Of a stretch of DNA of 61,883 nucleotides, positions 1 through 61,883 are shown piece by piece. The notes beneath the pieces were generated by a model that worked only from the letters and a program-made list of their open reading frames with translations, was not told the DNA's origin and ran no database searches. The stretch comes from Spirochaetota bacterium (GTDB lineage: Bacteria > Spirochaetota > Spirochaetia > SPDA01 > B32-G16): positions 1 through 61,883 of the forward strand of contig QNBH01000001.1 of the NCBI GenBank assembly GCA_003645645.1, given 5' to 3'. The position numbers and the translations under genes are program-made. Position 1 is the first letter of the stretch, and each line of letters opens with the position of its first letter.

Positions 1-1
1 C

Positions 2-343
2 ATCAAGGGTTTCCTGTCTAAAAGCGGAGAAATTGACGGGATTTATCTGACCACGGGTAACGGGCCTGTGGGTGTTACTGATGCTTTAAAAGAGTTTGGT
101 TTAGCGGGTAAAAGCAGAATAGTGTGTTTCGATTTCTTTCCCGAGACCGTTAAACTGCTAAAAAGCGGGTTAGTACATGCCACGATCGGCCAGGACCCCT
201 TTAGCCAGGGCTATCAGACGGTTAAGCTCCTCTACGATTACATAATCGACAAAAAAGAACCGATGCAGAAGGTAGTACACACCAGAATAGAAATAGGATT
301 ACGAGAAAACATAGATTTTCTTGTGACTAAAAATCACCCTTAA
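2..343 (+). CDS. C-terminal part of a PBP1 (LacI/RbsB-fold) sugar-binding-domain protein; the 5' end lies outside the window
   Basis: The frame is open from the window edge (IKGFLSKSGEIDGIYLTTGNGPVGVTDALKEF...). HATIGQDPFSQGYQTVKLLYDYI resembles the ligand-binding core of LacI-type regulators and sugar-binding proteins. Confidence 0.5.
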   Translation: MKGFLSKSGEIDGIYLTTGNGPVGVTDALKEFGLAGKSRIVCFDFFPETVKLLKSGLVHATIGQDPFSQGYQTVKLLYDYIIDKKEPMQKVVHTRIEIGLRENIDFLVTKNHP

Positions 344-523
344 ACCTGATAATACCGTAATTAAAAGGAGGTGATGTCCTATGAGATAGAAAACCAATAC
401 GATACAATTTCTTAAATGCATTCGACGGAGGAAAAATATAAAAGCCGGACGAATGCAAAGAACCCGTGGATGAATATATTTTCATCCGATTTTCAAAAAA
501 TAATTAATGGAGGCTTTAAATCA

Positions 524-1573
524 ATGAAAAGTAAATTTTTTGTTCTCTTTCTTATCATTACAATGATAGGGGTGGTATTTGGAGAAGGTAAAGCCGAAAA
601 AGAAACTCGCGTAGAGCAGGCAGCTAAAGAAAAGTACGTGTTCTACTTTCCTTCTCATATCGGAGGAGCCGATCCCAACATGCAGGTGTGGCAGAAGGCA
701 ATCGAGGATTTCCAGGAACTTTTTCCGGTTGAAATAAAATACTTTGCAACAACCGAGTTCAGCATCGAATCCTTTAAGCAGTACATCGAAACATCTATAG
801 CAGCAAAGCCGGACGGTATTATGGTTCCTGTTGTAGACCCAGTGGCAGTTGAAGAGCCTTTACGAAGAGCTATTAAAAACGGTATTCCTGTGATGGCCTT
901 AAATATTCCTGACCCCCGGCCATTTAATGAGAAAATCCCCTATCTGGGTTTTGTTGGTGAAGACAGCATAGCCACAGGCAGGGCATTAGCAAGGAGAGTG
1001 CTTCAGGAGTTCGCTCCAGCAAAACCAAAACATGCTGCGGCTGCTGTAGCCCTTATAGGTCATGTTTCTCTCGAACAGAGAGCACAGGGTTTCATAGAAG
1101 AGATGAAGGCAAACGGAGTAAAGGCGGAAAGAGTTGCTACAGATTTACCCGAAACTCACGCTAAGGAAACAATGACCGCCTATATCATGAAAAATCCCGA
1201 TGTAGATGTAATTTTCTCAACCGCAACTTACAATACTCCATGGATGTGGAGTGTAATGACTCAACTTAATAAGACAAAAGAGATAACGCTCGTCTCTGTA
1301 GATGCAAGTCCCACTTCTCTGGAAGCTGTAGCCCAGTGGGAAAATCCCGATCCAAATGTACCAAAAGCCGTAGCCACCCACTCTCAGAACATGTTCATGC
1401 AAGTATGGTATGCAGCAGAAGCATTATACATCTATAACCGATATGGCATGGAACCACCGTCTATAATCGCAACCGGGCCGATTGTGATCGACAGCAGCAA
1501 CGTAGAAACCTGGCAGATGATCGTAAAAGGGTTCTTCGGGGATAAAGGTTACAATGACAATATACTATGGTAA
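524..1573 (+). CDS. ABC transporter periplasmic substrate-binding protein (PBP type I, sugar-like)
   Basis: The track ORF is 416..1573. I place the start at ATG 524, preceded by GGAGG (509-513) and followed by the signal-like MKSKFFVLFLIITMIGVVFG. The PBP1 fold is suggested by DGIMVPVVDP...IPVMALN. Confidence 0.75.
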   Translation: MKSKFFVLFLIITMIGVVFGEGKAEKETRVEQAAKEKYVFYFPSHIGGADPNMQVWQKAIEDFQELFPVEIKYFATTEFSIESFKQYIETSIAAKPDGIMVPVVDPVAVEEPLRRAIKNGIPVMALNIPDPRPFNEKIPYLGFVGEDSIATGRALARRVLQEFAPAKPKHAAAAVALIGHVSLEQRAQGFIEEMKANGVKAERVATDLPETHAKETMTAYIMKNPDVDVIFSTATYNTPWMWSVMTQLNKTKEITLVSVDASPTSLEAVAQWENPDPNVPKAVATHSQNMFMQVWYAAEALYIYNRYGMEPPSIIATGPIVIDSSNVETWQMIVKGFFGDKGYNDNILW

Positions 1574-1599
1574 TATGTTGATATTGGATTGACCAAGTG

Positions 1600-1783
1600 T
1601 TTACTACGAAAGAAAGCCACAACCTATGGTGGTGGTCCACCGGTCGGAAGACCGGTGGAGAGACGGGCTTAAGCCCGTCTACTTTCTTTCAGAGTATACA
1701 ACCACCTAAGTAATTTCTGCAAAGCAGAAATTACTTAGCCCTTGCAGGGCTTGCAAAGCCTTAGGCTTTGCCGGTGGTTGTTT
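1600..1783 (+). repeat. Copy 1 of a roughly 185-nt structured intergenic element made of two tandem four-way-junction-like domains
   Basis: Closing helix GAAAGAAAG (1608-1616) pairs with CTTTCTTTC (1682-1690) and encloses three hairpins. Second closing helix ACAACCACC (1698-1706) pairs with GGTGGTTGT (1773-1781) and encloses a 14-bp hairpin (1707-1737), GCCC/GGGC, and GCAAAGCC/GGCTTTGC. A near-identical second copy lies at 8044-8231. Confidence 0.8.
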
Positions 1784-1828
1784 ACAGTCTCGGTCTGGAT
1801 GTTTCCGGCTCCTGATCGAGACTGTTTT
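1784..1828 (+). other. Intercistronic stem-loop followed by a T-run, between the SBP and permease genes
   Basis: ACAGTCTCG (1784-1792) pairs with CGAGACTGT (1817-1825), followed by TTTT. The loop is 24 nt, so this is not a canonical intrinsic terminator. It may be an attenuating or mRNA-stabilising structure. Confidence 0.3.
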
Positions 1829-1856
1829 AATCAATTTTATCAAGAGGCTTGTAAAC

Positions 1857-2834
1857 ATGCTTAAGTATTTGAGTAAGTTTTTATGGTTAGGTGCAATTGT
1901 CGGTATCTTGTTGTTAATTATCATATTCGGGGTTGCTTCCGGGGGGAGATGGCTTAATGTTTTGAATCTCCAGGTGGTTACAAGAACAGCGGCACAACTG
2001 GGGATCGTGGCAATCGGACAGACTCTGGTTTTGATTACCGGCAGGTTTGATCTTTCTGTGGGGTCGATCTTCGGAGTCTGTGGAGTTGTTTTTGTTCCTC
2101 TGGTTGCTGCATTCGGTATATGGCCCGGATTCATTCTGGCCCTACTTTGCGGCGGTGCCATTGGGCTGCTTAACGGTACATTGACAGAAAAATTGCGAGT
2201 ACCTTCTTTAATTGCCACACTCGGTAATTTATGGATTTTCAGAGGTCTTGTTTTCTACATCACCGGAGGGTTTGCCAATGCCATCCCCAGGGATTTAAGA
2301 GATCATTACCTTATTACTATTCTGGGAGGTAAGTTTGCCGGAGGCTGGAATAATTTGATTTTCTGGTGGATTATAATAACTGCTGTTATGATTCTGGTTT
2401 TAAACCGCACAAAATTCGGTAATGCAGCCTTTGCAGTTGGGACGGATGAGAGAAGTGCCCTTTCCAGAGGAGTCTCTCCTGCAACTGTAAGAATGGCGGC
2501 ATTTATTATCTGCGGCTTCCTTGCAGCTTTTTCCGGAATCGGTACTGTTGCTGATATGAAAACAGGCTCCACCACCCTCGGGCAGAGTATGGAGCTGGAA
2601 AGTATAGCCGGATCGGTAATTGGCGGCACTTCGCTCCTTGGTGGTGTAGGTTCTATCTTTGGAGCAGGATTGGGTGCTTTGTTACTCTCTTTCATCAGAA
2701 GCGGATTGATTCTCGCAGGAGCTCCTCCATACTGGTTTGTAAGCTTCGTGGGTGTTGTCCTTATAGGGGCTGTGCTGTTTAATACAAAGATGAGAGAACA
2801 TATATTGAAAAGAATAGAGAGGTCAGCCTTATGA
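1857..2834 (+). CDS. ABC transporter permease (RbsC/branched-sugar type)
   Basis: 325 aa, multi-pass hydrophobic. Motifs include TAAQLGIVAIGQTLVLITGRFDLSVGS and GGTSLLGGVGSIFGAGLGALLL, typical of the BPD_transp_2 family. Confidence 0.85.
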   Translation: MLKYLSKFLWLGAIVGILLLIIIFGVASGGRWLNVLNLQVVTRTAAQLGIVAIGQTLVLITGRFDLSVGSIFGVCGVVFVPLVAAFGIWPGFILALLCGGAIGLLNGTLTEKLRVPSLIATLGNLWIFRGLVFYITGGFANAIPRDLRDHYLITILGGKFAGGWNNLIFWWIIITAVMILVLNRTKFGNAAFAVGTDERSALSRGVSPATVRMAAFIICGFLAAFSGIGTVADMKTGSTTLGQSMELESIAGSVIGGTSLLGGVGSIFGAGLGALLLSFIRSGLILAGAPPYWFVSFVGVVLIGAVLFNTKMREHILKRIERSAL

Positions 2835-3625
2835 GTAATAAAGGTAATGATAAACCATTGGTTAAAATGGTCGATATAGAGAAAAGGTTCGGCTCCGTAC
2901 AGGCGCTGAAGGGGGTGGATTTTGAGGTATATCCCGGAGAGGTTGTTGGTCTGGTGGGAGACAACGGAGCGGGGAAATCCACTCTGATGAGAATCCTTAC
3001 CGGTATTTACCATCCAAGCAGGGGAGATATTTACTTCCGTGGGGAAAAGGTTTTAATCGACTCTCCCAAGAAAGCCAGAGATATGGGTATCGAGGTAGTT
3101 CACCAGGGGTTTGGCTTGCTCGATTCAATGACGGTAGCCAGAAATGTATTTCTCGCCTCAGAACCTTTGATTAAAGTGGGCCCTGTTAAGTTGCTGGATA
3201 TGGAAAAGATGAACATGGAAACCAGAAAGGTGATAGAACATGCCGGTATCAGAACAGGGGTCGAACCCGATTCAATAGTCCAGTATCTTTCCGGTGGACA
3301 GAGGCAGGCTGTTAAAATCGGAAGAGCGATATATTTTAAAGCTGAAGTAGTCATTCTTGACGAACCGACGATAGCCCTCTCTATCCGAGAAAAAGATCAC
3401 GTTGGTGAGCTGGTTAATGATTTAAGAAAGCATAATGTAGCGGTAATTTATATTTCACATGATTTAGAGGAAGTATACGAGTTAGCCGACAAAATTACCA
3501 TTCTGGATGTTGGGGAAAAACTGGCAGAATATAAGAGAGGTGAAGTTTCGCTCGAGGTTCTATACGATATTATTCGCGAAGGAAGAATCCCCCCGGATAT
3601 CAAACAGCAAAATAAAAAGGAATGA
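2831..3625 (+). CDS. ABC transporter ATP-binding protein (single NBD)
   Basis: Walker A GDNGAGKST, signature LSGGQRQ, Walker B VVILDEPT. The start overlaps the permease stop (ATGA). Confidence 0.9.
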   Translation: MSNKGNDKPLVKMVDIEKRFGSVQALKGVDFEVYPGEVVGLVGDNGAGKSTLMRILTGIYHPSRGDIYFRGEKVLIDSPKKARDMGIEVVHQGFGLLDSMTVARNVFLASEPLIKVGPVKLLDMEKMNMETRKVIEHAGIRTGVEPDSIVQYLSGGQRQAVKIGRAIYFKAEVVILDEPTIALSIREKDHVGELVNDLRKHNVAVIYISHDLEEVYELADKITILDVGEKLAEYKRGEVSLEVLYDIIREGRIPPDIKQQNKKE

Positions 3626-4902
3626 ATGTTATGACATCCAGAGAAAGAGTAAATGTTGCTCTGGAGCATAAAGTGCCCGATAAGGTTCCCCTCGATTTGG
3701 GGGGCAGTACGGTTACTGGTATGCATGTAAGTTCCGTATATAAATTACGGCAGGCTCTGGGACTTGACCCACCCCGGACACCAGTTAAAGTTATAGAGCC
3801 ATATCAGATGCTGGGAGAGATAGGGCTTGACCTGGTTGAAGCTCTTCATGTAGATGTAGCAGGCATCTTTCCTCTAAAAACGATATTCGGATTTAAAAAC
3901 GAAGGATGGAAAGAATGGACTCTGTTTGATGGTACTCCAGTTCTGGTTCCCGAGAAATTCAACACGATTCCGGATGAAAATGAAGACATTCTAATGTATC
4001 CTGAAGGCGATACTTGCGTTCCCCCCAGCGCCCGGATGCCAAAGGGTGGTTATTATTTTGATTCTATCATAAGACAGATACCTATCGACGAAACCAATCT
4101 AAATCCAAAAGATAATATGGAAGAGTTTGTTCTTTTATCCGATAAAGAACTTAAACATTACAAAGATCGCTCCGATGAGCTGTACAACAACACCGACAAG
4201 GCTATCCTCATAAACTTCGGAGGATTGAGTTTCGGGGATATTGCCAACGTCCCCGCTCCATGGCTTAAAAACCCAAAAGGAATAAGGGATATAGAAGAGT
4301 GGTATATAAGCCTTATAATGCGAAAAGATTACATAAAAGAGGTTTTCGAGTATCAATGTGATATCGGTTTGGCTAACCTGAAAAAACTCCACGAAGTTGT
4401 AGGAGATAAGATTTCTATAATTTACATATCTGGAACAGACTTTGGAATGCAGACAGGTCCTTTTTTATCAGTGGAAACTTACTGTGAATTGTTTAAACCC
4501 TACCACAAAAAGATAAACGAATGGATTCACAGTAACACAAACTGGTACACCTTTATCCACTCCTGTGGTTCAATAGTACAAATAATACCTGAAATAATAG
4601 ATGCAGGATTCGATATCTTAAATCCTGTACAGATATCCGCTGCAAAAATGGATCCCCACACACTTAAAGAGAGCTTCGGAGACTGCATTACCTTCTGGGG
4701 AGGAGGAATAGATACTCAGAAAACCCTTCCCTTTGGCAACGTTGATGAAGTCAGAAAGCAGGTTAAAGAAATGGTTAGAATATTCGGTAAGGGTGGAGGA
4801 TTCGTATTTAATTCTGTTCATAATATACAGGCGAATGTCCCTATAGAGAATCTTATAGCATTATACGAGGCTTTTGAACAATCCCGTTCTTATAGAAATT
4901 AA
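3622..4902 (+). CDS. UroD-fold / MT2 (MtaA-CmuA-like) methyltransferase-family protein, paralog 1
   Basis: HSCGS motif (FIHSCGSIVQIIPEIIDAGFDILNPVQ) and ...FWGGGIDTQ...GGGFVFNSVHNIQANVP. An alternative start is ATG 3631 (MTSRERV), which parallels paralog 2 (MTSKERV). Confidence 0.7.
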   Translation: MNVMTSRERVNVALEHKVPDKVPLDLGGSTVTGMHVSSVYKLRQALGLDPPRTPVKVIEPYQMLGEIGLDLVEALHVDVAGIFPLKTIFGFKNEGWKEWTLFDGTPVLVPEKFNTIPDENEDILMYPEGDTCVPPSARMPKGGYYFDSIIRQIPIDETNLNPKDNMEEFVLLSDKELKHYKDRSDELYNNTDKAILINFGGLSFGDIANVPAPWLKNPKGIRDIEEWYISLIMRKDYIKEVFEYQCDIGLANLKKLHEVVGDKISIIYISGTDFGMQTGPFLSVETYCELFKPYHKKINEWIHSNTNWYTFIHSCGSIVQIIPEIIDAGFDILNPVQISAAKMDPHTLKESFGDCITFWGGGIDTQKTLPFGNVDEVRKQVKEMVRIFGKGGGFVFNSVHNIQANVPIENLIALYEAFEQSRSYRN

Positions 4903-4918
4903 AAAGCAGGAGTTTTTA

Positions 4919-6019
4919 ATGACATCAAAAGAAAGGGTAATTGAGGCTATAAATCTTCGTGAGCCGGATACTGTTCCTGTATTTATAACTATTACACCGC
5001 AAGTAGCGGAAGAATTAAGTAAACATCTGGGAATAAAGGAATATACTATTGCAGATTCACCTCTTTCACAAAATCGAATTTCCTTTCACGAACTAATGAT
5101 CAAACTTGGAAACGACATTGTGGGAATAGGTGCCTGTTCTCCCAATAATGAGCCGACCAGAGAAATAGATAAAGGAATTTTTCGAAACGAATGGAAAGTT
5201 AAATACAGAAAAATTGGTTATTATATGGAGATGATTGAGCATCCCCTTTCCCATGCGGAGACTGCAGCAGATATAGAGAATTTCCATTTCCCGGAGCCGA
5301 AAGCCGATGGACGTTTCACTCTGGCAAAACAAGTAGCAGAGAAATACGGAAGCAAATACGCTATCTGTGGGGATCTGGAGTGCACGGTATTCGAGACAAG
5401 CTGGTATTTAACAGGAATGGAGAAGTTTCTAATGGATCTGTTCATGGAGAAAGAGTATGTTTTTACTCTCATGGATAGAGTGATGGAGTATAGTATCGGG
5501 GCAGGACTGGAACTGGTAAGGCTCGGTTCCGATATAATATGGGTTGGAGATGATATGGGAACACAGCATGGAATGCTGATATCTCCTGAAATGTGGAGAA
5601 AGCACCTCAAGGGAAGGTTAAAAAATGTTATCGCTGAATTAAAGAAGGAAAACCCTGACATTAAAATAGCTTACCATTCGTGTGGTTCCTATTTTCCTAT
5701 TATCCCGGAATTGATAGAAATCGGGGTTGATATACTCAACGCTTTACAACCAAGGGCGAAAGATATGGAATTGGCTAGACTTAAAGGAATGTTTGGTAAC
5801 AGGGCTTCCTTTTTCGGGGGGATGGATATCCAGGATATAATTCCTTTCGGAACCATGGAGGAAATTGAAAAAGAGGTAAAACGTGTTATACATACTGCGG
5901 CAAAGGGAGGGGGGTACATTCTTGCCGGTGCCCATAATATACAACCGGATACTTCCGTAGAGAAGCTTATGAAAATATTTGAGGTTGCAAAAAGTTATGG
6001 CAAATATCCCATTGCATGA
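4919..6019 (+). CDS. UroD-fold / MT2 methyltransferase-family protein, paralog 2
   Basis: The track ORF is 4874..6019. I choose ATG 4919 after AGGAG (4908-4912). Motifs include YHSCGSYFPIIPELIEIGVDILNALQ and GGGYILAGAHNIQPDT. Confidence 0.7.
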   Translation: MTSKERVIEAINLREPDTVPVFITITPQVAEELSKHLGIKEYTIADSPLSQNRISFHELMIKLGNDIVGIGACSPNNEPTREIDKGIFRNEWKVKYRKIGYYMEMIEHPLSHAETAADIENFHFPEPKADGRFTLAKQVAEKYGSKYAICGDLECTVFETSWYLTGMEKFLMDLFMEKEYVFTLMDRVMEYSIGAGLELVRLGSDIIWVGDDMGTQHGMLISPEMWRKHLKGRLKNVIAELKKENPDIKIAYHSCGSYFPIIPELIEIGVDILNALQPRAKDMELARLKGMFGNRASFFGGMDIQDIIPFGTMEEIEKEVKRVIHTAAKGGGYILAGAHNIQPDTSVEKLMKIFEVAKSYGKYPIA

Positions 6020-6145
6020 AAGTTATCCACTTCTTTCCCTTAAAATCTGTAAAAACACCAGATCAACTATCCGGCGCCTTCTGCTTTCCCGGGCTTCATG
6101 AAACCATGTTTTTTGCAAGTTTTTTTCTTAAAACGTGATATATTT

Positions 6146-6634
6146 ATGATTAATATGAAAGAGAAGTTAAAAGAGTTTAAGGTAAAAGGTATTGCTCTGG
6201 ATGAAGACTCACAGATGCCCTTTATAATTCTTCAGGATGTGAGAAGAGAGAATGTTCTGCCAATAGACATAGGCCCCTTCGAAGCCAGTGCAATAATCGT
6301 AGAGATGGAAGGGGTTCATGTTCCCATGCCACTTACCCACGACCTTATATCACAGTTCTTCAAACGCCATAAGTTTCATTTAAAGTATGTAGAGATTTAC
6401 GGAGTGGCCAATAATTCATACCTTGCCAGGTTGCACTATAAAAGAGGCATCAATTCTTACACAATGGAAGTACGACCAAGCGATGGGATTGCACTGGCCA
6501 TACGGCTGGGTTCACCCATATATATTCAGAACTGGATAATACAAAAAATGTTAAACGAACCATACATTCTGGAGAGGGTCGATTCCAAATCCCACGAAAT
6601 TCTCTATCTGGGTGCACAGAGCACAAGTTTATAA
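6146..6634 (+). CDS. Bifunctional nuclease (BFN/DUF151) domain protein
   Basis: The sequence PFIILQDVRRENVLPIDIGPFEASAIIVEMEGVHVPMPLTHDL is the typical BFN-domain core. The start is ambiguous (6098, 6146 or 6155). Confidence 0.6.
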   Translation: MINMKEKLKEFKVKGIALDEDSQMPFIILQDVRRENVLPIDIGPFEASAIIVEMEGVHVPMPLTHDLISQFFKRHKFHLKYVEIYGVANNSYLARLHYKRGINSYTMEVRPSDGIALAIRLGSPIYIQNWIIQKMLNEPYILERVDSKSHEILYLGAQSTSL

Positions 6635-6639
6635 AAAAG

Positions 6640-8010
6640 TTATAATATTTTTTTTACCAGCGAAAACCTGTCTCTGTAAGGAGGGTATCTTAAGTTTACT
6701 TCCCATCTTCCGTATCTCTTAATTACGGAACGCCTATATGAGAATGTATCGAAGGTTGCCTTCCCATGGTAACGACCCATCCCACTTTCTCCTACTCCGC
6801 CGAAAGGTAGATTTATATTATCAAAGTGGATCAAAGTATCATTCATACATCCACCCCCCGAGCTGGTAAGCTTAAGTACCGTTTCCTGTTTCTCTTTATT
6901 TCGGGAGAAAAAATAGAGAGACAACGGAGCAGGTAAAGAGTTTATAAAAGAGATCGCCTCCTCAATGGAATCGTATTCGCTAATGGGAAGAATCGGGCCG
7001 AAGATCTCCTCTTTCATAATTTTATCTTCCGGCCGTACATCTTCTATAAGTGTAGGCTCTATAAAGAGCTCTTCTCTGTTAACTCTGCCGCCATATATAA
7101 TTTTACCGTTTTCCAGGAAAGAGCAGAGCCTGTCAAAATGCCTTTCATCAACAATTCTACCGTAATCTGGACTATTTTCGGGCAATTCTCCGAAAAATGT
7201 AACAATGCTTTTTTTCAAGCCTTCTATGAGCTCCCCTTTTACGGCTCTATCAACAAGGATGTAATCAGGCGCTATGCAGGTCTGTCCTGCATTGATAAAC
7301 TTTCCCCAGACAATTCTCCTGCTTGCAGATGTAATATCCGCTTCATTATCGACAATACAGGGACTCTTCCCGCCCAACTCCAGGGTAACTGGAGTAAAAT
7401 GCTCTACCGCCTTTTCCATCACCCTTTTACCTGCCTCCTTTCCTCCTGTGAAGAATATATAATCGAACTTCTCATCCAAAATATTCTTCTTAACTTCCTC
7501 GCTTGGCTCGAGAAAACACACATGTTCCGGCTTAAAAGCCTCTTCCGCTATCATCTTCATAATCCGGGAAGTTTCAGGCACAGAACCAGACGGTTTCAGA
7601 ACAACACAGTTACCTGCAGAAATCGCCCCGATAAGGGGAATGAATGACAGATTGAAGGGGTAGTTCCACGGGGAAATCAGAAGAACGACACCGTAAGGCA
7701 TGGAATAGATAAAACTCTTAGAGAAGACATGGATAAGGGGGGTTTTTGCTTTTTCTGGTTTTACCCACCTCGGAAGATTTTTAATATGAAAGTTGAGTTC
7801 TTTTTTAAACTGGTATATCTCTGTAACATAGCCCTCGAAGGGAGATTTACCCAATTCGCTCTTAAATGCATCTAAAAGTGCATCCTCTCTATCTTTTACT
7901 ACTTTTTTCAGTTGCTTTAAACTATTGAGACGAAAGGAGAGTTCAAGTGTTTTCCCACTCTTAAAAAATTTTCTCTGATCCCTTACAACATCCGATAAGT
8001 TGATGTTCAT
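6640..8010 (-). CDS. Aldehyde dehydrogenase, ALDH3 (fatty/aromatic aldehyde dehydrogenase) family
   Basis: ELGGKSPCIVD, GQTCIAPDYILV and EEIFGPILPI...FGGVGESGMGRYHGK are closely colinear with class-3 ALDHs. The start is set at ATG 8010 (MNINLSD, GAGGGG upstream). The track extension to 8109 runs into the repeat element. Confidence 0.85.
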   Translation of the reverse strand: MNINLSDVVRDQRKFFKSGKTLELSFRLNSLKQLKKVVKDREDALLDAFKSELGKSPFEGYVTEIYQFKKELNFHIKNLPRWVKPEKAKTPLIHVFSKSFIYSMPYGVVLLISPWNYPFNLSFIPLIGAISAGNCVVLKPSGSVPETSRIMKMIAEEAFKPEHVCFLEPSEEVKKNILDEKFDYIFFTGGKEAGKRVMEKAVEHFTPVTLELGGKSPCIVDNEADITSASRRIVWGKFINAGQTCIAPDYILVDRAVKGELIEGLKKSIVTFFGELPENSPDYGRIVDERHFDRLCSFLENGKIIYGGRVNREELFIEPTLIEDVRPEDKIMKEEIFGPILPISEYDSIEEAISFINSLPAPLSLYFFSRNKEKQETVLKLTSSGGGCMNDTLIHFDNINLPFGGVGESGMGRYHGKATFDTFSYRRSVIKRYGRWEVNLRYPPYRDRFSLVKKIL

Positions 8011-8043
8011 AGTTATGCCCCTCAGACGAGGACTTATTTTTAC

Positions 8044-8231
8044 TTTACTACGAAAGAAAGCTTTGTACCTATGGCGGTTGTCCTTAAGTCTTCTAGCTGG
8101 GGGACACACTTCAGGCTATGCCCGCTGGCTTTCTTTCGGAACAAACAACCACCTAAGTAGTTTCCGCTTAAGCGGAAACTACTTAGCCCTTACAGGGCTC
8201 GCAAAGCCTTAGGCTTTGCCGGTGGTTGTTT
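8044..8231 (+). repeat. Copy 2 of the structured intergenic element
   Basis: Same orientation and the same closing helices (8052-8061 with 8128-8137; 8145-8153 with 8221-8229). The long hairpin at 8154-8185 carries two compensatory pair changes relative to copy 1. Confidence 0.8.
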
Positions 8232-8233
8232 GC

Positions 8234-8262
8234 TTGAGATACAATTTCTCCTGATATATAAT
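8234..8262 (+). promoter_or_regulatory. Candidate sigma70-type promoter for the FGGY kinase operon
   Basis: TTGAGA (8234-8239), a 17-nt spacer, then a perfect TATAAT (8257-8262), 43 nt upstream of ATG 8305. Confidence 0.4.
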
Positions 8263-8304
8263 GTTATCTGACAATTAAGTCAATGAGCTTTATAGGTAAA
8301 ACAG

Positions 8305-9906
8305 ATGAGCGAAAAAGAACCCTATGTACTTGCTGTTGATATCGGAACATCCGGGGTAAAAACAGCAATAGTCTCCCTCAACAATGGAATTATTGGATGG
8401 GAGTTTCAGAAGACCAGGCTTATAATTCTCGACCGCGGAGGAGCAGAACAGGACCCCCTCGAATGGTGGGAAGCCTTTATCACTACCTCGAGGAGGCTGG
8501 TTAAAAGGTTCCCCCCTCAAGCAGAAAAACTAGCCCTTATAAGCTGTACAACTCAATGGTCGGGTACCGTACCGGTTGACAGAGAGGGAAATCCACTTAT
8601 GAATGCCATCATCTGGATGGATTCGAGGGGGGCACCGATAGTTAGGGAAATTACGCGTGGGAAAATCAACCTTCAGGGCTATGATATTTTTAAACTGTTA
8701 AGTTGGATTAGATCGACGGGAGGAATACCCGGCCATGCCGGAAAAGACTCCATAGCTCACATTCTTTATATAAAAGAAAAGCACCCCCACATCTACAGAG
8801 ACGTTTACAAGTTTCTCGAACCCAAAGATTACATCAATATGAAGCTTACGGGTAACTTCTTCGCTACATTCGATTCCATTGCGCTCCACTGGATAACGGA
8901 TAACAGGAATATAGGGAATGTCCATTATAAGGATAATCTTCTAAAATTTGTAAAAATAGATAAAGAAAAACTGCCGGAATTAAGAAGAGCTGTTGATATA
9001 ACAGGTAAAATAAAAAAAGAAGCGGCCGGGGAACTTGGAATACCCGAAGGTATTGAGGTTATAGGTGGAACACCCGATGTACATTCGGCCTGCATTGGTT
9101 CGGGCGCTGTGAAGGATTACGAACCTCATCTTTACATTGGAACATCGTCCTGGATAAGCTGTCATGTTCCTTTTAAAAAAACAGATTTACTCCACAATAT
9201 GGCAACCCTACCATCGGCAATACCCGATAGATACATATTGGCGGATGAGCAGGAAACCGCAGGCGCATGTCTCGATTTCATTTACGATATACTGCTCTCC
9301 GGTAATGACTCTAATAAGAAAGCATCCCCTGGCGAAAATAAGTATGAGATACTCGAAGCTCTTGCACAAAGGGCAGAAGCTGGCAGCGGAGGCGTAATAT
9401 TTACCCCCTGGCTCTTTGGAGAGAGAACTCCTGTTGAAAACAGCAATCTAAGGTCCTGCTTCTATAATGTTTCTCTCAATACAACGAGAGAACAATTTGT
9501 AAGAGCGGTGTATGAAGGGGTGGCTTTTAACACAAAATGGCTTCTTTATTATGTAGAAAAATTCGTAAAGAAGAAGTTTGCCCATCTGAATATTATAGGA
9601 GGTGGTGCATATTCAGACTTCTGGTGCCAGCTCTTTGCAGACATCCTGGGCTGTACAATAAGACAGATTGAGCAACCGGGACTTGCCAATCTGAGAGGAG
9701 CCGCATTCCTCGGATTCATCGCACGCCGAGTTATTGCTGCTGATAGGATACATGAATATGTGCCTGTTAAAAATATTTTTACCCCGAATCAGGAAAAAGA
9801 GAAACTTTACAAAGAAATGTTTAAAACCTTTCTCGATATTTACAGGAGAAACAGAAAAATATTCAACCGCATAAATATTAAAAGTTTTACCGGAGGAGTA
9901 AATTGA
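8305..9906 (+). CDS. FGGY-family carbohydrate kinase (xylulokinase-like)
   Basis: N-terminal [16 protein letters not shown]; the FGGY N- and C-domain pattern ([14 protein letters not shown]...[20 protein letters not shown]). Confidence 0.8.
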
Positions 9907-11420
9907 AAAAAATTAGAACTAAAAGGACAATTACACAAAAGCTCCTGGGCGGAGGCATGAAGGCTCTCAAACTACTGCCCCATGTACAGAAAAAAATCAA
10001 CGAAGAGTACGGGAATATACTGGAAGAACTTGAAAAGATGGCAAAACCATATAATAAAAATCTTCCTCTTGTAAAATCGATACCCGAACAGGGATGGGAG
10101 AAAAGAGAAATTATAGATCTTATGGAGGGTCTTAACAGAAGAGAGGAGAATAGATGGAAAGAAGGATATGTCTCGGGGGCAGTGTACCACGGAGGTGAAG
10201 AGCATCTCAACTTTCTAAACGGGATCTATGCTCTAAACTCTCAAAGCAATCCTCTCCATTCAGATCTATGGCCCAGCACAATTAAATACGAATCAGAGAT
10301 TGTGGCAATGACGGCCGAGATGTTCCATGCCAATGATATCAAAAATGACAATCCGGTTTTCGGCGGCAGGGTATGCGGAAATGTTACATCAGGAGGTACC
10401 GAGAGCATCCTTCTAGCAATGAAAACCTACCGTGACTGGGGGAGAAAGGAGAGAGGAATAAAGAAGCCGGAGATGGTAGTCCCTGTTACAGCCCACGCTG
10501 CATTCGAAAAGGCGGGACAATATTTCAATATCAAAGTGGTTAAAATACCGGTAGATAAAGATTACAAGGCTGATACGGAAAAAGCAAAGAGTGCGATAAC
10601 AAGAAACACTGTTGTTCTGGTGGGGTCGGCACCGGGTTTCCCTCACGGTATTATAGATCCTCTGCCGGAACTTTCGGAGATAGCACTAAAGAGAAAAATC
10701 GGTTTTCATGTAGATGCCTGTTTGGGAGGGTTTATTCTTCCATGGGCCGAAAAACTCGGATATTCTGTTCCTGTCTTTGATTTCAGACTTCCCGGTGTAA
10801 CCTCCATTTCAGCCGATACTCACAAATACGGTTATGCGGCAAAGGGCAGTTCAGTCATCCTCTACCGGGGAGAGGCATTGAGGCGTTATCAGTATTTCAA
10901 AACCACAGAATGGCCGGGTGGGCTTTATTTCTCTCCTACATTTGCCGGATCCAGACCGGGGGGATTGAGCGCGGTTTGCTGGGCCTCCCTGGTGTCAATG
11001 GGTAAGAAAGGATATACAGAGGCAACTGATAAAATTCTTAAAACCGCCGGAATTATTAAAGAAGGAATTAAATCCATATCGGAGTTATTCATATTCGGTG
11101 ACCCCCTCTGGGTAATAGCATTCGGTTCCGCCAACCTTGACATCTATAGAATACTCGACTATATGAATGAGAAAAAGTGGAGTTTAAACGGGCTCCACTA
11201 TCCGGAAGCCGTCCATATCTGCGTAACCTTAAGACATACACTCCCCGGAGTTCCCGAAAGGTTTATAGCTGATTTGAAAGATGCTGTAAAACATGTAAGG
11301 GGAAATCCCCGGGATAAGGGTAAAATGGCACCAATCTACGGAATGGCCGCCGGTTTACCCGACAGAAGCATGATAGCAGAACTCATGGATCAATACATGG
11401 ATCTGCTGTACAGCTTTTGA
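9903..11420 (+). CDS. Sphingosine-1-phosphate-lyase-like PLP-dependent enzyme (group II decarboxylase fold)
   Basis: [34 protein letters not shown]...[18 protein letters not shown] closely follows the S1P-lyase active-site block, including the PLP lysine in THKYG. A TTG at 9903 overlaps the kinase stop; an alternative start is ATG 9957. Confidence 0.75.
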
Positions 11421-11431
11421 GGATGGTGCAA

Positions 11432-11460
11432 TTGACATTTATCTTTCACTGATTAATAAT
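11432..11460 (+). promoter_or_regulatory. Candidate sigma70-type promoter upstream of pyrG
   Basis: TTGACA (11432-11437), 16-17 nt, then TAATAAT (11454-11460). It would leave almost no leader before ATG 11469, and no SD is visible, so this is uncertain. Confidence 0.3.
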
Positions 11461-11468
11461 CCAATTAC

Positions 11469-13106
11469 ATGTCAAAATATATTTTCGTTACCGGAGGTGT
11501 ATGTTCCAGTCTCGGTAAGGGAGTTGCTGCCGCGTCCATAGGAAGCCTTCTTGAATGCATGGATTTAAAGGTTCGTATGATCAAGATAGATCCCTACATC
11601 AATGTGGATGCTGGAACCATGAGTCCCTACCAGCACGGAGAAGTCTATGTAACCGATGATGGAGCTGAAACCGATCTCGATCTTGGAAATTACGAAAGAT
11701 TTACCTCCTCTCCCCTGTCTCAAGCCCACTCCATAACCACCGGACAAATCTACCAGGAGGTAATCAAAAAAGAGAGGGAGGGGAGGTTTCTGGGCAGAAC
11801 GGTTCAGGTCATACCTCATATCACCGACGAAATAAAAAGACGCATCTACCTGATAGGTGAACAGCCGGAAGTAGATATCACCATTACAGAAATAGGTGGT
11901 ACCGTAGGCGATATTGAATCCATCCCTTTCCTGGAAGCGGCAAGGCAATTTATACACGACCTGGGGGAAAAATACGTTTTATTCGTTCATCTAACCCTTA
12001 TCCCCATGGTTATAGGTGGAGAGCTCAAGACAAAACCCACCCAGCACTCGGTTAAAGCTCTCAGGGAAATAGGCATCCAGCCGGATATCCTCCTGTGCAG
12101 GGCGCCTTATCAACTCGACGAAAGTCTCAAACAAAAAATCTCCCTGTTCACTAATGTAGAGGTTGAGGCGGTCATTTCAGCTTACGATATAAAGACTTCC
12201 ATCTACGAGATCCCCCTTCTTTTTCACAAGCAAAGGCTTGATGAGATAGTTCTTAAAAAGCTTGGCATTCCCGAGAGATCGACCAATTTAAACCGATGGG
12301 AAAATGTAGTCAATACCTACAACAGGGCAACCAGAAAGACAAAAATAGCTATAGTGGGTAAATATGTGGACCTTCACGACACTTACAAATCGATACACGA
12401 GGCTATTTTACACGGGGGGATTGCAAACAATTCAAAAATTGAAATAAAATATGTTGATTCGGAAAAACTGGAGAAAGACGGTAAACTGTTAGAGGAGAGT
12501 TTCAGCGACATCAACGGCATTCTGGTGCCCGGAGGGTTTGGTCAGCGGGGTATTCAGGGCATGATAGAAGCGGCGCGATACGCCAGAGAGAAGGGCATTG
12601 TTTATCTCGGAATATGTCTTGGTATGCAGATAATGGTAATTGAATATGCACGCAATGTGCTTAAGCTTGAAGACGCTGACAGTACAGAGTTCTCTCCCGG
12701 TTGCCGGCATCCGGTTATTACCCTGCTTACCGAACAGGTGGATATAAAGGCATACGGAGGCACCATGAGGCTCGGCAAAAACGAAACCCATCTCCTTGAA
12801 GGTACCCTTATTAGAGAAATTTACAACTCTCCCGTTACTTCTGAAAGGCACAGACACCGTTACGAGGTCTCCAACAAATACCGTAAAGCCTACATAGAGG
12901 CCGGGCTCATAATAAGCGGGGTAACGCCGGATGGTTCGCTCGTAGAAGCTGTGGAATGGCCGAATCATCCCTGGGGTATTGGGGTACAGTATCACCCGGA
13001 GTTTAAATCAAAACCCTTCATGGCTCACCCTCTTTTTAAGAGTTTTATTAAGGCGAGTCTGGAAACAGCCAGGATTAGAAATGAAAAGAGTGAAAGAGAA
13101 AATTAA
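11469..13106 (+). CDS. pyrG: CTP synthase
   Basis: MSKYIFVTGGVCSSLGKG..., and a C-terminal glutamine amidotransferase domain with GICLGMQ and the HRHRYE motif; 545 aa. Confidence 0.97.
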   Translation: MSKYIFVTGGVCSSLGKGVAAASIGSLLECMDLKVRMIKIDPYINVDAGTMSPYQHGEVYVTDDGAETDLDLGNYERFTSSPLSQAHSITTGQIYQEVIKKEREGRFLGRTVQVIPHITDEIKRRIYLIGEQPEVDITITEIGGTVGDIESIPFLEAARQFIHDLGEKYVLFVHLTLIPMVIGGELKTKPTQHSVKALREIGIQPDILLCRAPYQLDESLKQKISLFTNVEVEAVISAYDIKTSIYEIPLLFHKQRLDEIVLKKLGIPERSTNLNRWENVVNTYNRATRKTKIAIVGKYVDLHDTYKSIHEAILHGGIANNSKIEIKYVDSEKLEKDGKLLEESFSDINGILVPGGFGQRGIQGMIEAARYAREKGIVYLGICLGMQIMVIEYARNVLKLEDADSTEFSPGCRHPVITLLTEQVDIKAYGGTMRLGKNETHLLEGTLIREIYNSPVTSERHRHRYEVSNKYRKAYIEAGLIISGVTPDGSLVEAVEWPNHPWGIGVQYHPEFKSKPFMAHPLFKSFIKASLETARIRNEKSEREN

Positions 13107-13659
13107 ACCGATTATACTTTTTGGGGTAATTTTAAGCCTCTTAAGATTGCTATTCTCATGCAGTCTGGATTACGAGAAAGCCATGCTGGTCGAAGAGCTT
13201 TCCGAAGAAATCCCCGATACAATAATATATAATTTTACCCAGACAAAGGTTATAGACGGGAACATAAGGTACAGGGTTTATGCCGCCCGTGCGGAGAATT
13301 ATGAAAAGAGAAAACAAACAGTGCTTACAGATGTGCACTTCAGGGAGTACAACGAAGAAGGAGAAGTAATTACAGAGGGGCGTGCAGATCAAATTACCTT
13401 TTTTACAGAAACAGAAAATGCACAACTTTCCGGAAATCTCGATTTTTATTCTGCTCTGGAAGAAGCAAGAATTTCCGGGGAGTATTTGATATGGAATAAC
13501 GAGAGAAAAACTCTATCCAGTGAAAAACAGGACCTGATTAAAATCGAAAAAGATTCAGGCTCGAAAGTAATGGGAAGGGGATTTGAAGCGGATTTCACGC
13601 AGAAAAGTATCTTTTTCTCCGAAGAAGTTGCTGGAGAATGGGTTGATGAAGAAGAATAG
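13081..13659 (+). CDS. lptC: LptC-like lipopolysaccharide export protein (lipoprotein-type N-terminus)
   Basis: I set the start at ATG 13081 (MKRVKEKIKPIILFGVILSLLRLLFSC). It has LptC/DUF1239-like beta-jellyroll sequence and sits immediately upstream of lptA-lptB. Confidence 0.6.
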   Translation: MKRVKEKIKPIILFGVILSLLRLLFSCSLDYEKAMLVEELSEEIPDTIIYNFTQTKVIDGNIRYRVYAARAENYEKRKQTVLTDVHFREYNEEGEVITEGRADQITFFTETENAQLSGNLDFYSALEEARISGEYLIWNNERKTLSSEKQDLIKIEKDSGSKVMGRGFEADFTQKSIFFSEEVAGEWVDEEE

Positions 13660-14314
13660 GATAGGAGCTCTCCTTGCCACTTTTATGTTTTTTTTCATCA
13701 TAATACCTCTTGTGGGAAAAACCTTTCAATTTTCCGGTGACAGAATGTACACCGTAATGGCAAAGGGTAAAGAGCACACCTTTCTAACGGGAAATGCCAC
13801 TATAATTACCGAAAGCACAACGATCCAGGCAGAAGAGATAGAGCTTTACGGTCGGGACTCCAGGTATGCAATTTGCAAGGGAGGAGTATCTATAAAGGAC
13901 GAAGAGAAAGGGATAGTGCTGAGCACGGAAAGCCTTTTTTTCGACCGTGAAGAGGAAATAACGAGGGTAAAAGGCTACGTGGAGATGATAGATCAAAAAA
14001 ACGAGCTTGTGGCAAAAGCAGGTTTTCTGGAACACTTCGGAAAAGAAGATATAATCATCCTCCAGATAGGGGTTCGCATTCTTAAAGAAGATATGGCATG
14101 CAGGTCCGAGTTTGCCCGTTATCGAAGAGAAGAAGAGATACTTGAACTTTCGGGAATGCCTTTTGTATTCTGGAAGGGAGACGAATACAGAGCCTCCAGG
14201 ATCGTAATAAATCTGGATACCGATGAGATACAACTGGAAGGAGAAGTAAAGGGTAAAATCATCTCCGAAGAGAAAGGGGAAGAGAAGAGCAAGGAGAATG
14301 ACTCCGGCCAATGA
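13646..14314 (+). CDS. lptA: LptA/OstA-N-domain protein
   Basis: ATG 13646 ([24 protein letters not shown] signal). It has the OstA-like repeat pattern and lies between lptC and lptB. Confidence 0.6.
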
Positions 14315-15051
14315 ATAACGGTAACGGCTCCATTCTGGCTGTAGAAGGCCTAAAAAAAAGATTCGGCAGAAAAATTGCAGTGCAGGATGTAAGCTTCTCA
14401 ATGAACGAAGGGGAAGTGGTGGGACTTCTAGGACCCAACGGTGCCGGTAAGACAACTGTTTTTTATATGATCGTTGGATTTGTTAAGCCCACATCGGGTA
14501 GAATCACACTAAACGGTAAGGATATCACCAGGCTCCCCATGTATAAGAGAGCCCGGGAGGGTATTTCCTATCTTCCCCAGGAAGCTTCTGTATTCAGAAA
14601 ACTAACGGTAAAAAAGAATATTCAGGCTATTCTTGAGACGAGAAGGGATCTTTCTCGAGCCGAGAAGAGAAAAAAATTAGACGCTTTACTTAATGAACTC
14701 GGAATCTTGCAGGTTAAGAACCAGAAAGCCTTTACACTATCCGGTGGTGAGCGAAGAAGAACCGAAATAGCCCGTTCTCTTGCCATCGAACCGCGTTTCC
14801 TCCTTCTCGACGAGCCTTTTGCCGGCATCGATCCCATCGCAGTGTACGAAATAAAAAGAATTGTTAAGCTGCTCTCAGAAAGAGGTATAGGCGTTCTTAT
14901 AACCGATCATAATGTAAGAGATGCACTGGAAATTACCCACAGGTCATATATCATTCATCTGGGAGAAATTCTCGTAAATGGGACACGAGAGGAACTTCTG
15001 GAGAGTGATATAGCCCGTAAAATCTACCTTGGTAATGAGTTCAGAATGTAA
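14311..15051 (+). CDS. lptB: LPS export ABC transporter ATP-binding protein
   Basis: [29 protein letters not shown]; about 246 aa, and its position before rpoN is canonical. Confidence 0.9.
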
Positions 15052-15061
15052 CGGTAAAACA

Positions 15062-15090
15062 TTGACAAACCCTCTTCAGTAATCCATTAT
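15062..15090 (+). promoter_or_regulatory. Candidate sigma70-type promoter upstream of rpoN
   Basis: TTGACA (15062-15067), a 17-nt spacer, then CATTAT (15085-15090). Confidence 0.3.
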
Positions 15091-15183
15091 TAATAGTGTA
15101 CTTAAATACCTGGGTGCAGATAAATCCCGAAAGCCCATCCGAGAGCCGGATCATTTAAACAGTAGGTTAAGTGGGGGAATTGC

Positions 15184-16557
15184 TTGGAACAGCGACAGAA
15201 ACCAGTAGTTTCACAGGAACAAAAGCTGAGAATGAATCCTCAGCTTTATCAATCGATCCAGCTCATGACTCTTCCAATACAGGAACTGCGTTTCCGAATA
15301 CAGGAAGAACTGGAGAGAAACCCTGCCCTGGAAGTGATTGAAGAACATACCGACGCCTCAATTGAGGAAATTTCAGACAGAGAAAACAACGAAGAGTACG
15401 ATTATTTTGAAAACACCTCAGACCCCGGTTACACCATTTCCTACGATGAAGAGTCCAGCGATAACAAAAAAAGATTTATTGAAGGTGCCCTGTCCAGACC
15501 GGAATCGCTCCAGGAACATCTTCTCTGGCAGCTTCGGCTTCAACCCATCCCTGAAAGATGGTTCGAAACAGGTGAGCTGCTTATACGAAACTTAGATGAA
15601 AATGGTTTCCATCGAGAACCGCCGGAACTTCTGGTTAAACCGGAAGAGAGACCCATAGTAGAGAAAGTAACAAAAATTATTCAGAGTTTCGACCCCATCG
15701 GAGTTTGTACCAGGGATTACAAAGAATCCTTAATAGTACAAGCCGGAAAATCCCCCGATTCACCACCCGCTGCTGTAGAGATTTTGAAAAATCATCTTCC
15801 CCTTCTCGAAAAGGGCAAACATGATGAGATTGCAAAAAAAATGAAGAAAACTAAAGAGGAAGTTGAGAAAGCTGTTGAGTTTATAAAGACCTTAAACCCC
15901 TTCCCCGGAAGATTATACTCAAATGAACTTCCCAGATACGTTATTCCAGACCTGATAGTAACGATCAAGGAAGGGAACTTTGTAATCATTTTAAACGATG
16001 AAGAAATTCCAGTACTTGGAATAAACTCCTTCTTTAAGAATGTGTTGCAAGCAAAAAACAAGGCTCCCAATATAAAAAACTTTGTAAAAACAAATATAAA
16101 AAATGCCAACTGGTTTATTAGAAGTATAAAACGACGCAACGAGACCCTCCTTCGAATTTCAAAAGCTATTGTGGAGTTTCAGAAAGACTTCTTTTTAAAA
16201 GGACCAAAATATCTTCGTCCGCTAACATTAAAGGATATTGCCGATGAAGTGGGGGTACATGAGACCACGGTTTCCCGAATTTCCAACTCAAAGTATGTCC
16301 AAACAGAGTGGGGTATCTTCGAACTAAAATACTTCTTTTCCAATTCTATCTCCGGTGCAGGTTCGGGAGGATCGAGATTCTCAAAGGAAGCAGTTAAACA
16401 AATTATAAAAGAAATAATCAAAGAAAACTCAGAAGGGAAAAGACTTTCCGATCAAAAAATTACCGAGGCTCTGGAGAACAGGGGGATCAAACTGGCCAGA
16501 AGAACAGTCGCAAAATATAGAAAAGAACTGGATATTGCATCTTCTTACGAGAGATGA
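15184..16557 (+). CDS. rpoN: RNA polymerase sigma-54 factor
   Basis: The N-terminal Q/L-rich region I (QKLRMNPQLYQSIQLMTLPIQEL), the core-binding region, and the C-terminal RpoN box ARRTVAKYR. The start is TTG. Confidence 0.95.
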   Translation: MEQRQKPVVSQEQKLRMNPQLYQSIQLMTLPIQELRFRIQEELERNPALEVIEEHTDASIEEISDRENNEEYDYFENTSDPGYTISYDEESSDNKKRFIEGALSRPESLQEHLLWQLRLQPIPERWFETGELLIRNLDENGFHREPPELLVKPEERPIVEKVTKIIQSFDPIGVCTRDYKESLIVQAGKSPDSPPAAVEILKNHLPLLEKGKHDEIAKKMKKTKEEVEKAVEFIKTLNPFPGRLYSNELPRYVIPDLIVTIKEGNFVIILNDEEIPVLGINSFFKNVLQAKNKAPNIKNFVKTNIKNANWFIRSIKRRNETLLRISKAIVEFQKDFFLKGPKYLRPLTLKDIADEVGVHETTVSRISNSKYVQTEWGIFELKYFFSNSISGAGSGGSRFSKEAVKQIIKEIIKENSEGKRLSDQKITEALENRGIKLARRTVAKYRKELDIASSYER

Positions 16558-16599
16558 TTTTTTATATAAATTAAATTTATTTTTCACAGTGGAGGAATC

Positions 16600-16896
16600 A
16601 TGGATAATATCGAAATTAAAGGTGTTCATTTTAATGTCAGCGATGATGCAAAAGAGTACATCCATAAGAAGCTCCATAGAATTGATTATGCCAGCGATCT
16701 CATCGTAGATCTTTTATTTACTCTTACAAAAGAAAAAAAGGGATATACCCTGGTAGCCAACATAAACTTCAGGTGGGGATATTCTACCCATATCGAAGTT
16801 AAAAATTTTGACCTCTTTGAAGGAATAGATAAATTGATGGATAAACTGGAATTGAAAGTTACCAAGGAAAAAGAAAAAATACAGGAACATACTTAA
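16600..16896 (+). CDS. hpf: Ribosome hibernation-promoting factor (short HPF/RaiA type)
   Basis: 98 aa; the sigma-54-modulation-protein fold pattern (IEIKGVHFNVSDDAKEYIHKKL) and its position after rpoN. Confidence 0.8.
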   Translation: MDNIEIKGVHFNVSDDAKEYIHKKLHRIDYASDLIVDLLFTLTKEKKGYTLVANINFRWGYSTHIEVKNFDLFEGIDKLMDKLELKVTKEKEKIQEHT

Positions 16897-16966
16897 AGGG
16901 GTAACTTTTGCTTACTCGGTTATGTTCTTTATTTGGAAGTGAATCTATATAAAATCGGGGAAACTT

Positions 16967-17950
16967 ATGAAAAACTTTACAGTACTTGATCTGATAGATA
17001 TGGACTTAAAAGAACACAACTCCCTGAATCTGCGATGTATTGGGGGGCGGAAAGGTCTGGTAAGAGAGATAACAGTACCTGAACTGAACAGACCGGGGCT
17101 CGCTCTGAGTGGGTTCTTCGACAACTTTGCATTTCAGAGAATACAGATATTCGGAAGGGGAGAGAATGCCTATCTCAGGAAACTCGAGAAAGAAGACAAT
17201 ACCAGAACTCTGGCAGAGATGTTTTCCTATGAGTTTCCCTGCAGTATATTCACCCATAACCTTCAGCCTACAAAAGACTTTACGGAAATCTCTGAAAGAA
17301 TGAATTGCCCTATGCTATCAACAGATCTCACCACCTCTGAACTTACCACGAGGTTGGTATGGGCCTTAAGCAACGTTTTTGCACCTCAAAAAACAATACA
17401 CGGCGTTCTTGTAGAAGTTTACGGAATAGGGGTTCTTATTACCGGCAGGAGCGGGGTGGGAAAGAGTGAAACTGCTTTAGAGCTTATAGAACGCGGACAT
17501 AGACTTGTCTCTGATGATGTGGTTGAAATAAAGTGTGTAAGCGGAAGTGTGCTCATGGGATCTGGAGCCAATAAAGTGATTGGACATCACATGGAGATTA
17601 GAGGGCTTGGTATTATCAATATTGCCCATCTGTACGGAGTTGCAGCCATACGGGATAAGAAACAGATACAACTGGTGGTGGAACTGGAAACCTGGGATCC
17701 AGAAAAGGAATACGATCGTCTGGGCTCTCATGAGAATACCACTGAGCTACTCGGTGTTAGTGTACCATATTTAAAAATTCCGGTGAAACCAGGAAGAAAT
17801 GTGCCCATCCTTATCGAAACTGCAGCCATGAATGAAAGGCTTAAAAAAATGGGTTATCACTCTGCAAAAGAATTTAATCAGAATATCCTTAAATGGCTTG
17901 AAAGTGAAAGTATCCGGTCAGTATATTCCAAAAAGAAATCGTTCAGATAG
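16967..17950 (+). CDS. hprK: HPr kinase/phosphorylase
   Basis: Walker A GRSGVGKSETALELIERGHRLVSDD and the signature HMEIRGLGIINI. Confidence 0.95.
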   Translation: MKNFTVLDLIDMDLKEHNSLNLRCIGGRKGLVREITVPELNRPGLALSGFFDNFAFQRIQIFGRGENAYLRKLEKEDNTRTLAEMFSYEFPCSIFTHNLQPTKDFTEISERMNCPMLSTDLTTSELTTRLVWALSNVFAPQKTIHGVLVEVYGIGVLITGRSGVGKSETALELIERGHRLVSDDVVEIKCVSGSVLMGSGANKVIGHHMEIRGLGIINIAHLYGVAAIRDKKQIQLVVELETWDPEKEYDRLGSHENTTELLGVSVPYLKIPVKPGRNVPILIETAAMNERLKKMGYHSAKEFNQNILKWLESESIRSVYSKKKSFR

Positions 17951-17964
17951 GAAACAGACGAGTC

Positions 17965-18231
17965 ATGGTAGAAAAAAAGATAACAATCAAAAACAGAGCC
18001 GGTATTCATGCCCGGCCGGCAGCAATGATAGTTCAATTGGCAAACAAATTCGAGTCTGATATTTATTTCGAAAAGGACAACGATAGAATAAACGGAAAAT
18101 CAATAATGGGAATAATCACATTGGGTGCAGGATACAATACTACACTCAAAATAATTGCCGAAGGAACGGATGAGGAAGAAGCCCTTGCATCTATTGCCAA
18201 ATTATTTGAGACAAAGTTCGAGGAGGAATAA
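17965..18231 (+). CDS. ptsH: Phosphocarrier protein HPr/NPr
   Basis: 88 aa. It carries the His-15 motif GIHARPA and the Ser-46 region NGKSIMG. Confidence 0.9.
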   Translation: MVEKKITIKNRAGIHARPAAMIVQLANKFESDIYFEKDNDRINGKSIMGIITLGAGYNTTLKIIAEGTDEEEALASIAKLFETKFEEE

Positions 18232-18793
18232 GACTCGAATCAGCCTGTTGTTTTTTATCCTTCTTACGGTGCAACCCTATCTCAATGCACAGGAAACTAT
18301 CCTGACAGTAACGGCCGAGGGGAAAAATCTTTACATCTTTCTTAAACTTGCAAATTACCCGGAGGAAAAGCTTCTCTCATCTTTAAGAGAAGGTTTCAAG
18401 GCAGAAATTGCTTTTAATATTCGTCTTTACAGAAAAAGCCGTGGAATCCTTCGATATTTTGGGGATAGGATGGTCTACGAAGCACATCCCACTTATGAAG
18501 CAGGCTGGGATATCTTTCACAAGCAGTTCTTTTTAACAGGGGATGACGGAAGCTCCAGGATGTTTAAGAATAAGGACAAATTTTTACTCGCTTTTTTTAC
18601 TCTAAAAAATTATCCCGTTGAGCTGAAAGAAACAGATCCTTTAGAGGGCTATTATATTCTGGGAAGCATAAGCCTCAATACAATAAAACTTGTGCCTCCC
18701 TTCAATATATTATCTTTTCTGTTGCCAAAGAATCAGAAAGTAACTCCATGGGAAAGGATCGATCTGAGCCAACTTAAACCAGGAGGAGGTTAA
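18155..18793 (+). CDS. DUF4390-like protein preceding the NtrY-like kinase; start uncertain
   Basis: Signal-like LLFFILLTVQPYLNAQ. The position directly upstream of an NtrY-type kinase is typical for DUF4390. The real start may be TTG 18248 rather than ATG 18155, which overlaps ptsH. Confidence 0.5.
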   Translation: MPKERMRKKPLHLLPNYLRQSSRRNKTRISLLFFILLTVQPYLNAQETILTVTAEGKNLYIFLKLANYPEEKLLSSLREGFKAEIAFNIRLYRKSRGILRYFGDRMVYEAHPTYEAGWDIFHKQFFLTGDDGSSRMFKNKDKFLLAFFTLKNYPVELKETDPLEGYYILGSISLNTIKLVPPFNILSFLLPKNQKVTPWERIDLSQLKPGGG

Positions 18794-18795
18794 CA

Positions 18796-20553
18796 GTGAT
18801 TCGTTCCGCCGGTTCGGGAGCAGCAGGAGTTATTGCAGTAATCCTTCTCTATATTTTACTTATTGTTCTGATCCTCTTCTTTTCCGACCAGATTTTACAG
18901 GATATCGCCGAGGAAGGAACACTATCAATTTTTATAATAATTCCTCTGGCAGCGGTCCTTCCGCTTTTCCTTTTGGGTATAATAGGTGTAAACATCTTGA
19001 ATCTTATCAAGGAAAGAGCAAGGGGCAATCCGGGTGCAAAGTTTAAAACCCGCCTTATTATCTTTTTTACATTCATAGCATTCCTTTCCTCCATTCCCCA
19101 GGGAATTCTCTCCATGGGCTTTATTAACACAACCATGAACTCGTGGTTTAGTTCCAGATTAGCCGACGCGCTGCAGGGAGGTCTTGACATTGCCCTTGAA
19201 TACTACAACGAAAAAATCGAAAATCTGACCACTTTCAGCGAAAGTAATGTCTTTCCCCTTCTTCTGCGGGATATGACACGTCAACCGGATCAAATGTGGG
19301 ATAATATCAGGAGTGCAAACCCCTCGGTTCACTCGATTCAGATCTTTGATAATGATGGCAATGAAGTGCTGTTCAAAGGAGATACCAGAACCAGGATTCA
19401 GGAAGATCAACCTGGTTTCCAGGAGGAAGGAGTTCTGCCCAAAGAGACTAAAAAAGATGCAAGCATACTGAGAATATTGAAAAAACACTCTATTGAAGGA
19501 AGAAATTATTCTATAATCCTGAGTGTGGTTCTTCCGAGAGATTTCGATACGGCAGCGGAACAGCTTACCAGTTCGCTCTTAATATTCAAGGAGTATGAGA
19601 AATATCAATCAACCTTTCGCATTGTACTTATCCTTTTCTTCTCCTTTTTCTCCTTTCCTATTTTACTTCTCTCGATTTTGATCAGCTTTATCTTAACAGA
19701 GGAGATAATACGACCAATCGTTAGTCTGGAAGAGGCGACAAAAAAAGTGGCAGAGGGCGATTTCTCCATAAGAATACTCTCTCGATCCAGAGACGAGCTT
19801 GCAATTCTTATCGACTCTTTTAACCAGATGGTATCCGAACTGGAGCGTTCAAGGATAAAAATCATGCAAACCGAGAAGGTTACTGCATGGCAGGAGATCG
19901 CACAAAGAATGGCTCACGAGATAAAAAATCCTTTAACCCCCATAAAACTATCTGCCCAGCGTATTCTCAGGAAATACAAAACCGACATAAACAGTCTGGA
20001 GAAAGTGCTTGAACCCTCCGTTAATTCTATAATACTGGAAGTGGATAATTTGACAAAACTTCTTCAGGAGTTCCGAGATTTTGCAAGACTTCCCGCTCCA
20101 TACATGCAACCATCCAACCTGAAGAGTATCGTTGCTGAGGCATCCTCCATGTATCAGGCATCCTACCCCCTTGTAACTCTACATATAGAAGACATCGACG
20201 ATAACCTGATGCTCAATGTGGATAGAAACCAAATAAAACAGGTATTCTCAAACTTACTTAAAAATGCATTCGAGGCTATAGAGAGTGAAGGTGAGGTCTT
20301 CATTCGAACCGATCTTGTCAGAAAGGGAAATCTTAAGTATTGTAGAATACAGGTAAGAGATACCGGTTCGGGTATAGATGAAGAGAATCGCAATAAAGTT
20401 TTCAATCCGTACTTTACAACCAAGAAGAGAGGTACCGGGCTCGGACTTTCTATCGTCGAGAGAATTATATTCGATCACAATGGTCAAATCTGGTTTGAAA
20501 CAGAAAAAGAGATGGGAACAACATTTTTTATAGATCTTCCAATGGAGGGGTAA
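18796..20553 (+). CDS. Sensor histidine kinase, NtrY-like (multi-TM, HAMP, HisKA, HATPase_c)
   Basis: HAMP segment (IRPIVSLEEATKKVAEGDF), H-box AHEIKNPLTPI, N-box LLKNAFEA, G-boxes DTGSGI and GTGLGLSIV. Confidence 0.9.
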   Translation: MIRSAGSGAAGVIAVILLYILLIVLILFFSDQILQDIAEEGTLSIFIIIPLAAVLPLFLLGIIGVNILNLIKERARGNPGAKFKTRLIIFFTFIAFLSSIPQGILSMGFINTTMNSWFSSRLADALQGGLDIALEYYNEKIENLTTFSESNVFPLLLRDMTRQPDQMWDNIRSANPSVHSIQIFDNDGNEVLFKGDTRTRIQEDQPGFQEEGVLPKETKKDASILRILKKHSIEGRNYSIILSVVLPRDFDTAAEQLTSSLLIFKEYEKYQSTFRIVLILFFSFFSFPILLLSILISFILTEEIIRPIVSLEEATKKVAEGDFSIRILSRSRDELAILIDSFNQMVSELERSRIKIMQTEKVTAWQEIAQRMAHEIKNPLTPIKLSAQRILRKYKTDINSLEKVLEPSVNSIILEVDNLTKLLQEFRDFARLPAPYMQPSNLKSIVAEASSMYQASYPLVTLHIEDIDDNLMLNVDRNQIKQVFSNLLKNAFEAIESEGEVFIRTDLVRKGNLKYCRIQVRDTGSGIDEENRNKVFNPYFTTKKRGTGLGLSIVERIIFDHNGQIWFETEKEMGTTFFIDLPMEG

Positions 20554-21918
20554 TTGAGCAGAGTACTGATCATTGACGATGAGCCAGGCATAAGAAATGT
20601 ACTCAAAGACATTCTTGAAGATGAGAATTACACAGTATTTACTGCAGAAGAGGGCTTAAGTGGGCTATCACTGGTGGAGAAGGAATCCATCGATCTTGTA
20701 ATTCTTGATATATGGCTACCCAACATGGGAGGAATAGATGTACTAAGAGAGATAAAACAAAGCCATCCGGAAGTTGAGGTGATCGTAATTTCGGGACATG
20801 CAAATATCGACATGGCTGTAAAAGCCGTAAAGCTTGGTGCCTTCGATTTTCTGGAAAAACCCCTATCCATGGATAAGGTAATCACACTGGTAAAAAATGC
20901 CCTCGCCATGGAAGATCTGAAAAAAGAAAACAGACAACTCAAATACTCCCTCTTCATGGAGGACCCTCTTATCGGAAGCAGTCCAGCCATGAAAAAAATC
21001 AGGACCCTCATAGATCAAAGTGCAGCTTCAGATGCAAGAATCCTTATTATGGGAGAAAACGGTACGGGCAAGGAGCTCGTTGCCAGGGAAATCCACAAAA
21101 AAAGTAGACGCTGTGACGGCCCTTTTGTTACCGTCAACTGTGCCGCCATACCGGATACACTTCTGGAGAGTGAGCTCTTCGGCCATGAGAAAGGTGCATT
21201 TACAGGCGCAATAGCAAGAAGAAGGGGTAAGTTTGAGATGGCCGATGAAGGCACGCTTTTCCTGGATGAAGTAGCAGACATGTCTTCGAGTGCTCAGGCT
21301 AAAGTTCTTCGAGTTATTCAGGAGCTGAAGTTTGAGCGTATTGGTGGAGAAAAATCCATATCCGTGGATGTGAGGTTAATAGCTGCAACCAATAAGAATA
21401 TACAGGAAGAGATAAAAAAACAGCTCTTTCGTGAAGACCTTTACTTCCGCCTGAATGTCATACCGATAATAATTCCGCCCCTAAGGGAAAGACCCGAAGA
21501 TCTCCGTGAACTTACCAATTATTTCATGGAAAAGTTTAAACCCCAAAAAAACTCGGAGAAAAGAACTATCTCGAACGAAGGGATGAAAATTCTCGAAGAT
21601 TACACCTGGCCGGGAAATGTCCGGGAATTGAAAAATTTTATAGAACGTATTAATGTTATGAGTGATGAAGAGATAATCTCACCGGAGACCGCCCATTACT
21701 TGCTCGGCGAGAAGATAAAAGAAGAACGTTCCTGGAACCTTAAAGAGTTTGAATCCATGAAGTTAAACGAGGCGAAGGATCTTTTTGAGAAAAAACTCCT
21801 GACCCTGAAATTAAGTCAAAATAATTTCAATATATCAAAAACAGCCGAAGCTCTAGGAATATATCCAAGCAATTTACATGGAAAAATAAAAAAACTGGGA
21901 ATCAAGATTCAAAAATGA
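20554..21918 (+). CDS. Sigma-54-dependent response regulator (NtrC/NtrX family)
   Basis: REC domain (VLIIDDEPGIR...DLVILDIWLP), AAA+ domain (GENGTGKE, ESELFGHEKGAFTGA carrying the GAFTGA loop), and a C-terminal HTH. The start is TTG. Confidence 0.92.
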   Translation: MSRVLIIDDEPGIRNVLKDILEDENYTVFTAEEGLSGLSLVEKESIDLVILDIWLPNMGGIDVLREIKQSHPEVEVIVISGHANIDMAVKAVKLGAFDFLEKPLSMDKVITLVKNALAMEDLKKENRQLKYSLFMEDPLIGSSPAMKKIRTLIDQSAASDARILIMGENGTGKELVAREIHKKSRRCDGPFVTVNCAAIPDTLLESELFGHEKGAFTGAIARRRGKFEMADEGTLFLDEVADMSSSAQAKVLRVIQELKFERIGGEKSISVDVRLIAATNKNIQEEIKKQLFREDLYFRLNVIPIIIPPLRERPEDLRELTNYFMEKFKPQKNSEKRTISNEGMKILEDYTWPGNVRELKNFIERINVMSDEEIISPETAHYLLGEKIKEERSWNLKEFESMKLNEAKDLFEKKLLTLKLSQNNFNISKTAEALGIYPSNLHGKIKKLGIKIQK

Positions 21919-22520
21919 AACCTTTAACCAAAAGGCAGGAAGAGGTTCTTGCCTTTATCAAATCTTTTATCAACGAACATAAATATCCACCCACAATAAG
22001 GGAAATTGCACGCCACTTTAAAATATCTATTAAGGGCGCATACGACCATATTAAATCTCTTGAGCGAAAAAATTATATACATTGTGATATAAACCGCTCA
22101 AGAACTATCGGAATAAACGAGCCTCCCAGGGAGAAAGCAGAGGAGTTTATATCCATACCACTTCTGGGTAATGTCGCAGCGGGTACTCCCCTCTTTGCAG
22201 AAGAGAATATGGAAGGCGAAATCAGGCTTCCTTCCGAATCACTTAGGCGCGGTAAATATTTTGCACTTCATATTAAGGGAGACAGCATGCAGGATGCCGG
22301 TATTCTTGATGGGGATCTGGCGATTTTCCGTCACCAAGCGACCGCCGAAAACGGCGATATAATTGTTGCCATGGTCAACGATGCATTTACCCTCAAGCGA
22401 TTCTACAGAGAGAAAAACAGGGTAAAACTAAAAGCCGAGAATCCCGTCTACCCGCCCATCTATACACAGAACATTCAGATTCTCGGAAAGCTGGAGTGTA
22501 TTTTCAGAAGTTATGAGTAA
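21915..22520 (+). CDS. lexA: LexA repressor
   Basis: N-terminal wHTH (PPTIREIARHF), the cleavage region VAAG, and S24 peptidase motifs (GDSMQDAGILDGD...TLKRF). Confidence 0.92.
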   Translation: MKPLTKRQEEVLAFIKSFINEHKYPPTIREIARHFKISIKGAYDHIKSLERKNYIHCDINRSRTIGINEPPREKAEEFISIPLLGNVAAGTPLFAEENMEGEIRLPSESLRRGKYFALHIKGDSMQDAGILDGDLAIFRHQATAENGDIIVAMVNDAFTLKRFYREKNRVKLKAENPVYPPIYTQNIQILGKLECIFRSYE

Positions 22521-23502
22521 CAGTGCTGGATCATCGGTTTTTTTACTTCTTGGACCCGAAAACGGAGAGAAAGAGAAGTTTATCACAAAAATAAAAACCG
22601 ATTTAGCAAAAAGAATGGGTGAAGCTCCGGAGGAATATCATTTCTATCCCTTTGAAACCGATTTAAGTACCGTTATTTCCATTCTCAGAAACAATTCACT
22701 CTTCGCCTCATACAAAACGGCCATCCTCAACAATACCGAAGAGATAAAGAGAGACGAGGATATATCCCTGCTGTCAGATTACATTAAGCACCCTCCAGGA
22801 CACACGACCCTCTTTATGTTAAGCGACTCTACCAGAGTACACAAAAAAATAGAGAAAGTAGTACCAAAAACGCAAAAAAAAATATTCTGGGAATTGTTCG
22901 AAAACAGAAAACAACAGTGGGTCTCGGAGTACTTTCGGAAGGCAGGTGTTACCATACAGCCGGAAGCGGTGGAGCTTTTTCTGGACATGGTGGAGAATAA
23001 TACGCGGGATATGGAGAAAGAGTGTGAAAAACTTGTACTTTTCTTCGGAGAAAGAGCAACCGTTTCGGAAGAAGAGATCGAGAAGTTTATCTATCACAGC
23101 AAAGAGGAAAATGTCTTTACCCTCTTCGAACGGATAGCAACTCAGGATTTTTCAGCAGCGGTGGAAATTCTTCAAAAAATATTGCAATCGGGGGAATCCA
23201 ATCCTGCAATGCTCATAGGTGGTCTTCTCTGGCAATTCAAGAAGCTTAAACACTTAAGGGAACTCACGGATCGGCGGTATAATCCGGAAGAGGCATTTCT
23301 AAAAGCAGATATTAAGGGCAGGAAAAATCAACGTATATACGCAAACGGTATAAAAAACTACTCATCGGAAGATATACAGAACATTATTGTAATGATCGCT
23401 GACTACGACAACCTCTTACGCTCTTTCCGCGCCGATATGCACGAGCTGTTACTCTCGATTTTCCTCTACTACTGTATTAAAAGAAAGGGGGATAAATCTT
23501 AG
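22513..23502 (+). CDS. holA: DNA polymerase III delta subunit
   Basis: 329 aa; the start (FLLLGPENGEKEKF) is of the YLLYGEE type, and the length and helical C-terminal domain are consistent with HolA. Confidence 0.7.
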   Translation: MSNSAGSSVFLLLGPENGEKEKFITKIKTDLAKRMGEAPEEYHFYPFETDLSTVISILRNNSLFASYKTAILNNTEEIKRDEDISLLSDYIKHPPGHTTLFMLSDSTRVHKKIEKVVPKTQKKIFWELFENRKQQWVSEYFRKAGVTIQPEAVELFLDMVENNTRDMEKECEKLVLFFGERATVSEEEIEKFIYHSKEENVFTLFERIATQDFSAAVEILQKILQSGESNPAMLIGGLLWQFKKLKHLRELTDRRYNPEEAFLKADIKGRKNQRIYANGIKNYSSEDIQNIIVMIADYDNLLRSFRADMHELLLSIFLYYCIKRKGDKS

Positions 23503-25295
23503 TTCCTGTCTCGCAAAATCCTTAAAAGCTCTCCGGCCTTCTCAACACTTATTCCGCACTCTTTTGCAATCACTTCCGGGTCCTGTGTAATAATCGCCTT
23601 TAGAGAACCAAATGTCTTAAGCAGTTTCTGGCTTCTCTTCTTCCCAATGCCAGGAACACTCTCGAGAGTTGACAGAATAAGTTCCCTCCGGCGTGTGCTT
23701 CTGTTGAAGGTATTTGCAAATCTGTGAGCCTCATCCCTTACTCTCTGAAGAATCTTTAACCCCTGGTGTGTTTCCTTAAGCTTTAACGGCTCACCCTCCA
23801 CGGGAACTATCAATTCTTCTCTTTTGGACAACCCCACCAGGGTGATCTTAACATCGAGTGCATCCAGTATAGACTTTACTGCATTTACCTGTCCTTTCCC
23901 CCCGTCAATTAAGATTAAATCTGGCTTCTTGAGTCCCTCATTGATAACACGTGTATACCTGCGTGCCACAGCCTCCCTTAAGGCTTCATAGTCATCTATC
24001 GCTCCGTTAAGAGTTTTCAAGTGAAAATGCCTGTATCCCTTTTTATCCGGTTCTCCGTTTATAAAAGATACCATTGAAGCTACGGGATACTTCCCGGAAA
24101 GCTGGGCAACGTCAAAACCTTCGATGCGTCTGGGTAGATTAGGAAGACCTAGAGTATTCTTAAGATCCCGCAATGCTTTAAATCTCTGGGAGTAGGTTAA
24201 TCTTTCTTCCAGGTCCTGAATGCAGTTCTCTTCGGCCATCTTTAAGATTGATCTATCGCGTCTGCTTTCAGGAAAGGCTACCGTGGTTGTTACCTTGAGC
24301 TCTTTAAGAAAGAACTCCTCGATAAATGACAAATCCGCTTGTTCGGAAATAAATATTCTTGCAGGCGGTTTGTGGTCTTTCCTGTAATACTGTAAAAGAA
24401 AATGCCTCAAGACCTCCTCCCTCTCTTCGTAAGCTTCGGTTCGAAAAAGATCGCGTCCGGAGAGCTTTCCATTACGCATCATAAAAACCGTAAAACTGCA
24501 CAGGTGCTCCTTCGAAGCCAGCGCTACATAATCACGTGATTCCGGATTGAAATCGACAACCTCCTGTTCCAATTCTATCGTTTTTATGGCCTGAATATTA
24601 TCCCTGGCTTCTGCAGCTTTTTCAAACTCAAGCCTTTCTACAGCGCGGTTCATCTCTCCTGTTAGTTCTTCTATGATCTCTCCACTTTCACCCGATAGTA
24701 ACTTTTTAACTCTTTCCACCTCTTCGGCATATTCTGCCCTGCTTATCCTGTTACAACAGGGCGCAGAACATCTGCCAATATGATAATAGAGGCAGGGGTG
24801 ATCTCTGCGCTTCAACTTACCCCTGCATTTCCTCAAGGTAAATAATCTCTCTATAAGCTCAAGATAACGGTCTATACTTTTTACATGAGGATAGGGTCCG
24901 AAATAGAGAGAACCATCATTGATAATCCTTCTTGTTCTATACAACCGGGGGTATTCTTCCGAGGTAAGTTTTATAACCGGGTAAGTTTTCCCATCCTTTA
25001 GATTGATATTGTAATGGGGCTCGAGCTCTTTAATCAGATTGTTTTCCAATAAAAGTGCTTCATATTCGTTTTTTGTGATTATAGATTCAACGGTGCTCAC
25101 TTTTCTAACAAGAAATCTTGTTTTTATGTCCCTGGCACCGGAAAAGTAAGAACGAACACGCTTTTGAATATTCCTCGCCTTACCCACATATAACACTTCT
25201 CCTGCGGCGCTTTTCATGAGGTATACACCGCATTTAGGAGGTAAATTGTTAATAAGGCAGGTCAATCTGTTATCTGTAACTGATCCCTGTTCCAT
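23499..25295 (-). CDS. uvrC: Excinuclease ABC subunit C
   Basis: GIY-YIG (GVYLMKSAAGEVLYVGKARNIQKRV), the UVR domain, an Endo V-like domain, and a C-terminal (HhH)2 motif. Confidence 0.97.
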   Translation of the reverse strand: MEQGSVTDNRLTCLINNLPPKCGVYLMKSAAGEVLYVGKARNIQKRVRSYFSGARDIKTRFLVRKVSTVESIITKNEYEALLLENNLIKELEPHYNINLKDGKTYPVIKLTSEEYPRLYRTRRIINDGSLYFGPYPHVKSIDRYLELIERLFTLRKCRGKLKRRDHPCLYYHIGRCSAPCCNRISRAEYAEEVERVKKLLSGESGEIIEELTGEMNRAVERLEFEKAAEARDNIQAIKTIELEQEVVDFNPESRDYVALASKEHLCSFTVFMMRNGKLSGRDLFRTEAYEEREEVLRHFLLQYYRKDHKPPARIFISEQADLSFIEEFFLKELKVTTTVAFPESRRDRSILKMAEENCIQDLEERLTYSQRFKALRDLKNTLGLPNLPRRIEGFDVAQLSGKYPVASMVSFINGEPDKKGYRHFHLKTLNGAIDDYEALREAVARRYTRVINEGLKKPDLILIDGGKGQVNAVKSILDALDVKITLVGLSKREELIVPVEGEPLKLKETHQGLKILQRVRDEAHRFANTFNRSTRRRELILSTLESVPGIGKKRSQKLLKTFGSLKAIITQDPEVIAKECGISVEKAGELLRILRDRN

Positions 25296-25329
25296 TTATG
25301 CCGATAATTTTATAAAATACAAGAGAAAT

Positions 25330-26817
25330 ATGAAAAAATATGTTCTCTGCATATCGATCTCTCTTATTTTCCTCTTCAGTTGTTTTTCCATAGAAAGGAT
25401 AATCATTTTAGGCAGAGATGACCACTGGCAGAGACTCTATTATAAAGATAACATAATTCTACATTCGGGCAAAGGTGGTTTTACCGACCTTGTGCTTAAA
25501 GAAGGAGAATACAAGCCCACAGAAGAAACCGACCTGTTAATACACTTTAATAAGTTACCTCCGGAAGATATAACGGGAAGTTACAGAACAGAGTCCTCAG
25601 GTATTATACTTTCTGAAAAACTTGCGATGTATGGAAACGGAGCAGGTTTTTTTACAAAACAGAGCGGTGGTGTTCGGCTCCTGGCAAACAATGATGCTCT
25701 GCTCTACCCTGGTAAAGTGTGGGAGGACTTTACCGTGGAGTTCTGGCTCTATCCGGCAACCATGGAAGAGGGTGAGACGCTGCTGCTCTGGAACGGTACA
25801 TTAAAATTCGAGTCTACCATTCTCCCTCAAGAAATCAGCTGTTACATTCAAAACAGAAGAGTTGTATGGAATTTCAAAAACTTTTTTCTCCCTCCCGATA
25901 GAGAAGCTTTTACCCTCGAGCTAAGGGGTAACTCTCCTCTGGTTCCAAAGTCCTGGCATCACCATACGCTTCGTTTCAACAGCTCTACCGGTATGCTTGA
26001 GTATTTGCTTGATGGCATCCCCGATGCTATAATATATACCACTAACACCGGAAGGGAGGAGAAAAGCTTCTACCTTCCGGTTACGGGAAACCTATCGGAG
26101 GGGGTACTAACAATAGGAGAGGTTTTTACCGGACTGATAGATGAGCTACGCATATCGAGGAGCTTTATCACCAAGCCCTTTACAGAACTCTATCTGGATG
26201 AGAAGGGGACTGCAATCACAAGAGTCTTCGATCTTGGATATACAAACTCCCGGTTAAGTAAAATTGAGGCGGCTTATTCAACCCCATCGGATTCCTCTGT
26301 TTATTTCTATTACAAAATCTCGGATATCATGGCTCAACCCGATTCACCGGAAAACAACTGGATACCCTTTATACCGGGTCGATCCCTCCCGGAAGATAGA
26401 AGCGGTCGATATCTTCAATTAAAAGTGGAACTTCTGCCTTCAGGAGACGGAGTCCATTCCCCCACAGTTCACGAAATCACGATTGCATTCGAACCAGACC
26501 TTCCGCCGCCTCCTCCAGTAAAACTTAGAGCCATTCCGGGAGACGGCAAGGTCATACTGCAGTGGAGTGCGGTTACTGAGCAGGATGTAAAAGGTTATAT
26601 GGTATATTACGGCCACAGACCCGGCTACTATTTCGGAACAGAGAGCAATCTTGGCAGCTCACCTGTCGATGTGGGGAATAAAACAGAAGTTACCCTGGAA
26701 GGCTTACTCAACGGCAGATTGTACTATTTCTCTGTGGCAGCATACGATTCGGCCGATCCGCCCCATTTAAGTGATTTTTCAGAAGAAGTAAGTACCAGGC
26801 CTTCGGAGATAAGGTAA
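25330..26817 (+). CDS. Lipoprotein with a LamG/concanavalin-like domain and a C-terminal fibronectin type III domain
   Basis: ATG 25330 with lipobox LIFLFSC. LamG-like FTVEFWLYP...WHHHTLRF...LDG. A PPPPP linker is followed by the FN3-like KVILQWSAV...YYFSVAAYD. Confidence 0.6.
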   Translation: MKKYVLCISISLIFLFSCFSIERIIILGRDDHWQRLYYKDNIILHSGKGGFTDLVLKEGEYKPTEETDLLIHFNKLPPEDITGSYRTESSGIILSEKLAMYGNGAGFFTKQSGGVRLLANNDALLYPGKVWEDFTVEFWLYPATMEEGETLLLWNGTLKFESTILPQEISCYIQNRRVVWNFKNFFLPPDREAFTLELRGNSPLVPKSWHHHTLRFNSSTGMLEYLLDGIPDAIIYTTNTGREEKSFYLPVTGNLSEGVLTIGEVFTGLIDELRISRSFITKPFTELYLDEKGTAITRVFDLGYTNSRLSKIEAAYSTPSDSSVYFYYKISDIMAQPDSPENNWIPFIPGRSLPEDRSGRYLQLKVELLPSGDGVHSPTVHEITIAFEPDLPPPPPVKLRAIPGDGKVILQWSAVTEQDVKGYMVYYGHRPGYYFGTESNLGSSPVDVGNKTEVTLEGLLNGRLYYFSVAAYDSADPPHLSDFSEEVSTRPSEIR

Positions 26818-26824
26818 TCCTGAA

Positions 26825-29566
26825 ATGAAATTGGCAGAGTTATTAAAAAGAACTCAAACCGCTTTTCGGGTAAGGGATTATTCACTGGCGGAGAAACTCT
26901 GCACCCGTCTTAAGAGTGAAAGCCCCGACCATCCGGGAATTAGAATCCTCATGGGAAATATCTATGCAAAGCAGAACCGTTACGATGAGGCAGTTGAAGA
27001 GTATGCTCAATCCATAAAGCTCAATAGAGATAATCCCGAAGCCTATAACAACATGGGAGTGGTTTTCAGGCTTATTGGCAAACTGCCCGATGCTCTGGAA
27101 GCTTTTAAAAAGGCCTATTCCCTTTCCCCCGATAGGGCGGATATATGCTACAACCTGGGAAATGCCTTCAAACACGCAGGAGACCTGAAGAAGGCAGAAG
27201 AGTTTTACAGACGCTCCATACGGCTCGATGACTCCTTCGTTCTTTCATATAACAACCTGGGTACCATATACGAGCGCAGGGGAGACCATAAGGCCGCTCT
27301 TGAGCTTTACGGCGAGGGGCTTAAAGCCGATAGCAACCATCCTACTCTTCATTACAACCTCGGAGTCGCCCTGGAAACTTCAGGAAAGCTTGATGAGGCC
27401 GTTTACGAGTATTCCAGAGCATTGAGTTACCGGCCGGACTGGATAGAGGTGTTGAATAATTTAGGAGTTGTATATGAAAAATTAAACAAGCATGAGCAGG
27501 CTCTCTCGACTTTCAATAGGATACTCACCCTGGATCCTCACAATGTAAGAGCAAAAAACAATATGGGTGTTGTGTTGGTAAAACAGGGAAAACGAGACGA
27601 TGCTCTTAAGCTTTTCCGGGAGGCTATCACAGAAAACCCCGATTATTTGAAAGCTTCCTATAATCTGGGAAGGGTGTACTATGAAGGCGGAGCCCATAGA
27701 GAAGCCATCGATGAGCTTCTTGCTATAGCGGAGAAAAATCCCGATGATCCCGAAGTAAGACTTCTGCTTGGAAAACTCTTTCTGGAAACCAATCATTTTA
27801 AGGCAGCATACGATCATCTTCAATATTTACTGGAAAATGATCCACAAAATGTAAAGGCTCTCATAACTCTGGGTAGAATGTATCAAAAGACCGGAGACAG
27901 GGAAAAGGCTCTGTCAAATTATAAAGCTGCTCTTCAAATTGATCCGGAAGATGTTGAGGCGCACTTAGGCCTTGCCGATTTTTACAGAGAGGAGGGAGAT
28001 AACAACAGTGCAATCAATGAGTTAAACTTTATCCTCTCACGGTTTCCGGAAAATATCCCCGCCAGGAGATTTCTGGCTGAAATTCTCCTTGACGAAGAGG
28101 AGTATGAGAAGGCAAGAGAAAACTTTGAAAAACTGCTTGAATACAACCCCGAAGACAGGGAAGTGCTCTCTCTTCTTGCGCATATATATCATTCGCTGGG
28201 GGAAACCCAGGAAGCCCTCCGTCTTGCACACCAGTTGGCAGAAAAGAAGGGCGGTGAGGATGGATCACTGGATCTGGATAAACTAAACGAGCTTCTTTCC
28301 GTATTTGAGCAAATTGCAGAGGATTATATATCCGAGAACAGGGATACAATAGAGAAAAATATTAACAGCCTTTCCGAAATAAGCTTGGAGAGCTCAATTG
28401 AAGAAGCAGTGGAAGAAGATACGGACAGCGTTCTCTTTGAAGATATTCCGGGTCTTGAACCCGAAACGGTTCCAATAATCGATATTGGCGGAATAGATCC
28501 GGTTATTGCAATAAACGAAGAAGAAGAAACTCTAAATCTTCTGGAAATGGAAGAAGAGATACCTCCTGAAATGCCATCTGAAGAGGAAAAAGAAGAAGAG
28601 ATACACGAAATAGTCCGAGAAACAGAAAAATCTTCGACTTCGGAAGCACCTTTCTCTCCAACACCCTGGCAGCAGGCCACCGCCCAACCCTACGCTTCAC
28701 CTTCGGGACAGCCCTCTCCTTTTCAACAGGCAGAGCCACCCCCTCAGCAGCAAGCCACTGCAAGGCCTCAAGCTCATCCCCCGGGCTGGTTCCCTCCCTC
28801 CATGCAAGCTCATGCAGAACCTCAATCCTATCCCCCGGGCCAACCGCCTCCAGGTCAACCGCCGGAGCCGCCCCCTCGGTCATATACCGCTCCAGGACAA
28901 CCGCAGTATGTTCGACCATCCACACAACAACAGCCTTCTCAGTACGGATATAGGGATGAGGCAACCAGGCCAGCACAACAAGCTCAGCCTTATTACCTAT
29001 CTCCCGGAAGAGAAGAAACACGGAAGGGCACTTCACCGGAGACTCCCCCGGCGGGAGAAGCCGAATCCCGGGAACAAAGACACGGGCAAGCCGGTTTTAC
29101 CCCGGAGGAAAGGGCACCCTATATGGAGCATGAAATCAGCCCTGCCGAGTCGGAAGAAGAGGACGAACTGTATCCCATAAAAGAGGCCAGAGCTATTCAG
29201 GATCTGTTACCCGAATATTCTCCCGAGGATTTTCCTCCCACTGTAGAGGGGTTACTGGGATATTTAAAGAGTCTCACACGATACCTTCCGGATAAAGAGA
29301 GAAATAGTTTCTTAAAAAGCGGAATGATACTGAAAATCGAATCTATCCGATCAAAGTTACGAGGCCTGACGGGATTGTCCCGTAAAATCAAACCCGAAGA
29401 CATGGTTGTTGAAAAACCAGAAACTCTTGATATAGAAACATTTAAAAAAACCTGTAATTATTTGGAGAATCTCTCCGATTATCATCCTGAAAGGGAAATC
29501 GGATTTACCATGAAGAACAGGATAGAGTCTATTCTCCGTAAAATCGAACAAAAAAGGATGGTGTGA
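26825..29566 (+). CDS. TPR-repeat protein with an acidic block and a long P/Q-rich low-complexity region
   Basis: More than 12 canonical TPR units (AYNNMGVVF..., YNLGNAF..., YNNLGTIY...) in the first roughly 480 aa, then an E-rich and a P/Q-rich tail. Confidence 0.8.
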   Translation: MKLAELLKRTQTAFRVRDYSLAEKLCTRLKSESPDHPGIRILMGNIYAKQNRYDEAVEEYAQSIKLNRDNPEAYNNMGVVFRLIGKLPDALEAFKKAYSLSPDRADICYNLGNAFKHAGDLKKAEEFYRRSIRLDDSFVLSYNNLGTIYERRGDHKAALELYGEGLKADSNHPTLHYNLGVALETSGKLDEAVYEYSRALSYRPDWIEVLNNLGVVYEKLNKHEQALSTFNRILTLDPHNVRAKNNMGVVLVKQGKRDDALKLFREAITENPDYLKASYNLGRVYYEGGAHREAIDELLAIAEKNPDDPEVRLLLGKLFLETNHFKAAYDHLQYLLENDPQNVKALITLGRMYQKTGDREKALSNYKAALQIDPEDVEAHLGLADFYREEGDNNSAINELNFILSRFPENIPARRFLAEILLDEEEYEKARENFEKLLEYNPEDREVLSLLAHIYHSLGETQEALRLAHQLAEKKGGEDGSLDLDKLNELLSVFEQIAEDYISENRDTIEKNINSLSEISLESSIEEAVEEDTDSVLFEDIPGLEPETVPIIDIGGIDPVIAINEEEETLNLLEMEEEIPPEMPSEEEKEEEIHEIVRETEKSSTSEAPFSPTPWQQATAQPYASPSGQPSPFQQAEPPPQQQATARPQAHPPGWFPPSMQAHAEPQSYPPGQPPPGQPPEPPPRSYTAPGQPQYVRPSTQQQPSQYGYRDEATRPAQQAQPYYLSPGREETRKGTSPETPPAGEAESREQRHGQAGFTPEERAPYMEHEISPAESEEEDELYPIKEARAIQDLLPEYSPEDFPPTVEGLLGYLKSLTRYLPDKERNSFLKSGMILKIESIRSKLRGLTGLSRKIKPEDMVVEKPETLDIETFKKTCNYLENLSDYHPEREIGFTMKNRIESILRKIEQKRMV

Positions 29567-30441
29567 TACCAATGGTGGAACATAACCAGATAGCCAGGGT
29601 TAGGGACTACATCGATAAAATGCCCAGCCTGCCCACAACGGTAACCAAAATACTGGAGATTTGTAACAACCCCAGGACATCTCCCGCGGATTTGAATAAG
29701 GTAATAAGTCTCGACCCCGTGCTGATGGGAAAGGTGATGAAATTGATTAACTCCGCATACTATGGGCTTTCGCAGAAAGTAACTTCTCTCGTGAGAGCCA
29801 TTATTATGCTGGGCATAAACACGGTGAAAAATCTTGCCTTAAGTACGGCCGTTCTCGGTTCTCTGGGAGACAGCAGGAACTTTCAGGCTCTTAACATGGA
29901 AGGTTTCTGGAGACACTCTCTGTGTGTAGGAGTAACCGCCAAAAAGATGGCAAAAAAATTAAAAATCGGTGAAAGTGATCTGGAAGAATATTTTATTGCA
30001 GGTCTTCTCCACGACATAGGTAAAATTCCTCTAAATAACAGGCTTTCCGAGGGCTATGTTCGATCCATGGGCTACTCAGATATGGATCGAATACCACTAT
30101 TTATAGCCGAAAAAGAGACCATGGGGATAGACCACGGAGAGACGGGGAGACTCATTGTAGAGAACTGGAAGCTGGGCCCGGCCTTAAGGGATGCCGTTGC
30201 ATATCATCATAGTGTAACCTCCTATGAAGGAGAAAACAAGACGATTCTTTATACCGTTCACCTGGCAAACTACTTTGCCAACACTTTTGAAATCGGTTTC
30301 GCTGGGGACCGCTACCCGCAAAAAACAGAAGAAATGGTATTCGAACATCTGGGTATCAGCATCGATGACCTGGAGGAGATCGAAGAGAGCGTAAACAGCG
30401 AGATTGAGAAAGCCAGCATCTTTCTCAAGCTGACTGTGTAG
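29563..30441 (+). CDS. HDOD domain protein
   Basis: LPSLPTTVTKILEICNNPRTSPADLNKVISLDPVLMGKVMKLINSAYYG and the HD-like LLHDIGK. A GTG start overlaps the upstream stop. Confidence 0.85.
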   Translation: MIPMVEHNQIARVRDYIDKMPSLPTTVTKILEICNNPRTSPADLNKVISLDPVLMGKVMKLINSAYYGLSQKVTSLVRAIIMLGINTVKNLALSTAVLGSLGDSRNFQALNMEGFWRHSLCVGVTAKKMAKKLKIGESDLEEYFIAGLLHDIGKIPLNNRLSEGYVRSMGYSDMDRIPLFIAEKETMGIDHGETGRLIVENWKLGPALRDAVAYHHSVTSYEGENKTILYTVHLANYFANTFEIGFAGDRYPQKTEEMVFEHLGISIDDLEEIEESVNSEIEKASIFLKLTV

Positions 30442-30515
30442 CCCTGGGAAATAGGCAGCACAGCCTTAACCCAAGCTGTAATTAAAAATAATGCCAAAAT
30501 GGCAGGCTTTCGGCC

Positions 30516-30650
30516 TTAATAGCCCAGCGCGGCATAGCCACAACCGAACATTATCCCGGGTCTTATTGTTACAGTTTCTGTTGATTTTTTTTCTGAGTTT
30601 GTAAAATAGATGTAGAGTAAATCTCTTTCAGGGTCATATTCGATCTTCAT
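30516..30650 (-). CDS. Short DUF2283-like ORF (44 aa, probably a truncated remnant)
   Basis: It is not in the ORF track (under 60 aa). MKIEYDPERDLLYIYFTNSEKKSTETVTIRPGIMF matches the DUF2283 N-terminal pattern (MKIxYDxExDxLYIxF), and AAGGAGAG lies 6 nt upstream. The family consensus is lost after RPGIMF. Confidence 0.35.
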   Translation of the reverse strand: MKIEYDPERDLLYIYFTNSEKKSTETVTIRPGIMFGCGYAALGY

Positions 30651-30825
30651 TAAATCTCTCCTTTCTTAAAATTTTTGCCATATCTTGCTTTAACAGTTAA
30701 CAAAACCATCTTTCTTCCTTTCATTTTATAATAAACAGTAACATCGATTTATATCAAACATAAAAGTCCCTATTCTAATAAAAGAAAGAGTGCTAAAATA
30801 GGTTATATCTATCAGGAGAGATGAC

Positions 30826-31746
30826 ATGAAAATAATATTCTGGGGAGTGCGTGGTTCAATTCCCTGTCCGGGCCCTCAGACCGTTCGCTATGGCGGCAAC
30901 ACTTCCTGTATAGAGTTGCGTTTCGAAGAGTTAAACCGTTTTATCATTATAGATGCAGGCAGTGGAATAAGGCCTCTGGGTGATCGTATCATGAGAGAAG
31001 TCCTTCCCCGCGGCCCTATAAGAACCGAGATATTTATAACCCACACTCACTGGGATCACATTATGGGGTTCCCTTTTTTCACACCTATCTATGTTCCGGG
31101 TACCAGACTCGACATCTACGGCCCTGTAACCTACGAAGACGAAGGGCTGGAGAGGATTATAGGCGATCAACTTTCCTACCGCTACTTTCCAGTAAGACAC
31201 AGCGAACTTTCGGCGGAAATCAATTACCATCCTTTAAAAGAATGCCGGATGGACCTTGGAGACGGAATCACCCTCACCACAAAGTATCTCAACCATCCCA
31301 TACTCTGTCTTGGATACAGGTTCGAGTATGGGGAGAAAGTGTTTTGCACAGCTTACGATACAGAACCTTTCCGCAATGTTTTCCCTACCGATCCTGAATC
31401 CCCCGATTACGACCCCATCGCTGCAGAAGAGGGAGAGAAGGCTGCACTGGAGGAAAATGAGAAGATCTTAAGGTTTTTTCATAGGGCAGATATACTTATT
31501 CACGACTCTCAGTACACACACAGAGAGTACCTGGATTCAAAAATCGGATGGGGTCATTCGTCATTCGAGTATGCGATAAACTCTGCACATAAGGCCGAGG
31601 TAAAAAAGCTGATCCTCTCTCACCACGACCCTTTGCGCACCGATGATCAACTGGAATCACTGGTAAACTCTTACAGAGAGCGCATAGAGGGAAAGACAAA
31701 TCTGGCGATAGAAATAGCCAGAGAAGGAACGGAACTGGAACTCTGA
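30826..31746 (+). CDS. MBL-fold metallo-hydrolase
   Basis: IIFWGVRGSIPCPG...IIIDAGSGIR...THTHWDHIMGFPFF (the HxHxDH motif). Confidence 0.85.
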   Translation: MKIIFWGVRGSIPCPGPQTVRYGGNTSCIELRFEELNRFIIIDAGSGIRPLGDRIMREVLPRGPIRTEIFITHTHWDHIMGFPFFTPIYVPGTRLDIYGPVTYEDEGLERIIGDQLSYRYFPVRHSELSAEINYHPLKECRMDLGDGITLTTKYLNHPILCLGYRFEYGEKVFCTAYDTEPFRNVFPTDPESPDYDPIAAEEGEKAALEENEKILRFFHRADILIHDSQYTHREYLDSKIGWGHSSFEYAINSAHKAEVKKLILSHHDPLRTDDQLESLVNSYRERIEGKTNLAIEIAREGTELEL

Positions 31747-31799
31747 TACTCAGCGAAGCATATCTACAATAATGGCAGGATCAGCGCTTCTCAAAAAAA

Positions 31800-32994
31800 T
31801 CATGTACTCGAATACAGCAACATTACTTCTACGCGCCTGCCGGGTTTCCATTCCTCTTCATCGGGGGGAAGGGGTAGAAGAGCGTTCGCCCCCTGGATAC
31901 TGCGATTTTGTCCTGACCCCTGCCTGCTGGCAGGAGTAAAGAAAAAATCGAGAACAATTTGCTTCAGGTAACCCCATAGAAAGGCCTCCCTTTTTCGGCC
32001 TGGAGTAACAGCGCCAGTCAGTTCTGCTCTAACCATTTGCGGCGATTGGTCCGGATAGCCGGCAAGTAAACGCAAAGCGGGTTTAGCAAACAACTCGAAC
32101 GTAGCTGCAGAAGAAACCGGATTTCCAGGTAAACCAAATACGGGTGTTTCTCCAACAGTTCCGAAAAGAACCGGTTTACCTGGTTTGATTGCTACCTTAC
32201 AGAATTTTTTTATGAAACCCAGGCTTTGTAAACATTCATGAACATAGTCTTTTTCACCTACCGAAACACCGCCGGTCGATATAAGGAGGTCGGTCTTTAG
32301 ACCCGTGCGCAACATTTCGACAATACTGTCATGAGAATCTCTCCCTATTCCAATCGGTACAGGTTCACAATCAAGCTCCTGCAGTCTGGCTGTAAGTATA
32401 TAAATATTGGAGTTTACCAATTGTCCATGCCTTGGCTTATTCCCCAGTTCGACCAGCTCATCACCAGTGGATAAGAGACCAACCTTCGGTTTAAGGTAAA
32501 CACGAACCCGGGCAATACCTGCGCTGGTAAGCAAGCCAATTTCTCCGGCTCGCAATAATGTTCCGGGTTGTAAAAGAGTCTCTCCGGCCCTGTAATCTTC
32601 GCCTTGTTACATGCTGCCCTGTTTGAATGGTCTTTTCCAGAACAATATCCTCACCTTCGAGCTGGACTTTTTCGATTGGTACAACCGTATCGGCTACTGC
32701 AGGAAGATGAGCACCTGTCGTTATTTTAACCGCCTGCCAAGGCAAAACCCTGTCCTTGGAGGGATGGCCGGCAAATGCTTCGCCAACCAGATGTAACCGA
32801 TTGATTACAGGAAGTTTACGGGTGGTAAAGGCATAACCGTCCATGGCCGAATTATTAGCTTGAGGAAAATCCCAGGATGCGTTTACTGCTGTGGCTAAAA
32901 TTCTACCGGCGGCCTCACTGAGGAGTAATTAAACGGGCGGTAAAGGAGAAACAGTATTGAGAATGATTGTAAGAGCTTCCCGGTAACTGATCAT
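31800..32994 (-). pseudogene. moeA: Molybdopterin molybdenumtransferase MoeA, disrupted by one nonsense codon and one frameshift
   Basis: The full MoeA length (1195 nt) is colinear in three pieces: MISYREALTIILNTVSPLPPV-TAA(32929-32931)-LLLSEAAGRILA...NSAMDGYAF... Then a 1-nt frame change near 32600-32610 (HVTRR / GEDYRAGETLL...STGDELV...PGNPVSS). Confidence 0.8.
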
Positions 32995-33092
32995 GTATCT
33001 ATCTCCTTAAAAAATTTAATCCGCCCTGTTAGGGCCGGTAATTTTCATTGTTTTGGTTATCCCATGGGCTCATGGGAACTCCCTGGAAAATT

Positions 33093-33427
33093 TTATATGC
33101 CCCGGGAAAAAGGAGAAAAAGCGGTGCTAAAACACCTCTCAATTTCCTCCCTTGCCCTGTGTTTGAATCCGGCAAAACGCTTAAGAAGGTCGCGGGTTTC
33201 ATCGGTAAGAACTGTCCCCCCACCTCCGGGACCACCTTTGGTTCGTTCAAGTAAGGGGAAAGGCGATACTTTCTCCATCTCTTTAAGCTGGGACCAGGCA
33301 TGCCGGTAGGTTAAACCCAGTTCCTCAGCGGCCGCACCGCATACAACAACCGCTCTCTGCCTTCACCGAGTAACGGTTTATCGACGACTTCAAGCCAGAC
33401 TTTATTTCGGAATACAATCGGAGTCAT
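33093..33427 (-). pseudogene. ModE-N-terminal-like (molybdate-responsive wHTH) gene with a frameshift or small deletion
   Basis: MTPIVFRNKVWLEVVDKPLLGEGRERLLYAV, then a frame change near 33325-33345, then AAAEELGLTYRHAWSQLKEMEK...ERTKGGPGGGGTVLTDETRDLL. This is the typical ModE N-domain signature. Confidence 0.65.
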
Positions 33428-33576
33428 GATAGATACCGTTCCACAATAAAATTGCACAATCCTTCTACGTCGTTAATGTCGAAGAGAGGGACATCGACTT
33501 ACAGTTTACTATCGGAGGCGACGGCAATCAGATGTGGGTCATACTGCTCGTGCCTGCACAACAGACATTCGCTGCG

Positions 33577-34542
33577 CTACAGTCGATGAACCTCAATTTC
33601 CGGCATATTGCTTCTCTTGAACCCTTCGGTGAGAACGATATCAAGATCGCTACAGTAAGCGGCAACGGCTTCGGTAAATAAGGGCTCCTTCTGATCCCGA
33701 TTCAGCTTGACCATTGCAACTTTATCCAGTGATGTAATTATCATGGTGTCTGCACCGGCTCTGGTCAACCGCCATGAATCCTTCCCTTCATGATCGATTT
33801 CGAAGCGATGGGTATCGTGTTTAATTACTCCTGCCCGATAACTCCGTTTTTTTAATTCCGAGATTATCTTTTCCAGAAACGTCGTTTTTCCGGTACCGCT
33901 CTTTGCAACAATGGAGACAATGGGTGGTATTATTTTTGCTCCCCGTTGGATACAGCTTAATTGTTCCGGTGTGTTGATGTTCAGAAGCGAACGCTCCCAT
34001 CCTGCCGGCAACTGGTGCCAATCGACAAAGTGTACATTGATACGCCGGTAAAAGTCATATATTCTGCATTGATTTCGTTTTAACATGTTTTCGATATGCG
34101 ACAGGCAGTTTCGGTGATAAAGTGCAAATACCGGTTCGTATCCACCCGGTGTAAGCGGTACCACCGCATCAACGCCGTCTCGTTGCTGAAGCAGCAACTC
34201 GATCAGCCGCCCATCCGGGTAAGGCATATCACAAGGTATAACAAAAATCCAGTCCGTATTTGCTGCACTGAGTCCTGTGTGCAATCCTCCTAAGGCACTA
34301 CCGGGATATGTGTCGGCAATTGCAGGAACTCCCGGGCGCTCCAGATCAGCCCGATTACCGGCAATCAGCACTCGTGAAAAATAGCGCTGCAGTAAAGCCA
34401 GTGCTCTTGAGAATAAAGTCTCGCCCTCGATTTCAATCAAAGCCTTATCACGGCCCATTCTGCGGCTCTGACCCCCTGCTAAAAGGACACCGGTGATATC
34501 GGAATAATTTAGTTCGACGGAAGCGTTATGCAAGTTATGCAT
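33577..34542 (-). CDS. mobAB: Fused MobA (Moco guanylyltransferase) and MobB, C-terminally truncated by a nonsense codon
   Basis: MobA: GVLLAGGQSRRMGRDKAL. MobB: P-loop IVAKSGTGKTTF. The MobB-like frame continues past TAG (33577-33579) and TAA (33499-33501) to TGA 33424-33426. Confidence 0.8.
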   Translation of the reverse strand: MHNLHNASVELNYSDITGVLLAGGQSRRMGRDKALIEIEGETLFSRALALLQRYFSRVLIAGNRADLERPGVPAIADTYPGSALGGLHTGLSAANTDWIFVIPCDMPYPDGRLIELLLQQRDGVDAVVPLTPGGYEPVFALYHRNCLSHIENMLKRNQCRIYDFYRRINVHFVDWHQLPAGWERSLLNINTPEQLSCIQRGAKIIPPIVSIVAKSGTGKTTFLEKIISELKKRSYRAGVIKHDTHRFEIDHEGKDSWRLTRAGADTMIITSLDKVAMVKLNRDQKEPLFTEAVAAYCSDLDIVLTEGFKRSNMPEIEVHRL

Positions 34543-34699
34543 AACGCTGTATATATGTCATACAAGCACATTTGTCAAGACTTTTTTACAAGACCGTAAA
34601 ATCGTTGATTGATGAATGATCGGCAAACCCAATTTGGGTGCTTTGTAGTTGTTTTGTAATATCCAAAAAAAATATCTGGTATTAACTCATGAGAATTAT

Positions 34700-36593
34700 A
34701 ATGCCATGTACTGGATAATAATAGACAAAAACGAGGTTGCGGGACAGCCAGAATTACATCTAATACAAGAATGACGGGTTTATATGCCCCAAAGGGCACA
34801 TTGCTCTCCAGCAGTTATACGATCCCGACCGGGTGAAGGTTCCCATGAAACGCACCAATCCGAGGAAAGGGAAAGGAGAGGACCCTGGTTTTGTTCCGAT
34901 AAGCTGGGATGAAGCCCTGAACACTATCGCTTAAAAAAATGATGGAACTGCGTAGAAGCGAAGAAACCGAAAAGTTTGTCCTTCTGCGGGGAAGATATAC
35001 ATATATGCGGGATATTATATACAGCGCTGTACCGAAGATTTTCGGTTCTCCAAACGGGATTTCCCATTCGGCCATCTGTGCAGAAGCTGAAAAGTTCGGT
35101 TCATATTACACGGAAGGATACTGGGATTACCGGGATTACGACCCGAGTAATTCTAAATATGTATTGATCCGGGGAGCCGACCCGTTGAGCAGCAACAGGA
35201 TGATACCGGCAACCATAAAACGATTCGGTGATATATTGGATCGGGCGGGGGTAGCTGTGGTCGATCCGAAACTGAATACATCCGCTGCAAAGGCCCATGA
35301 ATGGCTTCCATTCAAACCCGGAACGGACGGGGCACTGGCTTCTGCTATTGCACATGTTATTCTTGTAAATGGACTGTGGAGCAAAGAGTTCGTAGGAGAT
35401 TTTAAGGACGGAAGAAACCGCTTCCGGGCAGGTGCGGAAGTTGACGAAAATACATTCGCTGAAATCCATACATACGTATATGAACAATTTCGCGTTTTCC
35501 TGCACCGGAACCGAACGGTGGGAGAGAGCTCTGGCAAAAATACCTTTCTCCGTGCATATTACCACCCATGCATCAGAAACAACTCAACTTGCAGACATCG
35601 TCCTGCCTTCCACAATCACGGAGTTTGAAAAATGGGGCTATTTAAAATCAAAAGCAAACAGATACGGGTCTGCCTCTCTGGTTCAGCCGGTTGTCGAACC
35701 GTTATGGGAGCAAAAAATGGATGAAACAGAAATCCCCTGGATGCTTGCAGAAAAACTCAAAGAAAAGGGGTTTCCTAATTTATACGATTACTTCAGGACT
35801 GCTTTCTACGATCCGGAGACTGGTAAAAAACCGGAAAATACCGCTGAGTTTAGCCTTTATGCGCTCAAGATGATGACAGCACCTCTCCGGGACGGGAAAA
35901 AGGACGTCGGAGGAGATAAAATCAACAGTTGGGAAGAATATAAAAAACGGGGTACATGGAACTCTTCTCCGTATGCATATAAATCGAGATGGGGCAAATT
36001 TAAAACAAAAACAAAGAAATTCGAGTTTTACAGCGAAACACCTAAAGATGCACTGGCAAAGCATGCCGATAAGCATAAAACAACAATAGACGACATTCTT
36101 GCTGTATGCAATTACACCGCCAGGGGCGAAAAGGCTTTTGTTCCACACTATGAAGAACCGTTCAGGTACGGTGATCCGAAGGAATACCCCTTCGATCTTA
36201 TCGATTTTAAATCGAAGCTCAACCGTGAGGGTCGTAGTGCAAATTGTACGTGGTACCACGAGCTTAAGAAGGTGGATATTGGCTACAGCAGTCGGGAAGA
36301 TGTCATTCAGATCAACCCGCAGGACGCATCTCGAAATAGAGATACCACTGTTCTTATTAAAAACTGCACATCATCGGGAAAAGAAGTTGCTCAAAGAATC
36401 GGTGATACTCCTCCGTACAGGCATTGCTATAAACATAGCGACTGTATGGATGTTCGAAAACCCGGAATTGTTGAGAAGTGCCTCTTTTGGAGTCGTAGGG
36501 TTCATAACGGGGAAAGACCCTGCTGTGTTGAAACCGAAGGCAGGAACAGAACCCAATGTCTACTATATTCGTGATTTTGGACAAAGAGGGTAG
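34700..36593 (+). pseudogene. Molybdopterin oxidoreductase catalytic subunit (PsrA/DmsA-like), heavily eroded
   Basis: Homologous segments lie in at least 4 different frames: ...IIDKNEVAGQPELH / NDGFICPKGHIALQQLYDPDRVKVPMKR...ISWDEALNTIA / KMMELRR...GADPLSSN...KPGTDGALA / ...PFSVHITTHASETTQLADIVLPST.../ C-terminal barrel fragments. There is a stop or shift in the A7 run at 34933-34939. The N-terminal Fe-S motif and roughly 200 aa of the middle are missing. Confidence 0.8.
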
Positions 36594-36639
36594 ATGTGAC
36601 AGGCGAATATATACGACAATAAGAATCCGGGGAAAAGTT

Positions 36640-37287
36640 ATGGGCGGGGTTAATAACAACGTAATGATCGATGCTTGCCGGCGCGACTGTTATCGGCATT
36701 TCTCTTCCTGCTTTTCTTTAACCGAAAGGCAATCGTGTATTGATTACGAAACACTGGATCATCTACTGGAAACTGTAAAGCAAATTTATCCGGATGTTGC
36801 AACCCCCGTTCGCTGCATGCGAGAAGCAGCCTCTAAAACGAAGCAAGAAAGTTTACACGTGGAGTTTGCACGACTTTTTATCGGGCCGTTCACTCTTCCC
36901 GCCCCGCCTTCTGGTTCTGTCTACCTGGAACCCGCCTGGAGGGTTATGGGTGATACCACGATGGAGGTTACCAACTGGTATAAACATGAAGGCCTGGTTA
37001 TCAATAAGGATTTTAAAGAACTCCCGGACCACATAGTAGTTGAGCTGGAATTCATGTACTATCTTTTATTCAAAAAGGTCCAGGCATATTGTAATAAACA
37101 TGATGAAGAAGCAAGATCTTTTCATAAAAAACAGCTTGCCTTTTTTAATAGTAACCTCTCCCGGCGGGTACCCGAGTTTTGTTCCAGAATACGGGAAAAT
37201 ACGGATATGGATCACTTTTTTTATTTAGCCGATGCGCTTGATTTATTTATTGACAAAGAGAGAGAAATGATCGCACCAGCGGCTTAA
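36640..37287 (+). CDS. TorD/DmsD-family redox-enzyme maturation chaperone
   Basis: EFARLFIGPFTLPAPPSGSVYLE and ELPDHIVVELEFMYYL are the TorD-family signature blocks. I set the start at ATG 36640. Confidence 0.7.
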   Translation: MGGVNNNVMIDACRRDCYRHFSSCFSLTERQSCIDYETLDHLLETVKQIYPDVATPVRCMREAASKTKQESLHVEFARLFIGPFTLPAPPSGSVYLEPAWRVMGDTTMEVTNWYKHEGLVINKDFKELPDHIVVELEFMYYLLFKKVQAYCNKHDEEARSFHKKQLAFFNSNLSRRVPEFCSRIRENTDMDHFFYLADALDLFIDKEREMIAPAA

Positions 37288-37326
37288 AAAAGCAACTTCA
37301 CTAAATGCGGGGTTATGGAATAGAGG

Positions 37327-38052
37327 ATGATAAATGTAACCAATGCCAGGTGTTCATGTGTACGATTTAAAGACAGTACATGTACCTGGTGTGTTGAAAT
37401 CTGCCCGCATAAGATACTTAAAGTTTCCAATAACGGTTTGTGCTTTGATGAGAGTACATGTACATACTGTATGCTATGCGTTTCTGTTTGTCCTACCGGA
37501 GCTCTGGAAGAAAAGTATTTTAATCTGACCAACACCATTGCACAGATAACAGATATTCCTCTACCCGTGATCAGATGCCGAAGGAATATCGAGCTAAAAG
37601 GACGTGTGAGGACATCCTGTTTTGGGTTTTTCTCAGCAGAATACCTGATAATACTTCATTTCTCTCAACAAAAACCTGTACAGTTCAATATGACCGAATG
37701 TGGTAGCTGTAGCAACAGGGAGATCATTCAGATTTTTCTAAACTGTTCGAAATATTTGCCGAGGAAAAGGGAAAGGCTCAATCTTCTAATCGAGATGCTT
37801 CCGAAAGAGAAACAAAGATTGTTAATTGATACTTTCTGGTTTTTCATTTACTTTACAGAAGTTTGTAATGGTTGTACAGCCTGTGTCGGATTATGTCCTA
37901 CAGGAGCTATTTCTCCTTCTCAATTGGGCAAAAGGAAACCATTCCGGAGCAAGCTGTGTACAGGCTGTATGCTTTGCACCGAATTCTGTTCTCAAGAGCG
38001 AATAAAAGTCGAAGAATATGCAGATAATACTCTTACCCATCCTGCAATTTGA
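37327..38052 (+). CDS. 4Fe-4S dicluster-domain protein
   Basis: CTWCVEICP, CTYCMLCVSVCPTGA, CNGCTACVGLCPTGA, CTGCMLCTEFC. Confidence 0.7.
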   Translation: MINVTNARCSCVRFKDSTCTWCVEICPHKILKVSNNGLCFDESTCTYCMLCVSVCPTGALEEKYFNLTNTIAQITDIPLPVIRCRRNIELKGRVRTSCFGFFSAEYLIILHFSQQKPVQFNMTECGSCSNREIIQIFLNCSKYLPRKRERLNLLIEMLPKEKQRLLIDTFWFFIYFTEVCNGCTACVGLCPTGAISPSQLGKRKPFRSKLCTGCMLCTEFCSQERIKVEEYADNTLTHPAI

Positions 38053-38195
38053 TCTGTTGCAAGTTTCAAAATATTATAATTATAATCCGGATACATGGAT
38101 GACGGGTATGCTCGGCTCCGGCTTTATCCGCTGCCTTTTTCCCCATTTTAAAACAACCCCTTGGGAAAACACTCTAGAAAAACAACCCTAACTAG

Positions 38196-38224
38196 TTACG
38201 AAATCTTTTCCATTGTGTTATATT
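38196..38224 (+). promoter_or_regulatory. Candidate sigma70-type promoter for tRNA-Ala
   Basis: TTACGA (38196-38201), a 17-nt spacer, then TATATT (38219-38224), 14 nt before the tRNA 5' end. Confidence 0.45.
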
Positions 38225-38237
38225 ATACTTAATAATC

Positions 38238-38310
38238 GGGGGATTAGCTCAATTGGCAGAGCGATAGGTTCGCAATCTATAGGTCAGGGGTTCAAATCCC
38301 CTATCCTCCA
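38238..38310 (+). tRNA. tRNA-Ala (anticodon CGC)
   Basis: Manual cloverleaf. Acceptor GGGGGAT/ATCCTCC with the G3:U70 Ala identity pair. D-stem GCTC/GAGC. Anticodon stem ATAGG/TCTAT with loop TTCGCAA. T-arm AGGGG-TTCAAAT-CCCCT. Discriminator A. CCA is not encoded. Confidence 0.9.
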
Positions 38311-38311
38311 A

Positions 38312-40894
38312 ATGGCAAAGACACCACCGGAAAAGTATGAGCCTGGTGAGCTTCAAAGAACCAGGGAGAGACTCGGTGATATATCTCCGGAAGAGGCAAG
38401 GAGAATTGCCAGTGCGTTGGGTGGAGAGGTGGGGATCGAGAAGACCGATCCCCGGATACAGGAAAAGTACAGCCGTCTTGAGGAACTGAGAAAAAAATCA
38501 GATTACACGAAATATACCCGAAAGAGGGAAGAGGCAAAACAGCCTGAATCAAAAAAATCCCTTACACCGGAAGCCAAGGGGAAATCCCGGAGCAAAATAA
38601 CCCCCACTCCTTCGGCTGAAATTACAGCTGAAAGAAAAAAAACGAGCTTCTGGGACAGAATCCGCATGGATTTCCTCGCAGCTAAACCGGAACATCAGCT
38701 TAAGCGCAAAAGGGATGCCTTTGCATCGATCCTATCCTTCGCTTTTTCCGTGCCCGATAAAGTAAATCCTTTTTTTATTAAAAATGGAGATAATATTTTC
38801 TTCAAGCATATAGAGAATCTTGTATTTTCTATAAGAGGCCTGATAAATATCAACAATAAAGCCACCGTCCACAGATTGAAACCGGGTCTTTACCAGAAAA
38901 TACTCGATGTTATCAGGGACTGGGATATAGAAGCACTACACCTTGAACTCTCCAGTCTTCAATCAAGTCCCAGTAGAATATCCTTCACTTCCCTCTCGGG
39001 ACTATCAGGTGGGATATATCGTCCAATAGTACGACTTATGGATCTCGACCCCCATTTGCACATCGGAAAAGCCATTAAAACAATAGCTGAGCTCGACATT
39101 CTCTCCGTACCTAAAAACAGCCCAATACAGCAAAAGATAAGAACTTTTTTTGTTACTGCAAGAGAAGAGATAATACCGGTGTTTGTTGAAATCAAGTTCC
39201 GTTGTTATCCACTGTTGTTGAAACTTATCTCTAATAAATTTTTCCCCTACCAGCAGTTTTTCTACGATATGCGCTGGGAAATCCTCGATTTTTTAAAGCT
39301 TAAACCTGAAGATGTAATTACCCCCGCCCCTTCTTCAGATACCACTTCAGATAAAGAAAAGGTAAAGTCAGAAGAGGGATCTTCAGCAGAAACCGGTGCC
39401 GCAAAAACTACAGAAGAAGAGGCAGAGAGCGAAGCCGCTGTGTCCGCTCCTCCTGAAGGGGCCGACGAGATACAAAAGGGGCTTGCCATACTGGAAAAAC
39501 TCTTTCCCGGTGCAGGATGGAATAAACTGGATGAGTTTCCCGATCTTTTCTCCTATTTTCACCCTCTATTCGACTTCCCCAGGGGTATAGAATTGATCCC
39601 GCCGGCCGATCCGCTCCACCAGGTGGTGATTTTAGTTTTCGTTTTGCAGGAGTTTTTCTACGGATTCCGCTCTTTGAGGTTTGGTACCATGGAAAACGAG
39701 AAGGGTGATAGAATCCAGATTCAAACGACAGCGGAAAGAATAATTGGAAGCTGGCACTATTTTCACGACGAGATACTGACCAAGCATTATACCTCACTGC
39801 TTAATGAATACTGCAGACAGATAGAGAGAAATACCCAGTTTAAAAATACGGATTACGGCAGGAAGATCGCATCGGATCTGATGTGGATAAAGAGATTGTA
39901 CTATCTAAACCTTTTAAAGTTTTATGCAGTAAAAGGTTCGAGGCCCGCTCTTGGACCCCATCTTCCAAAACTCTTTGAAAGCACGGCAGAGCTGAAAGAA
40001 CTGTTGCAGAGAATAGTCCAGGAGCTGGATGAAGCCGTTACCATCGGTAGAAAAATCGAGAGTATCGAGAATCCACGGGATCTGGTTAACTTTGAAATAG
40101 AGAATCCGGTATCCTCCCGGCTTACCTCTGTATTTTCCTCTTCCGGTCGAACCTTTACAAACTCGGACCTCATTCGCTATACATACGCTGTATTATGTGT
40201 TCTTGATTATCTTATAGGTAACCCCGGTAGTCATACTTACTCGGTCAATGCAGAAGATCCGGTTAGACTTTTCAGGAGCGTAGGCGGAAGAGGAGAAATC
40301 CCCCTCTATTCGGTAGAATTGAAAGATCCCATAGCAGTTATCCGAAAGCGGGAGGCAAAGAAAGATAAGGTAACAGGTTTTTTCACGGTTGGTGCTCTCA
40401 AATACTACATACAATCGGCAATCAGGCAATACAGAAAAAACCGCTCTCCCTTTTTCCTCCTATGCATTAAGATTAAAGGATTTTCGCTCTACCAGGAAAA
40501 AGCAGGAAAAGAGGCAGGCACAGGATTGATAAGAAAGATTGCCCTTACCATCTTGCAAAGGATTTATGATCCCATGGATATACCATTTCGACTCGAAGAG
40601 AGCATCTTTGTGGTTTTGCTCCATCGACAAAACCGAAGTGAATTGATCGAATTGGCCGGATTACTTGCCGATGATCTGAGCTTGATCGGAGTTAAAGATG
40701 GTCCATCCAATGAATCTATCAGTTTCCTCTTCTCAGCCTTTGAATACCGTAATAATATGGCATTCGAAGACATAATGAAAGAAATCGCCCAATATATAAA
40801 AGAAGCTGCAAAACACCCTCCATTCACACTTATTCTTTTCGATCCTGAAGGGGAGGATCTTTTTCCTGTTCCTCTGTCTTCTCAATCTCCTTGA
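38312..40894 (+). CDS. Large hypothetical protein (860 aa) with a degenerate GGDEF-like C-terminal domain
   Basis: ATG 38312 (MAKTPPEKYEPGEL); the track ORF start at 38213 lies inside the tRNA. The C-terminus DKVTGFFTVGAL...FFLLCIKIKGFSLYQEKAGKEAGTGLIRKIA...RLEESIFVVLL follows GGDEF-domain spacing, with RLEESIF in place of RYGGDEF. Confidence 0.55.
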   Translation: MAKTPPEKYEPGELQRTRERLGDISPEEARRIASALGGEVGIEKTDPRIQEKYSRLEELRKKSDYTKYTRKREEAKQPESKKSLTPEAKGKSRSKITPTPSAEITAERKKTSFWDRIRMDFLAAKPEHQLKRKRDAFASILSFAFSVPDKVNPFFIKNGDNIFFKHIENLVFSIRGLININNKATVHRLKPGLYQKILDVIRDWDIEALHLELSSLQSSPSRISFTSLSGLSGGIYRPIVRLMDLDPHLHIGKAIKTIAELDILSVPKNSPIQQKIRTFFVTAREEIIPVFVEIKFRCYPLLLKLISNKFFPYQQFFYDMRWEILDFLKLKPEDVITPAPSSDTTSDKEKVKSEEGSSAETGAAKTTEEEAESEAAVSAPPEGADEIQKGLAILEKLFPGAGWNKLDEFPDLFSYFHPLFDFPRGIELIPPADPLHQVVILVFVLQEFFYGFRSLRFGTMENEKGDRIQIQTTAERIIGSWHYFHDEILTKHYTSLLNEYCRQIERNTQFKNTDYGRKIASDLMWIKRLYYLNLLKFYAVKGSRPALGPHLPKLFESTAELKELLQRIVQELDEAVTIGRKIESIENPRDLVNFEIENPVSSRLTSVFSSSGRTFTNSDLIRYTYAVLCVLDYLIGNPGSHTYSVNAEDPVRLFRSVGGRGEIPLYSVELKDPIAVIRKREAKKDKVTGFFTVGALKYYIQSAIRQYRKNRSPFFLLCIKIKGFSLYQEKAGKEAGTGLIRKIALTILQRIYDPMDIPFRLEESIFVVLLHRQNRSELIELAGLLADDLSLIGVKDGPSNESISFLFSAFEYRNNMAFEDIMKEIAQYIKEAAKHPPFTLILFDPEGEDLFPVPLSSQSP

Positions 40895-42146
40895 GAAAGG
40901 CAAGTGGATAGGCAATGAAGAGGAGTATCCCCATCCCCATAAGACCGAACCCTACCCCAAAATTATCTGCGAGAAATCCCATTATCGGTGCGAGAACAGC
41001 CATAAAGATGGTCTTTATCTGTGTTTCAACGGAGAAACCTGTAGCCATCACCCGATTGGAGAAGAGATCGCTGAAGTATCCCACATTCATCGGCCTCTTC
41101 AGATTCTCAAGCATGTAAAAAATCACAAAAAGCACAATCGAAGGGATATACCATTGCAGGATTAGAAAAATCCCCGAGAGAAGGGTCAATATCACACCGA
41201 TTAGATAAGTTACATTAAGTGCCCTGCTCAACAGGGAGAGGCGAGTGCTTATCTTACCGGAACTTCTCGCTGACAATGAAGTAAGGAAAAAAAGTAAAAA
41301 ATAAACCACTCCGATTACAAGGGATGTACGTTTTTGCGGTTCCTCAAGAGCGACAAAAATCGGCAGTAACACAGCGTATTGTTTTAACACAGGCTGAAGG
41401 TAATCTTTAACCGCTCGAAAAACTGCATCAAAAAAGGAGCCGTTGATAAAAGCCCTGAAGATGTATTTGTTACGGAATACTCCCTTAAATTCCCCCAGGG
41501 TTCCCGATATTCTTTTTAAAGAACGCTTAAATACACTTTCCACTTTTTCTGAAATCTCTTTTTCTCCGTCAAGCACCGAAGGGTAGGTTAGTATTAAAAC
41601 CATGTTCAACAGATAGGGGATAACAGAAGCAATAAAGATAACCCTGTAGGTGCCGGTATAAAAGACAAGCAAAGCGGCAATCAATGCAGATATGGCCGAA
41701 CCTGCCTGTGACCATCCTCTAGTATGTCCATAATAGTCAACCTTATACTTCAGAAATCCCTTAATCTTTAAATATTCCAGTATCATAGCCTTGTGTGTTC
41801 CGCTGCGAAAGGCTTCCCCTGTGGCAAATAAAATCATAGCGGCCATAAACATGCTGAAAGACGGCAAAAAGTAAAAAATCAAAAATGATAAGATGTACGC
41901 CGAAAAGGAGAAGATCATTGCCTTTTTCCTCCCATAGGCATCGGCGATAACACCCGTGGGCACCTCCAGAATATTGTTTGCTATTTCCCGTACGGAAAAA
42001 AGCACTCCGATCTCAAGGAAGGAAAGCCCTGCCTCGCGGAAGAAAAGTATTATAAAGGGGTCGAAGAACTTTAAATTTTTTAACGCACCGTAGAGACTGA
42101 ACTTTGCGTATTGTAGATCCCGTAAAAAACTCTCTTTTTTTAGCAT
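40830..42146 (-). CDS. MFS transporter
   Basis: 438 aa, roughly 12 hydrophobic segments, and the MFS loop motif GVIADAYGRKK. Confidence 0.8.
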   Translation of the reverse strand: MLKKESFLRDLQYAKFSLYGALKNLKFFDPFIILFFREAGLSFLEIGVLFSVREIANNILEVPTGVIADAYGRKKAMIFSFSAYILSFLIFYFLPSFSMFMAAMILFATGEAFRSGTHKAMILEYLKIKGFLKYKVDYYGHTRGWSQAGSAISALIAALLVFYTGTYRVIFIASVIPYLLNMVLILTYPSVLDGEKEISEKVESVFKRSLKRISGTLGEFKGVFRNKYIFRAFINGSFFDAVFRAVKDYLQPVLKQYAVLLPIFVALEEPQKRTSLVIGVVYFLLFFLTSLSARSSGKISTRLSLLSRALNVTYLIGVILTLLSGIFLILQWYIPSIVLFVIFYMLENLKRPMNVGYFSDLFSNRVMATGFSVETQIKTIFMAVLAPIMGFLADNFGVGFGLMGMGILLFIAYPLAFLKEIEKTEEQEKDPPLQDRKE

Positions 42147-42298
42147 TTATTTTGACTGGCTCTTTACTTTAAGATATTATTCGTAAATTTCGAATCGGGT
42201 CAATCCGGCCAATGGACTTGCTCAAAGGATATCCAGGGCATACTGCGATAATCGTAGCCCGGCTTGACTTCGAGAAAAAATTTATTATCTTTAATCAA

Positions 42299-42982
42299 AT
42301 GGCAGGTTTCTGGTTTCCTTACTGGTGGCTTCTCATTCCAGCCATTATTCTGGGCATGATAGCACAGTCCCGGGTAAGAAGCACCTACAATAAATATCGT
42401 AAATACCGCACTCGAAAAAATATAAGCGGTGCCGAAATGGCACGAATGATTCTGGATAACAACAATCTCTACGATATCCCCATAGAGGAGATTCCCGGTC
42501 AGCTTACAGATCATTACGACCCCCGATCTCGTATACTGAGGCTCTCAACAAATGTCTATCGCGGTACAGATATTGCCGCATTGGGGATTGCAGCCCATGA
42601 AGCAGGACATGCTATTCAACATGCCCGTTCATACTTTCCTCTGGCGGTGAGAAACTCCGTTTATCCTGTGGCATCTTTTGGCTCGAATCTCGGCCCCATA
42701 CTGGTAATAGCCGGTCTTTTCTTCGGGTTTTTCCAGCCTCTTATAACTCTGGGTATCATCCTGTTTGCATTTGCCGTTGTCTTCTCTTTAATAACACTTC
42801 CCATCGAGTTTAACGCTTCAAATCAAGCTGTTAAGATTCTTCAAAAAAGCGGGGCTGTAAATCAAGCAGAGCTGGAAGGTGCAAAGAGCGTTCTCTCTGC
42901 AGCGGCCCTAACATACGTAGCCTCCGCACTGGCCTCTGTACTAACTCTGGCGAGATTGATACTCTTAAGCAGATCTGATTAA
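42299..42982 (+). CDS. Membrane zinc metallopeptidase (Zn_peptidase_2 / YpfJ-unrelated neutral zinc metallopeptidase family)
   Basis: ATG 42299; LTDHYDPRSRILRLS and the HExxH motif AAHEAGHAIQH, followed by TM segments. Confidence 0.8.
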   Translation: MAGFWFPYWWLLIPAIILGMIAQSRVRSTYNKYRKYRTRKNISGAEMARMILDNNNLYDIPIEEIPGQLTDHYDPRSRILRLSTNVYRGTDIAALGIAAHEAGHAIQHARSYFPLAVRNSVYPVASFGSNLGPILVIAGLFFGFFQPLITLGIILFAFAVVFSLITLPIEFNASNQAVKILQKSGAVNQAELEGAKSVLSAAALTYVASALASVLTLARLILLSRSD

Positions 42983-43179
42983 ATAAGATAGTCTACATAA
43001 CCCTAGGGACAACCAAAACAATGAAAATTAACGCACCGAACAGGGCGAATTAAATTTTCGGAAGAGAAAACCGTGAAAAGTTTAAATCAGCGGACGATGC
43101 CCTTGATTTCGCCATCAAAAGAGAAGAGGAGTCTTACGGCTTTTATACTGATATCGCATCAAGGGCAAAGAGCCCCGGC

Positions 43180-43527
43180 ATGCAAAAGGTCTTTAAACAG
43201 TTCGCCCGGGAAGAGGAAGCCCATAAAAGAAAGCTTCTTAATGTCAAGGAAGGAAAGAAATTAAAAGAAGCAGAGAAGAAAATTACAGATTTAAAAATAA
43301 GCGATTATCTTGTAGAAAGACAACCTTCACCCGATATGGACTATCAGGATGCCCTTATTCTTGCCATGCAAAAGGAGAAAGCTTCCTGCAGGCTATACAA
43401 CGTACTGGCCGAATCAGCCACAAATAAGGATCTGCAGAATATTTTTCTATCTCTTGCACAGGAAGCGGCAAAGCACAAATTGAGATTCGAGATAGAATAC
43501 GACCAGGAAATCCTTAAGAAAAACTAG
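43180..43527 (+). CDS. Rubrerythrin/ferritin-like domain protein; the N-terminus is unresolved
   Basis: FAREEEAHKRKL and LAQEAAKHKLRFEIEYD are ferritin-like ExxH pairs. The homologous frame extends upstream to 43054 with no canonical start, and it is in frame with ATG 43021 across a TAA at 43051-43053. Confidence 0.6.
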   Translation: MQKVFKQFAREEEAHKRKLLNVKEGKKLKEAEKKITDLKISDYLVERQPSPDMDYQDALILAMQKEKASCRLYNVLAESATNKDLQNIFLSLAQEAAKHKLRFEIEYDQEILKKN

Positions 43528-44015
43528 AATCCTATCAGCTCAAACAGGGTTTCGCGGACAGATCTGTAAATACTGTTCTCTTTTCCCTTAAGCTCGGAAC
43601 TAAGTTCATCTCCAAAGCGGTCTATTCGGGGTACCTCTATTCCTATAAGTTTAATTTCTGTAGGCAGAGCACATGCCAGTTCCTCTCGCAGCCTGATGGC
43701 TTCGGGCAGATTCATTCCGTGCAGATAAATCTGTGAGGAATGCTGTAAGAGCTCTTCTTTTGAGAAGAGCACCACTGAGCCGGGTTCCATCAGCCCGGTA
43801 GCAACGGAGTCGATTATTATTACTTTGCTGTAGCCACTTATCTCATTAACAAATGCAAGGGGAGAACCTGTAAACTCGCGTATTTCCGGATATTCGATAG
43901 ATTCTTTGCCGGATAATTCCTTTTCAAGCTGTTTCCCTATCAAAATACCTATCCTGTCATTGACAACGATAGGGTTACCCATATAGAGAATTAAAGTTTT
44001 TGATTCAATATTCAT
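43524..44015 (-). CDS. [NiFe] hydrogenase maturation endopeptidase
   Basis: 163 aa; LILYMGNPIVVNDRIGILIG...IIIDSV...YLHGMNL follows the HyaD/HybD/FrhD pattern. It lies directly downstream of the large subunit gene. Confidence 0.8.
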   Translation of the reverse strand: MNIESKTLILYMGNPIVVNDRIGILIGKQLEKELSGKESIEYPEIREFTGSPLAFVNEISGYSKVIIIDSVATGLMEPGSVVLFSKEELLQHSSQIYLHGMNLPEAIRLREELACALPTEIKLIGIEVPRIDRFGDELSSELKGKENSIYRSVRETLFELIGF

Positions 44016-44043
44016 CTGTGTGAAAAAGCCGCCCCGGAGAATA

Positions 44044-45543
44044 TCAACGTTTTATTCTTCTGATCTCCGCGCCGTTCTCGTTGCGGATAACAATTTCCAT
44101 GGGCATCCTGCCTATGGCAGCATGTGTTGCACAGGAGAAGCAGGGATCGTAAGAGCGAAAGCCCATTTCCACCATGTTAAGAATACCGTTACTCACCTCT
44201 CCCTTTTTTATAAGATTTCTGGCAACATTCCGGATATCAATATTCATGGCTCCGTAGTTCTGGGCGCTTGCCACAATGAGATTTAAATCGGTTATAAGAC
44301 CGTTATCATCGGCCTTATAATGGTGGAAGAGAGTCCCCCGTGGTGCTTCTATTACTCCTACCCCCTCACCTTTGATACCTCGACTCAAGGTTCTGTACTC
44401 TTTGCTTAAGATATCTTCGTCATCGGCTAGTTCCTGCAGTCGTTCCGCCGCATAGAGAGACTCGATTGCTCTGGCCCAGTGAAAGGAGAGGGAGTTCTGC
44501 ACCGGTTTTTTCCCCAGAGTCTCGTAAAATCTCTGGTAGGCCTTCTGCGCTTTCGGTGTAGCCATTCCCTCTGCCACATTCATTCTTGACAGGGGAGCCA
44601 CCCGATAAAGCCCACTCTCCTTTCCGTCCGTAAGACCATTCCACCCGACTTTTTTTAGGTAGGGAAACTTCAAGTAAGACCAGGGCACAGGATGCTCTCC
44701 CACATAATCGAGATACTCATCCCAGTCAAACTTCGCAACTTCCTCTCCATCGGGATCAATTACCCTCAGCTTACCACCATAAAAGGTATGCCTGCCATTC
44801 TCATCCACCATCCCCATGTGATAGGAATTGTGATAGTAGAGATCCTTATTTAGAATAATCTCCATATAATCCTTGTTGGAGAGGATGATATCATCGACTA
44901 CCTTCAATGTGAATTCACAAAAATCCACAAGTTTGCCGGCCAGCTCACGGATCCTGTCCCTCTCTTCGACTTTTAAAGGTCTGGAAATACCTCCCGGAAT
45001 ACTGAATACGGGGTGAGTCGATTTCCCCCCTATTATGTTCTCTATTTCTACTGCATATCCCCGGTGTACGATTACCTTCTTTCCGGTCTCAAGACCTACC
45101 GCCTCGATAACACCCAGGATGTTTCTTTTTGCCGGATCTGCAGCAGGTCCTAAGATAAAATCGGGGGCAGGACCCAGTGCATATATATGTTCCAGATGAC
45201 TTTCGAGCATGTGTGCGCAGTATCCGAGTTCCCTGATCTTATGTGCTGCAGGCGGGGGAGGTGCATCGAAGAGTTTGTCCAGCACAAGGGAGGAGGCAAT
45301 ATGATGGGGCCAGGGACATACACCGCAGAGGCGGTTTACAATTCTGGGCATCTCTTCTGCGGCTCTTCCCTTGCAGAACTCTTCAAACCCTCTAAGCTCC
45401 ACTACCTGAAAATAGGTCTCTTCAACGTTTCCCTCGTTGTCGAGAAATATATCGATCTTTGCATGTCCTTCCAGTCTTGTAACCGGTTCTATGTGTATTA
45501 CTCTTTTGTCTGTTTTGTGTGTCTTATCCCATATTTCAGGCAT
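44044..45543 (-). CDS. mvhA: [NiFe] hydrogenase large subunit, Mvh/group-3c-like
   Basis: VTRLEGH, the N-terminal RLCGVCPWPHH (RxCGxC) motif and the C-terminal DPCFSCATH (DPCxxCxxH) Ni-Fe ligand motif. It is adjacent to mvhG and mvhD. Confidence 0.9.
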   Translation of the reverse strand: MPEIWDKTHKTDKRVIHIEPVTRLEGHAKIDIFLDNEGNVEETYFQVVELRGFEEFCKGRAAEEMPRIVNRLCGVCPWPHHIASSLVLDKLFDAPPPPAAHKIRELGYCAHMLESHLEHIYALGPAPDFILGPAADPAKRNILGVIEAVGLETGKKVIVHRGYAVEIENIIGGKSTHPVFSIPGGISRPLKVEERDRIRELAGKLVDFCEFTLKVVDDIILSNKDYMEIILNKDLYYHNSYHMGMVDENGRHTFYGGKLRVIDPDGEEVAKFDWDEYLDYVGEHPVPWSYLKFPYLKKVGWNGLTDGKESGLYRVAPLSRMNVAEGMATPKAQKAYQRFYETLGKKPVQNSLSFHWARAIESLYAAERLQELADDEDILSKEYRTLSRGIKGEGVGVIEAPRGTLFHHYKADDNGLITDLNLIVASAQNYGAMNIDIRNVARNLIKKGEVSNGILNMVEMGFRSYDPCFSCATHAAIGRMPMEIVIRNENGAEIRRIKR

Positions 45544-45562
45544 TCTTCCGTCTCCTTCCTTG

Positions 45563-46570
45563 CTACTCTACTCTTTCCTTTACCACCCGGCCGAGTTGCG
45601 ATTTGGGAAGAGAAAACCTGTAAAAAAGTCCCAGTGGATCGGGAATCTGCATCATAAGTTTCTCTATATCCTCTTCGCTCAACTCTGTCTCTCTGTCGGT
45701 CATTCCGTACACCGAGGCAAGGGCACTCAGCATGGATGCCCCCTGTTCTGTAACAGATGCCGTCGGTCCCATGCACCCCCGGCAGGGCATATTCGCAGCG
45801 GTACAAACCGCCCCGCATCCCGCCCTTGTAGCAGGTCCTAGGCATATAATCCCCTGTTCGAGAAAACATTTCTCCTCGTCAAACGCTATCTCTTGAATCC
45901 TGTACAGCCTGTCCACCTTGATCTCTCCGCTTCGTTTCCTCTCGCACTCATCGCACAGCGTCTTCTCCGATGCAATGATGGATCCTTTGGGTGGCAGGGG
46001 TTTTCCCTCTTCCACAAACTCTTTCACTACTGTGAGAATTTTATTATTGATATCACTGGTCGGAGGACAGGCGGGAACGTAATAGTCCACATCGACAATA
46101 TCATCCAGGGCATATACCTCGTCGTAGAACCGGGGCAGGGTGAGCTCATGGCCTTCTTTATCTAAAGATTTCTCCTCGGGTAAGGTGCCATCGGGATTTA
46201 CCGTGGAAAAGGTTTCTTTATAAACCTTCTTAAATATTGCAATTTTATCTGTTACGTTGGCCAATCCCGGAATACCCCCCATGTGCGCACAGGCGCCATA
46301 AGCAATGAGAATCTGACACTTATCCCTCATTATATGGGCAAACTCTTCGTTGTCCGAGTTTCTGACTGCACCGTGGTAAAATCCTATGGTTATGGATTTA
46401 TCGGGCATTTTTTTGAGATCGTCATATTTTACATCGAGAAGCGTAGGTGAGAAAACCAAATCGGCTACGGAGAGCAGGGTGAAGAGCTCTTCGTTGAAGT
46501 TGACAATGGCAATATCACAGCCTACGCATGAAGCACCCCTTTTAAGTGCAATCTTTATCTTCTCTGCCAT
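45563..46570 (-). CDS. mvhG: [NiFe] hydrogenase small subunit, Mvh-type
   Basis: ASCVGCDIAIVNF, GACAHMGGIPGLAN, and a C-terminal Cys-rich cluster region (CDECERKR..., CLGPATRAGCGAVCTAANMPCRGCMGP). No Tat signal is present. Confidence 0.88.
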   Translation of the reverse strand: MAEKIKIALKRGASCVGCDIAIVNFNEELFTLLSVADLVFSPTLLDVKYDDLKKMPDKSITIGFYHGAVRNSDNEEFAHIMRDKCQILIAYGACAHMGGIPGLANVTDKIAIFKKVYKETFSTVNPDGTLPEEKSLDKEGHELTLPRFYDEVYALDDIVDVDYYVPACPPTSDINNKILTVVKEFVEEGKPLPPKGSIIASEKTLCDECERKRSGEIKVDRLYRIQEIAFDEEKCFLEQGIICLGPATRAGCGAVCTAANMPCRGCMGPTASVTEQGASMLSALASVYGMTDRETELSEEDIEKLMMQIPDPLGLFYRFSLPKSQLGRVVKERVE

Positions 46571-46601
46571 ATCTTTTCCCTCGTATTTTTGTTGTATATC
46601 T

Positions 46602-47042
46602 TCATACTGCCTTTCGTTCTCTCCTTTCCAATTTCCCGTATGGACTGGGACCCAATTCCTTTATTCTCTCTACGAAATTGTTAACTACCCGGGCAAACTT
46701 CTCCCCCTCTGCAGCCGATACCCATTCCAGTTGAAACCTATCCTTGTTCAGTCCGAACTGGGTAAGAAGCATCCTGACCAGTGCCATTCTTCTGCGGGTT
46801 CGATAGTTTCCGCCGATATAGTGGCAGTCACCGGGATGACAGCCAAGCACCATCACCCCATCCGCCCCTTTTCTAAAGGCATGCAGAATCCACTCCGGAT
46901 CGACTCTGGCCGAACACAGCGTTCTTATAACCCGGAAATGGGGACTTATCTGGAAACGGCTTACTCCTGCAAGATCGGCGCCTGCATAAGCACACCAGTT
47001 ACAGCAGAATACGAGTATTCTGGGTTTAAACTCCTCACTCAT
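46602..47042 (-). CDS. mvhD: Methyl-viologen-reducing hydrogenase delta subunit (MvhD), copy 2
   Basis: ILVFCCNWCAYAGADLAG...RTLCSARVDP...GADGVMVLGCHPGDCHY is the canonical MvhD/FlpD Cys pattern. Confidence 0.9.
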   Translation of the reverse strand: MSEEFKPRILVFCCNWCAYAGADLAGVSRFQISPHFRVIRTLCSARVDPEWILHAFRKGADGVMVLGCHPGDCHYIGGNYRTRRRMALVRMLLTQFGLNKDRFQLEWVSAAEGEKFARVVNNFVERIKELGPSPYGKLERRERKAV

Positions 47043-47054
47043 TTCTCTCTCCTC

Positions 47055-50000
47055 TTAACCGAGTAGTGCGTCGATTTCCGCCAAAATCTGATCGCTTTTA
47101 AAACCCTTCTGCTCCATTGCCCCACTCGGACAGGCGGCCACACAGCAACCGCATCCCTTACAGATTGCCTCGTTTAATTTCACCACCTTTCCGCCTTCCT
47201 GTCTCTCCACCACTTCCAGGGCTTTATACTCACAAACCCCCACACATATTCCGCATCCGTCACAGAGATCCTCGTTTACAGCAGCAATGGTCGGTTCTGC
47301 CTCGTATTTGCTCTTGCTTAAGATGGTGGCCGCTCTGGCAGCCGCTGCTTTGCCCTGGGTAATGCTTTCCGATAGGGTCTTTGGATTATGCGCCATTCCT
47401 GCCAGAAAAACTCCTTCGGTGGCGAAATCAACGGGCCTTAACTTTACATGTGCTTCCAGAAAAAAGCCGTTTTCTCCCAGGGGAACCTTGAACTGCTGGG
47501 AAATAAGCTCGTTTTCCGCTCCGGGATCGATTCTCGAAGCAAGTACCAAAATCTGGGGAAATATTTCTACCTTATCTCCTGTAAGAGTGTCTGTTACAGT
47601 TATCTGCAATTCATGGTTCTTCTTCTCCACAAGGGGCTTTTCATCTTCGTTGTAACGGATGAATACGACTCCCGACTCCCTTGCTTCCCTGTAATAACGC
47701 TCGGAAAAACCGTAAGTTCGCATATCACGGTAAAGAACGTACACCTCCGAAGAAGGTCTCTGCTTCTTTAAATAAAGGGCATTCTTTACAGTCTCCATAC
47801 AGCAGACCCTGCTGCAGTACAGGTGCCCTTTCTCTCTGGAACCCACACATTGAATAAAAGCCACCCGTTCGGGCAAATTATCGGAAGGAGTTTGTTCCAG
47901 GAATGTTTCGAACTCAAGCCCCGTTTTAATCCTTGCATCTTCTCCGTAGAGATATTCCCGGGGGACTGATTCCCTGGCTCCGGTAGCTATTACCACCGCT
48001 CCGTGCTCTATAGTAATAGGCCCCTTACTGTTGCCGCTTAAGGTTGTTTTAAAGTTTCCTACAAATCCTTCTACTGTTTGTACCTGAGTTCCCACGTGCA
48101 CTATGATCCCCCGATGATTGGTCACGCTGCTTATCATACGCTTGATAAGAGGCTGGGTCTCTCCTCCATCCACCGTACGAAGCAACTTTCTGAGATTTCC
48201 ACCCAACTGAGCCTCTTTTTCCACCAGCTCCACCGAAAAGCCCTGATTGGCCAGAGAAAGTGCGGCCGACATTCCTGCAGGTCCTCCTCCTATAACCAGT
48301 GCTTTCTGGTTAACATCGAGGGGTATGCTGGGCAGAGGCTCGATGAGCCTTGCTTTTGCCACCGTCATTCTTAAGAGGTCTTTGGCTTTTTCTGTGGCCT
48401 CTCTGGGAAAGTTCATGTGTATCCAGGAACACTGGTCTCTTATGTTTGCCATCTCAAAGAGATGTCGGTTCAACCCTGCTTCTCGAATGGTCTCCTGGAA
48501 TAGAGCTTCATGGGTTCTGGGGGTACAGGAGGCGACAACCACCCGGTTTAGATTATGCTCTTTAATAATCTCTTTTATATGTTCCTGGGTATCCTGGGAA
48601 CATGTATAGAGATTATCTTCTGCATATACAACTCCCGGGAGGGTTTTAACATACTCGGTTACATCGGGCACATCAACAATCCCGCCTATGTTTATACCGC
48701 AATGACACACAAAAACTCCGATCCGCAGTTCCTGGCCGGCTACATCCTTTTCCGGCGGATATCTCTTCTCCTCAATTTCGGTCCACCTCGTCTCTGCAAG
48801 TACTTCGGAAGCCGCAGCAGCACCGGCACTGGCCTGCATGATTGTTTCTGGAATATCCTTCGGTTCCTGCGCAGGTCCGCAGATAAAGTAGCCGGGAACC
48901 TTGGTTTCAACCGGATTAAAAGGGTCGGAAGCAATAAATCCGTAGCAATTTAAGGGTATATGAAGAGCCTCTGAAAGCTTGAGGATGCTCTCCCCGCCCT
49001 CAAACCCCACAGAAAGCACCACCATGTCAAAATCTTCGAAGCAGGTCTTGCCTTTATCGTCTTCGTAACGTACCAGAAGTTTACCGGTAGTTTTATCCCA
49101 TTCCACCCCGGAAACCCGCGCCTTTATAAACCTTACACCATACTCCTGCTTTGATCTTTCGAAATAGCGGTCAAAATCCTTTCCATGGGCGCGAATATCC
49201 ATATAAAATATTGTGGGCTCTATCTGTTTCTCATGCTCCCTGGCAATTACTGCCTCTTTTATTGCATACATACAGCATACAGAGGAGCAGTGCTCGTTCC
49301 CGATTTTTAAATCCCTCGAACCTACACACTGGATAAAGGCAATCTTCTCAGGAGTTTTCCCGTTGGATAATCTCTTTATGTGGCCGGAAAATGGACCCGA
49401 AGCGGAGAGGATCCTCTCAAACTGGATGCTGGTTACCACATCCGGATATTTACCGAAACCCAGGTGATACATGGCAGATGGGTCATACTTTTCACATCCT
49501 GTAGCAAGCAAGACCGAACCTACCTTAAGCTCGATCGACTCCTCTTTCATGGAGTGATCAATGGCATCGGCTTCACAGTTGGAGACACATTGAAGACATT
49601 CCGAGCATACACCGCAATTGAGACACCTCATCGCCTCTTCTACAGCCTGCTTATCATCAAAACCGATTTCAACCTCATCAAAGCCCGATAGACGCTTCTT
49701 CATATCTGCTTTGGGTACCTGTAACCTCTGTTTTCTATCCCTGTACTCTTCCGGTGTAAGGGCTGTTTCTACATAGAGCTCATCCCGCCCCTCTCTGAGG
49801 TCTCTCCCTTCCAGATAGCGCTGTATGGACTCTGCCGCTGCATGGCCATGCGCTATGGCATGAACCACCAGCCCTCCGGCACCTGCAATATCACCGCCTG
49901 CAAAAACCCCATCCTCTCCTGTCTCCAGAGTGATCGGATCAACCCTGAATAAACCTCTATCAAGGTTCAATTTACCCGAAGCCCCCTCTGTAACAGTATC

Positions 50001-51503
50001 TTCGGCCTCCTGGCCGAGTGCAGTAATAACAGCATCCACGGCAAAACTTTCCGTCTCACCTTCCACAGGGACGGGTCTTCTTCTGCCCGTACTGTCGGGG
50101 AATCCCAATCTCATCCTGTTACAGATGAGTTCGCTTGCCTTTCCCTTTTTGCCTGTTATCTCTTTCGGCGAAAGGAGGAACTTTAACCCCGCACCCTCTG
50201 CCTCCGCTTCGACTATCTCTTCTTCCAGGGCAGGCATCTCTTCTCTTCTCCGCCTGTAAACTATAAATGCTTCTCTTGCACCAAGACGCAGCATGGTACG
50301 AACAGAATCGATTGCGGTATTGCCTCCTCCTATCACTGCAACCCGTTTGCCTGTAAATGTATTTCTATGTTTTCCCTCTGTTATATCTCTCAACAGCTCT
50401 ACTGCCGGGTAAACGCCTTCCAGTTCTTCTCCTTTAATGCCGAGTCTTCTGCTTTTCTGAGTTCCTGCTGCAATAAAGACGGCCTTAAAGCCCTGGCTCT
50501 TTAGCTTTTCTGTGGTAAGATTCTTTCCAAATGGGCTATTGTACTTAATCTCGACGCCGGTTTTCCGGATTATTTCTACCTCATAATCGATTACATCTTC
50601 CGGGAGCCGGTAACGGGGAATGCCGTATCTGAGCATCCCTCCTGCTTTTTTTCGTGCCTCGAAAATAACGGGTCTGAATCCCTCTTTAGCAAGATCGTAG
50701 GCGGCCGTAAGACCGGCCGGTCCCGATCCGATAATGGCTACTTTTTCTCTGTTTTGAGTTACCTTTGTACTTTCTACATCAGGTTCTATACCCTGCTGTT
50801 TTTGCCTCATCTCCCAGTCCGAGGCAAACCTTTTTAGTGCACGAATCTGGATAGCCTGATCGAGATTGGCCCTGTTACACTCATCTTCACAAAGGCCACA
50901 TACTCTGCCGCAAATCGCAGGAAGGGGAATTCTCTCTCGTATGAGTTTTACCGCTTCGTCAAACTTTCTCTCCCGGATGAGAGCAACATACCCATGGGCA
51001 TTACATCCCGCCGGACAGGCTGCAGAGCAGGGAGATTTTCCCTTTTTTTCTATTGCAAAAACGTTGGGTGCCGCCTGAGGAAAAGGACGGTAGATGGCTT
51101 TCCGGGTAGAGAGTCTCTCATTGAACTCATCGGGCATTTCAACGGGACAGTACTTCTCACATTCACCACATCCCGTGCATTTATCTTCGTCGATATACCT
51201 GGGATATTTACGGATACGGACTGTAAAATCACCGGGATTACCGCTTATCTCCTCCACCTCGGAAAGGGTTAGAAGGTTTATGTTTAAGTGCCTGGCACAA
51301 TCTACGAGTTTAGGAGACATGATACACATGGCACAATCGTTGGTGGGGAAGGTCTTATCCAGTTGAGCCATTATCCCGCCTATGGTGGGAGACTTTTCTA
51401 CAAGATGTACTCGAAAACCAGCCTCAGCAAGATCGAGGGACGCCTGTATTCCTGCAATTCCTCCACCGACAACAAGAACCGATCCGCTTCCATTCCGCTT
51501 CAT
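47055..51503 (-). CDS. Giant HdrA-type flavoprotein (1482 aa): an HdrA core interrupted by an NfnB/GltD-like NAD(P)H module, followed by a second complete HdrA module (HdrL-like)
   Basis: VLVVGGGIAGIQASL...; a GltD-like insert (CPAGCNAHGYV...ICGRVC...VAIIGSGPAGLTAAYDL...GGMLRYGIPRYRLP...VAVIGGGNTAID); the HdrA signatures FIQCVGSRDLKIGNEHCSSVCCMYA and FIQCVGSREKGHLYCSRVCCMETV; the second module starts with RIGVFVCHCGINIGG. Confidence 0.85.
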   Translation of the reverse strand: MKRNGSGSVLVVGGGIAGIQASLDLAEAGFRVHLVEKSPTIGGIMAQLDKTFPTNDCAMCIMSPKLVDCARHLNINLLTLSEVEEISGNPGDFTVRIRKYPRYIDEDKCTGCGECEKYCPVEMPDEFNERLSTRKAIYRPFPQAAPNVFAIEKKGKSPCSAACPAGCNAHGYVALIRERKFDEAVKLIRERIPLPAICGRVCGLCEDECNRANLDQAIQIRALKRFASDWEMRQKQQGIEPDVESTKVTQNREKVAIIGSGPAGLTAAYDLAKEGFRPVIFEARKKAGGMLRYGIPRYRLPEDVIDYEVEIIRKTGVEIKYNSPFGKNLTTEKLKSQGFKAVFIAAGTQKSRRLGIKGEELEGVYPAVELLRDITEGKHRNTFTGKRVAVIGGGNTAIDSVRTMLRLGAREAFIVYRRRREEMPALEEEIVEAEAEGAGLKFLLSPKEITGKKGKASELICNRMRLGFPDSTGRRRPVPVEGETESFAVDAVITALGQEAEDTVTEGASGKLNLDRGLFRVDPITLETGEDGVFAGGDIAGAGGLVVHAIAHGHAAAESIQRYLEGRDLREGRDELYVETALTPEEYRDRKQRLQVPKADMKKRLSGFDEVEIGFDDKQAVEEAMRCLNCGVCSECLQCVSNCEADAIDHSMKEESIELKVGSVLLATGCEKYDPSAMYHLGFGKYPDVVTSIQFERILSASGPFSGHIKRLSNGKTPEKIAFIQCVGSRDLKIGNEHCSSVCCMYAIKEAVIAREHEKQIEPTIFYMDIRAHGKDFDRYFERSKQEYGVRFIKARVSGVEWDKTTGKLLVRYEDDKGKTCFEDFDMVVLSVGFEGGESILKLSEALHIPLNCYGFIASDPFNPVETKVPGYFICGPAQEPKDIPETIMQASAGAAAASEVLAETRWTEIEEKRYPPEKDVAGQELRIGVFVCHCGINIGGIVDVPDVTEYVKTLPGVVYAEDNLYTCSQDTQEHIKEIIKEHNLNRVVVASCTPRTHEALFQETIREAGLNRHLFEMANIRDQCSWIHMNFPREATEKAKDLLRMTVAKARLIEPLPSIPLDVNQKALVIGGGPAGMSAALSLANQGFSVELVEKEAQLGGNLRKLLRTVDGGETQPLIKRMISSVTNHRGIIVHVGTQVQTVEGFVGNFKTTLSGNSKGPITIEHGAVVIATGARESVPREYLYGEDARIKTGLEFETFLEQTPSDNLPERVAFIQCVGSREKGHLYCSRVCCMETVKNALYLKKQRPSSEVYVLYRDMRTYGFSERYYREARESGVVFIRYNEDEKPLVEKKNHELQITVTDTLTGDKVEIFPQILVLASRIDPGAENELISQQFKVPLGENGFFLEAHVKLRPVDFATEGVFLAGMAHNPKTLSESITQGKAAAARAATILSKSKYEAEPTIAAVNEDLCDGCGICVGVCEYKALEVVERQEGGKVVKLNEAICKGCGCCVAACPSGAMEQKGFKSDQILAEIDALLG

Positions 51504-51505
51504 AA

Positions 51506-51994
51506 TTAACCCAACTCCTCAATACCATTAGTCAGTTCTTCCTGAAGTTTTTTTTCCTGAACCGAGGGATCCTCGCCTTTAACCTTAAGCCACATATATT
51601 TTGCCAGCCCATGTCTCAATCTCTGCCCCAGTTCATCAACTTTTTCAATTTTTTCAAGCATCTCGCCTGGTGCATATCCCTGTTCTACCGCCATTTCCCT
51701 GAGCACAGCCATCACATCGGTAAATCTCACATCCTGAGGACATCTGGCGTAGCATGTGTAGCACTGTGTACAGTACCAGAGGAGCTCGGAAGACAGCAGC
51801 TCTTTTTTCATTCCGAGCAGTATATTTCTTATAAACAAACGCGGATTAAACCTCTCATCAATCTCCGACACAGGGCACGATGCCGTGCAGGTCCCGCATG
51901 AGAAACAACGCTTTAAGAATGTCGCTCCCGGTCTGGACGCCACTTCATATTTAAAATCCTCATCTAATCCGGATAGGAGTATATCTTTCACCAT
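51506..51994 (-). CDS. hdrC: HdrC-like 2x[4Fe-4S] protein
   Basis: CFSCGTCTASCPV and CTQCYTCYARCPQ, about 160 aa. It ends 3 nt upstream of the giant HdrA gene. Confidence 0.7.
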   Translation of the reverse strand: MVKDILLSGLDEDFKYEVASRPGATFLKRCFSCGTCTASCPVSEIDERFNPRLFIRNILLGMKKELLSSELLWYCTQCYTCYARCPQDVRFTDVMAVLREMAVEQGYAPGEMLEKIEKVDELGQRLRHGLAKYMWLKVKGEDPSVQEKKLQEELTNGIEELG

Positions 51995-52028
51995 CTTCCT
52001 CCGCTATTTCTTTATTTATCCTTTACAA

Positions 52029-52054
52029 CTGTCGGATACCTTTACCCCCGACAG
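52029..52054 (-). other. Intercistronic hairpin in the only sizeable gap (68 nt) of the 13 kb operon
   Basis: CTGTCGG (52029-52035) pairs with CCGACAG (52048-52054), with a 12-nt loop and no U-run on the transcribed strand. Confidence 0.35.
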
Positions 52055-52062
52055 ATAAGTTT

Positions 52063-53013
52063 TCAGACGCCGTTCGGCCTGGGTAGAAGGTCTGCCGATT
52101 CTACAATCCCCCTTACTGCGTTCTCCCATTCGATCGCCATTATATGTACTCCCGCCACACCCTTCATTTTTCTGAACCTTTTTATCTGTTCAACACAAAA
52201 ATTGATACCCTCTTCTCTGGCATTCTCCGCATCTTCAAACCTTTTAATTACGGAATCGGGAATCCTCACTCCTGCGACACTATCCCTCATGTATCTAAGC
52301 ATACCCAGAGACCTGATCGGAGTTACTCCCGCCAGAATCTTTACCTTCTCGTGAAGTCCGCGGGAGACTACCTCTTCCATCCACTGCTCGAATCTCTCCA
52401 TATCGTAAATACACTGGGTCTGAATAAAATCGACCCCCGCATTTACCTTCTTCTCCAGTCTGTTTACCCTCCATTCCAGGGGATCTGCAAATGGGTTGGC
52501 CGCCGCACCGATCAGAAAACGTGGTTCCCTTATCTCGGCTTTTTTGGAGTTTCTTATCTCTTCTCCGCACTGGAAGATTTTCTCATCCCGCATATCCTTT
52601 ACCATTTTGATAAGCTGGATACTGTCAATATCGTAGACCTGTTTTGCCTGTGGATGATTGCCGAAGCTCTGATGATCTCCTGTGAGGCAGAGCACGTTTT
52701 TAAGACCATTGAGGCATGCACCGAGCAGATCCGCCTGAATTGCAAGACGATTTCTGTCCCGGCAGGTAACCTGGAATATGGGCTCAAGCCCCTTTTCCGC
52801 TACATAAATCCCCGTGCTTATGGAAGATACCCTCACGATGGCCGTCTGGTTGTCTGTAATGTTCACTGCATCAACGGCATCCCTCAATGCTTCTACCTTG
52901 CTGTCTATAACCTCTCTATCGACACTTTTAGGGGGGCCGAGTTCTGCAGTAACCACAAACTCACCCCTATCCAGGAGCTTCTCCAGCCTGCTTCCTGCTT
53001 TACTATTCTTCAC
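52063..53013 (-). CDS. metF: Methylenetetrahydrofolate reductase, acetogen/anaerobe-type MetF
   Basis: FVVTAELGPPKS...NITDNQTAIVR...CLTGDHQSFGNHP...GVDFIQTQCIYD is colinear with the MTHFR TIM-barrel. It is followed by metV. Confidence 0.88.
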   Translation of the reverse strand: MKNSKAGSRLEKLLDRGEFVVTAELGPPKSVDREVIDSKVEALRDAVDAVNITDNQTAIVRVSSISTGIYVAEKGLEPIFQVTCRDRNRLAIQADLLGACLNGLKNVLCLTGDHQSFGNHPQAKQVYDIDSIQLIKMVKDMRDEKIFQCGEEIRNSKKAEIREPRFLIGAAANPFADPLEWRVNRLEKKVNAGVDFIQTQCIYDMERFEQWMEEVVSRGLHEKVKILAGVTPIRSLGMLRYMRDSVAGVRIPDSVIKRFEDAENAREEGINFCVEQIKRFRKMKGVAGVHIMAIEWENAVRGIVESADLLPRPNGV

Positions 53014-53672
53014 GGTTGTATATCCTCTCTTAAGAGCTTTCTCGGTCCACCATCATGTGCCCTGGACCAGTCCCTGGGAGGTTGATTCGTCATCATGTTC
53101 TGAAGCATGTTTAACTTTTTAAGCCGTTCGTAAATAAGATACCAGCCACATTCTGTATTCAGCGGATCAATCTCGCACATTCCGTTCTCCGAACCCCCGC
53201 AGGGACCGTTCATAAGGCCCTTTGAGCATCTCGTTTTCGGACATATCCCACCTGTAATATCGAGCATACAATCACCGCACCCCAGACACCTTTCGAGCCA
53301 GTATCCCGCTCCCTCATTACTGCCTATGAAATGGGTGTTTAGCCCGGGTATTACGAGCTTACCTTCGAAATAATCGGAAAGCATCTGAACTCCGGCTCCA
53401 CATGCGAGAGAGAGAATCGCATCGCTCTCCTTTACGACCGCCTCTATCTCTTTGAAAAACTCGCGGTCGCACTGTCGCTCGATGGAAAAACCGGTTACCT
53501 CTCCTATTTTTTTATCCGCCATGCGAATGGCGGAACACATCACCTTTACCTCTTTCTCGCCGCCTGCCAGACAAACGGTTACACAGGTGTCGCAACCAAG
53601 CACGAGAAGTTTTTCCACTTCCGGAAGTTTTTTGAGTATCTCTCCTATGGGTTTCTGCTCCGCAACTATCAT
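53010..53672 (-). CDS. metV: MetV (MTHFR C-terminal-domain / zinc-ribbon Fe-S protein)
   Basis: LVLGCDTCVTVCLAGG...ACGAGVQ...CLGCGDCMLDITGGICPKTRCSKGLMNGPCGG. ATGA overlaps occur at both ends. Confidence 0.85.
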   Translation of the reverse strand: MIVAEQKPIGEILKKLPEVEKLLVLGCDTCVTVCLAGGEKEVKVMCSAIRMADKKIGEVTGFSIERQCDREFFKEIEAVVKESDAILSLACGAGVQMLSDYFEGKLVIPGLNTHFIGSNEGAGYWLERCLGCGDCMLDITGGICPKTRCSKGLMNGPCGGSENGMCEIDPLNTECGWYLIYERLKKLNMLQNMMTNQPPRDWSRAHDGGPRKLLREDIQP

Positions 53673-54049
53673 GACACTCCTACCTTCCCGGCAAAATCGT
53701 TAATAGCACTGTAGAGTCTCTTCCCTTCGTCCGGGCCGAAAGTCTGCATCTCAATATGTTTTCCTTCGATGCCCGCATCGCTTAAGAGCTTCTTTATTCT
53801 CTTAATCCGCCTCAAGGCCCTCTTATTTCCGTCGAGGTATTTGCAGTTCTCCTCTCTGCAACCTGCTACAAATATCCCCCGAACTCCGTTTTGAAGGGTC
53901 TCCATAAGCATAACGTCGTTTATTCTTCCGGTACAGGGTAGCTCGAAAGTGCAAACCCCGGAAGGCAGGCGGAATCCTTCACTGCTCATTTTCTGCAGTG
54001 CCTTTCTGCCTCCCTCCGAACAGTATATTATCAACAAAGACTCTTCCAT
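53669..54049 (-). CDS. mvhD: MvhD-like protein, copy 1
   Basis: LIIYCSEGG...ELPCTGRINDVMLMETLQNGVRGIFVAGCREENCKY. Confidence 0.85.
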   Translation of the reverse strand: MEESLLIIYCSEGGRKALQKMSSEGFRLPSGVCTFELPCTGRINDVMLMETLQNGVRGIFVAGCREENCKYLDGNKRALRRIKRIKKLLSDAGIEGKHIEMQTFGPDEGKRLYSAINDFAGKVGVS

Positions 54050-54062
54050 AAGTAAAACTCCT

Positions 54063-55658
54063 TTATCCCAGAGCCCTTATTCCCTGGTAAAGCGATTCTC
54101 CGGTCAGGTTCCTTAACTGAATCGCCTCGGCAGGGCACTCCGCTGCACAGCTCCCACAGCCCTGACAGACTGTGCGTAAAACCTTGGCTACCCGGCTTTC
54201 GCTGTCTGTAGTCATGGCTTTAAAGGGGCATACTCTGACACAGGTCAGACAGTAAACGCACTTATCTTCGTCCACAACGGGAATATGCTCATTAACCGCT
54301 ATACCTGCGGTTGAGAGTCTAGCTCTGACTGAGAAGAGAAGAGAAGCTATGCTATTGTCACCGGTGGGGTAAGCAACAAAAACTCCCGGCCGGTTTGTTT
54401 CGTTTGGAAGCCTCCACAGTGAATCGGGCTGGGGGTACCTGTCACTTATTGTAAGCAGTTCCAATGCCTCGGCAAAATTCTTTGACCGGGGAGAAAGTAT
54501 AGACCTTCCGGGGATAACCAGAATATCGGGTTCCTTAATTAAGAACTTATCTCCTGTGTAGAGATCGGTACCTTCGATCTCAAAATCTCCATAGTTGTTT
54601 TTGAGAGTTAGATCTTCTAAGTATTTGAAAAAGATAATTCCCTGCTCACGGCATTCATCGTATAGCTCCTGTGCTCCGGAAACACTGACCTTTGCATTTT
54701 TCATAAGGATCCTTACTTCCGATGCAAACCTTCTCTTTATATATTTTCCGGCCAGGAGCACATCCTTAAAAACCTCTGGTGATGTATCCGCAGCATAATC
54801 GAGGAGAAAAACCACCTCTCCCTTTAACGGTTCTCCGCAAACAATTTTTCCATAGAGATCGGTAAGGTTTAAGGCACCGGTTTCACGGCTCTGTTCCTCC
54901 TCTCTTTCGGGAGCGATAACCACCGTACCGAACTTTCTCTTCTCTCCGCTTTTAAAAGTAAAAACAAAACCATCTTCCACGGTTTCAAAGCTTAAAAATG
55001 CATCGGAAGGTAAGAACCGGACATTCTTAAATCCGGCAACTCTATTTCTCTCGCTTTTTCTCCTCTCATCGGCGGAAACAACCGAAGAAAGCCCCCTCTG
55101 ATCGGGTCTGCCAAAGTGTTGTGAGAAAAGTCCGGGAGAAAGGAACTGTTCCCCTGTCTCAAGCACCTCTACAGAAATATCTTCTTCCGCAAGTGCCCTT
55201 GCGGTGCGCAGAGCGGTAATGCCATCACCGTAGACAAGTATCCCCTCTGCCGGCTTGATTCTCTCCTCTTCATAGGGCTCTGCGTGGTAGAGCAGCGTAC
55301 CCATCGATAATATCTTACAGACCAGAAGTTCTTCGAGATTTACCTTATCCGGGTAGAGATCGTAGAGATCTGCCTTTACATCAAAGCTCCTAAACTCACC
55401 ATTTTTAAGCCCTAATCTCTCCTTTATTTTGCTGTAGATGCCCCTTTCTTCCAGAAGAGAACAACCTCCAAACAGGATCTTTCTGCCTTTGTAAGCATCC
55501 AGAAACTCCACTCCCGAATCACAGGCCTTATTAACCAGAAGAAAATCCTCGATCACTTCGCTTTTCTTAAGATTCGTCTTAAGCTCGTCGTACTTTATTT
55601 TGCTTCCGTTCCTGCAACCATGATCGCAAAGTACTGCTACAATTTTCTTATCGTTCAT
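54063..55658 (-). CDS. HdrA-related NAD(P)/FAD-binding-like protein with a C-terminal 2x[4Fe-4S] ferredoxin domain
   Basis: The N-terminus IVAVLCDHGCRNG parallels the IGVFVCHCGINIGG of HdrA N-domains. A GxGxxA site is present (VYGDGITALRTA). The C-terminus has CVYCLTCVRVCPF and CQGCGSCAAECPA. It lacks the QCVGSR...VCC signature. Confidence 0.55.
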   Translation of the reverse strand: MNDKKIVAVLCDHGCRNGSKIKYDELKTNLKKSEVIEDFLLVNKACDSGVEFLDAYKGRKILFGGCSLLEERGIYSKIKERLGLKNGEFRSFDVKADLYDLYPDKVNLEELLVCKILSMGTLLYHAEPYEEERIKPAEGILVYGDGITALRTARALAEEDISVEVLETGEQFLSPGLFSQHFGRPDQRGLSSVVSADERRKSERNRVAGFKNVRFLPSDAFLSFETVEDGFVFTFKSGEKRKFGTVVIAPEREEEQSRETGALNLTDLYGKIVCGEPLKGEVVFLLDYAADTSPEVFKDVLLAGKYIKRRFASEVRILMKNAKVSVSGAQELYDECREQGIIFFKYLEDLTLKNNYGDFEIEGTDLYTGDKFLIKEPDILVIPGRSILSPRSKNFAEALELLTISDRYPQPDSLWRLPNETNRPGVFVAYPTGDNSIASLLFSVRARLSTAGIAVNEHIPVVDEDKCVYCLTCVRVCPFKAMTTDSESRVAKVLRTVCQGCGSCAAECPAEAIQLRNLTGESLYQGIRALG

Positions 55659-56863
55659 TTTACCTGCACTCTCTCTTCCAGATAAGATAGAACTTCTCCG
55701 GTTACGCCGGTAGCATCCTCAATACAATCCTCTATTCTCATGGGTTGCTTACAAGCTCCGGTAACGAATACTCCTCCCATTCCGTTCATTGCATATAAGA
55801 AGCCGCTTTTATCGAGTGAAAGTCCTGTCATTTTTGCCAGCGCTTCGTTTTTATCTCCAGGGGCAATCCCGTTTGAAAGCACAACAAGGTCGTAAGCCTC
55901 TTCTTTATCTTTTTGCTCGGTAATGGATTCGTATCTAACAACGGGCCTATCAGCTCTGTCAACAGAAAAGGTAATGGGGTTGCTGTTGATAAAATTGACT
56001 TTCCTCGAAACATCGCCGAAAAATGACTCAAAATCCTTACCGAAGTGCTGAATGTCCATGTAGTAAAAATCGATTTCGGTATGGGGAAACTCATCTTTAA
56101 GTCTTCCTGCCATTTGCAAGGCATAAGCACAACAGACACGGGAACAGTATTCTCCTCCTTCTGTTACGTTGCGGGAACCTACACACTGGAGAAAGGCTAT
56201 CCTTTTACAATCCGATTTTTTTACGACTCCCGGCAAGTAATTCTCGGTGTAAAAAAGTTCTTCCAGATCGCTTCCCGTTATTATGCGGGGACTCTCTCCG
56301 TAACTCCATTTCCGATTCACAGAAGGATCGAAGGGCTTGAATCCGCTTGCTATGACAAGACAGTCTGCATGGATGCTTTCCCTCATGCTCTCCCTTTTCA
56401 GGGCGATGGCTCCCTCAGGACATACATCGACACATTTCCCGCAGTCGTTACACCCGGAATCGACATAGTATTTCCATCCGGGAGCAATTTTTACGGCGTT
56501 TTCAGGGCAGGCCTCGATGCATTTCCCACACTCTGTACAGAGACGCCAGTCTATAATATTGGGGTGAGTCTCGATCTCAAGCAATATCCCTTCTCCATTA
56601 CTACGAGAAAATCCAGTAAGCTCGGAGGAGAATTGAGACTTTATGTTATGGGTTCTCCTGAAATTCATGACGGCTTCCCTGATAAGACATACCCCGCAGT
56701 GAACGCACGAATCCGAGGCTTTACATCCGTAAAAAAGAGCCCGTCCACCGGGGTAGGGGTTTCTCTCCACGAGTGTAACCTCTATCCCCGCGTTTACCAG
56801 GTTATTGGCAACTGTCAGACCACTTATTCCTGCTCCTATTATACAAACACTGTTACTGCTCAA
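55655..56863 (-). CDS. HdrA-like flavoprotein core with an inserted ferredoxin domain
   Basis: VCIIGAGISGLTVAN, CTECGKCIEACPENA and CNDCGKCVDVCPEGA, and the HdrA signature FLQCVGSRNVTEGGEYCSRVCCAYA. The start is TTG with GAGAGG upstream. Confidence 0.8.
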   Translation of the reverse strand: MSSNSVCIIGAGISGLTVANNLVNAGIEVTLVERNPYPGGRALFYGCKASDSCVHCGVCLIREAVMNFRRTHNIKSQFSSELTGFSRSNGEGILLEIETHPNIIDWRLCTECGKCIEACPENAVKIAPGWKYYVDSGCNDCGKCVDVCPEGAIALKRESMRESIHADCLVIASGFKPFDPSVNRKWSYGESPRIITGSDLEELFYTENYLPGVVKKSDCKRIAFLQCVGSRNVTEGGEYCSRVCCAYALQMAGRLKDEFPHTEIDFYYMDIQHFGKDFESFFGDVSRKVNFINSNPITFSVDRADRPVVRYESITEQKDKEEAYDLVVLSNGIAPGDKNEALAKMTGLSLDKSGFLYAMNGMGGVFVTGACKQPMRIEDCIEDATGVTGEVLSYLEERVQVK

Positions 56864-57075
56864 GGCTTATACCTCTCATGTTTTCACAAATTAATATTAA
56901 CAGTTTAGTGATTGGAAATATTGTATTCTTTAATTATTTTTTGTATTTATTTAATTTTTTTTCAAATTTCGAGGGAAATTTTTATGATTAGCTAGATAAT
57001 AAGCAATTATATTTTGCTTTTCCTGACTATCTATGTAATTCTTTCCCTGAGCCCGATTGGGTCCAAGCGCCGCCC

Positions 57076-57909
57076 TCAGGTGGGAGATAAAACATAGTCT
57101 AACAGAGGCTCAATATAGAGATCGTTAACACTAACACGGGGTTCTCCCAGCTTTCTTCCTGCAAATCCTCCATGAGAGTCCGAACCTGCCGTAGCAATAA
57201 GACCATTTCTATTACAGATCCCCAGGAAATAGCGGGTTTGATCTTCCGCATGGTAGGGAGAGTAACATTCAAGCCCGTCTATCCCCAAATCCAGCATCTT
57301 CTCTACAAGGTTCTCGACTCTGTCCTGCTTGAGACTGTTCCCCGGATGAGCCCAAACAGCCTTCCCTCCTGCTCTGTGTATGGCCTCTACTGTACAGGTT
57401 GTACTTTCGAAAGAAGGATATTCCAATGCAAGTGGGCCTGTAAGAAGGCGTTCGAAAAAATCTTTAACGTTCCTGCAAAGCCCCTTGTCAATAACAAAAT
57501 TTACCGCTTTCCAGCCGCCCCTTGATGGTTCATGCCGATAATCACTGTACTCCTCCCAGTCCAGGGGGAACCCTGCAGAGATAAGTTTCCTTATGGCATG
57601 ATCGTTTACTCCTGCAAGCTTCTTTCTGTTTCTTTCCATCATTCTCAGAAGCACTGGATCTGTAAGGTCGATGCCGTAAGCCAGAACATGATGTATGCCT
57701 CCGTCCAGGGATGTGGTTATCTCAACTGCGCGTATAAAAAGCAAACCCTCTTTAAGAGCAATTCTTTCTGTTTCAGAAACCGCGGAAACGGTATCGTGAT
57801 CTGCCACTGCGAAAAGCCCAATACCTGCTCGTTTTACCTTTTCTACGATCTGTTCAGGATACCAGCATCCGTCGGAAGCTTGCGAGTGAATGTGTAAATC
57901 TACCAGCAT
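57076..57909 (-). CDS. PHP-domain phosphoesterase
   Basis: MLVDLHIHSQASDG...VADHDT...WAHPG...AGSDSHG are the canonical PHP His/Asp motifs. Confidence 0.85.
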   Translation of the reverse strand: MLVDLHIHSQASDGCWYPEQIVEKVKRAGIGLFAVADHDTVSAVSETERIALKEGLLFIRAVEITTSLDGGIHHVLAYGIDLTDPVLLRMMERNRKKLAGVNDHAIRKLISAGFPLDWEEYSDYRHEPSRGGWKAVNFVIDKGLCRNVKDFFERLLTGPLALEYPSFESTTCTVEAIHRAGGKAVWAHPGNSLKQDRVENLVEKMLDLGIDGLECYSPYHAEDQTRYFLGICNRNGLIATAGSDSHGGFAGRKLGEPRVSVNDLYIEPLLDYVLSPT

Positions 57910-58056
57910 AAACTGCTCCTCTTAGATCCCCAATAATACCACAATGATTGTGCTTATTTAAGATAGATGCTCGTTTGGCAAACCCCTACACCGACCATTT
58001 AACAAAAAACTTCATAAAAAACCAAGAAAACAATGACATTTTGAAAAATATTTAGT

Positions 58057-59835
58057 ATGTTAAAGGGTATGAATAAAAAGAAAAAAATATTATTGGTTTA
58101 TCCGGAAACTCCGGTTACATACTGGAGTTACAAGTATGTTTTCAGGTTTACCAGAGAAAAGGCAACCACCCCTCCTCTGGGTCTTCTCACAGTAGCAGCA
58201 ATGTTGCCGGAGGAGGAGTTTGAAGTAAAGCTCGTGGATATGAATATATCCAATCTCTCCGACAGGATGATAGAGTGGGCTGATATGGTGTTTCTCTCTG
58301 CTATGCTCGTTCAGAAAGACTCTTTTTCTGCAGTTGCAAAACGCTGTAAGCAACTGGGAACATCTGTAGTTGCAGGAGGCCCCTACGCCAGCTCCTTCTA
58401 TACGGAGATAGAAAATGTTGATCACTTCGTGCTCGATGAGGCCGAAATAACTCTTCCGCTGTTTCTCGAAGATTATAAAAGAGGAAAGGTAAAACATATC
58501 TACAAAGCTGATGGGGAAAAGCCGGATATAAAAACCTCTCCTCTGCCCCGTTTCGACCTTCTTAACATGAAAAGATACAACAGTATGGCGATCCAATTCT
58601 CCAGGGGATGCCCCTACGACTGTGAGTTCTGTGATATAATCGAAATGTTCGGAAGAAGAATGCGTACCAAATCGGAAGAGCAGATAATCAGGGAGATGGA
58701 AGAGCTATATTCACTGGGATGGCGAGGCCCAATTTTCTTCGTGGATGATAACTTCATCGGTCACAGAAGAAGAACAAAGAAGCTCTTAAGAAGAGTCCTT
58801 AAGTGGCAGAGAGAAAAGAAGTATCCCTTCAGCTTATTCACAGAAGCCTCTGTAGACCTTGCCGACGATGAAGAGCTTCTGGAGCTTTTCAGACAGTGCG
58901 GGTTTACTATGGTCTTTGTGGGCATAGAAACGCCTTCCGAAGAATCTCTTCTGAATGCAGGAAAAAAGCAGAACCTGAAAAACGATCTATTGGAGAGTAT
59001 ATCAAAGATTCAGAGCAAGGGCATTGAGGTTACTGCAGGCTTTATAGTGGGCTTCGACAGCGATACTCCGGATATCTTCCAGCGGCAAATCGACTTTATT
59101 AAGGAATCATCCATACCGGTTGCAATGGTGGGGTTGCTGACAGCCCTGCCCAATACAAGACTATACAGACGCCTGCAACAAGAAGGTAGAATCCTTTCCG
59201 GCTCTACCGGAAACAATACCCACGAACTTACTCTTACTTTTAAACCAATTATGCCCATGCATGTAATAATTGACGGATACAAACATATAATTTCCCATAT
59301 CTATTCTCCCAGAGTCTATTTCAACCGCTGCCTGACTCTCTTTAAAAAGATAAATTTCATTAAACGGGTAACCAGCATGAATATAGAAATAAATCAACTG
59401 GTTTCTTTATTAAAATCTCTCTTTATACAGACCTTTTCCTGGTATGGCCATCATTATCTTGCCTATGTTTTAAAAACTATATTTACCAGTATAAGAGCAT
59501 TCCCCGATGCGATACGCCTTGCAGTGGTGGGACACCACTTTTTCAAAATTACAAGAGAAATTATTGCTGTGGACGATTTTAAAACAAGAACTTTTAAGCT
59601 CATAAGTGCATACAGTAAGAGAATGTCCGATGCTTACGAATCCATCAACCTGGGCAAAAATCTTGAACAACTTTATAAAATAAAAAATAACTTTATTAAG
59701 AGTATGCAAAAGAAATACTATAAGATAGACGAAGACTTCCGGCACCTGGTTGATGAACATCTTGAATCTTTACAAAGACATCTAAACAGAGGCTATTCCC
59801 GTTTACTAAACTTACACACAAAGCAGTATGGATAA
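58057..59835 (+). CDS. B12-binding-domain radical SAM protein (DUF4070-type C-terminus)
   Basis: An N-terminal cobalamin-binding-like Rossmann region (KILLVYPE...VFLSAM). The radical SAM motif is SRGCPYDCEFCDI (CxxxCxxC). The C-terminal domain is long and helical. An alternative start is ATG 58069. Confidence 0.85.
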   Translation: MLKGMNKKKKILLVYPETPVTYWSYKYVFRFTREKATTPPLGLLTVAAMLPEEEFEVKLVDMNISNLSDRMIEWADMVFLSAMLVQKDSFSAVAKRCKQLGTSVVAGGPYASSFYTEIENVDHFVLDEAEITLPLFLEDYKRGKVKHIYKADGEKPDIKTSPLPRFDLLNMKRYNSMAIQFSRGCPYDCEFCDIIEMFGRRMRTKSEEQIIREMEELYSLGWRGPIFFVDDNFIGHRRRTKKLLRRVLKWQREKKYPFSLFTEASVDLADDEELLELFRQCGFTMVFVGIETPSEESLLNAGKKQNLKNDLLESISKIQSKGIEVTAGFIVGFDSDTPDIFQRQIDFIKESSIPVAMVGLLTALPNTRLYRRLQQEGRILSGSTGNNTHELTLTFKPIMPMHVIIDGYKHIISHIYSPRVYFNRCLTLFKKINFIKRVTSMNIEINQLVSLLKSLFIQTFSWYGHHYLAYVLKTIFTSIRAFPDAIRLAVVGHHFFKITREIIAVDDFKTRTFKLISAYSKRMSDAYESINLGKNLEQLYKIKNNFIKSMQKKYYKIDEDFRHLVDEHLESLQRHLNRGYSRLLNLHTKQYG

Positions 59836-60190
59836 GAGAAACTTCATCCGAACCCTGTTCAGAACACAGGGAGAGTTGATTACAAACAATAAGATAATTC
59901 CGTTCAACCTTATAAATGTATCCTTAAAGGGTGCATTAATACAGACTCCTGAAAATGAGAAAATATCTCTTAACCAGGAACTCGATTTAACTATATATCT
60001 CGAGAATACGGATATAGCCATAACTACCCGGGCGACTCTCGTTCGCAGAGAGGGGGATAAAATAGGGTTGCGCTTCAAAGAGATAGATGTGGACAGCCTT
60101 ACCCATCTGAGGAGACTGCTTGAGCTTAACACCGCCATGCCGGAGCGTATAGAAGAAGAGCTCTGGTTTTTAAAAGAAGATTGCCCATGA
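59828..60190 (+). CDS. PilZ-domain protein (c-di-GMP receptor type)
   Basis: RNFIR (RxxxR) and NVSLKGAL (D/NxSxxG) with canonical spacing; 120 aa. The start overlaps the radical SAM gene by 8 nt. Confidence 0.75.
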   Translation: MDKRNFIRTLFRTQGELITNNKIIPFNLINVSLKGALIQTPENEKISLNQELDLTIYLENTDIAITTRATLVRREGDKIGLRFKEIDVDSLTHLRRLLELNTAMPERIEEELWFLKEDCP

Positions 60191-60446
60191 TTGCTAATTA
60201 ATTGCTCGAGCAGTTTAACCGTACCTGGGAGATGCATAGAAGAGACGGTTACCAATTTTTAACCCGAGCACTGTAGTGAAAGCGGAAGCGAATATCTCCT
60301 TCCGTTCAGAACAGCCTGCCATATTCTGGAGACCCCTGCATCACCACGGCGAGATGAACTTTATCCTCTTTCAACCGGGATATAAAAGGGTAAACTGGAA
60401 GTAATCGCCAGGATAAGGAAACTTCTATCTACTCTAAAACAGATAT

Positions 60447-60494
60447 ATTTTCCATTTTAGATCATGCTATTCTTGAATAATTTTCCATTTTAGA
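60447..60494 (+). repeat. Two perfect 15-nt direct repeats (ATTTTCCATTTTAGA), 33 bp apart, upstream of the AAA ATPase gene
   Basis: The copies lie at 60447-60461 and 60480-60494. A partial inverted copy, CTCTAAAA, lies at 60432-60439. Confidence 0.6.
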
Positions 60495-60522
60495 GTACTT
60501 TCAAACGTGTGAGACCGTTTAG

Positions 60523-61812
60523 ATGTATAAACAGAGAAAATTACTAAAAAAATTGATCGAACTTAAAGATAACGACAAAATTATTATCATCGTTGGGCCA
60601 AGACAGTCAGGTAAAACAACTCTTCTTAAACTATTAAAGAATCAATTGGAGAAATCGGGTTACAGAACTCAGATGCTCGACCTGGACATTTTCTCAAATT
60701 ATGAAAAAATAGCCACATATGAGAATATTGTGAATTATCTTAAATTGAATGGGTACAGGGAAGAGGGTAAGGAGAAATATATTCTATTACTGGATGAATT
60801 TCAAAGATATCAGGATATTACCAGGGTGCTGAAAAATCTTCACGATCATCATAGAAATATAAAAATTTATGCAACGGGCTCATCCTCATTAACAGTAAAA
60901 AACTCTATTCAGGAATCCCTTTCAGGGAGAAAACTTATATATAAATTATATCCTCTCGATTTTGAAGAGTTCTTAAATTTCAAAGAAGATTATGAACTTC
61001 TCAATATATTAACAAAAGTAGATAGCCTTGAAGGAAAAAATCTAAGCGCTATAATAAGCCCCTTACTCTCTTCTCTTGAAGAGTTTATTATATTCGGAGG
61101 ATACCCTGAAGTTGTATTGACAGAAGGGAGAGAAAATAAAAGAGAAATTCTTAGAAGCATATTCGATTTATACGTAAAAAAAGAACTAGTTGAGTATTTA
61201 AACCTTCAGAAAATTTATCCTGCAAAAACTCTTATTGAGTATCTTGCAATCAATAACGGACAGAAGATCAACTACGATAATATTGCTTCTGTTTCAGGAA
61301 TCTCGCATAAAACAGTAAAAAACTATATAGGCATACTTGAAGAGACATTTCTTATTAAAAAACTCCCTCCGTTTTTTACAAATAAGAAATTGGAAATTGT
61401 AAAATCGCCTAAAATATATTTTATCGATCCGGGAGTAGTGAATTATTTTATAAGAAATTTTGAAGCGTTGAAATTAAGAAAAGACGCTGGTTTTCTCTTT
61501 GAAACATATATTCTATCTGAAATCCTGAAGATGGGAATCGAACCCGATAGTTTAAAACATTGGGAGGATAAAAACAAAAGGGAAGTCGACATTATTATCG
61601 ATCATCCGAAATATCTGGAAGCCATAGAAATTAAATTTAAATCATCAATAAAGGCCGATGATTTTCGTGGTATTAATGCGTTCTCAAGAATGTACAATGA
61701 AAAATACAAACTCTCTTTATTTTTGATCAACACGGTAATGCAATATCAAAAAACTGGTATATCCGTAAGATTGCCTTTTAATCTGGAATTCCTTCGAGTC
61801 CACTCAAAGTGA
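60523..61812 (+). CDS. AAA+ ATPase with a DUF4143-type C-terminus (AAA_14 family)
   Basis: P-loop GPRQSGKTTLLK, Walker B LLLDEFQ, and the C-terminal EVDIIID...IEIK typical of the DUF4143 restriction-endonuclease-like fold. By eye it is much more AT-rich than its neighbours. Confidence 0.8.
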   Translation: MYKQRKLLKKLIELKDNDKIIIIVGPRQSGKTTLLKLLKNQLEKSGYRTQMLDLDIFSNYEKIATYENIVNYLKLNGYREEGKEKYILLLDEFQRYQDITRVLKNLHDHHRNIKIYATGSSSLTVKNSIQESLSGRKLIYKLYPLDFEEFLNFKEDYELLNILTKVDSLEGKNLSAIISPLLSSLEEFIIFGGYPEVVLTEGRENKREILRSIFDLYVKKELVEYLNLQKIYPAKTLIEYLAINNGQKINYDNIASVSGISHKTVKNYIGILEETFLIKKLPPFFTNKKLEIVKSPKIYFIDPGVVNYFIRNFEALKLRKDAGFLFETYILSEILKMGIEPDSLKHWEDKNKREVDIIIDHPKYLEAIEIKFKSSIKADDFRGINAFSRMYNEKYKLSLFLINTVMQYQKTGISVRLPFNLEFLRVHSK

Positions 61813-61883
61813 TTTTTTATTTAAAACATCAATTTTAATCCATTTTCTTCATACTGTTTTATCTTTAAGTCACTTGTAACTAA

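Follow-up and report, generated by a model that had tools for sequence, protein, structure and literature searches.

The two copies of a palindrome-rich repeat present in the window, i.e., the whole stretch of 61,883 nucleotides of Spirochaetota DNA analysed here, are members of a family of non-coding mobile DNA repeats that are 186-190 nt long and specific to one lineage. The repeat is probably a PATE-like non-autonomous IS200/IS605 element, which would have moved as folded single-stranded DNA and been inserted 3′ of TTTAC. The repeat family is new, the kind of element is already known and fairly ordinary, and the helices do not represent a new structured RNA. PATEs, or palindrome-associated transposable elements, are non-autonomous derivatives of IS200/IS605 elements that were described in Haloquadratum walsbyi (PMC3119063) and have been seen in Geobacillus stearothermophilus (PMC10055086).

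Both copies lie on the + strand and extend from TTTAC to TTTAC, copy 1 at positions 1600-1785 (186 nt) and copy 2 at positions 8044-8233 (190 nt), each length counting the left TTTAC. The initial annotation had placed both copies and described their helices correctly, all of which are present in the minimum-free-energy fold, but the true limits of the element are those given here. The parts of the repeat and its immediate surroundings are as follows:

1600-1604, + strand: left-junction TTTAC of copy 1, probably the target motif (transposon-adjacent motif), with insertion after TTTAC
1605-1785, + strand: copy 1, subfamily A, with 85-96% identity to about 20 metagenome copies; the orthologous spacer of relatives is empty
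1607-1691, + strand: module 1, the left-end domain, a closing helix with three hairpins in the predicted fold
1636-1659, + strand: left-end hairpin TCCACCGGTC-GGAA-GACCGGTGGA, a candidate transposase-binding palindrome with a CCACCGG/CCGGTGG stem as in the end hairpins of tnpA-carrying IS200 elements
1698-1781, + strand: module 2, the right-end domain, a closing helix around hairpins of 14 bp, 5 bp and 8 bp, from the fold and the pairing of 25 copies
1764-1781, + strand: 18-mer GGCTTTGCCGGTGGTTGT, common to the right ends of IS200-type elements with a Y1 transposase gene
1781-1785, + strand: right-end TTTAC of copy 1, the putative right cleavage motif (transposon-encoded motif)
1785-1830, + strand: host intercistronic hairpin CAGTCTCGG...CGAGACTG with a T-run, kept with pair-preserving changes in the empty spacers of relatives (loci L155-L161)
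8044-8048, + strand: left-junction TTTAC of copy 2, by sequence match
8049-8233, + strand: copy 2, subfamily B, with 93-96% identity to about 10 metagenome copies
8234-8262, + strand: sigma-70-like promoter TTGAGA-N17-TATAAT with 11 of 12 consensus matches, belonging to the host kinase gene and outside the repeat

The closing helix of module 1 (GAAAGAAAG at 1608-1616 with CTTTCTTTC at 1682-1690), already noted as conserved, is retained by both subfamilies, in which a single pair switches from G-C to A-U. The interior of this module, previously regarded as simply replaced, is not freely variable: it differs between the two subfamilies and exists in two versions, with a central hairpin kept in both and showing covariation. 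The left-end hairpin (CCACCGG...CCGGTGG) starts 32 nt 3′ of the left TTTAC and is retained with covariation in subfamily B (alignment columns 38-46 with 57-65). Module 2 is closed by ACAACCACC at 1698-1706 with GGTGGTTGT at 1773-1781, and this right-end helix stops 4 nt short of the element terminus. Copy 2 is 77% identical to copy 1 overall and 91% within module 2, and at its right end a mutated motif, TTTGC (8229-8233), takes the place of TTTAC. In the 14-bp hairpin, both double changes reported earlier, from A-T to G-C, were confirmed. No open reading frame spans the unit, which at 186-190 nt (241 nt in one variant) is too short for a transposase.

Metagenome copies were searched using the 3′-end 18-mer GGCTTTGCCGGTGGTTGT as pattern, which matched at least 120 loci. 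Among the matches listed, the element was found in 37 loci, all of them from JGI sample Ga0180301; the family occupies, among these matches, about 40 further places on about 36 contigs of this one metagenome. The carriers are uncultured bacteria from anaerobic digesters or sediment, with nearest named relatives labelled Candidatus Vecturithrix and Spirochaetota. The copies comprise two full-length subfamilies (186 and 190 nt), each matched by one of the two copies in the window, a 241-nt variant with an expanded hairpin, and truncated copies. In the 32 full copies the ends are constant and sharp, with the element running from TTTAC-TACGAAAG to GGTGGTTG-TTTAC between unrelated flanks. The left-junction TTTAC carries a point change in 3/32 full copies and the right-end TTTAC reads TTTGC, TTAAC or TCTAC in 5/32; the flanking bases are also biased, with T at position -1 in 23/32 and a pyrimidine at position +1 in 30/32. 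Terminal inverted repeats are absent: the first 30 nt and the reverse complement of the last 30 nt match at 6/30 positions in register, and the local alignment score of the element ends equals the shuffle mean. Copies are single, with no inverted partner nearby either in the window or in the loci. The 21-mer CTTAGGCTTTGCCGGTGGTTG had no match in 185,579 species-representative genomes, BLAST of the element against plasmids and phages returned no match, and viral contigs contained neither the 5′ 18-mer, nor the 3′ 18-mer, nor the right-end pattern with TTTAC. The pattern ACAACCACC-N50-80-GGTGGTTGT gave 28 matches in viral contigs, which is about the estimated chance number, and it was rejected as none of these was similar to module 2. 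Look-ups with the permease and the kinase retrieved only contigs 99.8-99.9% identical to the window, which were uninformative for covariation.

All copies are intergenic and their neighbours are unrelated genes; relative to the flanking genes, 12 copies have the same orientation as both, 6 are opposite to both, 5 lie between divergent genes and 1 between convergent genes. Copy 1 is located in sense orientation inside an operon, in the spacer between the SBP and permease genes. The orthologous spacer lacks the element in seven loci from relatives (L155-L161), whose permease is 88-89% identical, and measures about 100-115 nt compared to 283 nt in the window; this comparison is one between related species, too distant to show the exact pre-insertion sequence. 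No copy was found elsewhere in these seven loci. The stem-loop and T-run at about 1785-1830, previously listed together with the element, are indeed present but are not part of it and also occur in relatives without it: this is an older host feature outside the repeat, and the element was inserted directly 5′ of the hairpin. Copy 2 lies between divergent genes for an aldehyde dehydrogenase (start at 8010, - strand) and an FGGY kinase (start at 8305), and the kinase promoter is located directly 3′ of the repeat, in a sequence unrelated to the flanks of other copies. For an empty-site comparison at copy 2, no FGGY-kinase homologue closer than 64% identity was available. The GC skew of the flanks in the orientation of the element was positive for 18 copies and negative for 17, i.e., without bias. 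The lagging-strand template was reported as the target of the IS200/IS605 members studied (PMC3597680), and an orientation bias relative to the replication strand is a tendency of those members rather than a defining feature.

A link to transposase-bearing elements is provided by the right end. In loci L063, L142 and L113 a Y1_Tnp gene is followed, 60-90 nt past its stop codon, by the 18-mer, which is oriented like the gene and lies within a few bases of where similarity ends; Pfam PF01797 (Y1_Tnp) is matched at E values of 1.6e-37 for L063 and 6.5e-38 for L142. Element copy L100 and L063 have 27 consecutive bases, AAAGCCACCGGCTTTGCCGGTGGTTGT, in common; the IS200 match came from the same 18-mer that served as search pattern, and only copy L100 extends the identity to 27 nt. 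The same hairpin is present 3′ of tnpA in L163 and L164, of which L164 has it at the left end too, and the CCACCGG/CCGGTGG stem of the element's left-end hairpin is the stem of the end hairpins of tnpA-carrying IS200 elements. The IS200 elements with homologous right ends are tnpA-only, without tnpB. Regarding the transposase, a Pfam scan of 30 of the window's 52 ORFs detected none, tblastn with two IS200 TnpA sequences gave no match in the whole window or in the sampled Ga0180301 loci, and no transposase gene was adjacent to the truncated or one-ended copies L059, L065, L146, L149 and L151.

Following this, we propose that a Y1 (HUH) TnpA encoded elsewhere in the genome would bind the folded sub-terminal palindromes of the single-stranded + (top) strand and cut 3′ of the left-flanking TTTAC and 3′ of the element-terminal TTTAC, upon which a single-stranded circle would be released and reinserted elsewhere, 3′ of a (T)TTTAC that precedes a pyrimidine. 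Since TnpA would act on the folded top strand, the helices would be DNA structures that have to remain intact in copies still propagating, and the elaborate helices would therefore not be RNA selected at each locus. Effects on host genes, such as attenuation of read-through or stabilisation of the SBP/permease mRNA, would be a by-product, if any. The left TTTAC is probably a target motif; TTTAC at both ends could equally be explained as a 5-bp duplication of a highly specific target, because the element also ends in TTTAC. With both models a single motif is expected at the empty site. The canonical hairpin of the right end is disrupted in most copies (CCACC to CCTTA), and a long-range helix around three extra hairpins stands in for it; that this helix would serve as TnpA substrate is hypothetical.

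The conserved helices and the covariation of the repeat had led the initial annotation to suggest a structured RNA under selection. Copy 1 has a predicted minimum free energy of -129.1 kcal/mol (z of -14.3, with 0/200 shuffles as good), in a fold that includes the 10-bp TCCACCGGTC/GACCGGTGGA, the 8-bp AGACGGGC/GCCCGTCT, and the 14-bp, 5-bp and 8-bp hairpins, and copy 2 reaches a z of -8.5 against shuffles. Over 25 full-length copies 97.4% of cells are paired, compared to 36-53% when partners are slid by 1-3 columns, and both-sided changes occur at eight pairs; the helices of module 2 are 98-99% paired in these copies, with the 3′ 18 bases fixed by the search pattern. A non-coding or cis-regulatory RNA that stabilises or attenuates mRNA, with RNA structure selected at each locus, would be in accordance with this very stable fold and with the pairing and covariation across copies, with the shared variants, which include G.U but not A.C and point to the + strand, and with the sense position of copy 1 inside the operon, where hairpin 1c and a T-rich run score terminator-like. 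However, most of the covariation lies between the two subfamilies, hence few events stand behind it, and the substitutions display a pattern typical of a transposable element. The variant pair states common to at least two copies comprise 4 compensatory, 9 G.T, 0 A.C and 1 other, whereas among those private to a single copy 2 are compensatory, 11 are G.T (10 on one side), 9 are A.C and 20 are other; the private substitution rate is 1.7% in paired and 2.4% in unpaired columns, and private mutations disrupt pairs at the rate expected without selection. The folding energy of the + strand is slightly lower in 18-20 of the 25 copies, and given that this advantage is slight and both strands fold nearly equally well, folding energy is indecisive as to strand. 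Moreover, the roughly 40 dispersed copies among the matches listed lie by unrelated genes, including the 6 antisense to both neighbours and the 5 between divergent genes, so that orientation and position relative to genes are not constant as for a cis-acting RNA; copy 2 is upstream of the kinase promoter, the constant sharp ends carry TTTAC, and in relatives the orthologous site is empty and the operon has only its own hairpin. As the initial annotation had stated, no named RNA family was recognised: the best Rfam 15 matches in the two regions had E values of 0.025 and 1 and less than half the gathering score, which in the window was reached only by a genuine tRNA at 38238-38310, and ARAGORN gave no tRNA-like match in 1-10000. 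Taken together, selection on an RNA structure at each locus appears very unlikely.

The other readings concern the kind of mobile element. REPs are 20-40-nt imperfect palindromes headed by a conserved GTAG, and they are grouped in clusters or in inverted pairs lying close together. A REP/BIME-type (REPIN) repeat that is mobilised by a RAYT (REP-associated tyrosine transposase) and not derived from IS200, also brought up by the initial annotation, shares with the present repeat the intergenic location, the richness in palindromes, the multiple copies and the lack of terminal inverted repeats, and CTAC, the reverse complement of the REP head, is found across the left junction. In addition, RAYTs are Y1 HUH enzymes and kin of IS200/IS605 TnpA (PMC3479197). 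The suggestion comes close, as the repeat is mobile, intergenic and rich in palindromes and a Y1 HUH transposase probably mobilises it; the definition of REP/BIME does not fit, as the unit has 186-190 nt and seven helices instead of a 20-40-nt palindrome, copies are single and not in inverted pairs, GTAG/CTAC is absent at the other palindromes and at the right junction, the right end matches those of ordinary tnpA-carrying IS200 elements, and tblastn with IS200 TnpA, a weak probe for distant RAYTs, detected no RAYT-like gene in the window. A RAYT-mobilised origin is quite unlikely. As for a classical MITE, which a DDE transposase would cut and paste and for which TTTAC would be a target-site duplication of 5 bp, the short, non-coding, multi-copy and intergenic nature of the repeat and the identical five bases on either side would agree with it, and many copies in both orientations, one part of the pattern that had been named as indicative of a MITE, were indeed found. 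Terminal inverted repeats and variable target duplications were not: every copy is flanked by TTTAC or by a pentamer one point mutation away from it, without variation by target, and homology links the right end to those of IS200 elements, which leaves the MITE reading close to refuted. It was also considered that the repeat is a PATE encoding an omega-RNA-like scaffold, in which transcription of module 2 would run on into the 3′ flank and a TnpB or IscB would use the product in trans, with TTTAC as the target-adjacent motif. Omega RNAs that act in trans are reportedly a frequent product of PATEs (PMC10055086), module 2 is large, conserved and ends 4 nt before the element boundary, and the folded strand is the + strand. 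Contrarily, the IS200 elements whose right ends are homologous carry tnpA alone and no tnpB, neither tnpB nor iscB was found by Pfam in 30 of the window's 52 ORFs or beside the truncated copies, there is no Rfam match, and no promoter-like site was seen within the element; we regard such a scaffold as quite unlikely. More broadly, there is a small chance that module 2 is a guide-RNA scaffold for a nuclease acting in trans, or that the four-way-junction ends mark an IS200 subgroup with a transposase recognising branched DNA. A reading as an IS110 bridge-RNA-like element was dropped because the flanks share only TTTAC and no long specific target, and because no recombinase gene is adjacent.

The comparison with characterized systems is in line with a PATE-like IS200/IS605 derivative. 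PATEs have no terminal inverted repeats, possess near-terminal palindromes related to IS605-type ends, cause no target duplication, are too short for a transposase, and show a longer distance between end and palindrome at the 5′ end (PMC3119063). The repeat described here resembles them in the lack of terminal inverted repeats, in palindromes near both ends similar to the ends of transposase-bearing members, in a short constant oligonucleotide at the 5′ junction that probably serves for targeting, in its non-protein-coding length, in the multiple copies with homogeneous subfamilies of >90% identity, and in the distance from end to palindrome, which is greater at the 5′ than at the 3′ end. It differs in being bacterial and akin to the tnpA-only IS200 group and not to the IS1341/TnpB type, in that each end is a closing helix around three hairpins and the right-end hairpin is replaced by the long-range helix in most copies, in that one pentamer is both the left target motif and the right terminal one, and in that neither the window nor the sampled loci yielded its parent element or transposase. 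Insertion of IS200/IS605 elements takes place 3′ of a tetra- or pentanucleotide, and sub-terminal palindromes are recognised by their TnpA (PMC3597680). With IS200/IS608, moved by a Y1 HUH enzyme through single-strand 'peel and paste' (PMC3597680), the repeat has in common a specific tetra-/pentanucleotide insertion site, sub-terminal palindromes, a strand-specific substitution signature and the 18-27-nt right-end match, but it has no transposase gene, is 186-190 nt long as compared to about 700-2000 nt, and shows no orientation bias in GC skew. REP/BIME/REPIN repeats with RAYT, e.g., the malE-malF REPs of E. coli, are likewise palindromic repeats found between genes, in some cases between the cistrons of ABC-transporter operons, are likewise probably moved by a Y1 HUH enzyme and may have side effects on mRNA; by contrast, the present repeat is five to nine times longer, has neither a GTAG-headed short palindrome nor inverted pairs, and has ends that match IS200 and not REPs. 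Bacterial MITEs (Correia/NEMIS, RUP, ERIC) are also small non-coding dispersed repeats with strong predicted structure and have often been mistaken for structured RNAs, but their termini are inverted repeats and their target duplications depend on a DDE transposase; the present repeat has no terminal inverted repeats and probably no target duplication.

These results remove a false lead, since a stable, covarying "double cloverleaf" resembling a new RNA class is a mobile DNA repeat, and they provide a practical test to tell RNA from mobile DNA, namely the comparison of shared with private substitutions and of G.T with A.C mismatches. For annotation, the element should be masked as a repeat, and the native intercistronic hairpin (1785-1824) is the feature actually conserved in the operon. 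Transposon biology gains a lineage-restricted, recently expanded and probable PATE family with a clean putative target, TTTAC, and unusually elaborate ends, tied to a widespread IS200 subgroup with the CCACCGG-CTTTG-CCGGTGG end hairpin.

The non-coding repeat of 186-190 nt is present twice in the 61.9-kb window, as the initial annotation had it, and a third copy was not found there. Aligned over their full length, the two copies are 77% identical, a value that rises to 91% in the 3' half. Each comprises a left-end and a right-end domain (modules 1 and 2), in which a closing helix surrounds three hairpins. All helices described from the sequence were recovered and are present in the minimum-free-energy folds (-129.1 kcal/mol, z -14.3 for copy 1; -94.3 kcal/mol, z -8.5 for copy 2), and the two double changes reported in the 14-bp hairpin proved genuine upon alignment of the copies, namely A-T to G-C. 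Folded as RNA or DNA, both strands were almost equal, the + strand being slightly better.

Features of the two loci
1600-1785, + strand: copy 1, reading TTTAC-TACGAAAGAAAGCC...GCCGGTGGTTG-TTTAC
1785-1830: hairpin CAGTCTCGG...CGAGACTG and TTTTAA, between the solute-binding protein (SBP) and permease genes
8044-8233: copy 2
8234-8262: sigma-70-type promoter TTGAGA-N17-TATAAT (11/12 match), directly 3' of copy 2

Two + strand genes flank copy 1: the SBP gene (Peripla_BP_4), with its stop at 1573, and the permease gene (BPD_transp_2), with its start at 1857. Copy 2 occupies the region between two divergently oriented genes, for an aldehyde dehydrogenase (- strand, start 8010) and for an FGGY kinase (+ strand, start 8305); since the promoter directly follows it, copy 2 lies upstream of the kinase promoter and outside the kinase leader. 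Contigs of other samples carrying these genes were 99.8-99.9% identical to the window and uninformative on covariation. Between strains (L029, L030 and L034 versus window 8011-8304), four single-base differences fall in the ~190 nt of copy 2, one of them, C to T, turning a pair of hairpin 3 into G.T; around copy 2 the genomes of these strains diverge by ~0.1-0.2%, and the numbers are small. Locus L029 of the same species (1-2722, ~5-8 kb upstream of the window start) encodes phage-integrase and Mu-transposase C-terminal (Y4rL_C) domains at least ~5.4 kb upstream of the window's first base, which points to another mobile element adjoining the region. The window also holds a ~70-nt stretch, 82% identical at 33002-33068 (+) and 43001-43067 (-), inverted and 9.9 kb apart, with a partial third copy at 45589-45625. 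At the two main places its reverse complement continues into a translation start (ribosome-binding site and start codon), in one case that of molybdopterin-cofactor genes and in the other that of a rubrerythrin gene at 43180. No Rfam family reached the gathering score at these stretches, which look like a common leader or operator.

Searches with the element gave no match in Rfam, no tRNA-like gene with ARAGORN and no BLAST match to plasmids or phages, and its 3'-end 21-mer was absent from 185,579 species-representative genomes. By contrast, the 18-mer GGCTTTGCCGGTGGTTGT matched at least 120 metagenome loci; among the matches listed, at least 37 loci on ~36 different contigs carry the element, all from sample Ga0180301.

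Forms of the repeat
186-nt subfamily A: like copy 1 of the window, 85-96% identical
190-nt subfamily B: like copy 2 of the window, 93-96% identical
241-nt variant: one additional 55-nt hairpin
Several copies: 5'-truncated or with internal deletions

As seen from the metagenome copies, what had been taken for a variable interior of module 1 is the difference between the two subfamilies. In the 241-nt variant (L037, L046, L059, L095 and L107, e.g., L107:2044-2284) the 55-nt hairpin is branched and separates hairpins 2 and 3 of module 2; the 8-nt direct repeat CAGGGCTT at its two borders suggests that the element grew through templated duplication or a nested insertion.

The limits of similarity are exact in 32 full copies, which start with TTTAC-TACGAAAG and stop with GGTGGTTG-TTTAC between unrelated flanks. 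A T precedes the left TTTAC in 23 of these 32 and a pyrimidine follows the right one in 30, other flank positions being unconstrained. The element has no terminal inverted repeats. Every copy is intergenic; 12 share the direction of both flanking genes, 6 are antisense to both, 5 are in divergent spacers and 1 is in a convergent spacer. Orientation bears no relation to local GC skew (18 positive, 17 negative). TTTGC takes the place of the final TTTAC in several subfamily-B copies, among them window copy 2 (8229-8233) and those of L035, L072 (6375-6564) and L122; such copies may be immobile, provided that TTTAC serves as the cleavage motif on the right.

The site of copy 1 is polymorphic between species. 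Permease homologues with 88-89% identity were found in contigs labelled Candidatus Vecturithrix sp., Spirochaetota bacterium and uncultured Spirochaetaceae and in four other assemblies. In 7/7 of these loci the SBP-permease spacer measures ~100-115 nt, as compared to 283 nt in the window; the excess equals the element length, and the element is absent throughout. The hairpin CAGTCTCGG...CCGAGACTG located 3' of copy 1 is kept by these relatives, with pair-preserving changes in the seven loci. The stem-loop and T-run noted initially after copy 1 are thus present, not as part of the element but as an older host feature directly 5' of which it inserted, probably a native stabiliser or attenuator between the cistrons of the operon.

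Across 25 full copies, 97.4% of cells are paired, compared to 36-53% with partners slid, and double changes occur in eight pairs.

Variant pair states (common to at least two copies; private to one copy)
Compensatory, both sides changed and Watson-Crick kept: 4; 2
G.T: 9; 11
A.C: 0; 9
Other non-pairs: 1; 20

Paired and unpaired columns have similar rates of private substitution (1.7% and 2.4%, respectively). This split between shared and private variants implies that the structure, specifically of the + strand, was kept along lineages that went on multiplying but not in resident copies, as is characteristic of a transposable element that can move only if its top strand folds.

The element ends are homologous to those of IS200 elements, a match that came from the query 18-mer itself. 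In three loci matching the 18-mer but not the element (L063, L142 and L113), it lies 60-90 nt downstream of a small ORF, in the same orientation and a few bases from the end of similarity among them; the ORFs of L063 and L142 are full-length Pfam Y1_Tnp "Transposase IS200 like" (E 1.6e-37 and 6.5e-38). There the 18-mer supplies the 3' arm of a terminal hairpin, CCACCGG-CTTTG-CCGGTGG-TTGT, together with its tail; the same hairpin follows tnpA in elements of two viral contigs (L163 and L164), and in L164 it also precedes the gene. In element copy L100 the identity with L063 extends over an uninterrupted 27 bases, AAAGCCACCGGCTTTGCCGGTGGTTGT. In most copies TTA replaces ACC, whereby the local 5' arm of the right-end hairpin is lost; ACAACCACC, farther away, takes its place as the partner of the 3' arm, and the helix so formed is the one that closes module 2. 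In module 1, the conserved central hairpin, TCCACCGGTC-GAAA-GACCGGTGGA, is likewise built on a CCACCGG/CCGGTGG stem, and a common stem at both ends would be expected if one transposase binds both. In view of its position, orientation, 27-nt extension and repeated occurrence at either end of bona fide IS200 elements, the match is very unlikely to be due to chance. Locus L090, from a different metagenome, ends in CCACCGGCTTTGCCGGTGGTTGTTTAC, its terminal pentamer being that of the element. The tnpA-only IS200 subgroup concerned is widespread (L063, L142 and L113 from metagenome data, L163 and L164 from viral contigs), with the end hairpin CC(A/C)CCGG-CT(T/C)TG-CCGG(T/G)GG, right-end tails TTGTGACAC, TTGTTCAG, TGTCTGAC or TCGGTGAC after the hairpin foot and a TTGACA-type promoter after the left-end hairpin.

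The structured RNA under selection proposed initially is highly improbable as a locus-specific RNA: it is contradicted by the dispersed copies with constant ends and mixed orientation, by the empty copy 1 site in relatives and by the substitution pattern, and selection locus by locus is at odds with the pair-breaking private substitutions. The REP/BIME-like alternative of the same annotation, with a RAYT as the enzyme, is close as regards mechanism; however, neither the short palindrome headed by GTAG that defines such elements nor their arrangement as inverted pairs is present, and the ends match IS200 elements, so that this identity is very improbable. A PATE (palindrome-associated transposable element) bearing a guide RNA is very unlikely: the autonomous relatives carry tnpA alone, tnpB was missing from the 30 of the window's 52 ORFs scanned with Pfam and from the surroundings of the truncated copies, and the repeat showed neither an internal promoter nor an Rfam match. 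A classical MITE is hardly credible given the lack of inverted repeats and the invariant flanking pentamer.

IS200/IS605 elements leave as single-stranded circles and insert 3' of a specific tetra- or pentanucleotide, their TnpA binding sub-terminal imperfect palindromes and not inverted repeats (PMC3597680), and PATEs are transposase-less derivatives mobilised in trans (PMC3119063, PMC10055086). Following this, we infer that the enzyme is a Y1 TnpA acting by single-strand chemistry: encoded elsewhere, the putative TnpA would bind the folded palindromes of the + strand and cut after the flanking and the terminal TTTAC, and the circle would be reinserted after another (T)TTTAC-pyrimidine. The left TTTAC would then be the target and not a duplicated site. 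The main gap in this mechanism is tnpA, which was found neither in the window nor in the sampled loci. Taken together, the repeats probably represent a new lineage-restricted family of non-autonomous IS200/IS605-type elements with unusually elaborate ends, a genuine finding of a kind that is already known and ordinary.

Follow-up and report, generated by a model that had tools for sequence, protein, structure and literature searches.

The locus described here raises the question of whether a [NiFe] hydrogenase and a methylene-THF reductase that lie side by side form parts of a single enzyme, and how electrons would be passed between them in a gene cluster that lacks HdrB. It was found in a 61,883-nt stretch of DNA from a Spirochaetota bacterium (GCA_003645645.1 QNBH01000001.1:1-61883), the whole of which is referred to as the window, where eleven minus-strand genes occupy positions 43524-56863 in the order hdrA', hdrA'', mvhD1, metV, metF, hdrC', hdrL, mvhD2, mvhG, mvhA and hycI (Table 1). 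The parts present are MetF, MetV, two HdrA pseudo-dimers each with its own MvhD, a two-cluster HdrC homologue, and MvhAG with its protease. The interpretation that we favour, with slightly more confidence than doubt, is that of one operon for a derived, HdrB-less methylene-THF reductase of the Moorella type (in the Wood-Ljungdahl pathway's methyl branch), wired to H2 and NAD(P)H. On this view, hydrogen would be directly involved as a partner in a Wood-Ljungdahl step for which the source of electrons has been unclear since 2014.

Gene order and junctions

All eleven co-directional ORFs reported in a first-pass annotation of this DNA are present where it placed them. Read 5' to 3', hdrA' and hdrA'' share an ATGA overlap, a 13-nt gap follows, mvhD1 and metV again overlap by ATGA and metV and metF by GTGA; metF and hdrC' are 68 nt apart, and the remaining gaps measure 2, 12, 31, 19 and 28 nt. 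The tight packing with a single 68-nt gap is therefore as described, although the earlier wording (ATGA overlaps or gaps of 3-31 nt) was slightly off in view of the 2-nt gap and the GTGA overlap. Since the same order recurs in an independent assembly of the contig, in the relative L002 and in further genome and metagenome loci, the layout is attributable neither to chance nor to misassembly.

Sigma-70-like matches are located in the leader at 57033-57006 (10/12) and 56965-56936, but their number in this region does not exceed that in shuffled sequence and they are consequently weak evidence for a promoter. The leader contains neither an Rfam element nor a sigma-54-like motif, and the metF-hdrC' spacer has neither a promoter-like nor a terminator-like match.

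Table 1. Features of the locus, with positions counted from the first nucleotide of the window.
Feature	Position	Strand	Size	Description
leader	56864..57075	-	212 nt	AT-rich, upstream of first gene; sole promoter-like sites before cluster
hdrA'	55655..56863	-	402 aa	TTG start; HdrA core, 'unit 1' type
hdrA''	54063..55658	-	531 aa	degenerate HdrA, 'unit 2' type
mvhD1	53669..54049	-	126 aa	[2Fe-2S] adaptor; PF02662 FlpD, 99 bits; ATGA overlap with metV
metV	53010..53672	-	220 aa	Fe-S/zinc subunit of MetFV; PF12225 (DUF5981/MTHFR_C), 120 bits
metF	52063..53013	-	316 aa	GTG start; methylene-THF reductase catalytic subunit; PF02219 (MTHFR), 145 bits
metF-hdrC' spacer	51995..52062	-	68 nt	GGAGGA ribosome-binding site
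hdrC'	51506..51994	-	162 aa	2x[4Fe-4S] HdrC homologue; no HdrB partner gene
hdrL	47055..51503	-	1482 aa	tandem HdrA with inserted NfnB/GltD module
NfnB/GltD-like NAD(P)H:FAD module	49611..51038	-		about residues 156-631 of HdrL, spliced into inserted ferredoxin domain of unit 1
mvhD2	46602..47042	-	146 aa	[2Fe-2S] adaptor adjoining hydrogenase genes; PF02662, 191 bits; VhuD model, 130 bits
mvhG	45563..46570	-	335 aa	[NiFe]-hydrogenase small subunit; VhuG model, 202 bits; PF01058; Oxidored_q6
mvhA	44044..45543	-	499 aa	Mvh/Vhu-type [NiFe]-hydrogenase large subunit; NiFeSe_Hases
hycI	43524..44015	-	163 aa	maturation endopeptidase; PF01750, 40.5 bits

Subunits and cofactor sites

Domains were called using Pfam and NCBIfam models, while structural relatives were identified as PDB sequence matches. 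The profile-HMM annotation that had been suggested for these ORFs assigned FlpD/MvhD (twice), DUF5981/MTHFR_C, MTHFR, Oxidored_q6, NiFeSe_Hases and HycI. The hydrogenase is of the Mvh type, as had been claimed: MvhA is best matched by the Mvh/Vhu family (group 3c type), with 392 bits against the VhuA model as compared to 155 bits for the next best family and 385 bits against PDB MvhA (5odc_F), both Ni-binding motifs (RLCGVCPWPH and DPCFSCATH) are intact, and the protein has a cleavable 25-aa C-terminal tail. MvhG contains 13 cysteines and MetV 14; MetV has no solved homologue in the PDB, while the best PDB matches of MetF are bacterial MTHFRs at merely ~51 bits.

HdrL comprises two HdrA units, the first formed by residues 1-155 and 632-923 and the second by residues 924-1482, and matches the HdrA2 model with 1020 bits and PDB chain 5odc_A with 692 bits, in four pieces. 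Unit 1 possesses Cys194/197, the inserted ferredoxin domain and Lys409 (5ODC HdrA numbering), and unit 2 the N-terminal domain, the C-terminal ferredoxin domain and, again, Lys409. The earlier reading of this protein as a giant HdrA fusion overlooked a complete NfnB/GltD NAD(P)H module, spanning about residues 153-670 and recognisable by a Fer4_20 domain at residues 156-235, GSGPAG at 259 and GGGNTA at 392, by the match of HdrL to PRK12771 (561 bits, cutoff 516) and by matches of the module to the NfnB structures 4ylf_B (286 bits) and 5jca_L (275 bits). The domain layout is that published for the 1487-aa HdrA of Moorella, which oxidises NADH (PMC9430772), and for 'HdrL' (PMC2702500). By analogy with NADH in the Moorella enzyme (PMC9430772), NAD(P)H is predicted to be a built-in redox partner of HdrL.

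The second set of HdrA units is divided over two genes. HdrA', which matches PDB HdrA chain 8rvv_A with 205 bits, has the FAD motif IIGAGISG, the Cys194/Cys197 pair, an inserted 2x[4Fe-4S] ferredoxin domain and QCVGSR...CSRVCC, lacks both the N-terminal domain and the C-terminal ferredoxin domain, and carries Gln at the position of Lys409. The signature QCVGSR...CSxVCC occurs exactly three times, in agreement with the original count. HdrA'' had been described as an HdrA-related ferredoxin-domain protein, which is accurate as to its kinship but overlooked that it represents a fourth, degenerate HdrA unit: it aligns to residues 421-643 of 5odc_A (E 2.7e-12) and combines a region resembling the N-terminal domain with a degenerate dinucleotide motif (YGDGITA) and a C-terminal 2x[4Fe-4S] ferredoxin domain, but it has no Cys197 pair, no inserted ferredoxin domain and no QCVGSR motif. 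In L004 a single 659-aa protein containing Pyr_redox_2, Fer4 and FlpD domains corresponds to it, and counterparts of 659-661 aa hold this position in L074, L076 and L079. By eye, Cys 10, 39, 64 and 69 of MvhD1 match C13/14, C43, C68 and C73 of MvhD2. HdrA', HdrA'' and MvhD1 together constitute a split paralogue of HdrL plus MvhD2. Since Gln replaces Lys409 in HdrA' and HdrA'' is devoid of the cluster motif, the pair may merely conduct electrons, a point against our favoured interpretation.

Absence of HdrB

HdrC' contains two CxxCxxCxxxC motifs and finds its best PDB matches in HdrC chains (7bkb_C and 5odc_C, 82 bits), while its score of 99 bits against TIGR03290 is below the cutoff of 160. 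The claim that HdrB is absent from the window was borne out, as the CCG tripeptide occurs in none of its ORFs of at least 100 aa, and a profile HMM for which 46 two-CCG HdrB ORFs from related loci served as input had no match among all ORFs of at least 50 aa in the 61.9-kb window (best E = 5.5, hdrC' itself).

HdrB might be encoded elsewhere in the genome, in which case the locus would specify a conventional HdrABC-type enzyme acting on a thiol/disulfide (heterodisulfide-like or DsrC-like) substrate, with MetFV as an extra partner as in Moorella. Type I Acetothermia do split hdrBC-mvhAG from metVF-hdrA-mvhD (PMC9586279), and the search in this organism covers 62 kb of its genome. We nevertheless regard this explanation as improbable: none of the members of its clade, which come from several phyla, has HdrB in the operon, whereas hdrC and hdrB remain contiguous in sister clades, and in L002, L004, L007, L065, L074 and L076 HdrB is also absent from the 10 kb to each side. 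In a neighbour-joining tree the HdrL of the window groups in this HdrB-less clade, and the loss of HdrB is a derived feature of one HdrL clade. It is not a prerequisite for hydrogenase linkage, because L016 holds metVF, hdrCB, hdrL and mvhDGA together.

Conservation of the locus among relatives

The arrangement metF-hdrC'-hdrL without hdrB was observed in all 21 related loci readable upstream of hdrC', i.e. nine genome loci (the window included) and 12 metagenome loci from a separate search seeded with HdrC'. The two halves of the cluster, which had been claimed to be joined, are thus not a chance juxtaposition. Where hdrB directly follows hdrC (46 genome and eight metagenome loci), metF almost never directly precedes hdrC, the exceptions being L017, by a weak 26% MetF match, and L016, an Acidobacteriota locus of a different HdrL clade with the order metVF-hdrCB-hdrCB-hdrL-mvhDGA-hycI, which provides an independent hydrogenase-MetVF link. 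L002 has the full 11-gene order and a giant HdrA 68% identical to that of the window. The full order with hdrA'' and mvhD fused and folD added is present in Sedimentisphaerales (L004), Pirellulales (L074) and Aegiribacteria (L076), and L079 resembles these but ends at a contig edge. Among the metagenome loci, L091 is complete while L083 and L085 span metF to hycI.

Among the related loci, mvhGA-hycI and metF were found in one locus in at least nine cases, from at least five phylum-level groups, with mvhGA-hycI following hdrL-mvhD; in a tenth locus (L010) these genes are present in convergent orientation. About half of the close relatives lack the hydrogenase (L007, L065, L087, L097 and L098), and in all of these except L087 FrhB-like, HydB/AsrA-like and HydG/AsrB-like genes (sulfhydrogenase beta/gamma-like) occupy its position. 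By gene content, mvhGA-hycI is a facultative module, and since other gene sets replace it in relatives, H2 is probably one of several interchangeable partners. The absence of the hydrogenase from so many relatives counts against our favoured interpretation.

The distribution of the two halves also bears on a rather unlikely alternative, namely that they encode separate enzymes which are merely co-transcribed and communicate only through soluble ferredoxin and NAD(P)H pools. The first would be a MetFV-MvhD1-HdrA'/HdrA'' methylene-THF reductase, and the second a bifurcating hydrogenase, MvhAGD2-HdrL-HdrC', passing electrons from H2 to NAD(P)+ (high-potential, at the GltD module) and ferredoxin. 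Both halves come with a separate MvhD and a separate HdrA pseudo-dimer, the domains of which are complementary, the only sizeable gap (68 nt) lies exactly between them, and each occurs alone: L013 and L073 have hdrC'-hdrL-mvhDGA but no metFV, hdrA'-hdrA''-mvhD-metVF forms a block of its own in L008, where other genes separate it from hdrC-hdrB-hdrL, and HdrA-MvhD-MetVF clusters without an adjacent hydrogenase are known from Acetothermia and Ca. Syntrophoarchaeum (PMC9586279, PMC9012536). This independent occurrence weighs against a single complex. On the other hand, metF adjoins hdrC' in 21 of 21 readable HdrB-less loci, often at no more than ~27 nt (L004, L010, L065, L076 and L079; distances between stop-to-stop ORFs, and thus upper bounds on the true gap), and the loss of HdrB coincides almost perfectly with the placement of metF in front of hdrC'. 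In the two-enzyme arrangement HdrC' would have no evident acceptor after HdrB loss, and HdrA'/HdrA'' looks too degenerate to bifurcate alone, with Gln for Lys409 in HdrA' and neither a cluster motif nor a clear FAD motif in HdrA''.

Taken together, the observations of the first-pass annotation (ORFs, domains, signature count and window-wide absence of HdrB) were confirmed, and its interpretation is partly supported.

Proposed electron flow and direction

In the single HdrB-less complex that we favour, H2 would be oxidised (or formed) at MvhA and electrons would reach a flavin of HdrL through MvhG and MvhD2; in both HdrL units Lys409, a signature of bifurcating FAD, is retained. The high-potential electron would pass through HdrC' and/or MvhD1 plus HdrA'/HdrA'' to MetV and on to methylene-THF at MetF, and the low-potential electron through an inserted ferredoxin domain to ferredoxin, while the GltD module would tie this flavin/Fe-S network to NAD(P)H, as to NADH in Moorella. 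The predicted net reaction is H2 (and/or NAD(P)H) + methylene-THF + oxidised ferredoxin -> methyl-THF + reduced ferredoxin, reversible in principle. The hydrogenase, replaced in relatives by a sulfhydrogenase beta/gamma-like diaphorase set, would act as a plug-in on MvhD2, and no thiol/disulfide site would be required. The earlier proposal that MetFV takes the place of HdrB is one possible wiring among others; since metV is directly preceded by mvhD here and in almost every Hdr-type metVF cluster examined, docking of MetFV via MvhD1 is a possible alternative.

Standard potentials of -414 mV (H2), -320 mV (NAD(P)H) and -200 mV (methylene-THF) permit bifurcation to ferredoxin (PMC5861303). MetVF binds HdrA, HdrB and MvhD physically, and membrane fractions of Sporomusa ovata transfer electrons from H2 to methylene-THF; in that organism, however, H2-dependent methylene-THF reduction proceeds without co-reduction of ferredoxin or NAD(P)+ (PMC9430772), which counts against the wiring outlined above.

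The direction of the reaction is a question distinct from composition, and a mainly oxidative role, possible though doubtful, would fit either architecture. Methyl groups would be delivered by URO-D or pterin-binding methyltransferases and methyl-THF oxidised to methylene-THF, an endergonic step driven by co-oxidation of reduced ferredoxin, with release of H2 (confurcation) at low H2 partial pressure. Methyl-THF oxidation is a recognised thermodynamic problem for which Hdr/MetFV reverse electron flow has been invoked (PMC10689502). Two URO-D-family genes are located in the window at 3622-6019, albeit 38 kb from the cluster, and in L002, the closest fully read relative, a URO-D pair directly follows hycI and a Pterin_bind gene lies upstream. 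Neither CODH/ACS nor fhs was found in the window, which fits this direction; folD is missing from it too, and the pathway context of the organism is consequently deduced from relatives. In Planctomycetota, Aegiribacteria and one actinomycete (L004, L007, L065, L074, L076 and L079) the operon itself includes fhs and/or folD, joined in L004 by an acetyl-CoA synthetase gene, a content compatible with either direction; in L002, L086 and L091 folD is a short way upstream, on the opposite strand. Nothing in the sequence sets the direction.

Comparison with known systems

Our literature search found no description of this gene composition, in keeping with what had been stated, although an Mvh-coupled MetVF-HdrA-MvhD had already been proposed from type I Acetothermia genomes (PMC9586279). 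In those acetogens a cytoplasmic group 3c Mvh hydrogenase is likewise linked to Hdr-associated MetVF, but there the genes form two loci with HdrBC present, whereas here they are contiguous, without HdrB and with an HdrL-type HdrA.

The closest counterpart is the 'Hdr-type' methylene-THF reductase MetFV-HdrCBA-MvhD of Moorella thermoacetica (Mock et al. 2014, as related in PMC5861303 and PMC9430772). As far as these accounts describe them, the Moorella and S. ovata systems share with the window MetF, MetV, HdrC, an mvhD gene directly before metV, and an HdrA of ~1485 aa in which a GltD NAD(P)H domain breaks up the N-terminal TrxR/ferredoxin unit and the C-terminal HdrA unit begins near residue 922-924. 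By the same accounts, the window differs in its lack of HdrB, in the position of metVF upstream of hdrC' rather than downstream of mvhD, and in the addition of the HdrA'/HdrA''/MvhD set and of mvhG-mvhA-hycI after the second mvhD.

With the H2-dependent bifurcating heterodisulfide reductase of methanogens, MvhADG-HdrABC (PDB 5ODC), the window shares MvhA, MvhG, MvhD, HdrA-type flavin units and HdrC with intact cofactor motifs, and 5ODC chains are the best or near-best matches of its MvhA and HdrA. It differs in that HdrA takes the form of fused or split pseudo-dimers, that it has an NAD(P)H module and MetFV in addition, and that the host is bacterial, with no methanogenesis genes in the window; since HdrB is lacking, so is the non-cubane cluster site for heterodisulfide. 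Unlike in the NfnAB transhydrogenase, no NfnA partner is encoded in the window. HdrA9-11 of ANME-1 archaea carry NfnB insertions but are not clustered with MetF (PMC9012536). The HdrL of the HdrL-MvhD clusters of Desulfobacterium autotrophicum and Syntrophobacter fumaroxidans is also an HdrA/glutamate-synthase fusion always followed by mvhD, for which NADH-linked bifurcation or confurcation is suspected; in the sections of the reports that treat them, those clusters lie beside hdrABC, dsr or fdh with no neighbouring MvhA or MetFV described (PMC2702500, PMC5947623), and MvhA is stated there to be absent from the Syntrophobacter HdrABC/HdrL cluster (PMC5947623), in contrast to the contiguous HdrL, MetFV and Mvh genes of the locus presented here.

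Results

Gene content and layout of the cluster

ORF mapping and domain annotation confirmed that the cluster reported in the first-pass annotation consists of eleven minus-strand ORFs, hdrA'-hdrA''-mvhD1-metV-metF-hdrC'-hdrL-mvhD2-mvhG-mvhA-hycI, which together span 13,340 nt. No promoter-like or terminator-like match was found inside the gap between metF and hdrC', neither this gap nor the leader contained an Rfam element (riboswitches included), and no sigma-54-type motif was present upstream of the cluster. A misassembly or chimera was rejected because the gene order was seen again in independent assemblies.

Features of the window and of three related loci, with the spacing of the junctions in the cluster
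Feature	Position	Strand	Detail
ABC transporter, then two URO-D-family genes	416-6019		binding protein, permease, ATPase
First URO-D gene	3622-4902
Second URO-D gene	4874-6019
moeA, split in two overlapping ORFs	31800-32844
MoCF_biosynth + MoeA_C ORF	31800-32555
MoeA_N ORF	32491-32844
MobAB	33577-34542
Molybdopterin oxidoreductase fragments	34939-36574		differing reading frames; PF00384 match partial only
TorD-like chaperone	36556-37287
4Fe-4S protein	37327-38052
tRNA gene	38238-38310	plus	69.6 bits
ORF of GGDEF protein	38213-40894
Eleven-gene cluster	43524-56863	minus
Junction hdrA'/hdrA''		minus	ATGA overlap
Junction hdrA''/mvhD1		minus	13 nt
Junction mvhD1/metV		minus	ATGA overlap
Junction metV/metF		minus	GTGA overlap
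Junction metF/hdrC'		minus	68 nt
Junction hdrC'/hdrL		minus	2 nt
Junction hdrL/mvhD2		minus	12 nt
Junction mvhD2/mvhG		minus	31 nt
Junction mvhG/mvhA		minus	19 nt
Junction mvhA/hycI		minus	28 nt
PHP-domain gene	57076-57909
B12-binding radical SAM protein gene	58057-59835		DUF4070; divergent
Conserved trio after hdrL-mvhD, related locus L007	14960-18063
metV-to-hycI cluster, related locus L016	310-17841		Acidobacteriota MAG
hdrL-mvhD downstream region, related locus L029	15523-19946		Anaerolineae

Profile annotation (Pfam, NCBIfam) identified two MvhD/FlpD proteins, MetV, MetF, an HdrC homologue, MvhG, MvhA and HycI. MetV (PF12225, 120 bits) and MetF (PF02219, 145 bits) are encoded together, while HdrC' carries two complete CxxCxxCxxxC motifs for [4Fe-4S] clusters and finds its best PDB matches in HdrC chains, scoring 99 bits on TIGR03290, under the 160-bit cutoff. 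Both Ni-binding motifs of MvhA are present (RLCGVCPWPH at residue 71 and DPCFSCATH at residue 466), followed by a C-terminal tail of 25 residues for HycI cleavage. Assigned by profile score, MvhA is closest to Mvh/Vhu (VhuA 392 bits vs 155 for the next family); among structures it matches 5odc_F at 385 bits and 7t2r_D almost equally, at 377 bits. Its gene adjoins mvhD and mvhG, with HdrA encoded in the same cluster. No CODH/ACS, fhs, folD or methanogenesis genes were found in the window, the remaining content of which is ordinary chromosomal.

HdrB is absent from the window

The claim that the window encodes no HdrB was upheld, as no CCG motif occurs in any ORF of at least 100 aa and an HdrB HMM, built from 46 two-CCG HdrB ORFs of related loci, returned no match in a six-frame ORF set covering the whole window (best E = 5.5). 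In many related loci the CCG regular expression did find two-CCG ORFs of HdrB size immediately before hdrL, which served as a positive control. An HdrB concealed within these 62 kb was therefore rejected, both searches being empty in all six frames.

HdrL and the split HdrA'/HdrA'' pair

Three copies of the HdrA cluster signature are present in the window, as previously stated. The giant 1482-aa HdrL is indeed a tandem HdrA, but the first-pass annotation overlooked its built-in NAD(P)H module: residues ~153-670 form a complete NfnB/GltD-type module with Fer4_20, a GSGPAG FAD motif and a GGGNTA NAD(P)H motif, which scores 561 bits on PRK12771 (cutoff 516) and 275-286 bits against NfnB structures (4ylf_B, 286). 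Alignment to HdrA of PDB 5ODC, whose residue numbering is used here, revealed two units with complementary domains. Unit 1 (residues 1-155 and 632-923) carries the Cys194/Cys197 pair, the cluster motif and Lys409, as well as the inserted ferredoxin domain, which is itself interrupted by the NfnB module; the N-terminal domain and the C-terminal ferredoxin domain are missing. Unit 2 (residues 924-1482) also has the cluster motif and Lys409, here combined with the N-terminal domain and the C-terminal ferredoxin domain; Cys197 and the inserted ferredoxin domain are missing from it.

The same complementarity is displayed by HdrA' and HdrA'' as separate polypeptides and therefore two HdrA pseudo-dimers are encoded, each with its own MvhD. 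HdrA' (402 aa) is of the unit 1 type with Gln in place of Lys409, while HdrA'' (531 aa) is of the unit 2 type, its cluster motif lost and its dinucleotide motif only degenerate. HdrA'' is not a plain polyferredoxin, since it aligns with HdrA residues 421-643 and has an N-terminal-domain-like region, and since its counterpart in a related Sedimentisphaerales locus (L004) is a single 659-aa protein, an HdrA''-MvhD1 fusion with Pyr_redox_2, Fer4 and FlpD domains. Similar proteins of 659-661 aa occupy that position in L074, L076 and L079.

Synteny in related loci

HdrL belongs to a very large family (over 120 protein clusters, with 568 genome loci confirmed in many phyla), in which the nearest named relatives of the window protein are Spirochaetales MAGs, so that the organism may tentatively be taken as spirochaete-like. 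The eleven window proteins were mapped onto 81 loci, supplemented by 22 metagenome loci seeded independently with HdrC'. An MvhD2 homologue is present in most related loci, usually directly downstream of hdrL, and the majority arrangement among mapped loci places hdrC-hdrB directly upstream of hdrL. Where metF directly precedes an hdrC' abutting hdrL, hdrB is absent in 21 of 21 loci (the window, L002, L004, L007, L010, L065, L074, L076, L079, L082-L091, L098 and L101); conversely, none of the eight metagenome loci in which hdrB follows hdrC has metF. Among genome loci, hdrB and an upstream MetF match occur together only in L016 and in L017, where the match is weak (26%). The window HdrL falls in an HdrB-less clade of a rough neighbour-joining tree, and in five of the HdrB-less relatives metF and hdrC' are at most ~27 nt apart, measured between stop-to-stop ORFs.

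In relatives, mvhGA recurs together with metF (among others in L002, L004, L074, L076 and L091). The full eleven-gene order is found in L002, whose giant HdrA is 68% identical, and in L004, L074 and L076 with hdrA''-mvhD fused and folD added; L079 has the latter order, cut at a contig end. The arrangement is complete in the metagenome locus L091, extends from metF through hycI in L083 and L085, and has mvhAGD in convergent arrangement in L010. The operon includes both fhs and folD in L004, L065, L076 and L079, and folD in L007 and L074 (the upstream sequence of L074 being cut off); in L002, L086 and L091 folD is located close by on the other strand. In nearly every Hdr-associated metVF cluster examined, metV is preceded by mvhD, or by an HdrA''-MvhD fusion with folD between.

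Exchangeable modules downstream of hdrL-mvhD

The hydrogenase is facultative, and other genes take its position in several loci. FrhB-like, HydB/AsrA-like and HydG/AsrB-like genes follow hdrL-mvhD in L007, L065, L097 and L098, and also in L018 and L019. Where mvhGA is absent, this conserved trio apparently serves as another module on MvhD. The L007 trio comprises FrhB/FdhB-like, HydB/AsrA-like (Fer4_22) and HydG/AsrB/PyrK-like FAD/NAD/[2Fe-2S] proteins, the HydB/AsrA-like and HydG/AsrB-like members corresponding to the diaphorase pair of group 3b sulfhydrogenases. In L087 a second hdrC-hdrB-hdrA set occupies the position.

Locus L016, from a different HdrL clade, reads metV-metF-hdrC-hdrB-x-hdrC-hdrB-x-hdrL-mvhD-mvhG-mvhA-hycI and keeps two HdrCB pairs beside a hydrogenase-linked MetVF; the hydrogenase-MetVF link therefore extends beyond the HdrB-less clade, and HdrB loss is a derived state.

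In Anaerolineae loci (L029; also L027, L033, L038 and L055), metV and metF, downstream of hdrL-mvhD, have three genes between them, encoding the small and large subunits of a [NiFe] hydrogenase and a histidine kinase that carries a cNMP-binding domain. The L029 hydrogenase (NF033181, 723 bits) falls outside the Mvh type, and the three genes may form a regulatory unit that senses H2 and controls metF. For the window hydrogenase, a sensory or group 1-like identity was rejected, since its MvhA resembles Vhu/Mvh and is encoded beside mvhD, mvhG and hycI.

Other features of the window

The split moeA could represent a frameshift, a pseudogene or a sequencing error. The molybdopterin oxidoreductase fragments, which adjoin the TorD-like chaperone, 4Fe-4S protein and MobAB genes, are probably a decayed gene. 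The tRNA gene overlaps the 5' end of the GGDEF ORF, and the true start of the latter is therefore further downstream (the ENA call is 860 aa vs 893 aa for the mechanical ORF). Upstream of the cluster, past the PHP-domain gene, lies the gene for the predicted B12-binding radical SAM protein, for which no link to the cluster was established.

Discussion

The directly shown part of the mechanism is the gene set with its intact cofactor motifs, operon-like packing and conserved synteny. Based on these features and on the 5ODC structure, electrons would pass from MvhAG via MvhD2 to HdrL, where a Lys409-bearing FAD would split the electron pair, the high-potential electron being directed to MetV/MetF and methylene-THF (-200 mV) and the low-potential electron through an inserted ferredoxin domain to ferredoxin, while the GltD module would tie NAD(P)H (-320 mV) into this network. 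Given an H2 potential of -414 mV, bifurcation is energetically feasible (potentials taken from PMC5861303).

The first-pass annotation proposed that MetFV replaces HdrB as terminal reductase. The almost mutually exclusive occurrence of HdrB and metF favours this route, in which HdrC' would deliver electrons to MetV. Transfer from MvhD1 to MetV is also a candidate; it is supported by the position of mvhD next to metV in nearly all cases and by pull-down experiments in Sporomusa ovata, in which MvhD binds HdrA, HdrB and MetF, and MetV binds HdrA and MetF and not HdrB (PMC9430772). The interpretation is partly supported, and is refined by the NAD(P)H module, the facultative hydrogenase and the alternative wiring.

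It is possible, though we hold it only as a tentative and rather unlikely proposal, that the ten redox proteins form one megacomplex of two HdrA pseudo-dimers with up to three candidate bifurcating flavins, in which electrons from H2 and NAD(P)H would reduce methylene-THF and ferredoxin and thiol/disulfide chemistry would play no part. The cluster proteins may instead constitute two enzymes, as each half is found alone in L013 and L073 and in Acetothermia and Ca. Syntrophoarchaeum (PMC9586279, PMC9012536). Operation in the direction of methyl-group oxidation with H2 release would fit the URO-D and pterin-binding methyltransferase genes close to the cluster in L002 and the URO-D genes in the window. 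The latter resemble MtaA-type methyltransferases, while in L002 two URO-D genes directly follow hycI, with a Pterin_bind gene and folD upstream, a context that hints at a supply of methyl groups to THF.

If the megacomplex exists, HdrB would be dispensable for Hdr-type methylene-THF reductases, H2 would be a direct physiological donor via a plug-in Mvh module on MvhD, and a new energy conservation at the methylene-THF step would be present in uncultured acetogens of several phyla. It would also offer a natural answer to the electron-partner question of the Moorella-type enzyme, a complex described in 2014 for which the feeding of the enzyme, energy conservation, the second acceptor and the role of HdrB remain questions (PMC5861303, PMC9430772). 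The locus is a concrete, conserved and testable candidate for this long-sought partner. Together with its relatives it represents a natural experiment, in which one clade dropped HdrB, retained MetFV, HdrC and the HdrL that binds NAD(P)H in a constant order and, in several phyla, added a complete Mvh hydrogenase to the operon, with fhs and folD in some. The predictions are an H2:methylene-THF activity in the presence or absence of ferredoxin and NAD(P), a function that does not depend on HdrB, and donor modules on MvhD that can be exchanged; the locus also provides a defined gene set for heterologous production. Hydrogen-linked folate-dependent C1 metabolism would be extended to poorly studied groups, namely spirochaete-like organisms, Planctomycetota, Aegiribacteria, Acidobacteriota and Dehalococcoidales.

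Comparison with known systems

With the Moorella-type reductase (MetFV-HdrABC-MvhD) the window shares metF and metV, a large two-unit HdrA with a GltD domain, mvhD beside metV, and HdrC. Compared by described domain layout, HdrL agrees with the 1487-aa HdrA of the Moorella enzyme, which oxidises NADH and in which the C-terminal HdrA unit begins at residue 922 (PMC9430772). In contrast to the window, the Moorella-type operon encodes an HdrB with two CCG domains; physical association of the subunits and NADH:benzyl viologen and reduced viologen:methylene-THF activities also belong to the definition of that enzyme. Group 3c MvhADG-HdrABC shares the MvhA motifs, the mvhD/mvhG/mvhA adjacency and an HdrA in the cluster, but has a catalytic HdrB and a heterodisulfide substrate, while the window has neither HdrB nor methanogenesis genes. 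HdrL of Desulfobacterium autotrophicum has the same HdrA/GltD fusion with mvhD immediately downstream (PMC2702500). The NfnB-like domain of HdrL is shared with the NfnAB transhydrogenase, whose NfnA partner (PyrK-like FAD/[2Fe-2S]) was not found in the window by Pfam annotation or by tblastn with the HydG/AsrB/PyrK-like protein of L007. An Mvh-coupled MetVF-HdrA-MvhD was proposed for type I Acetothermia, in two loci and with HdrBC present (PMC9586279).

In the literature searched, we found no description of the contiguous hdrA'-hdrA''-mvhD-metVF-hdrC'-hdrL-mvhDGA-hycI operon, of clade-wide HdrB loss coupled to metF-hdrC' adjacency, or of exchangeable donor modules on HdrL-MvhD and a split HdrL paralogue, though an earlier description of the arrangement may exist. 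Missing HdrB, a defining feature of both the Moorella-type reductase and Mvh-Hdr, the locus is best filed as a member of neither and as no new category. Its parts are known from the Hdr-type reductases of Moorella and Sporomusa, the methanogen MvhADG-HdrABC, the HdrL-MvhD clusters of sulfate reducers and syntrophs and the NfnB-inserted HdrA of ANME-1, and the concept extends what is known of modular Hdr/Mvh biology.
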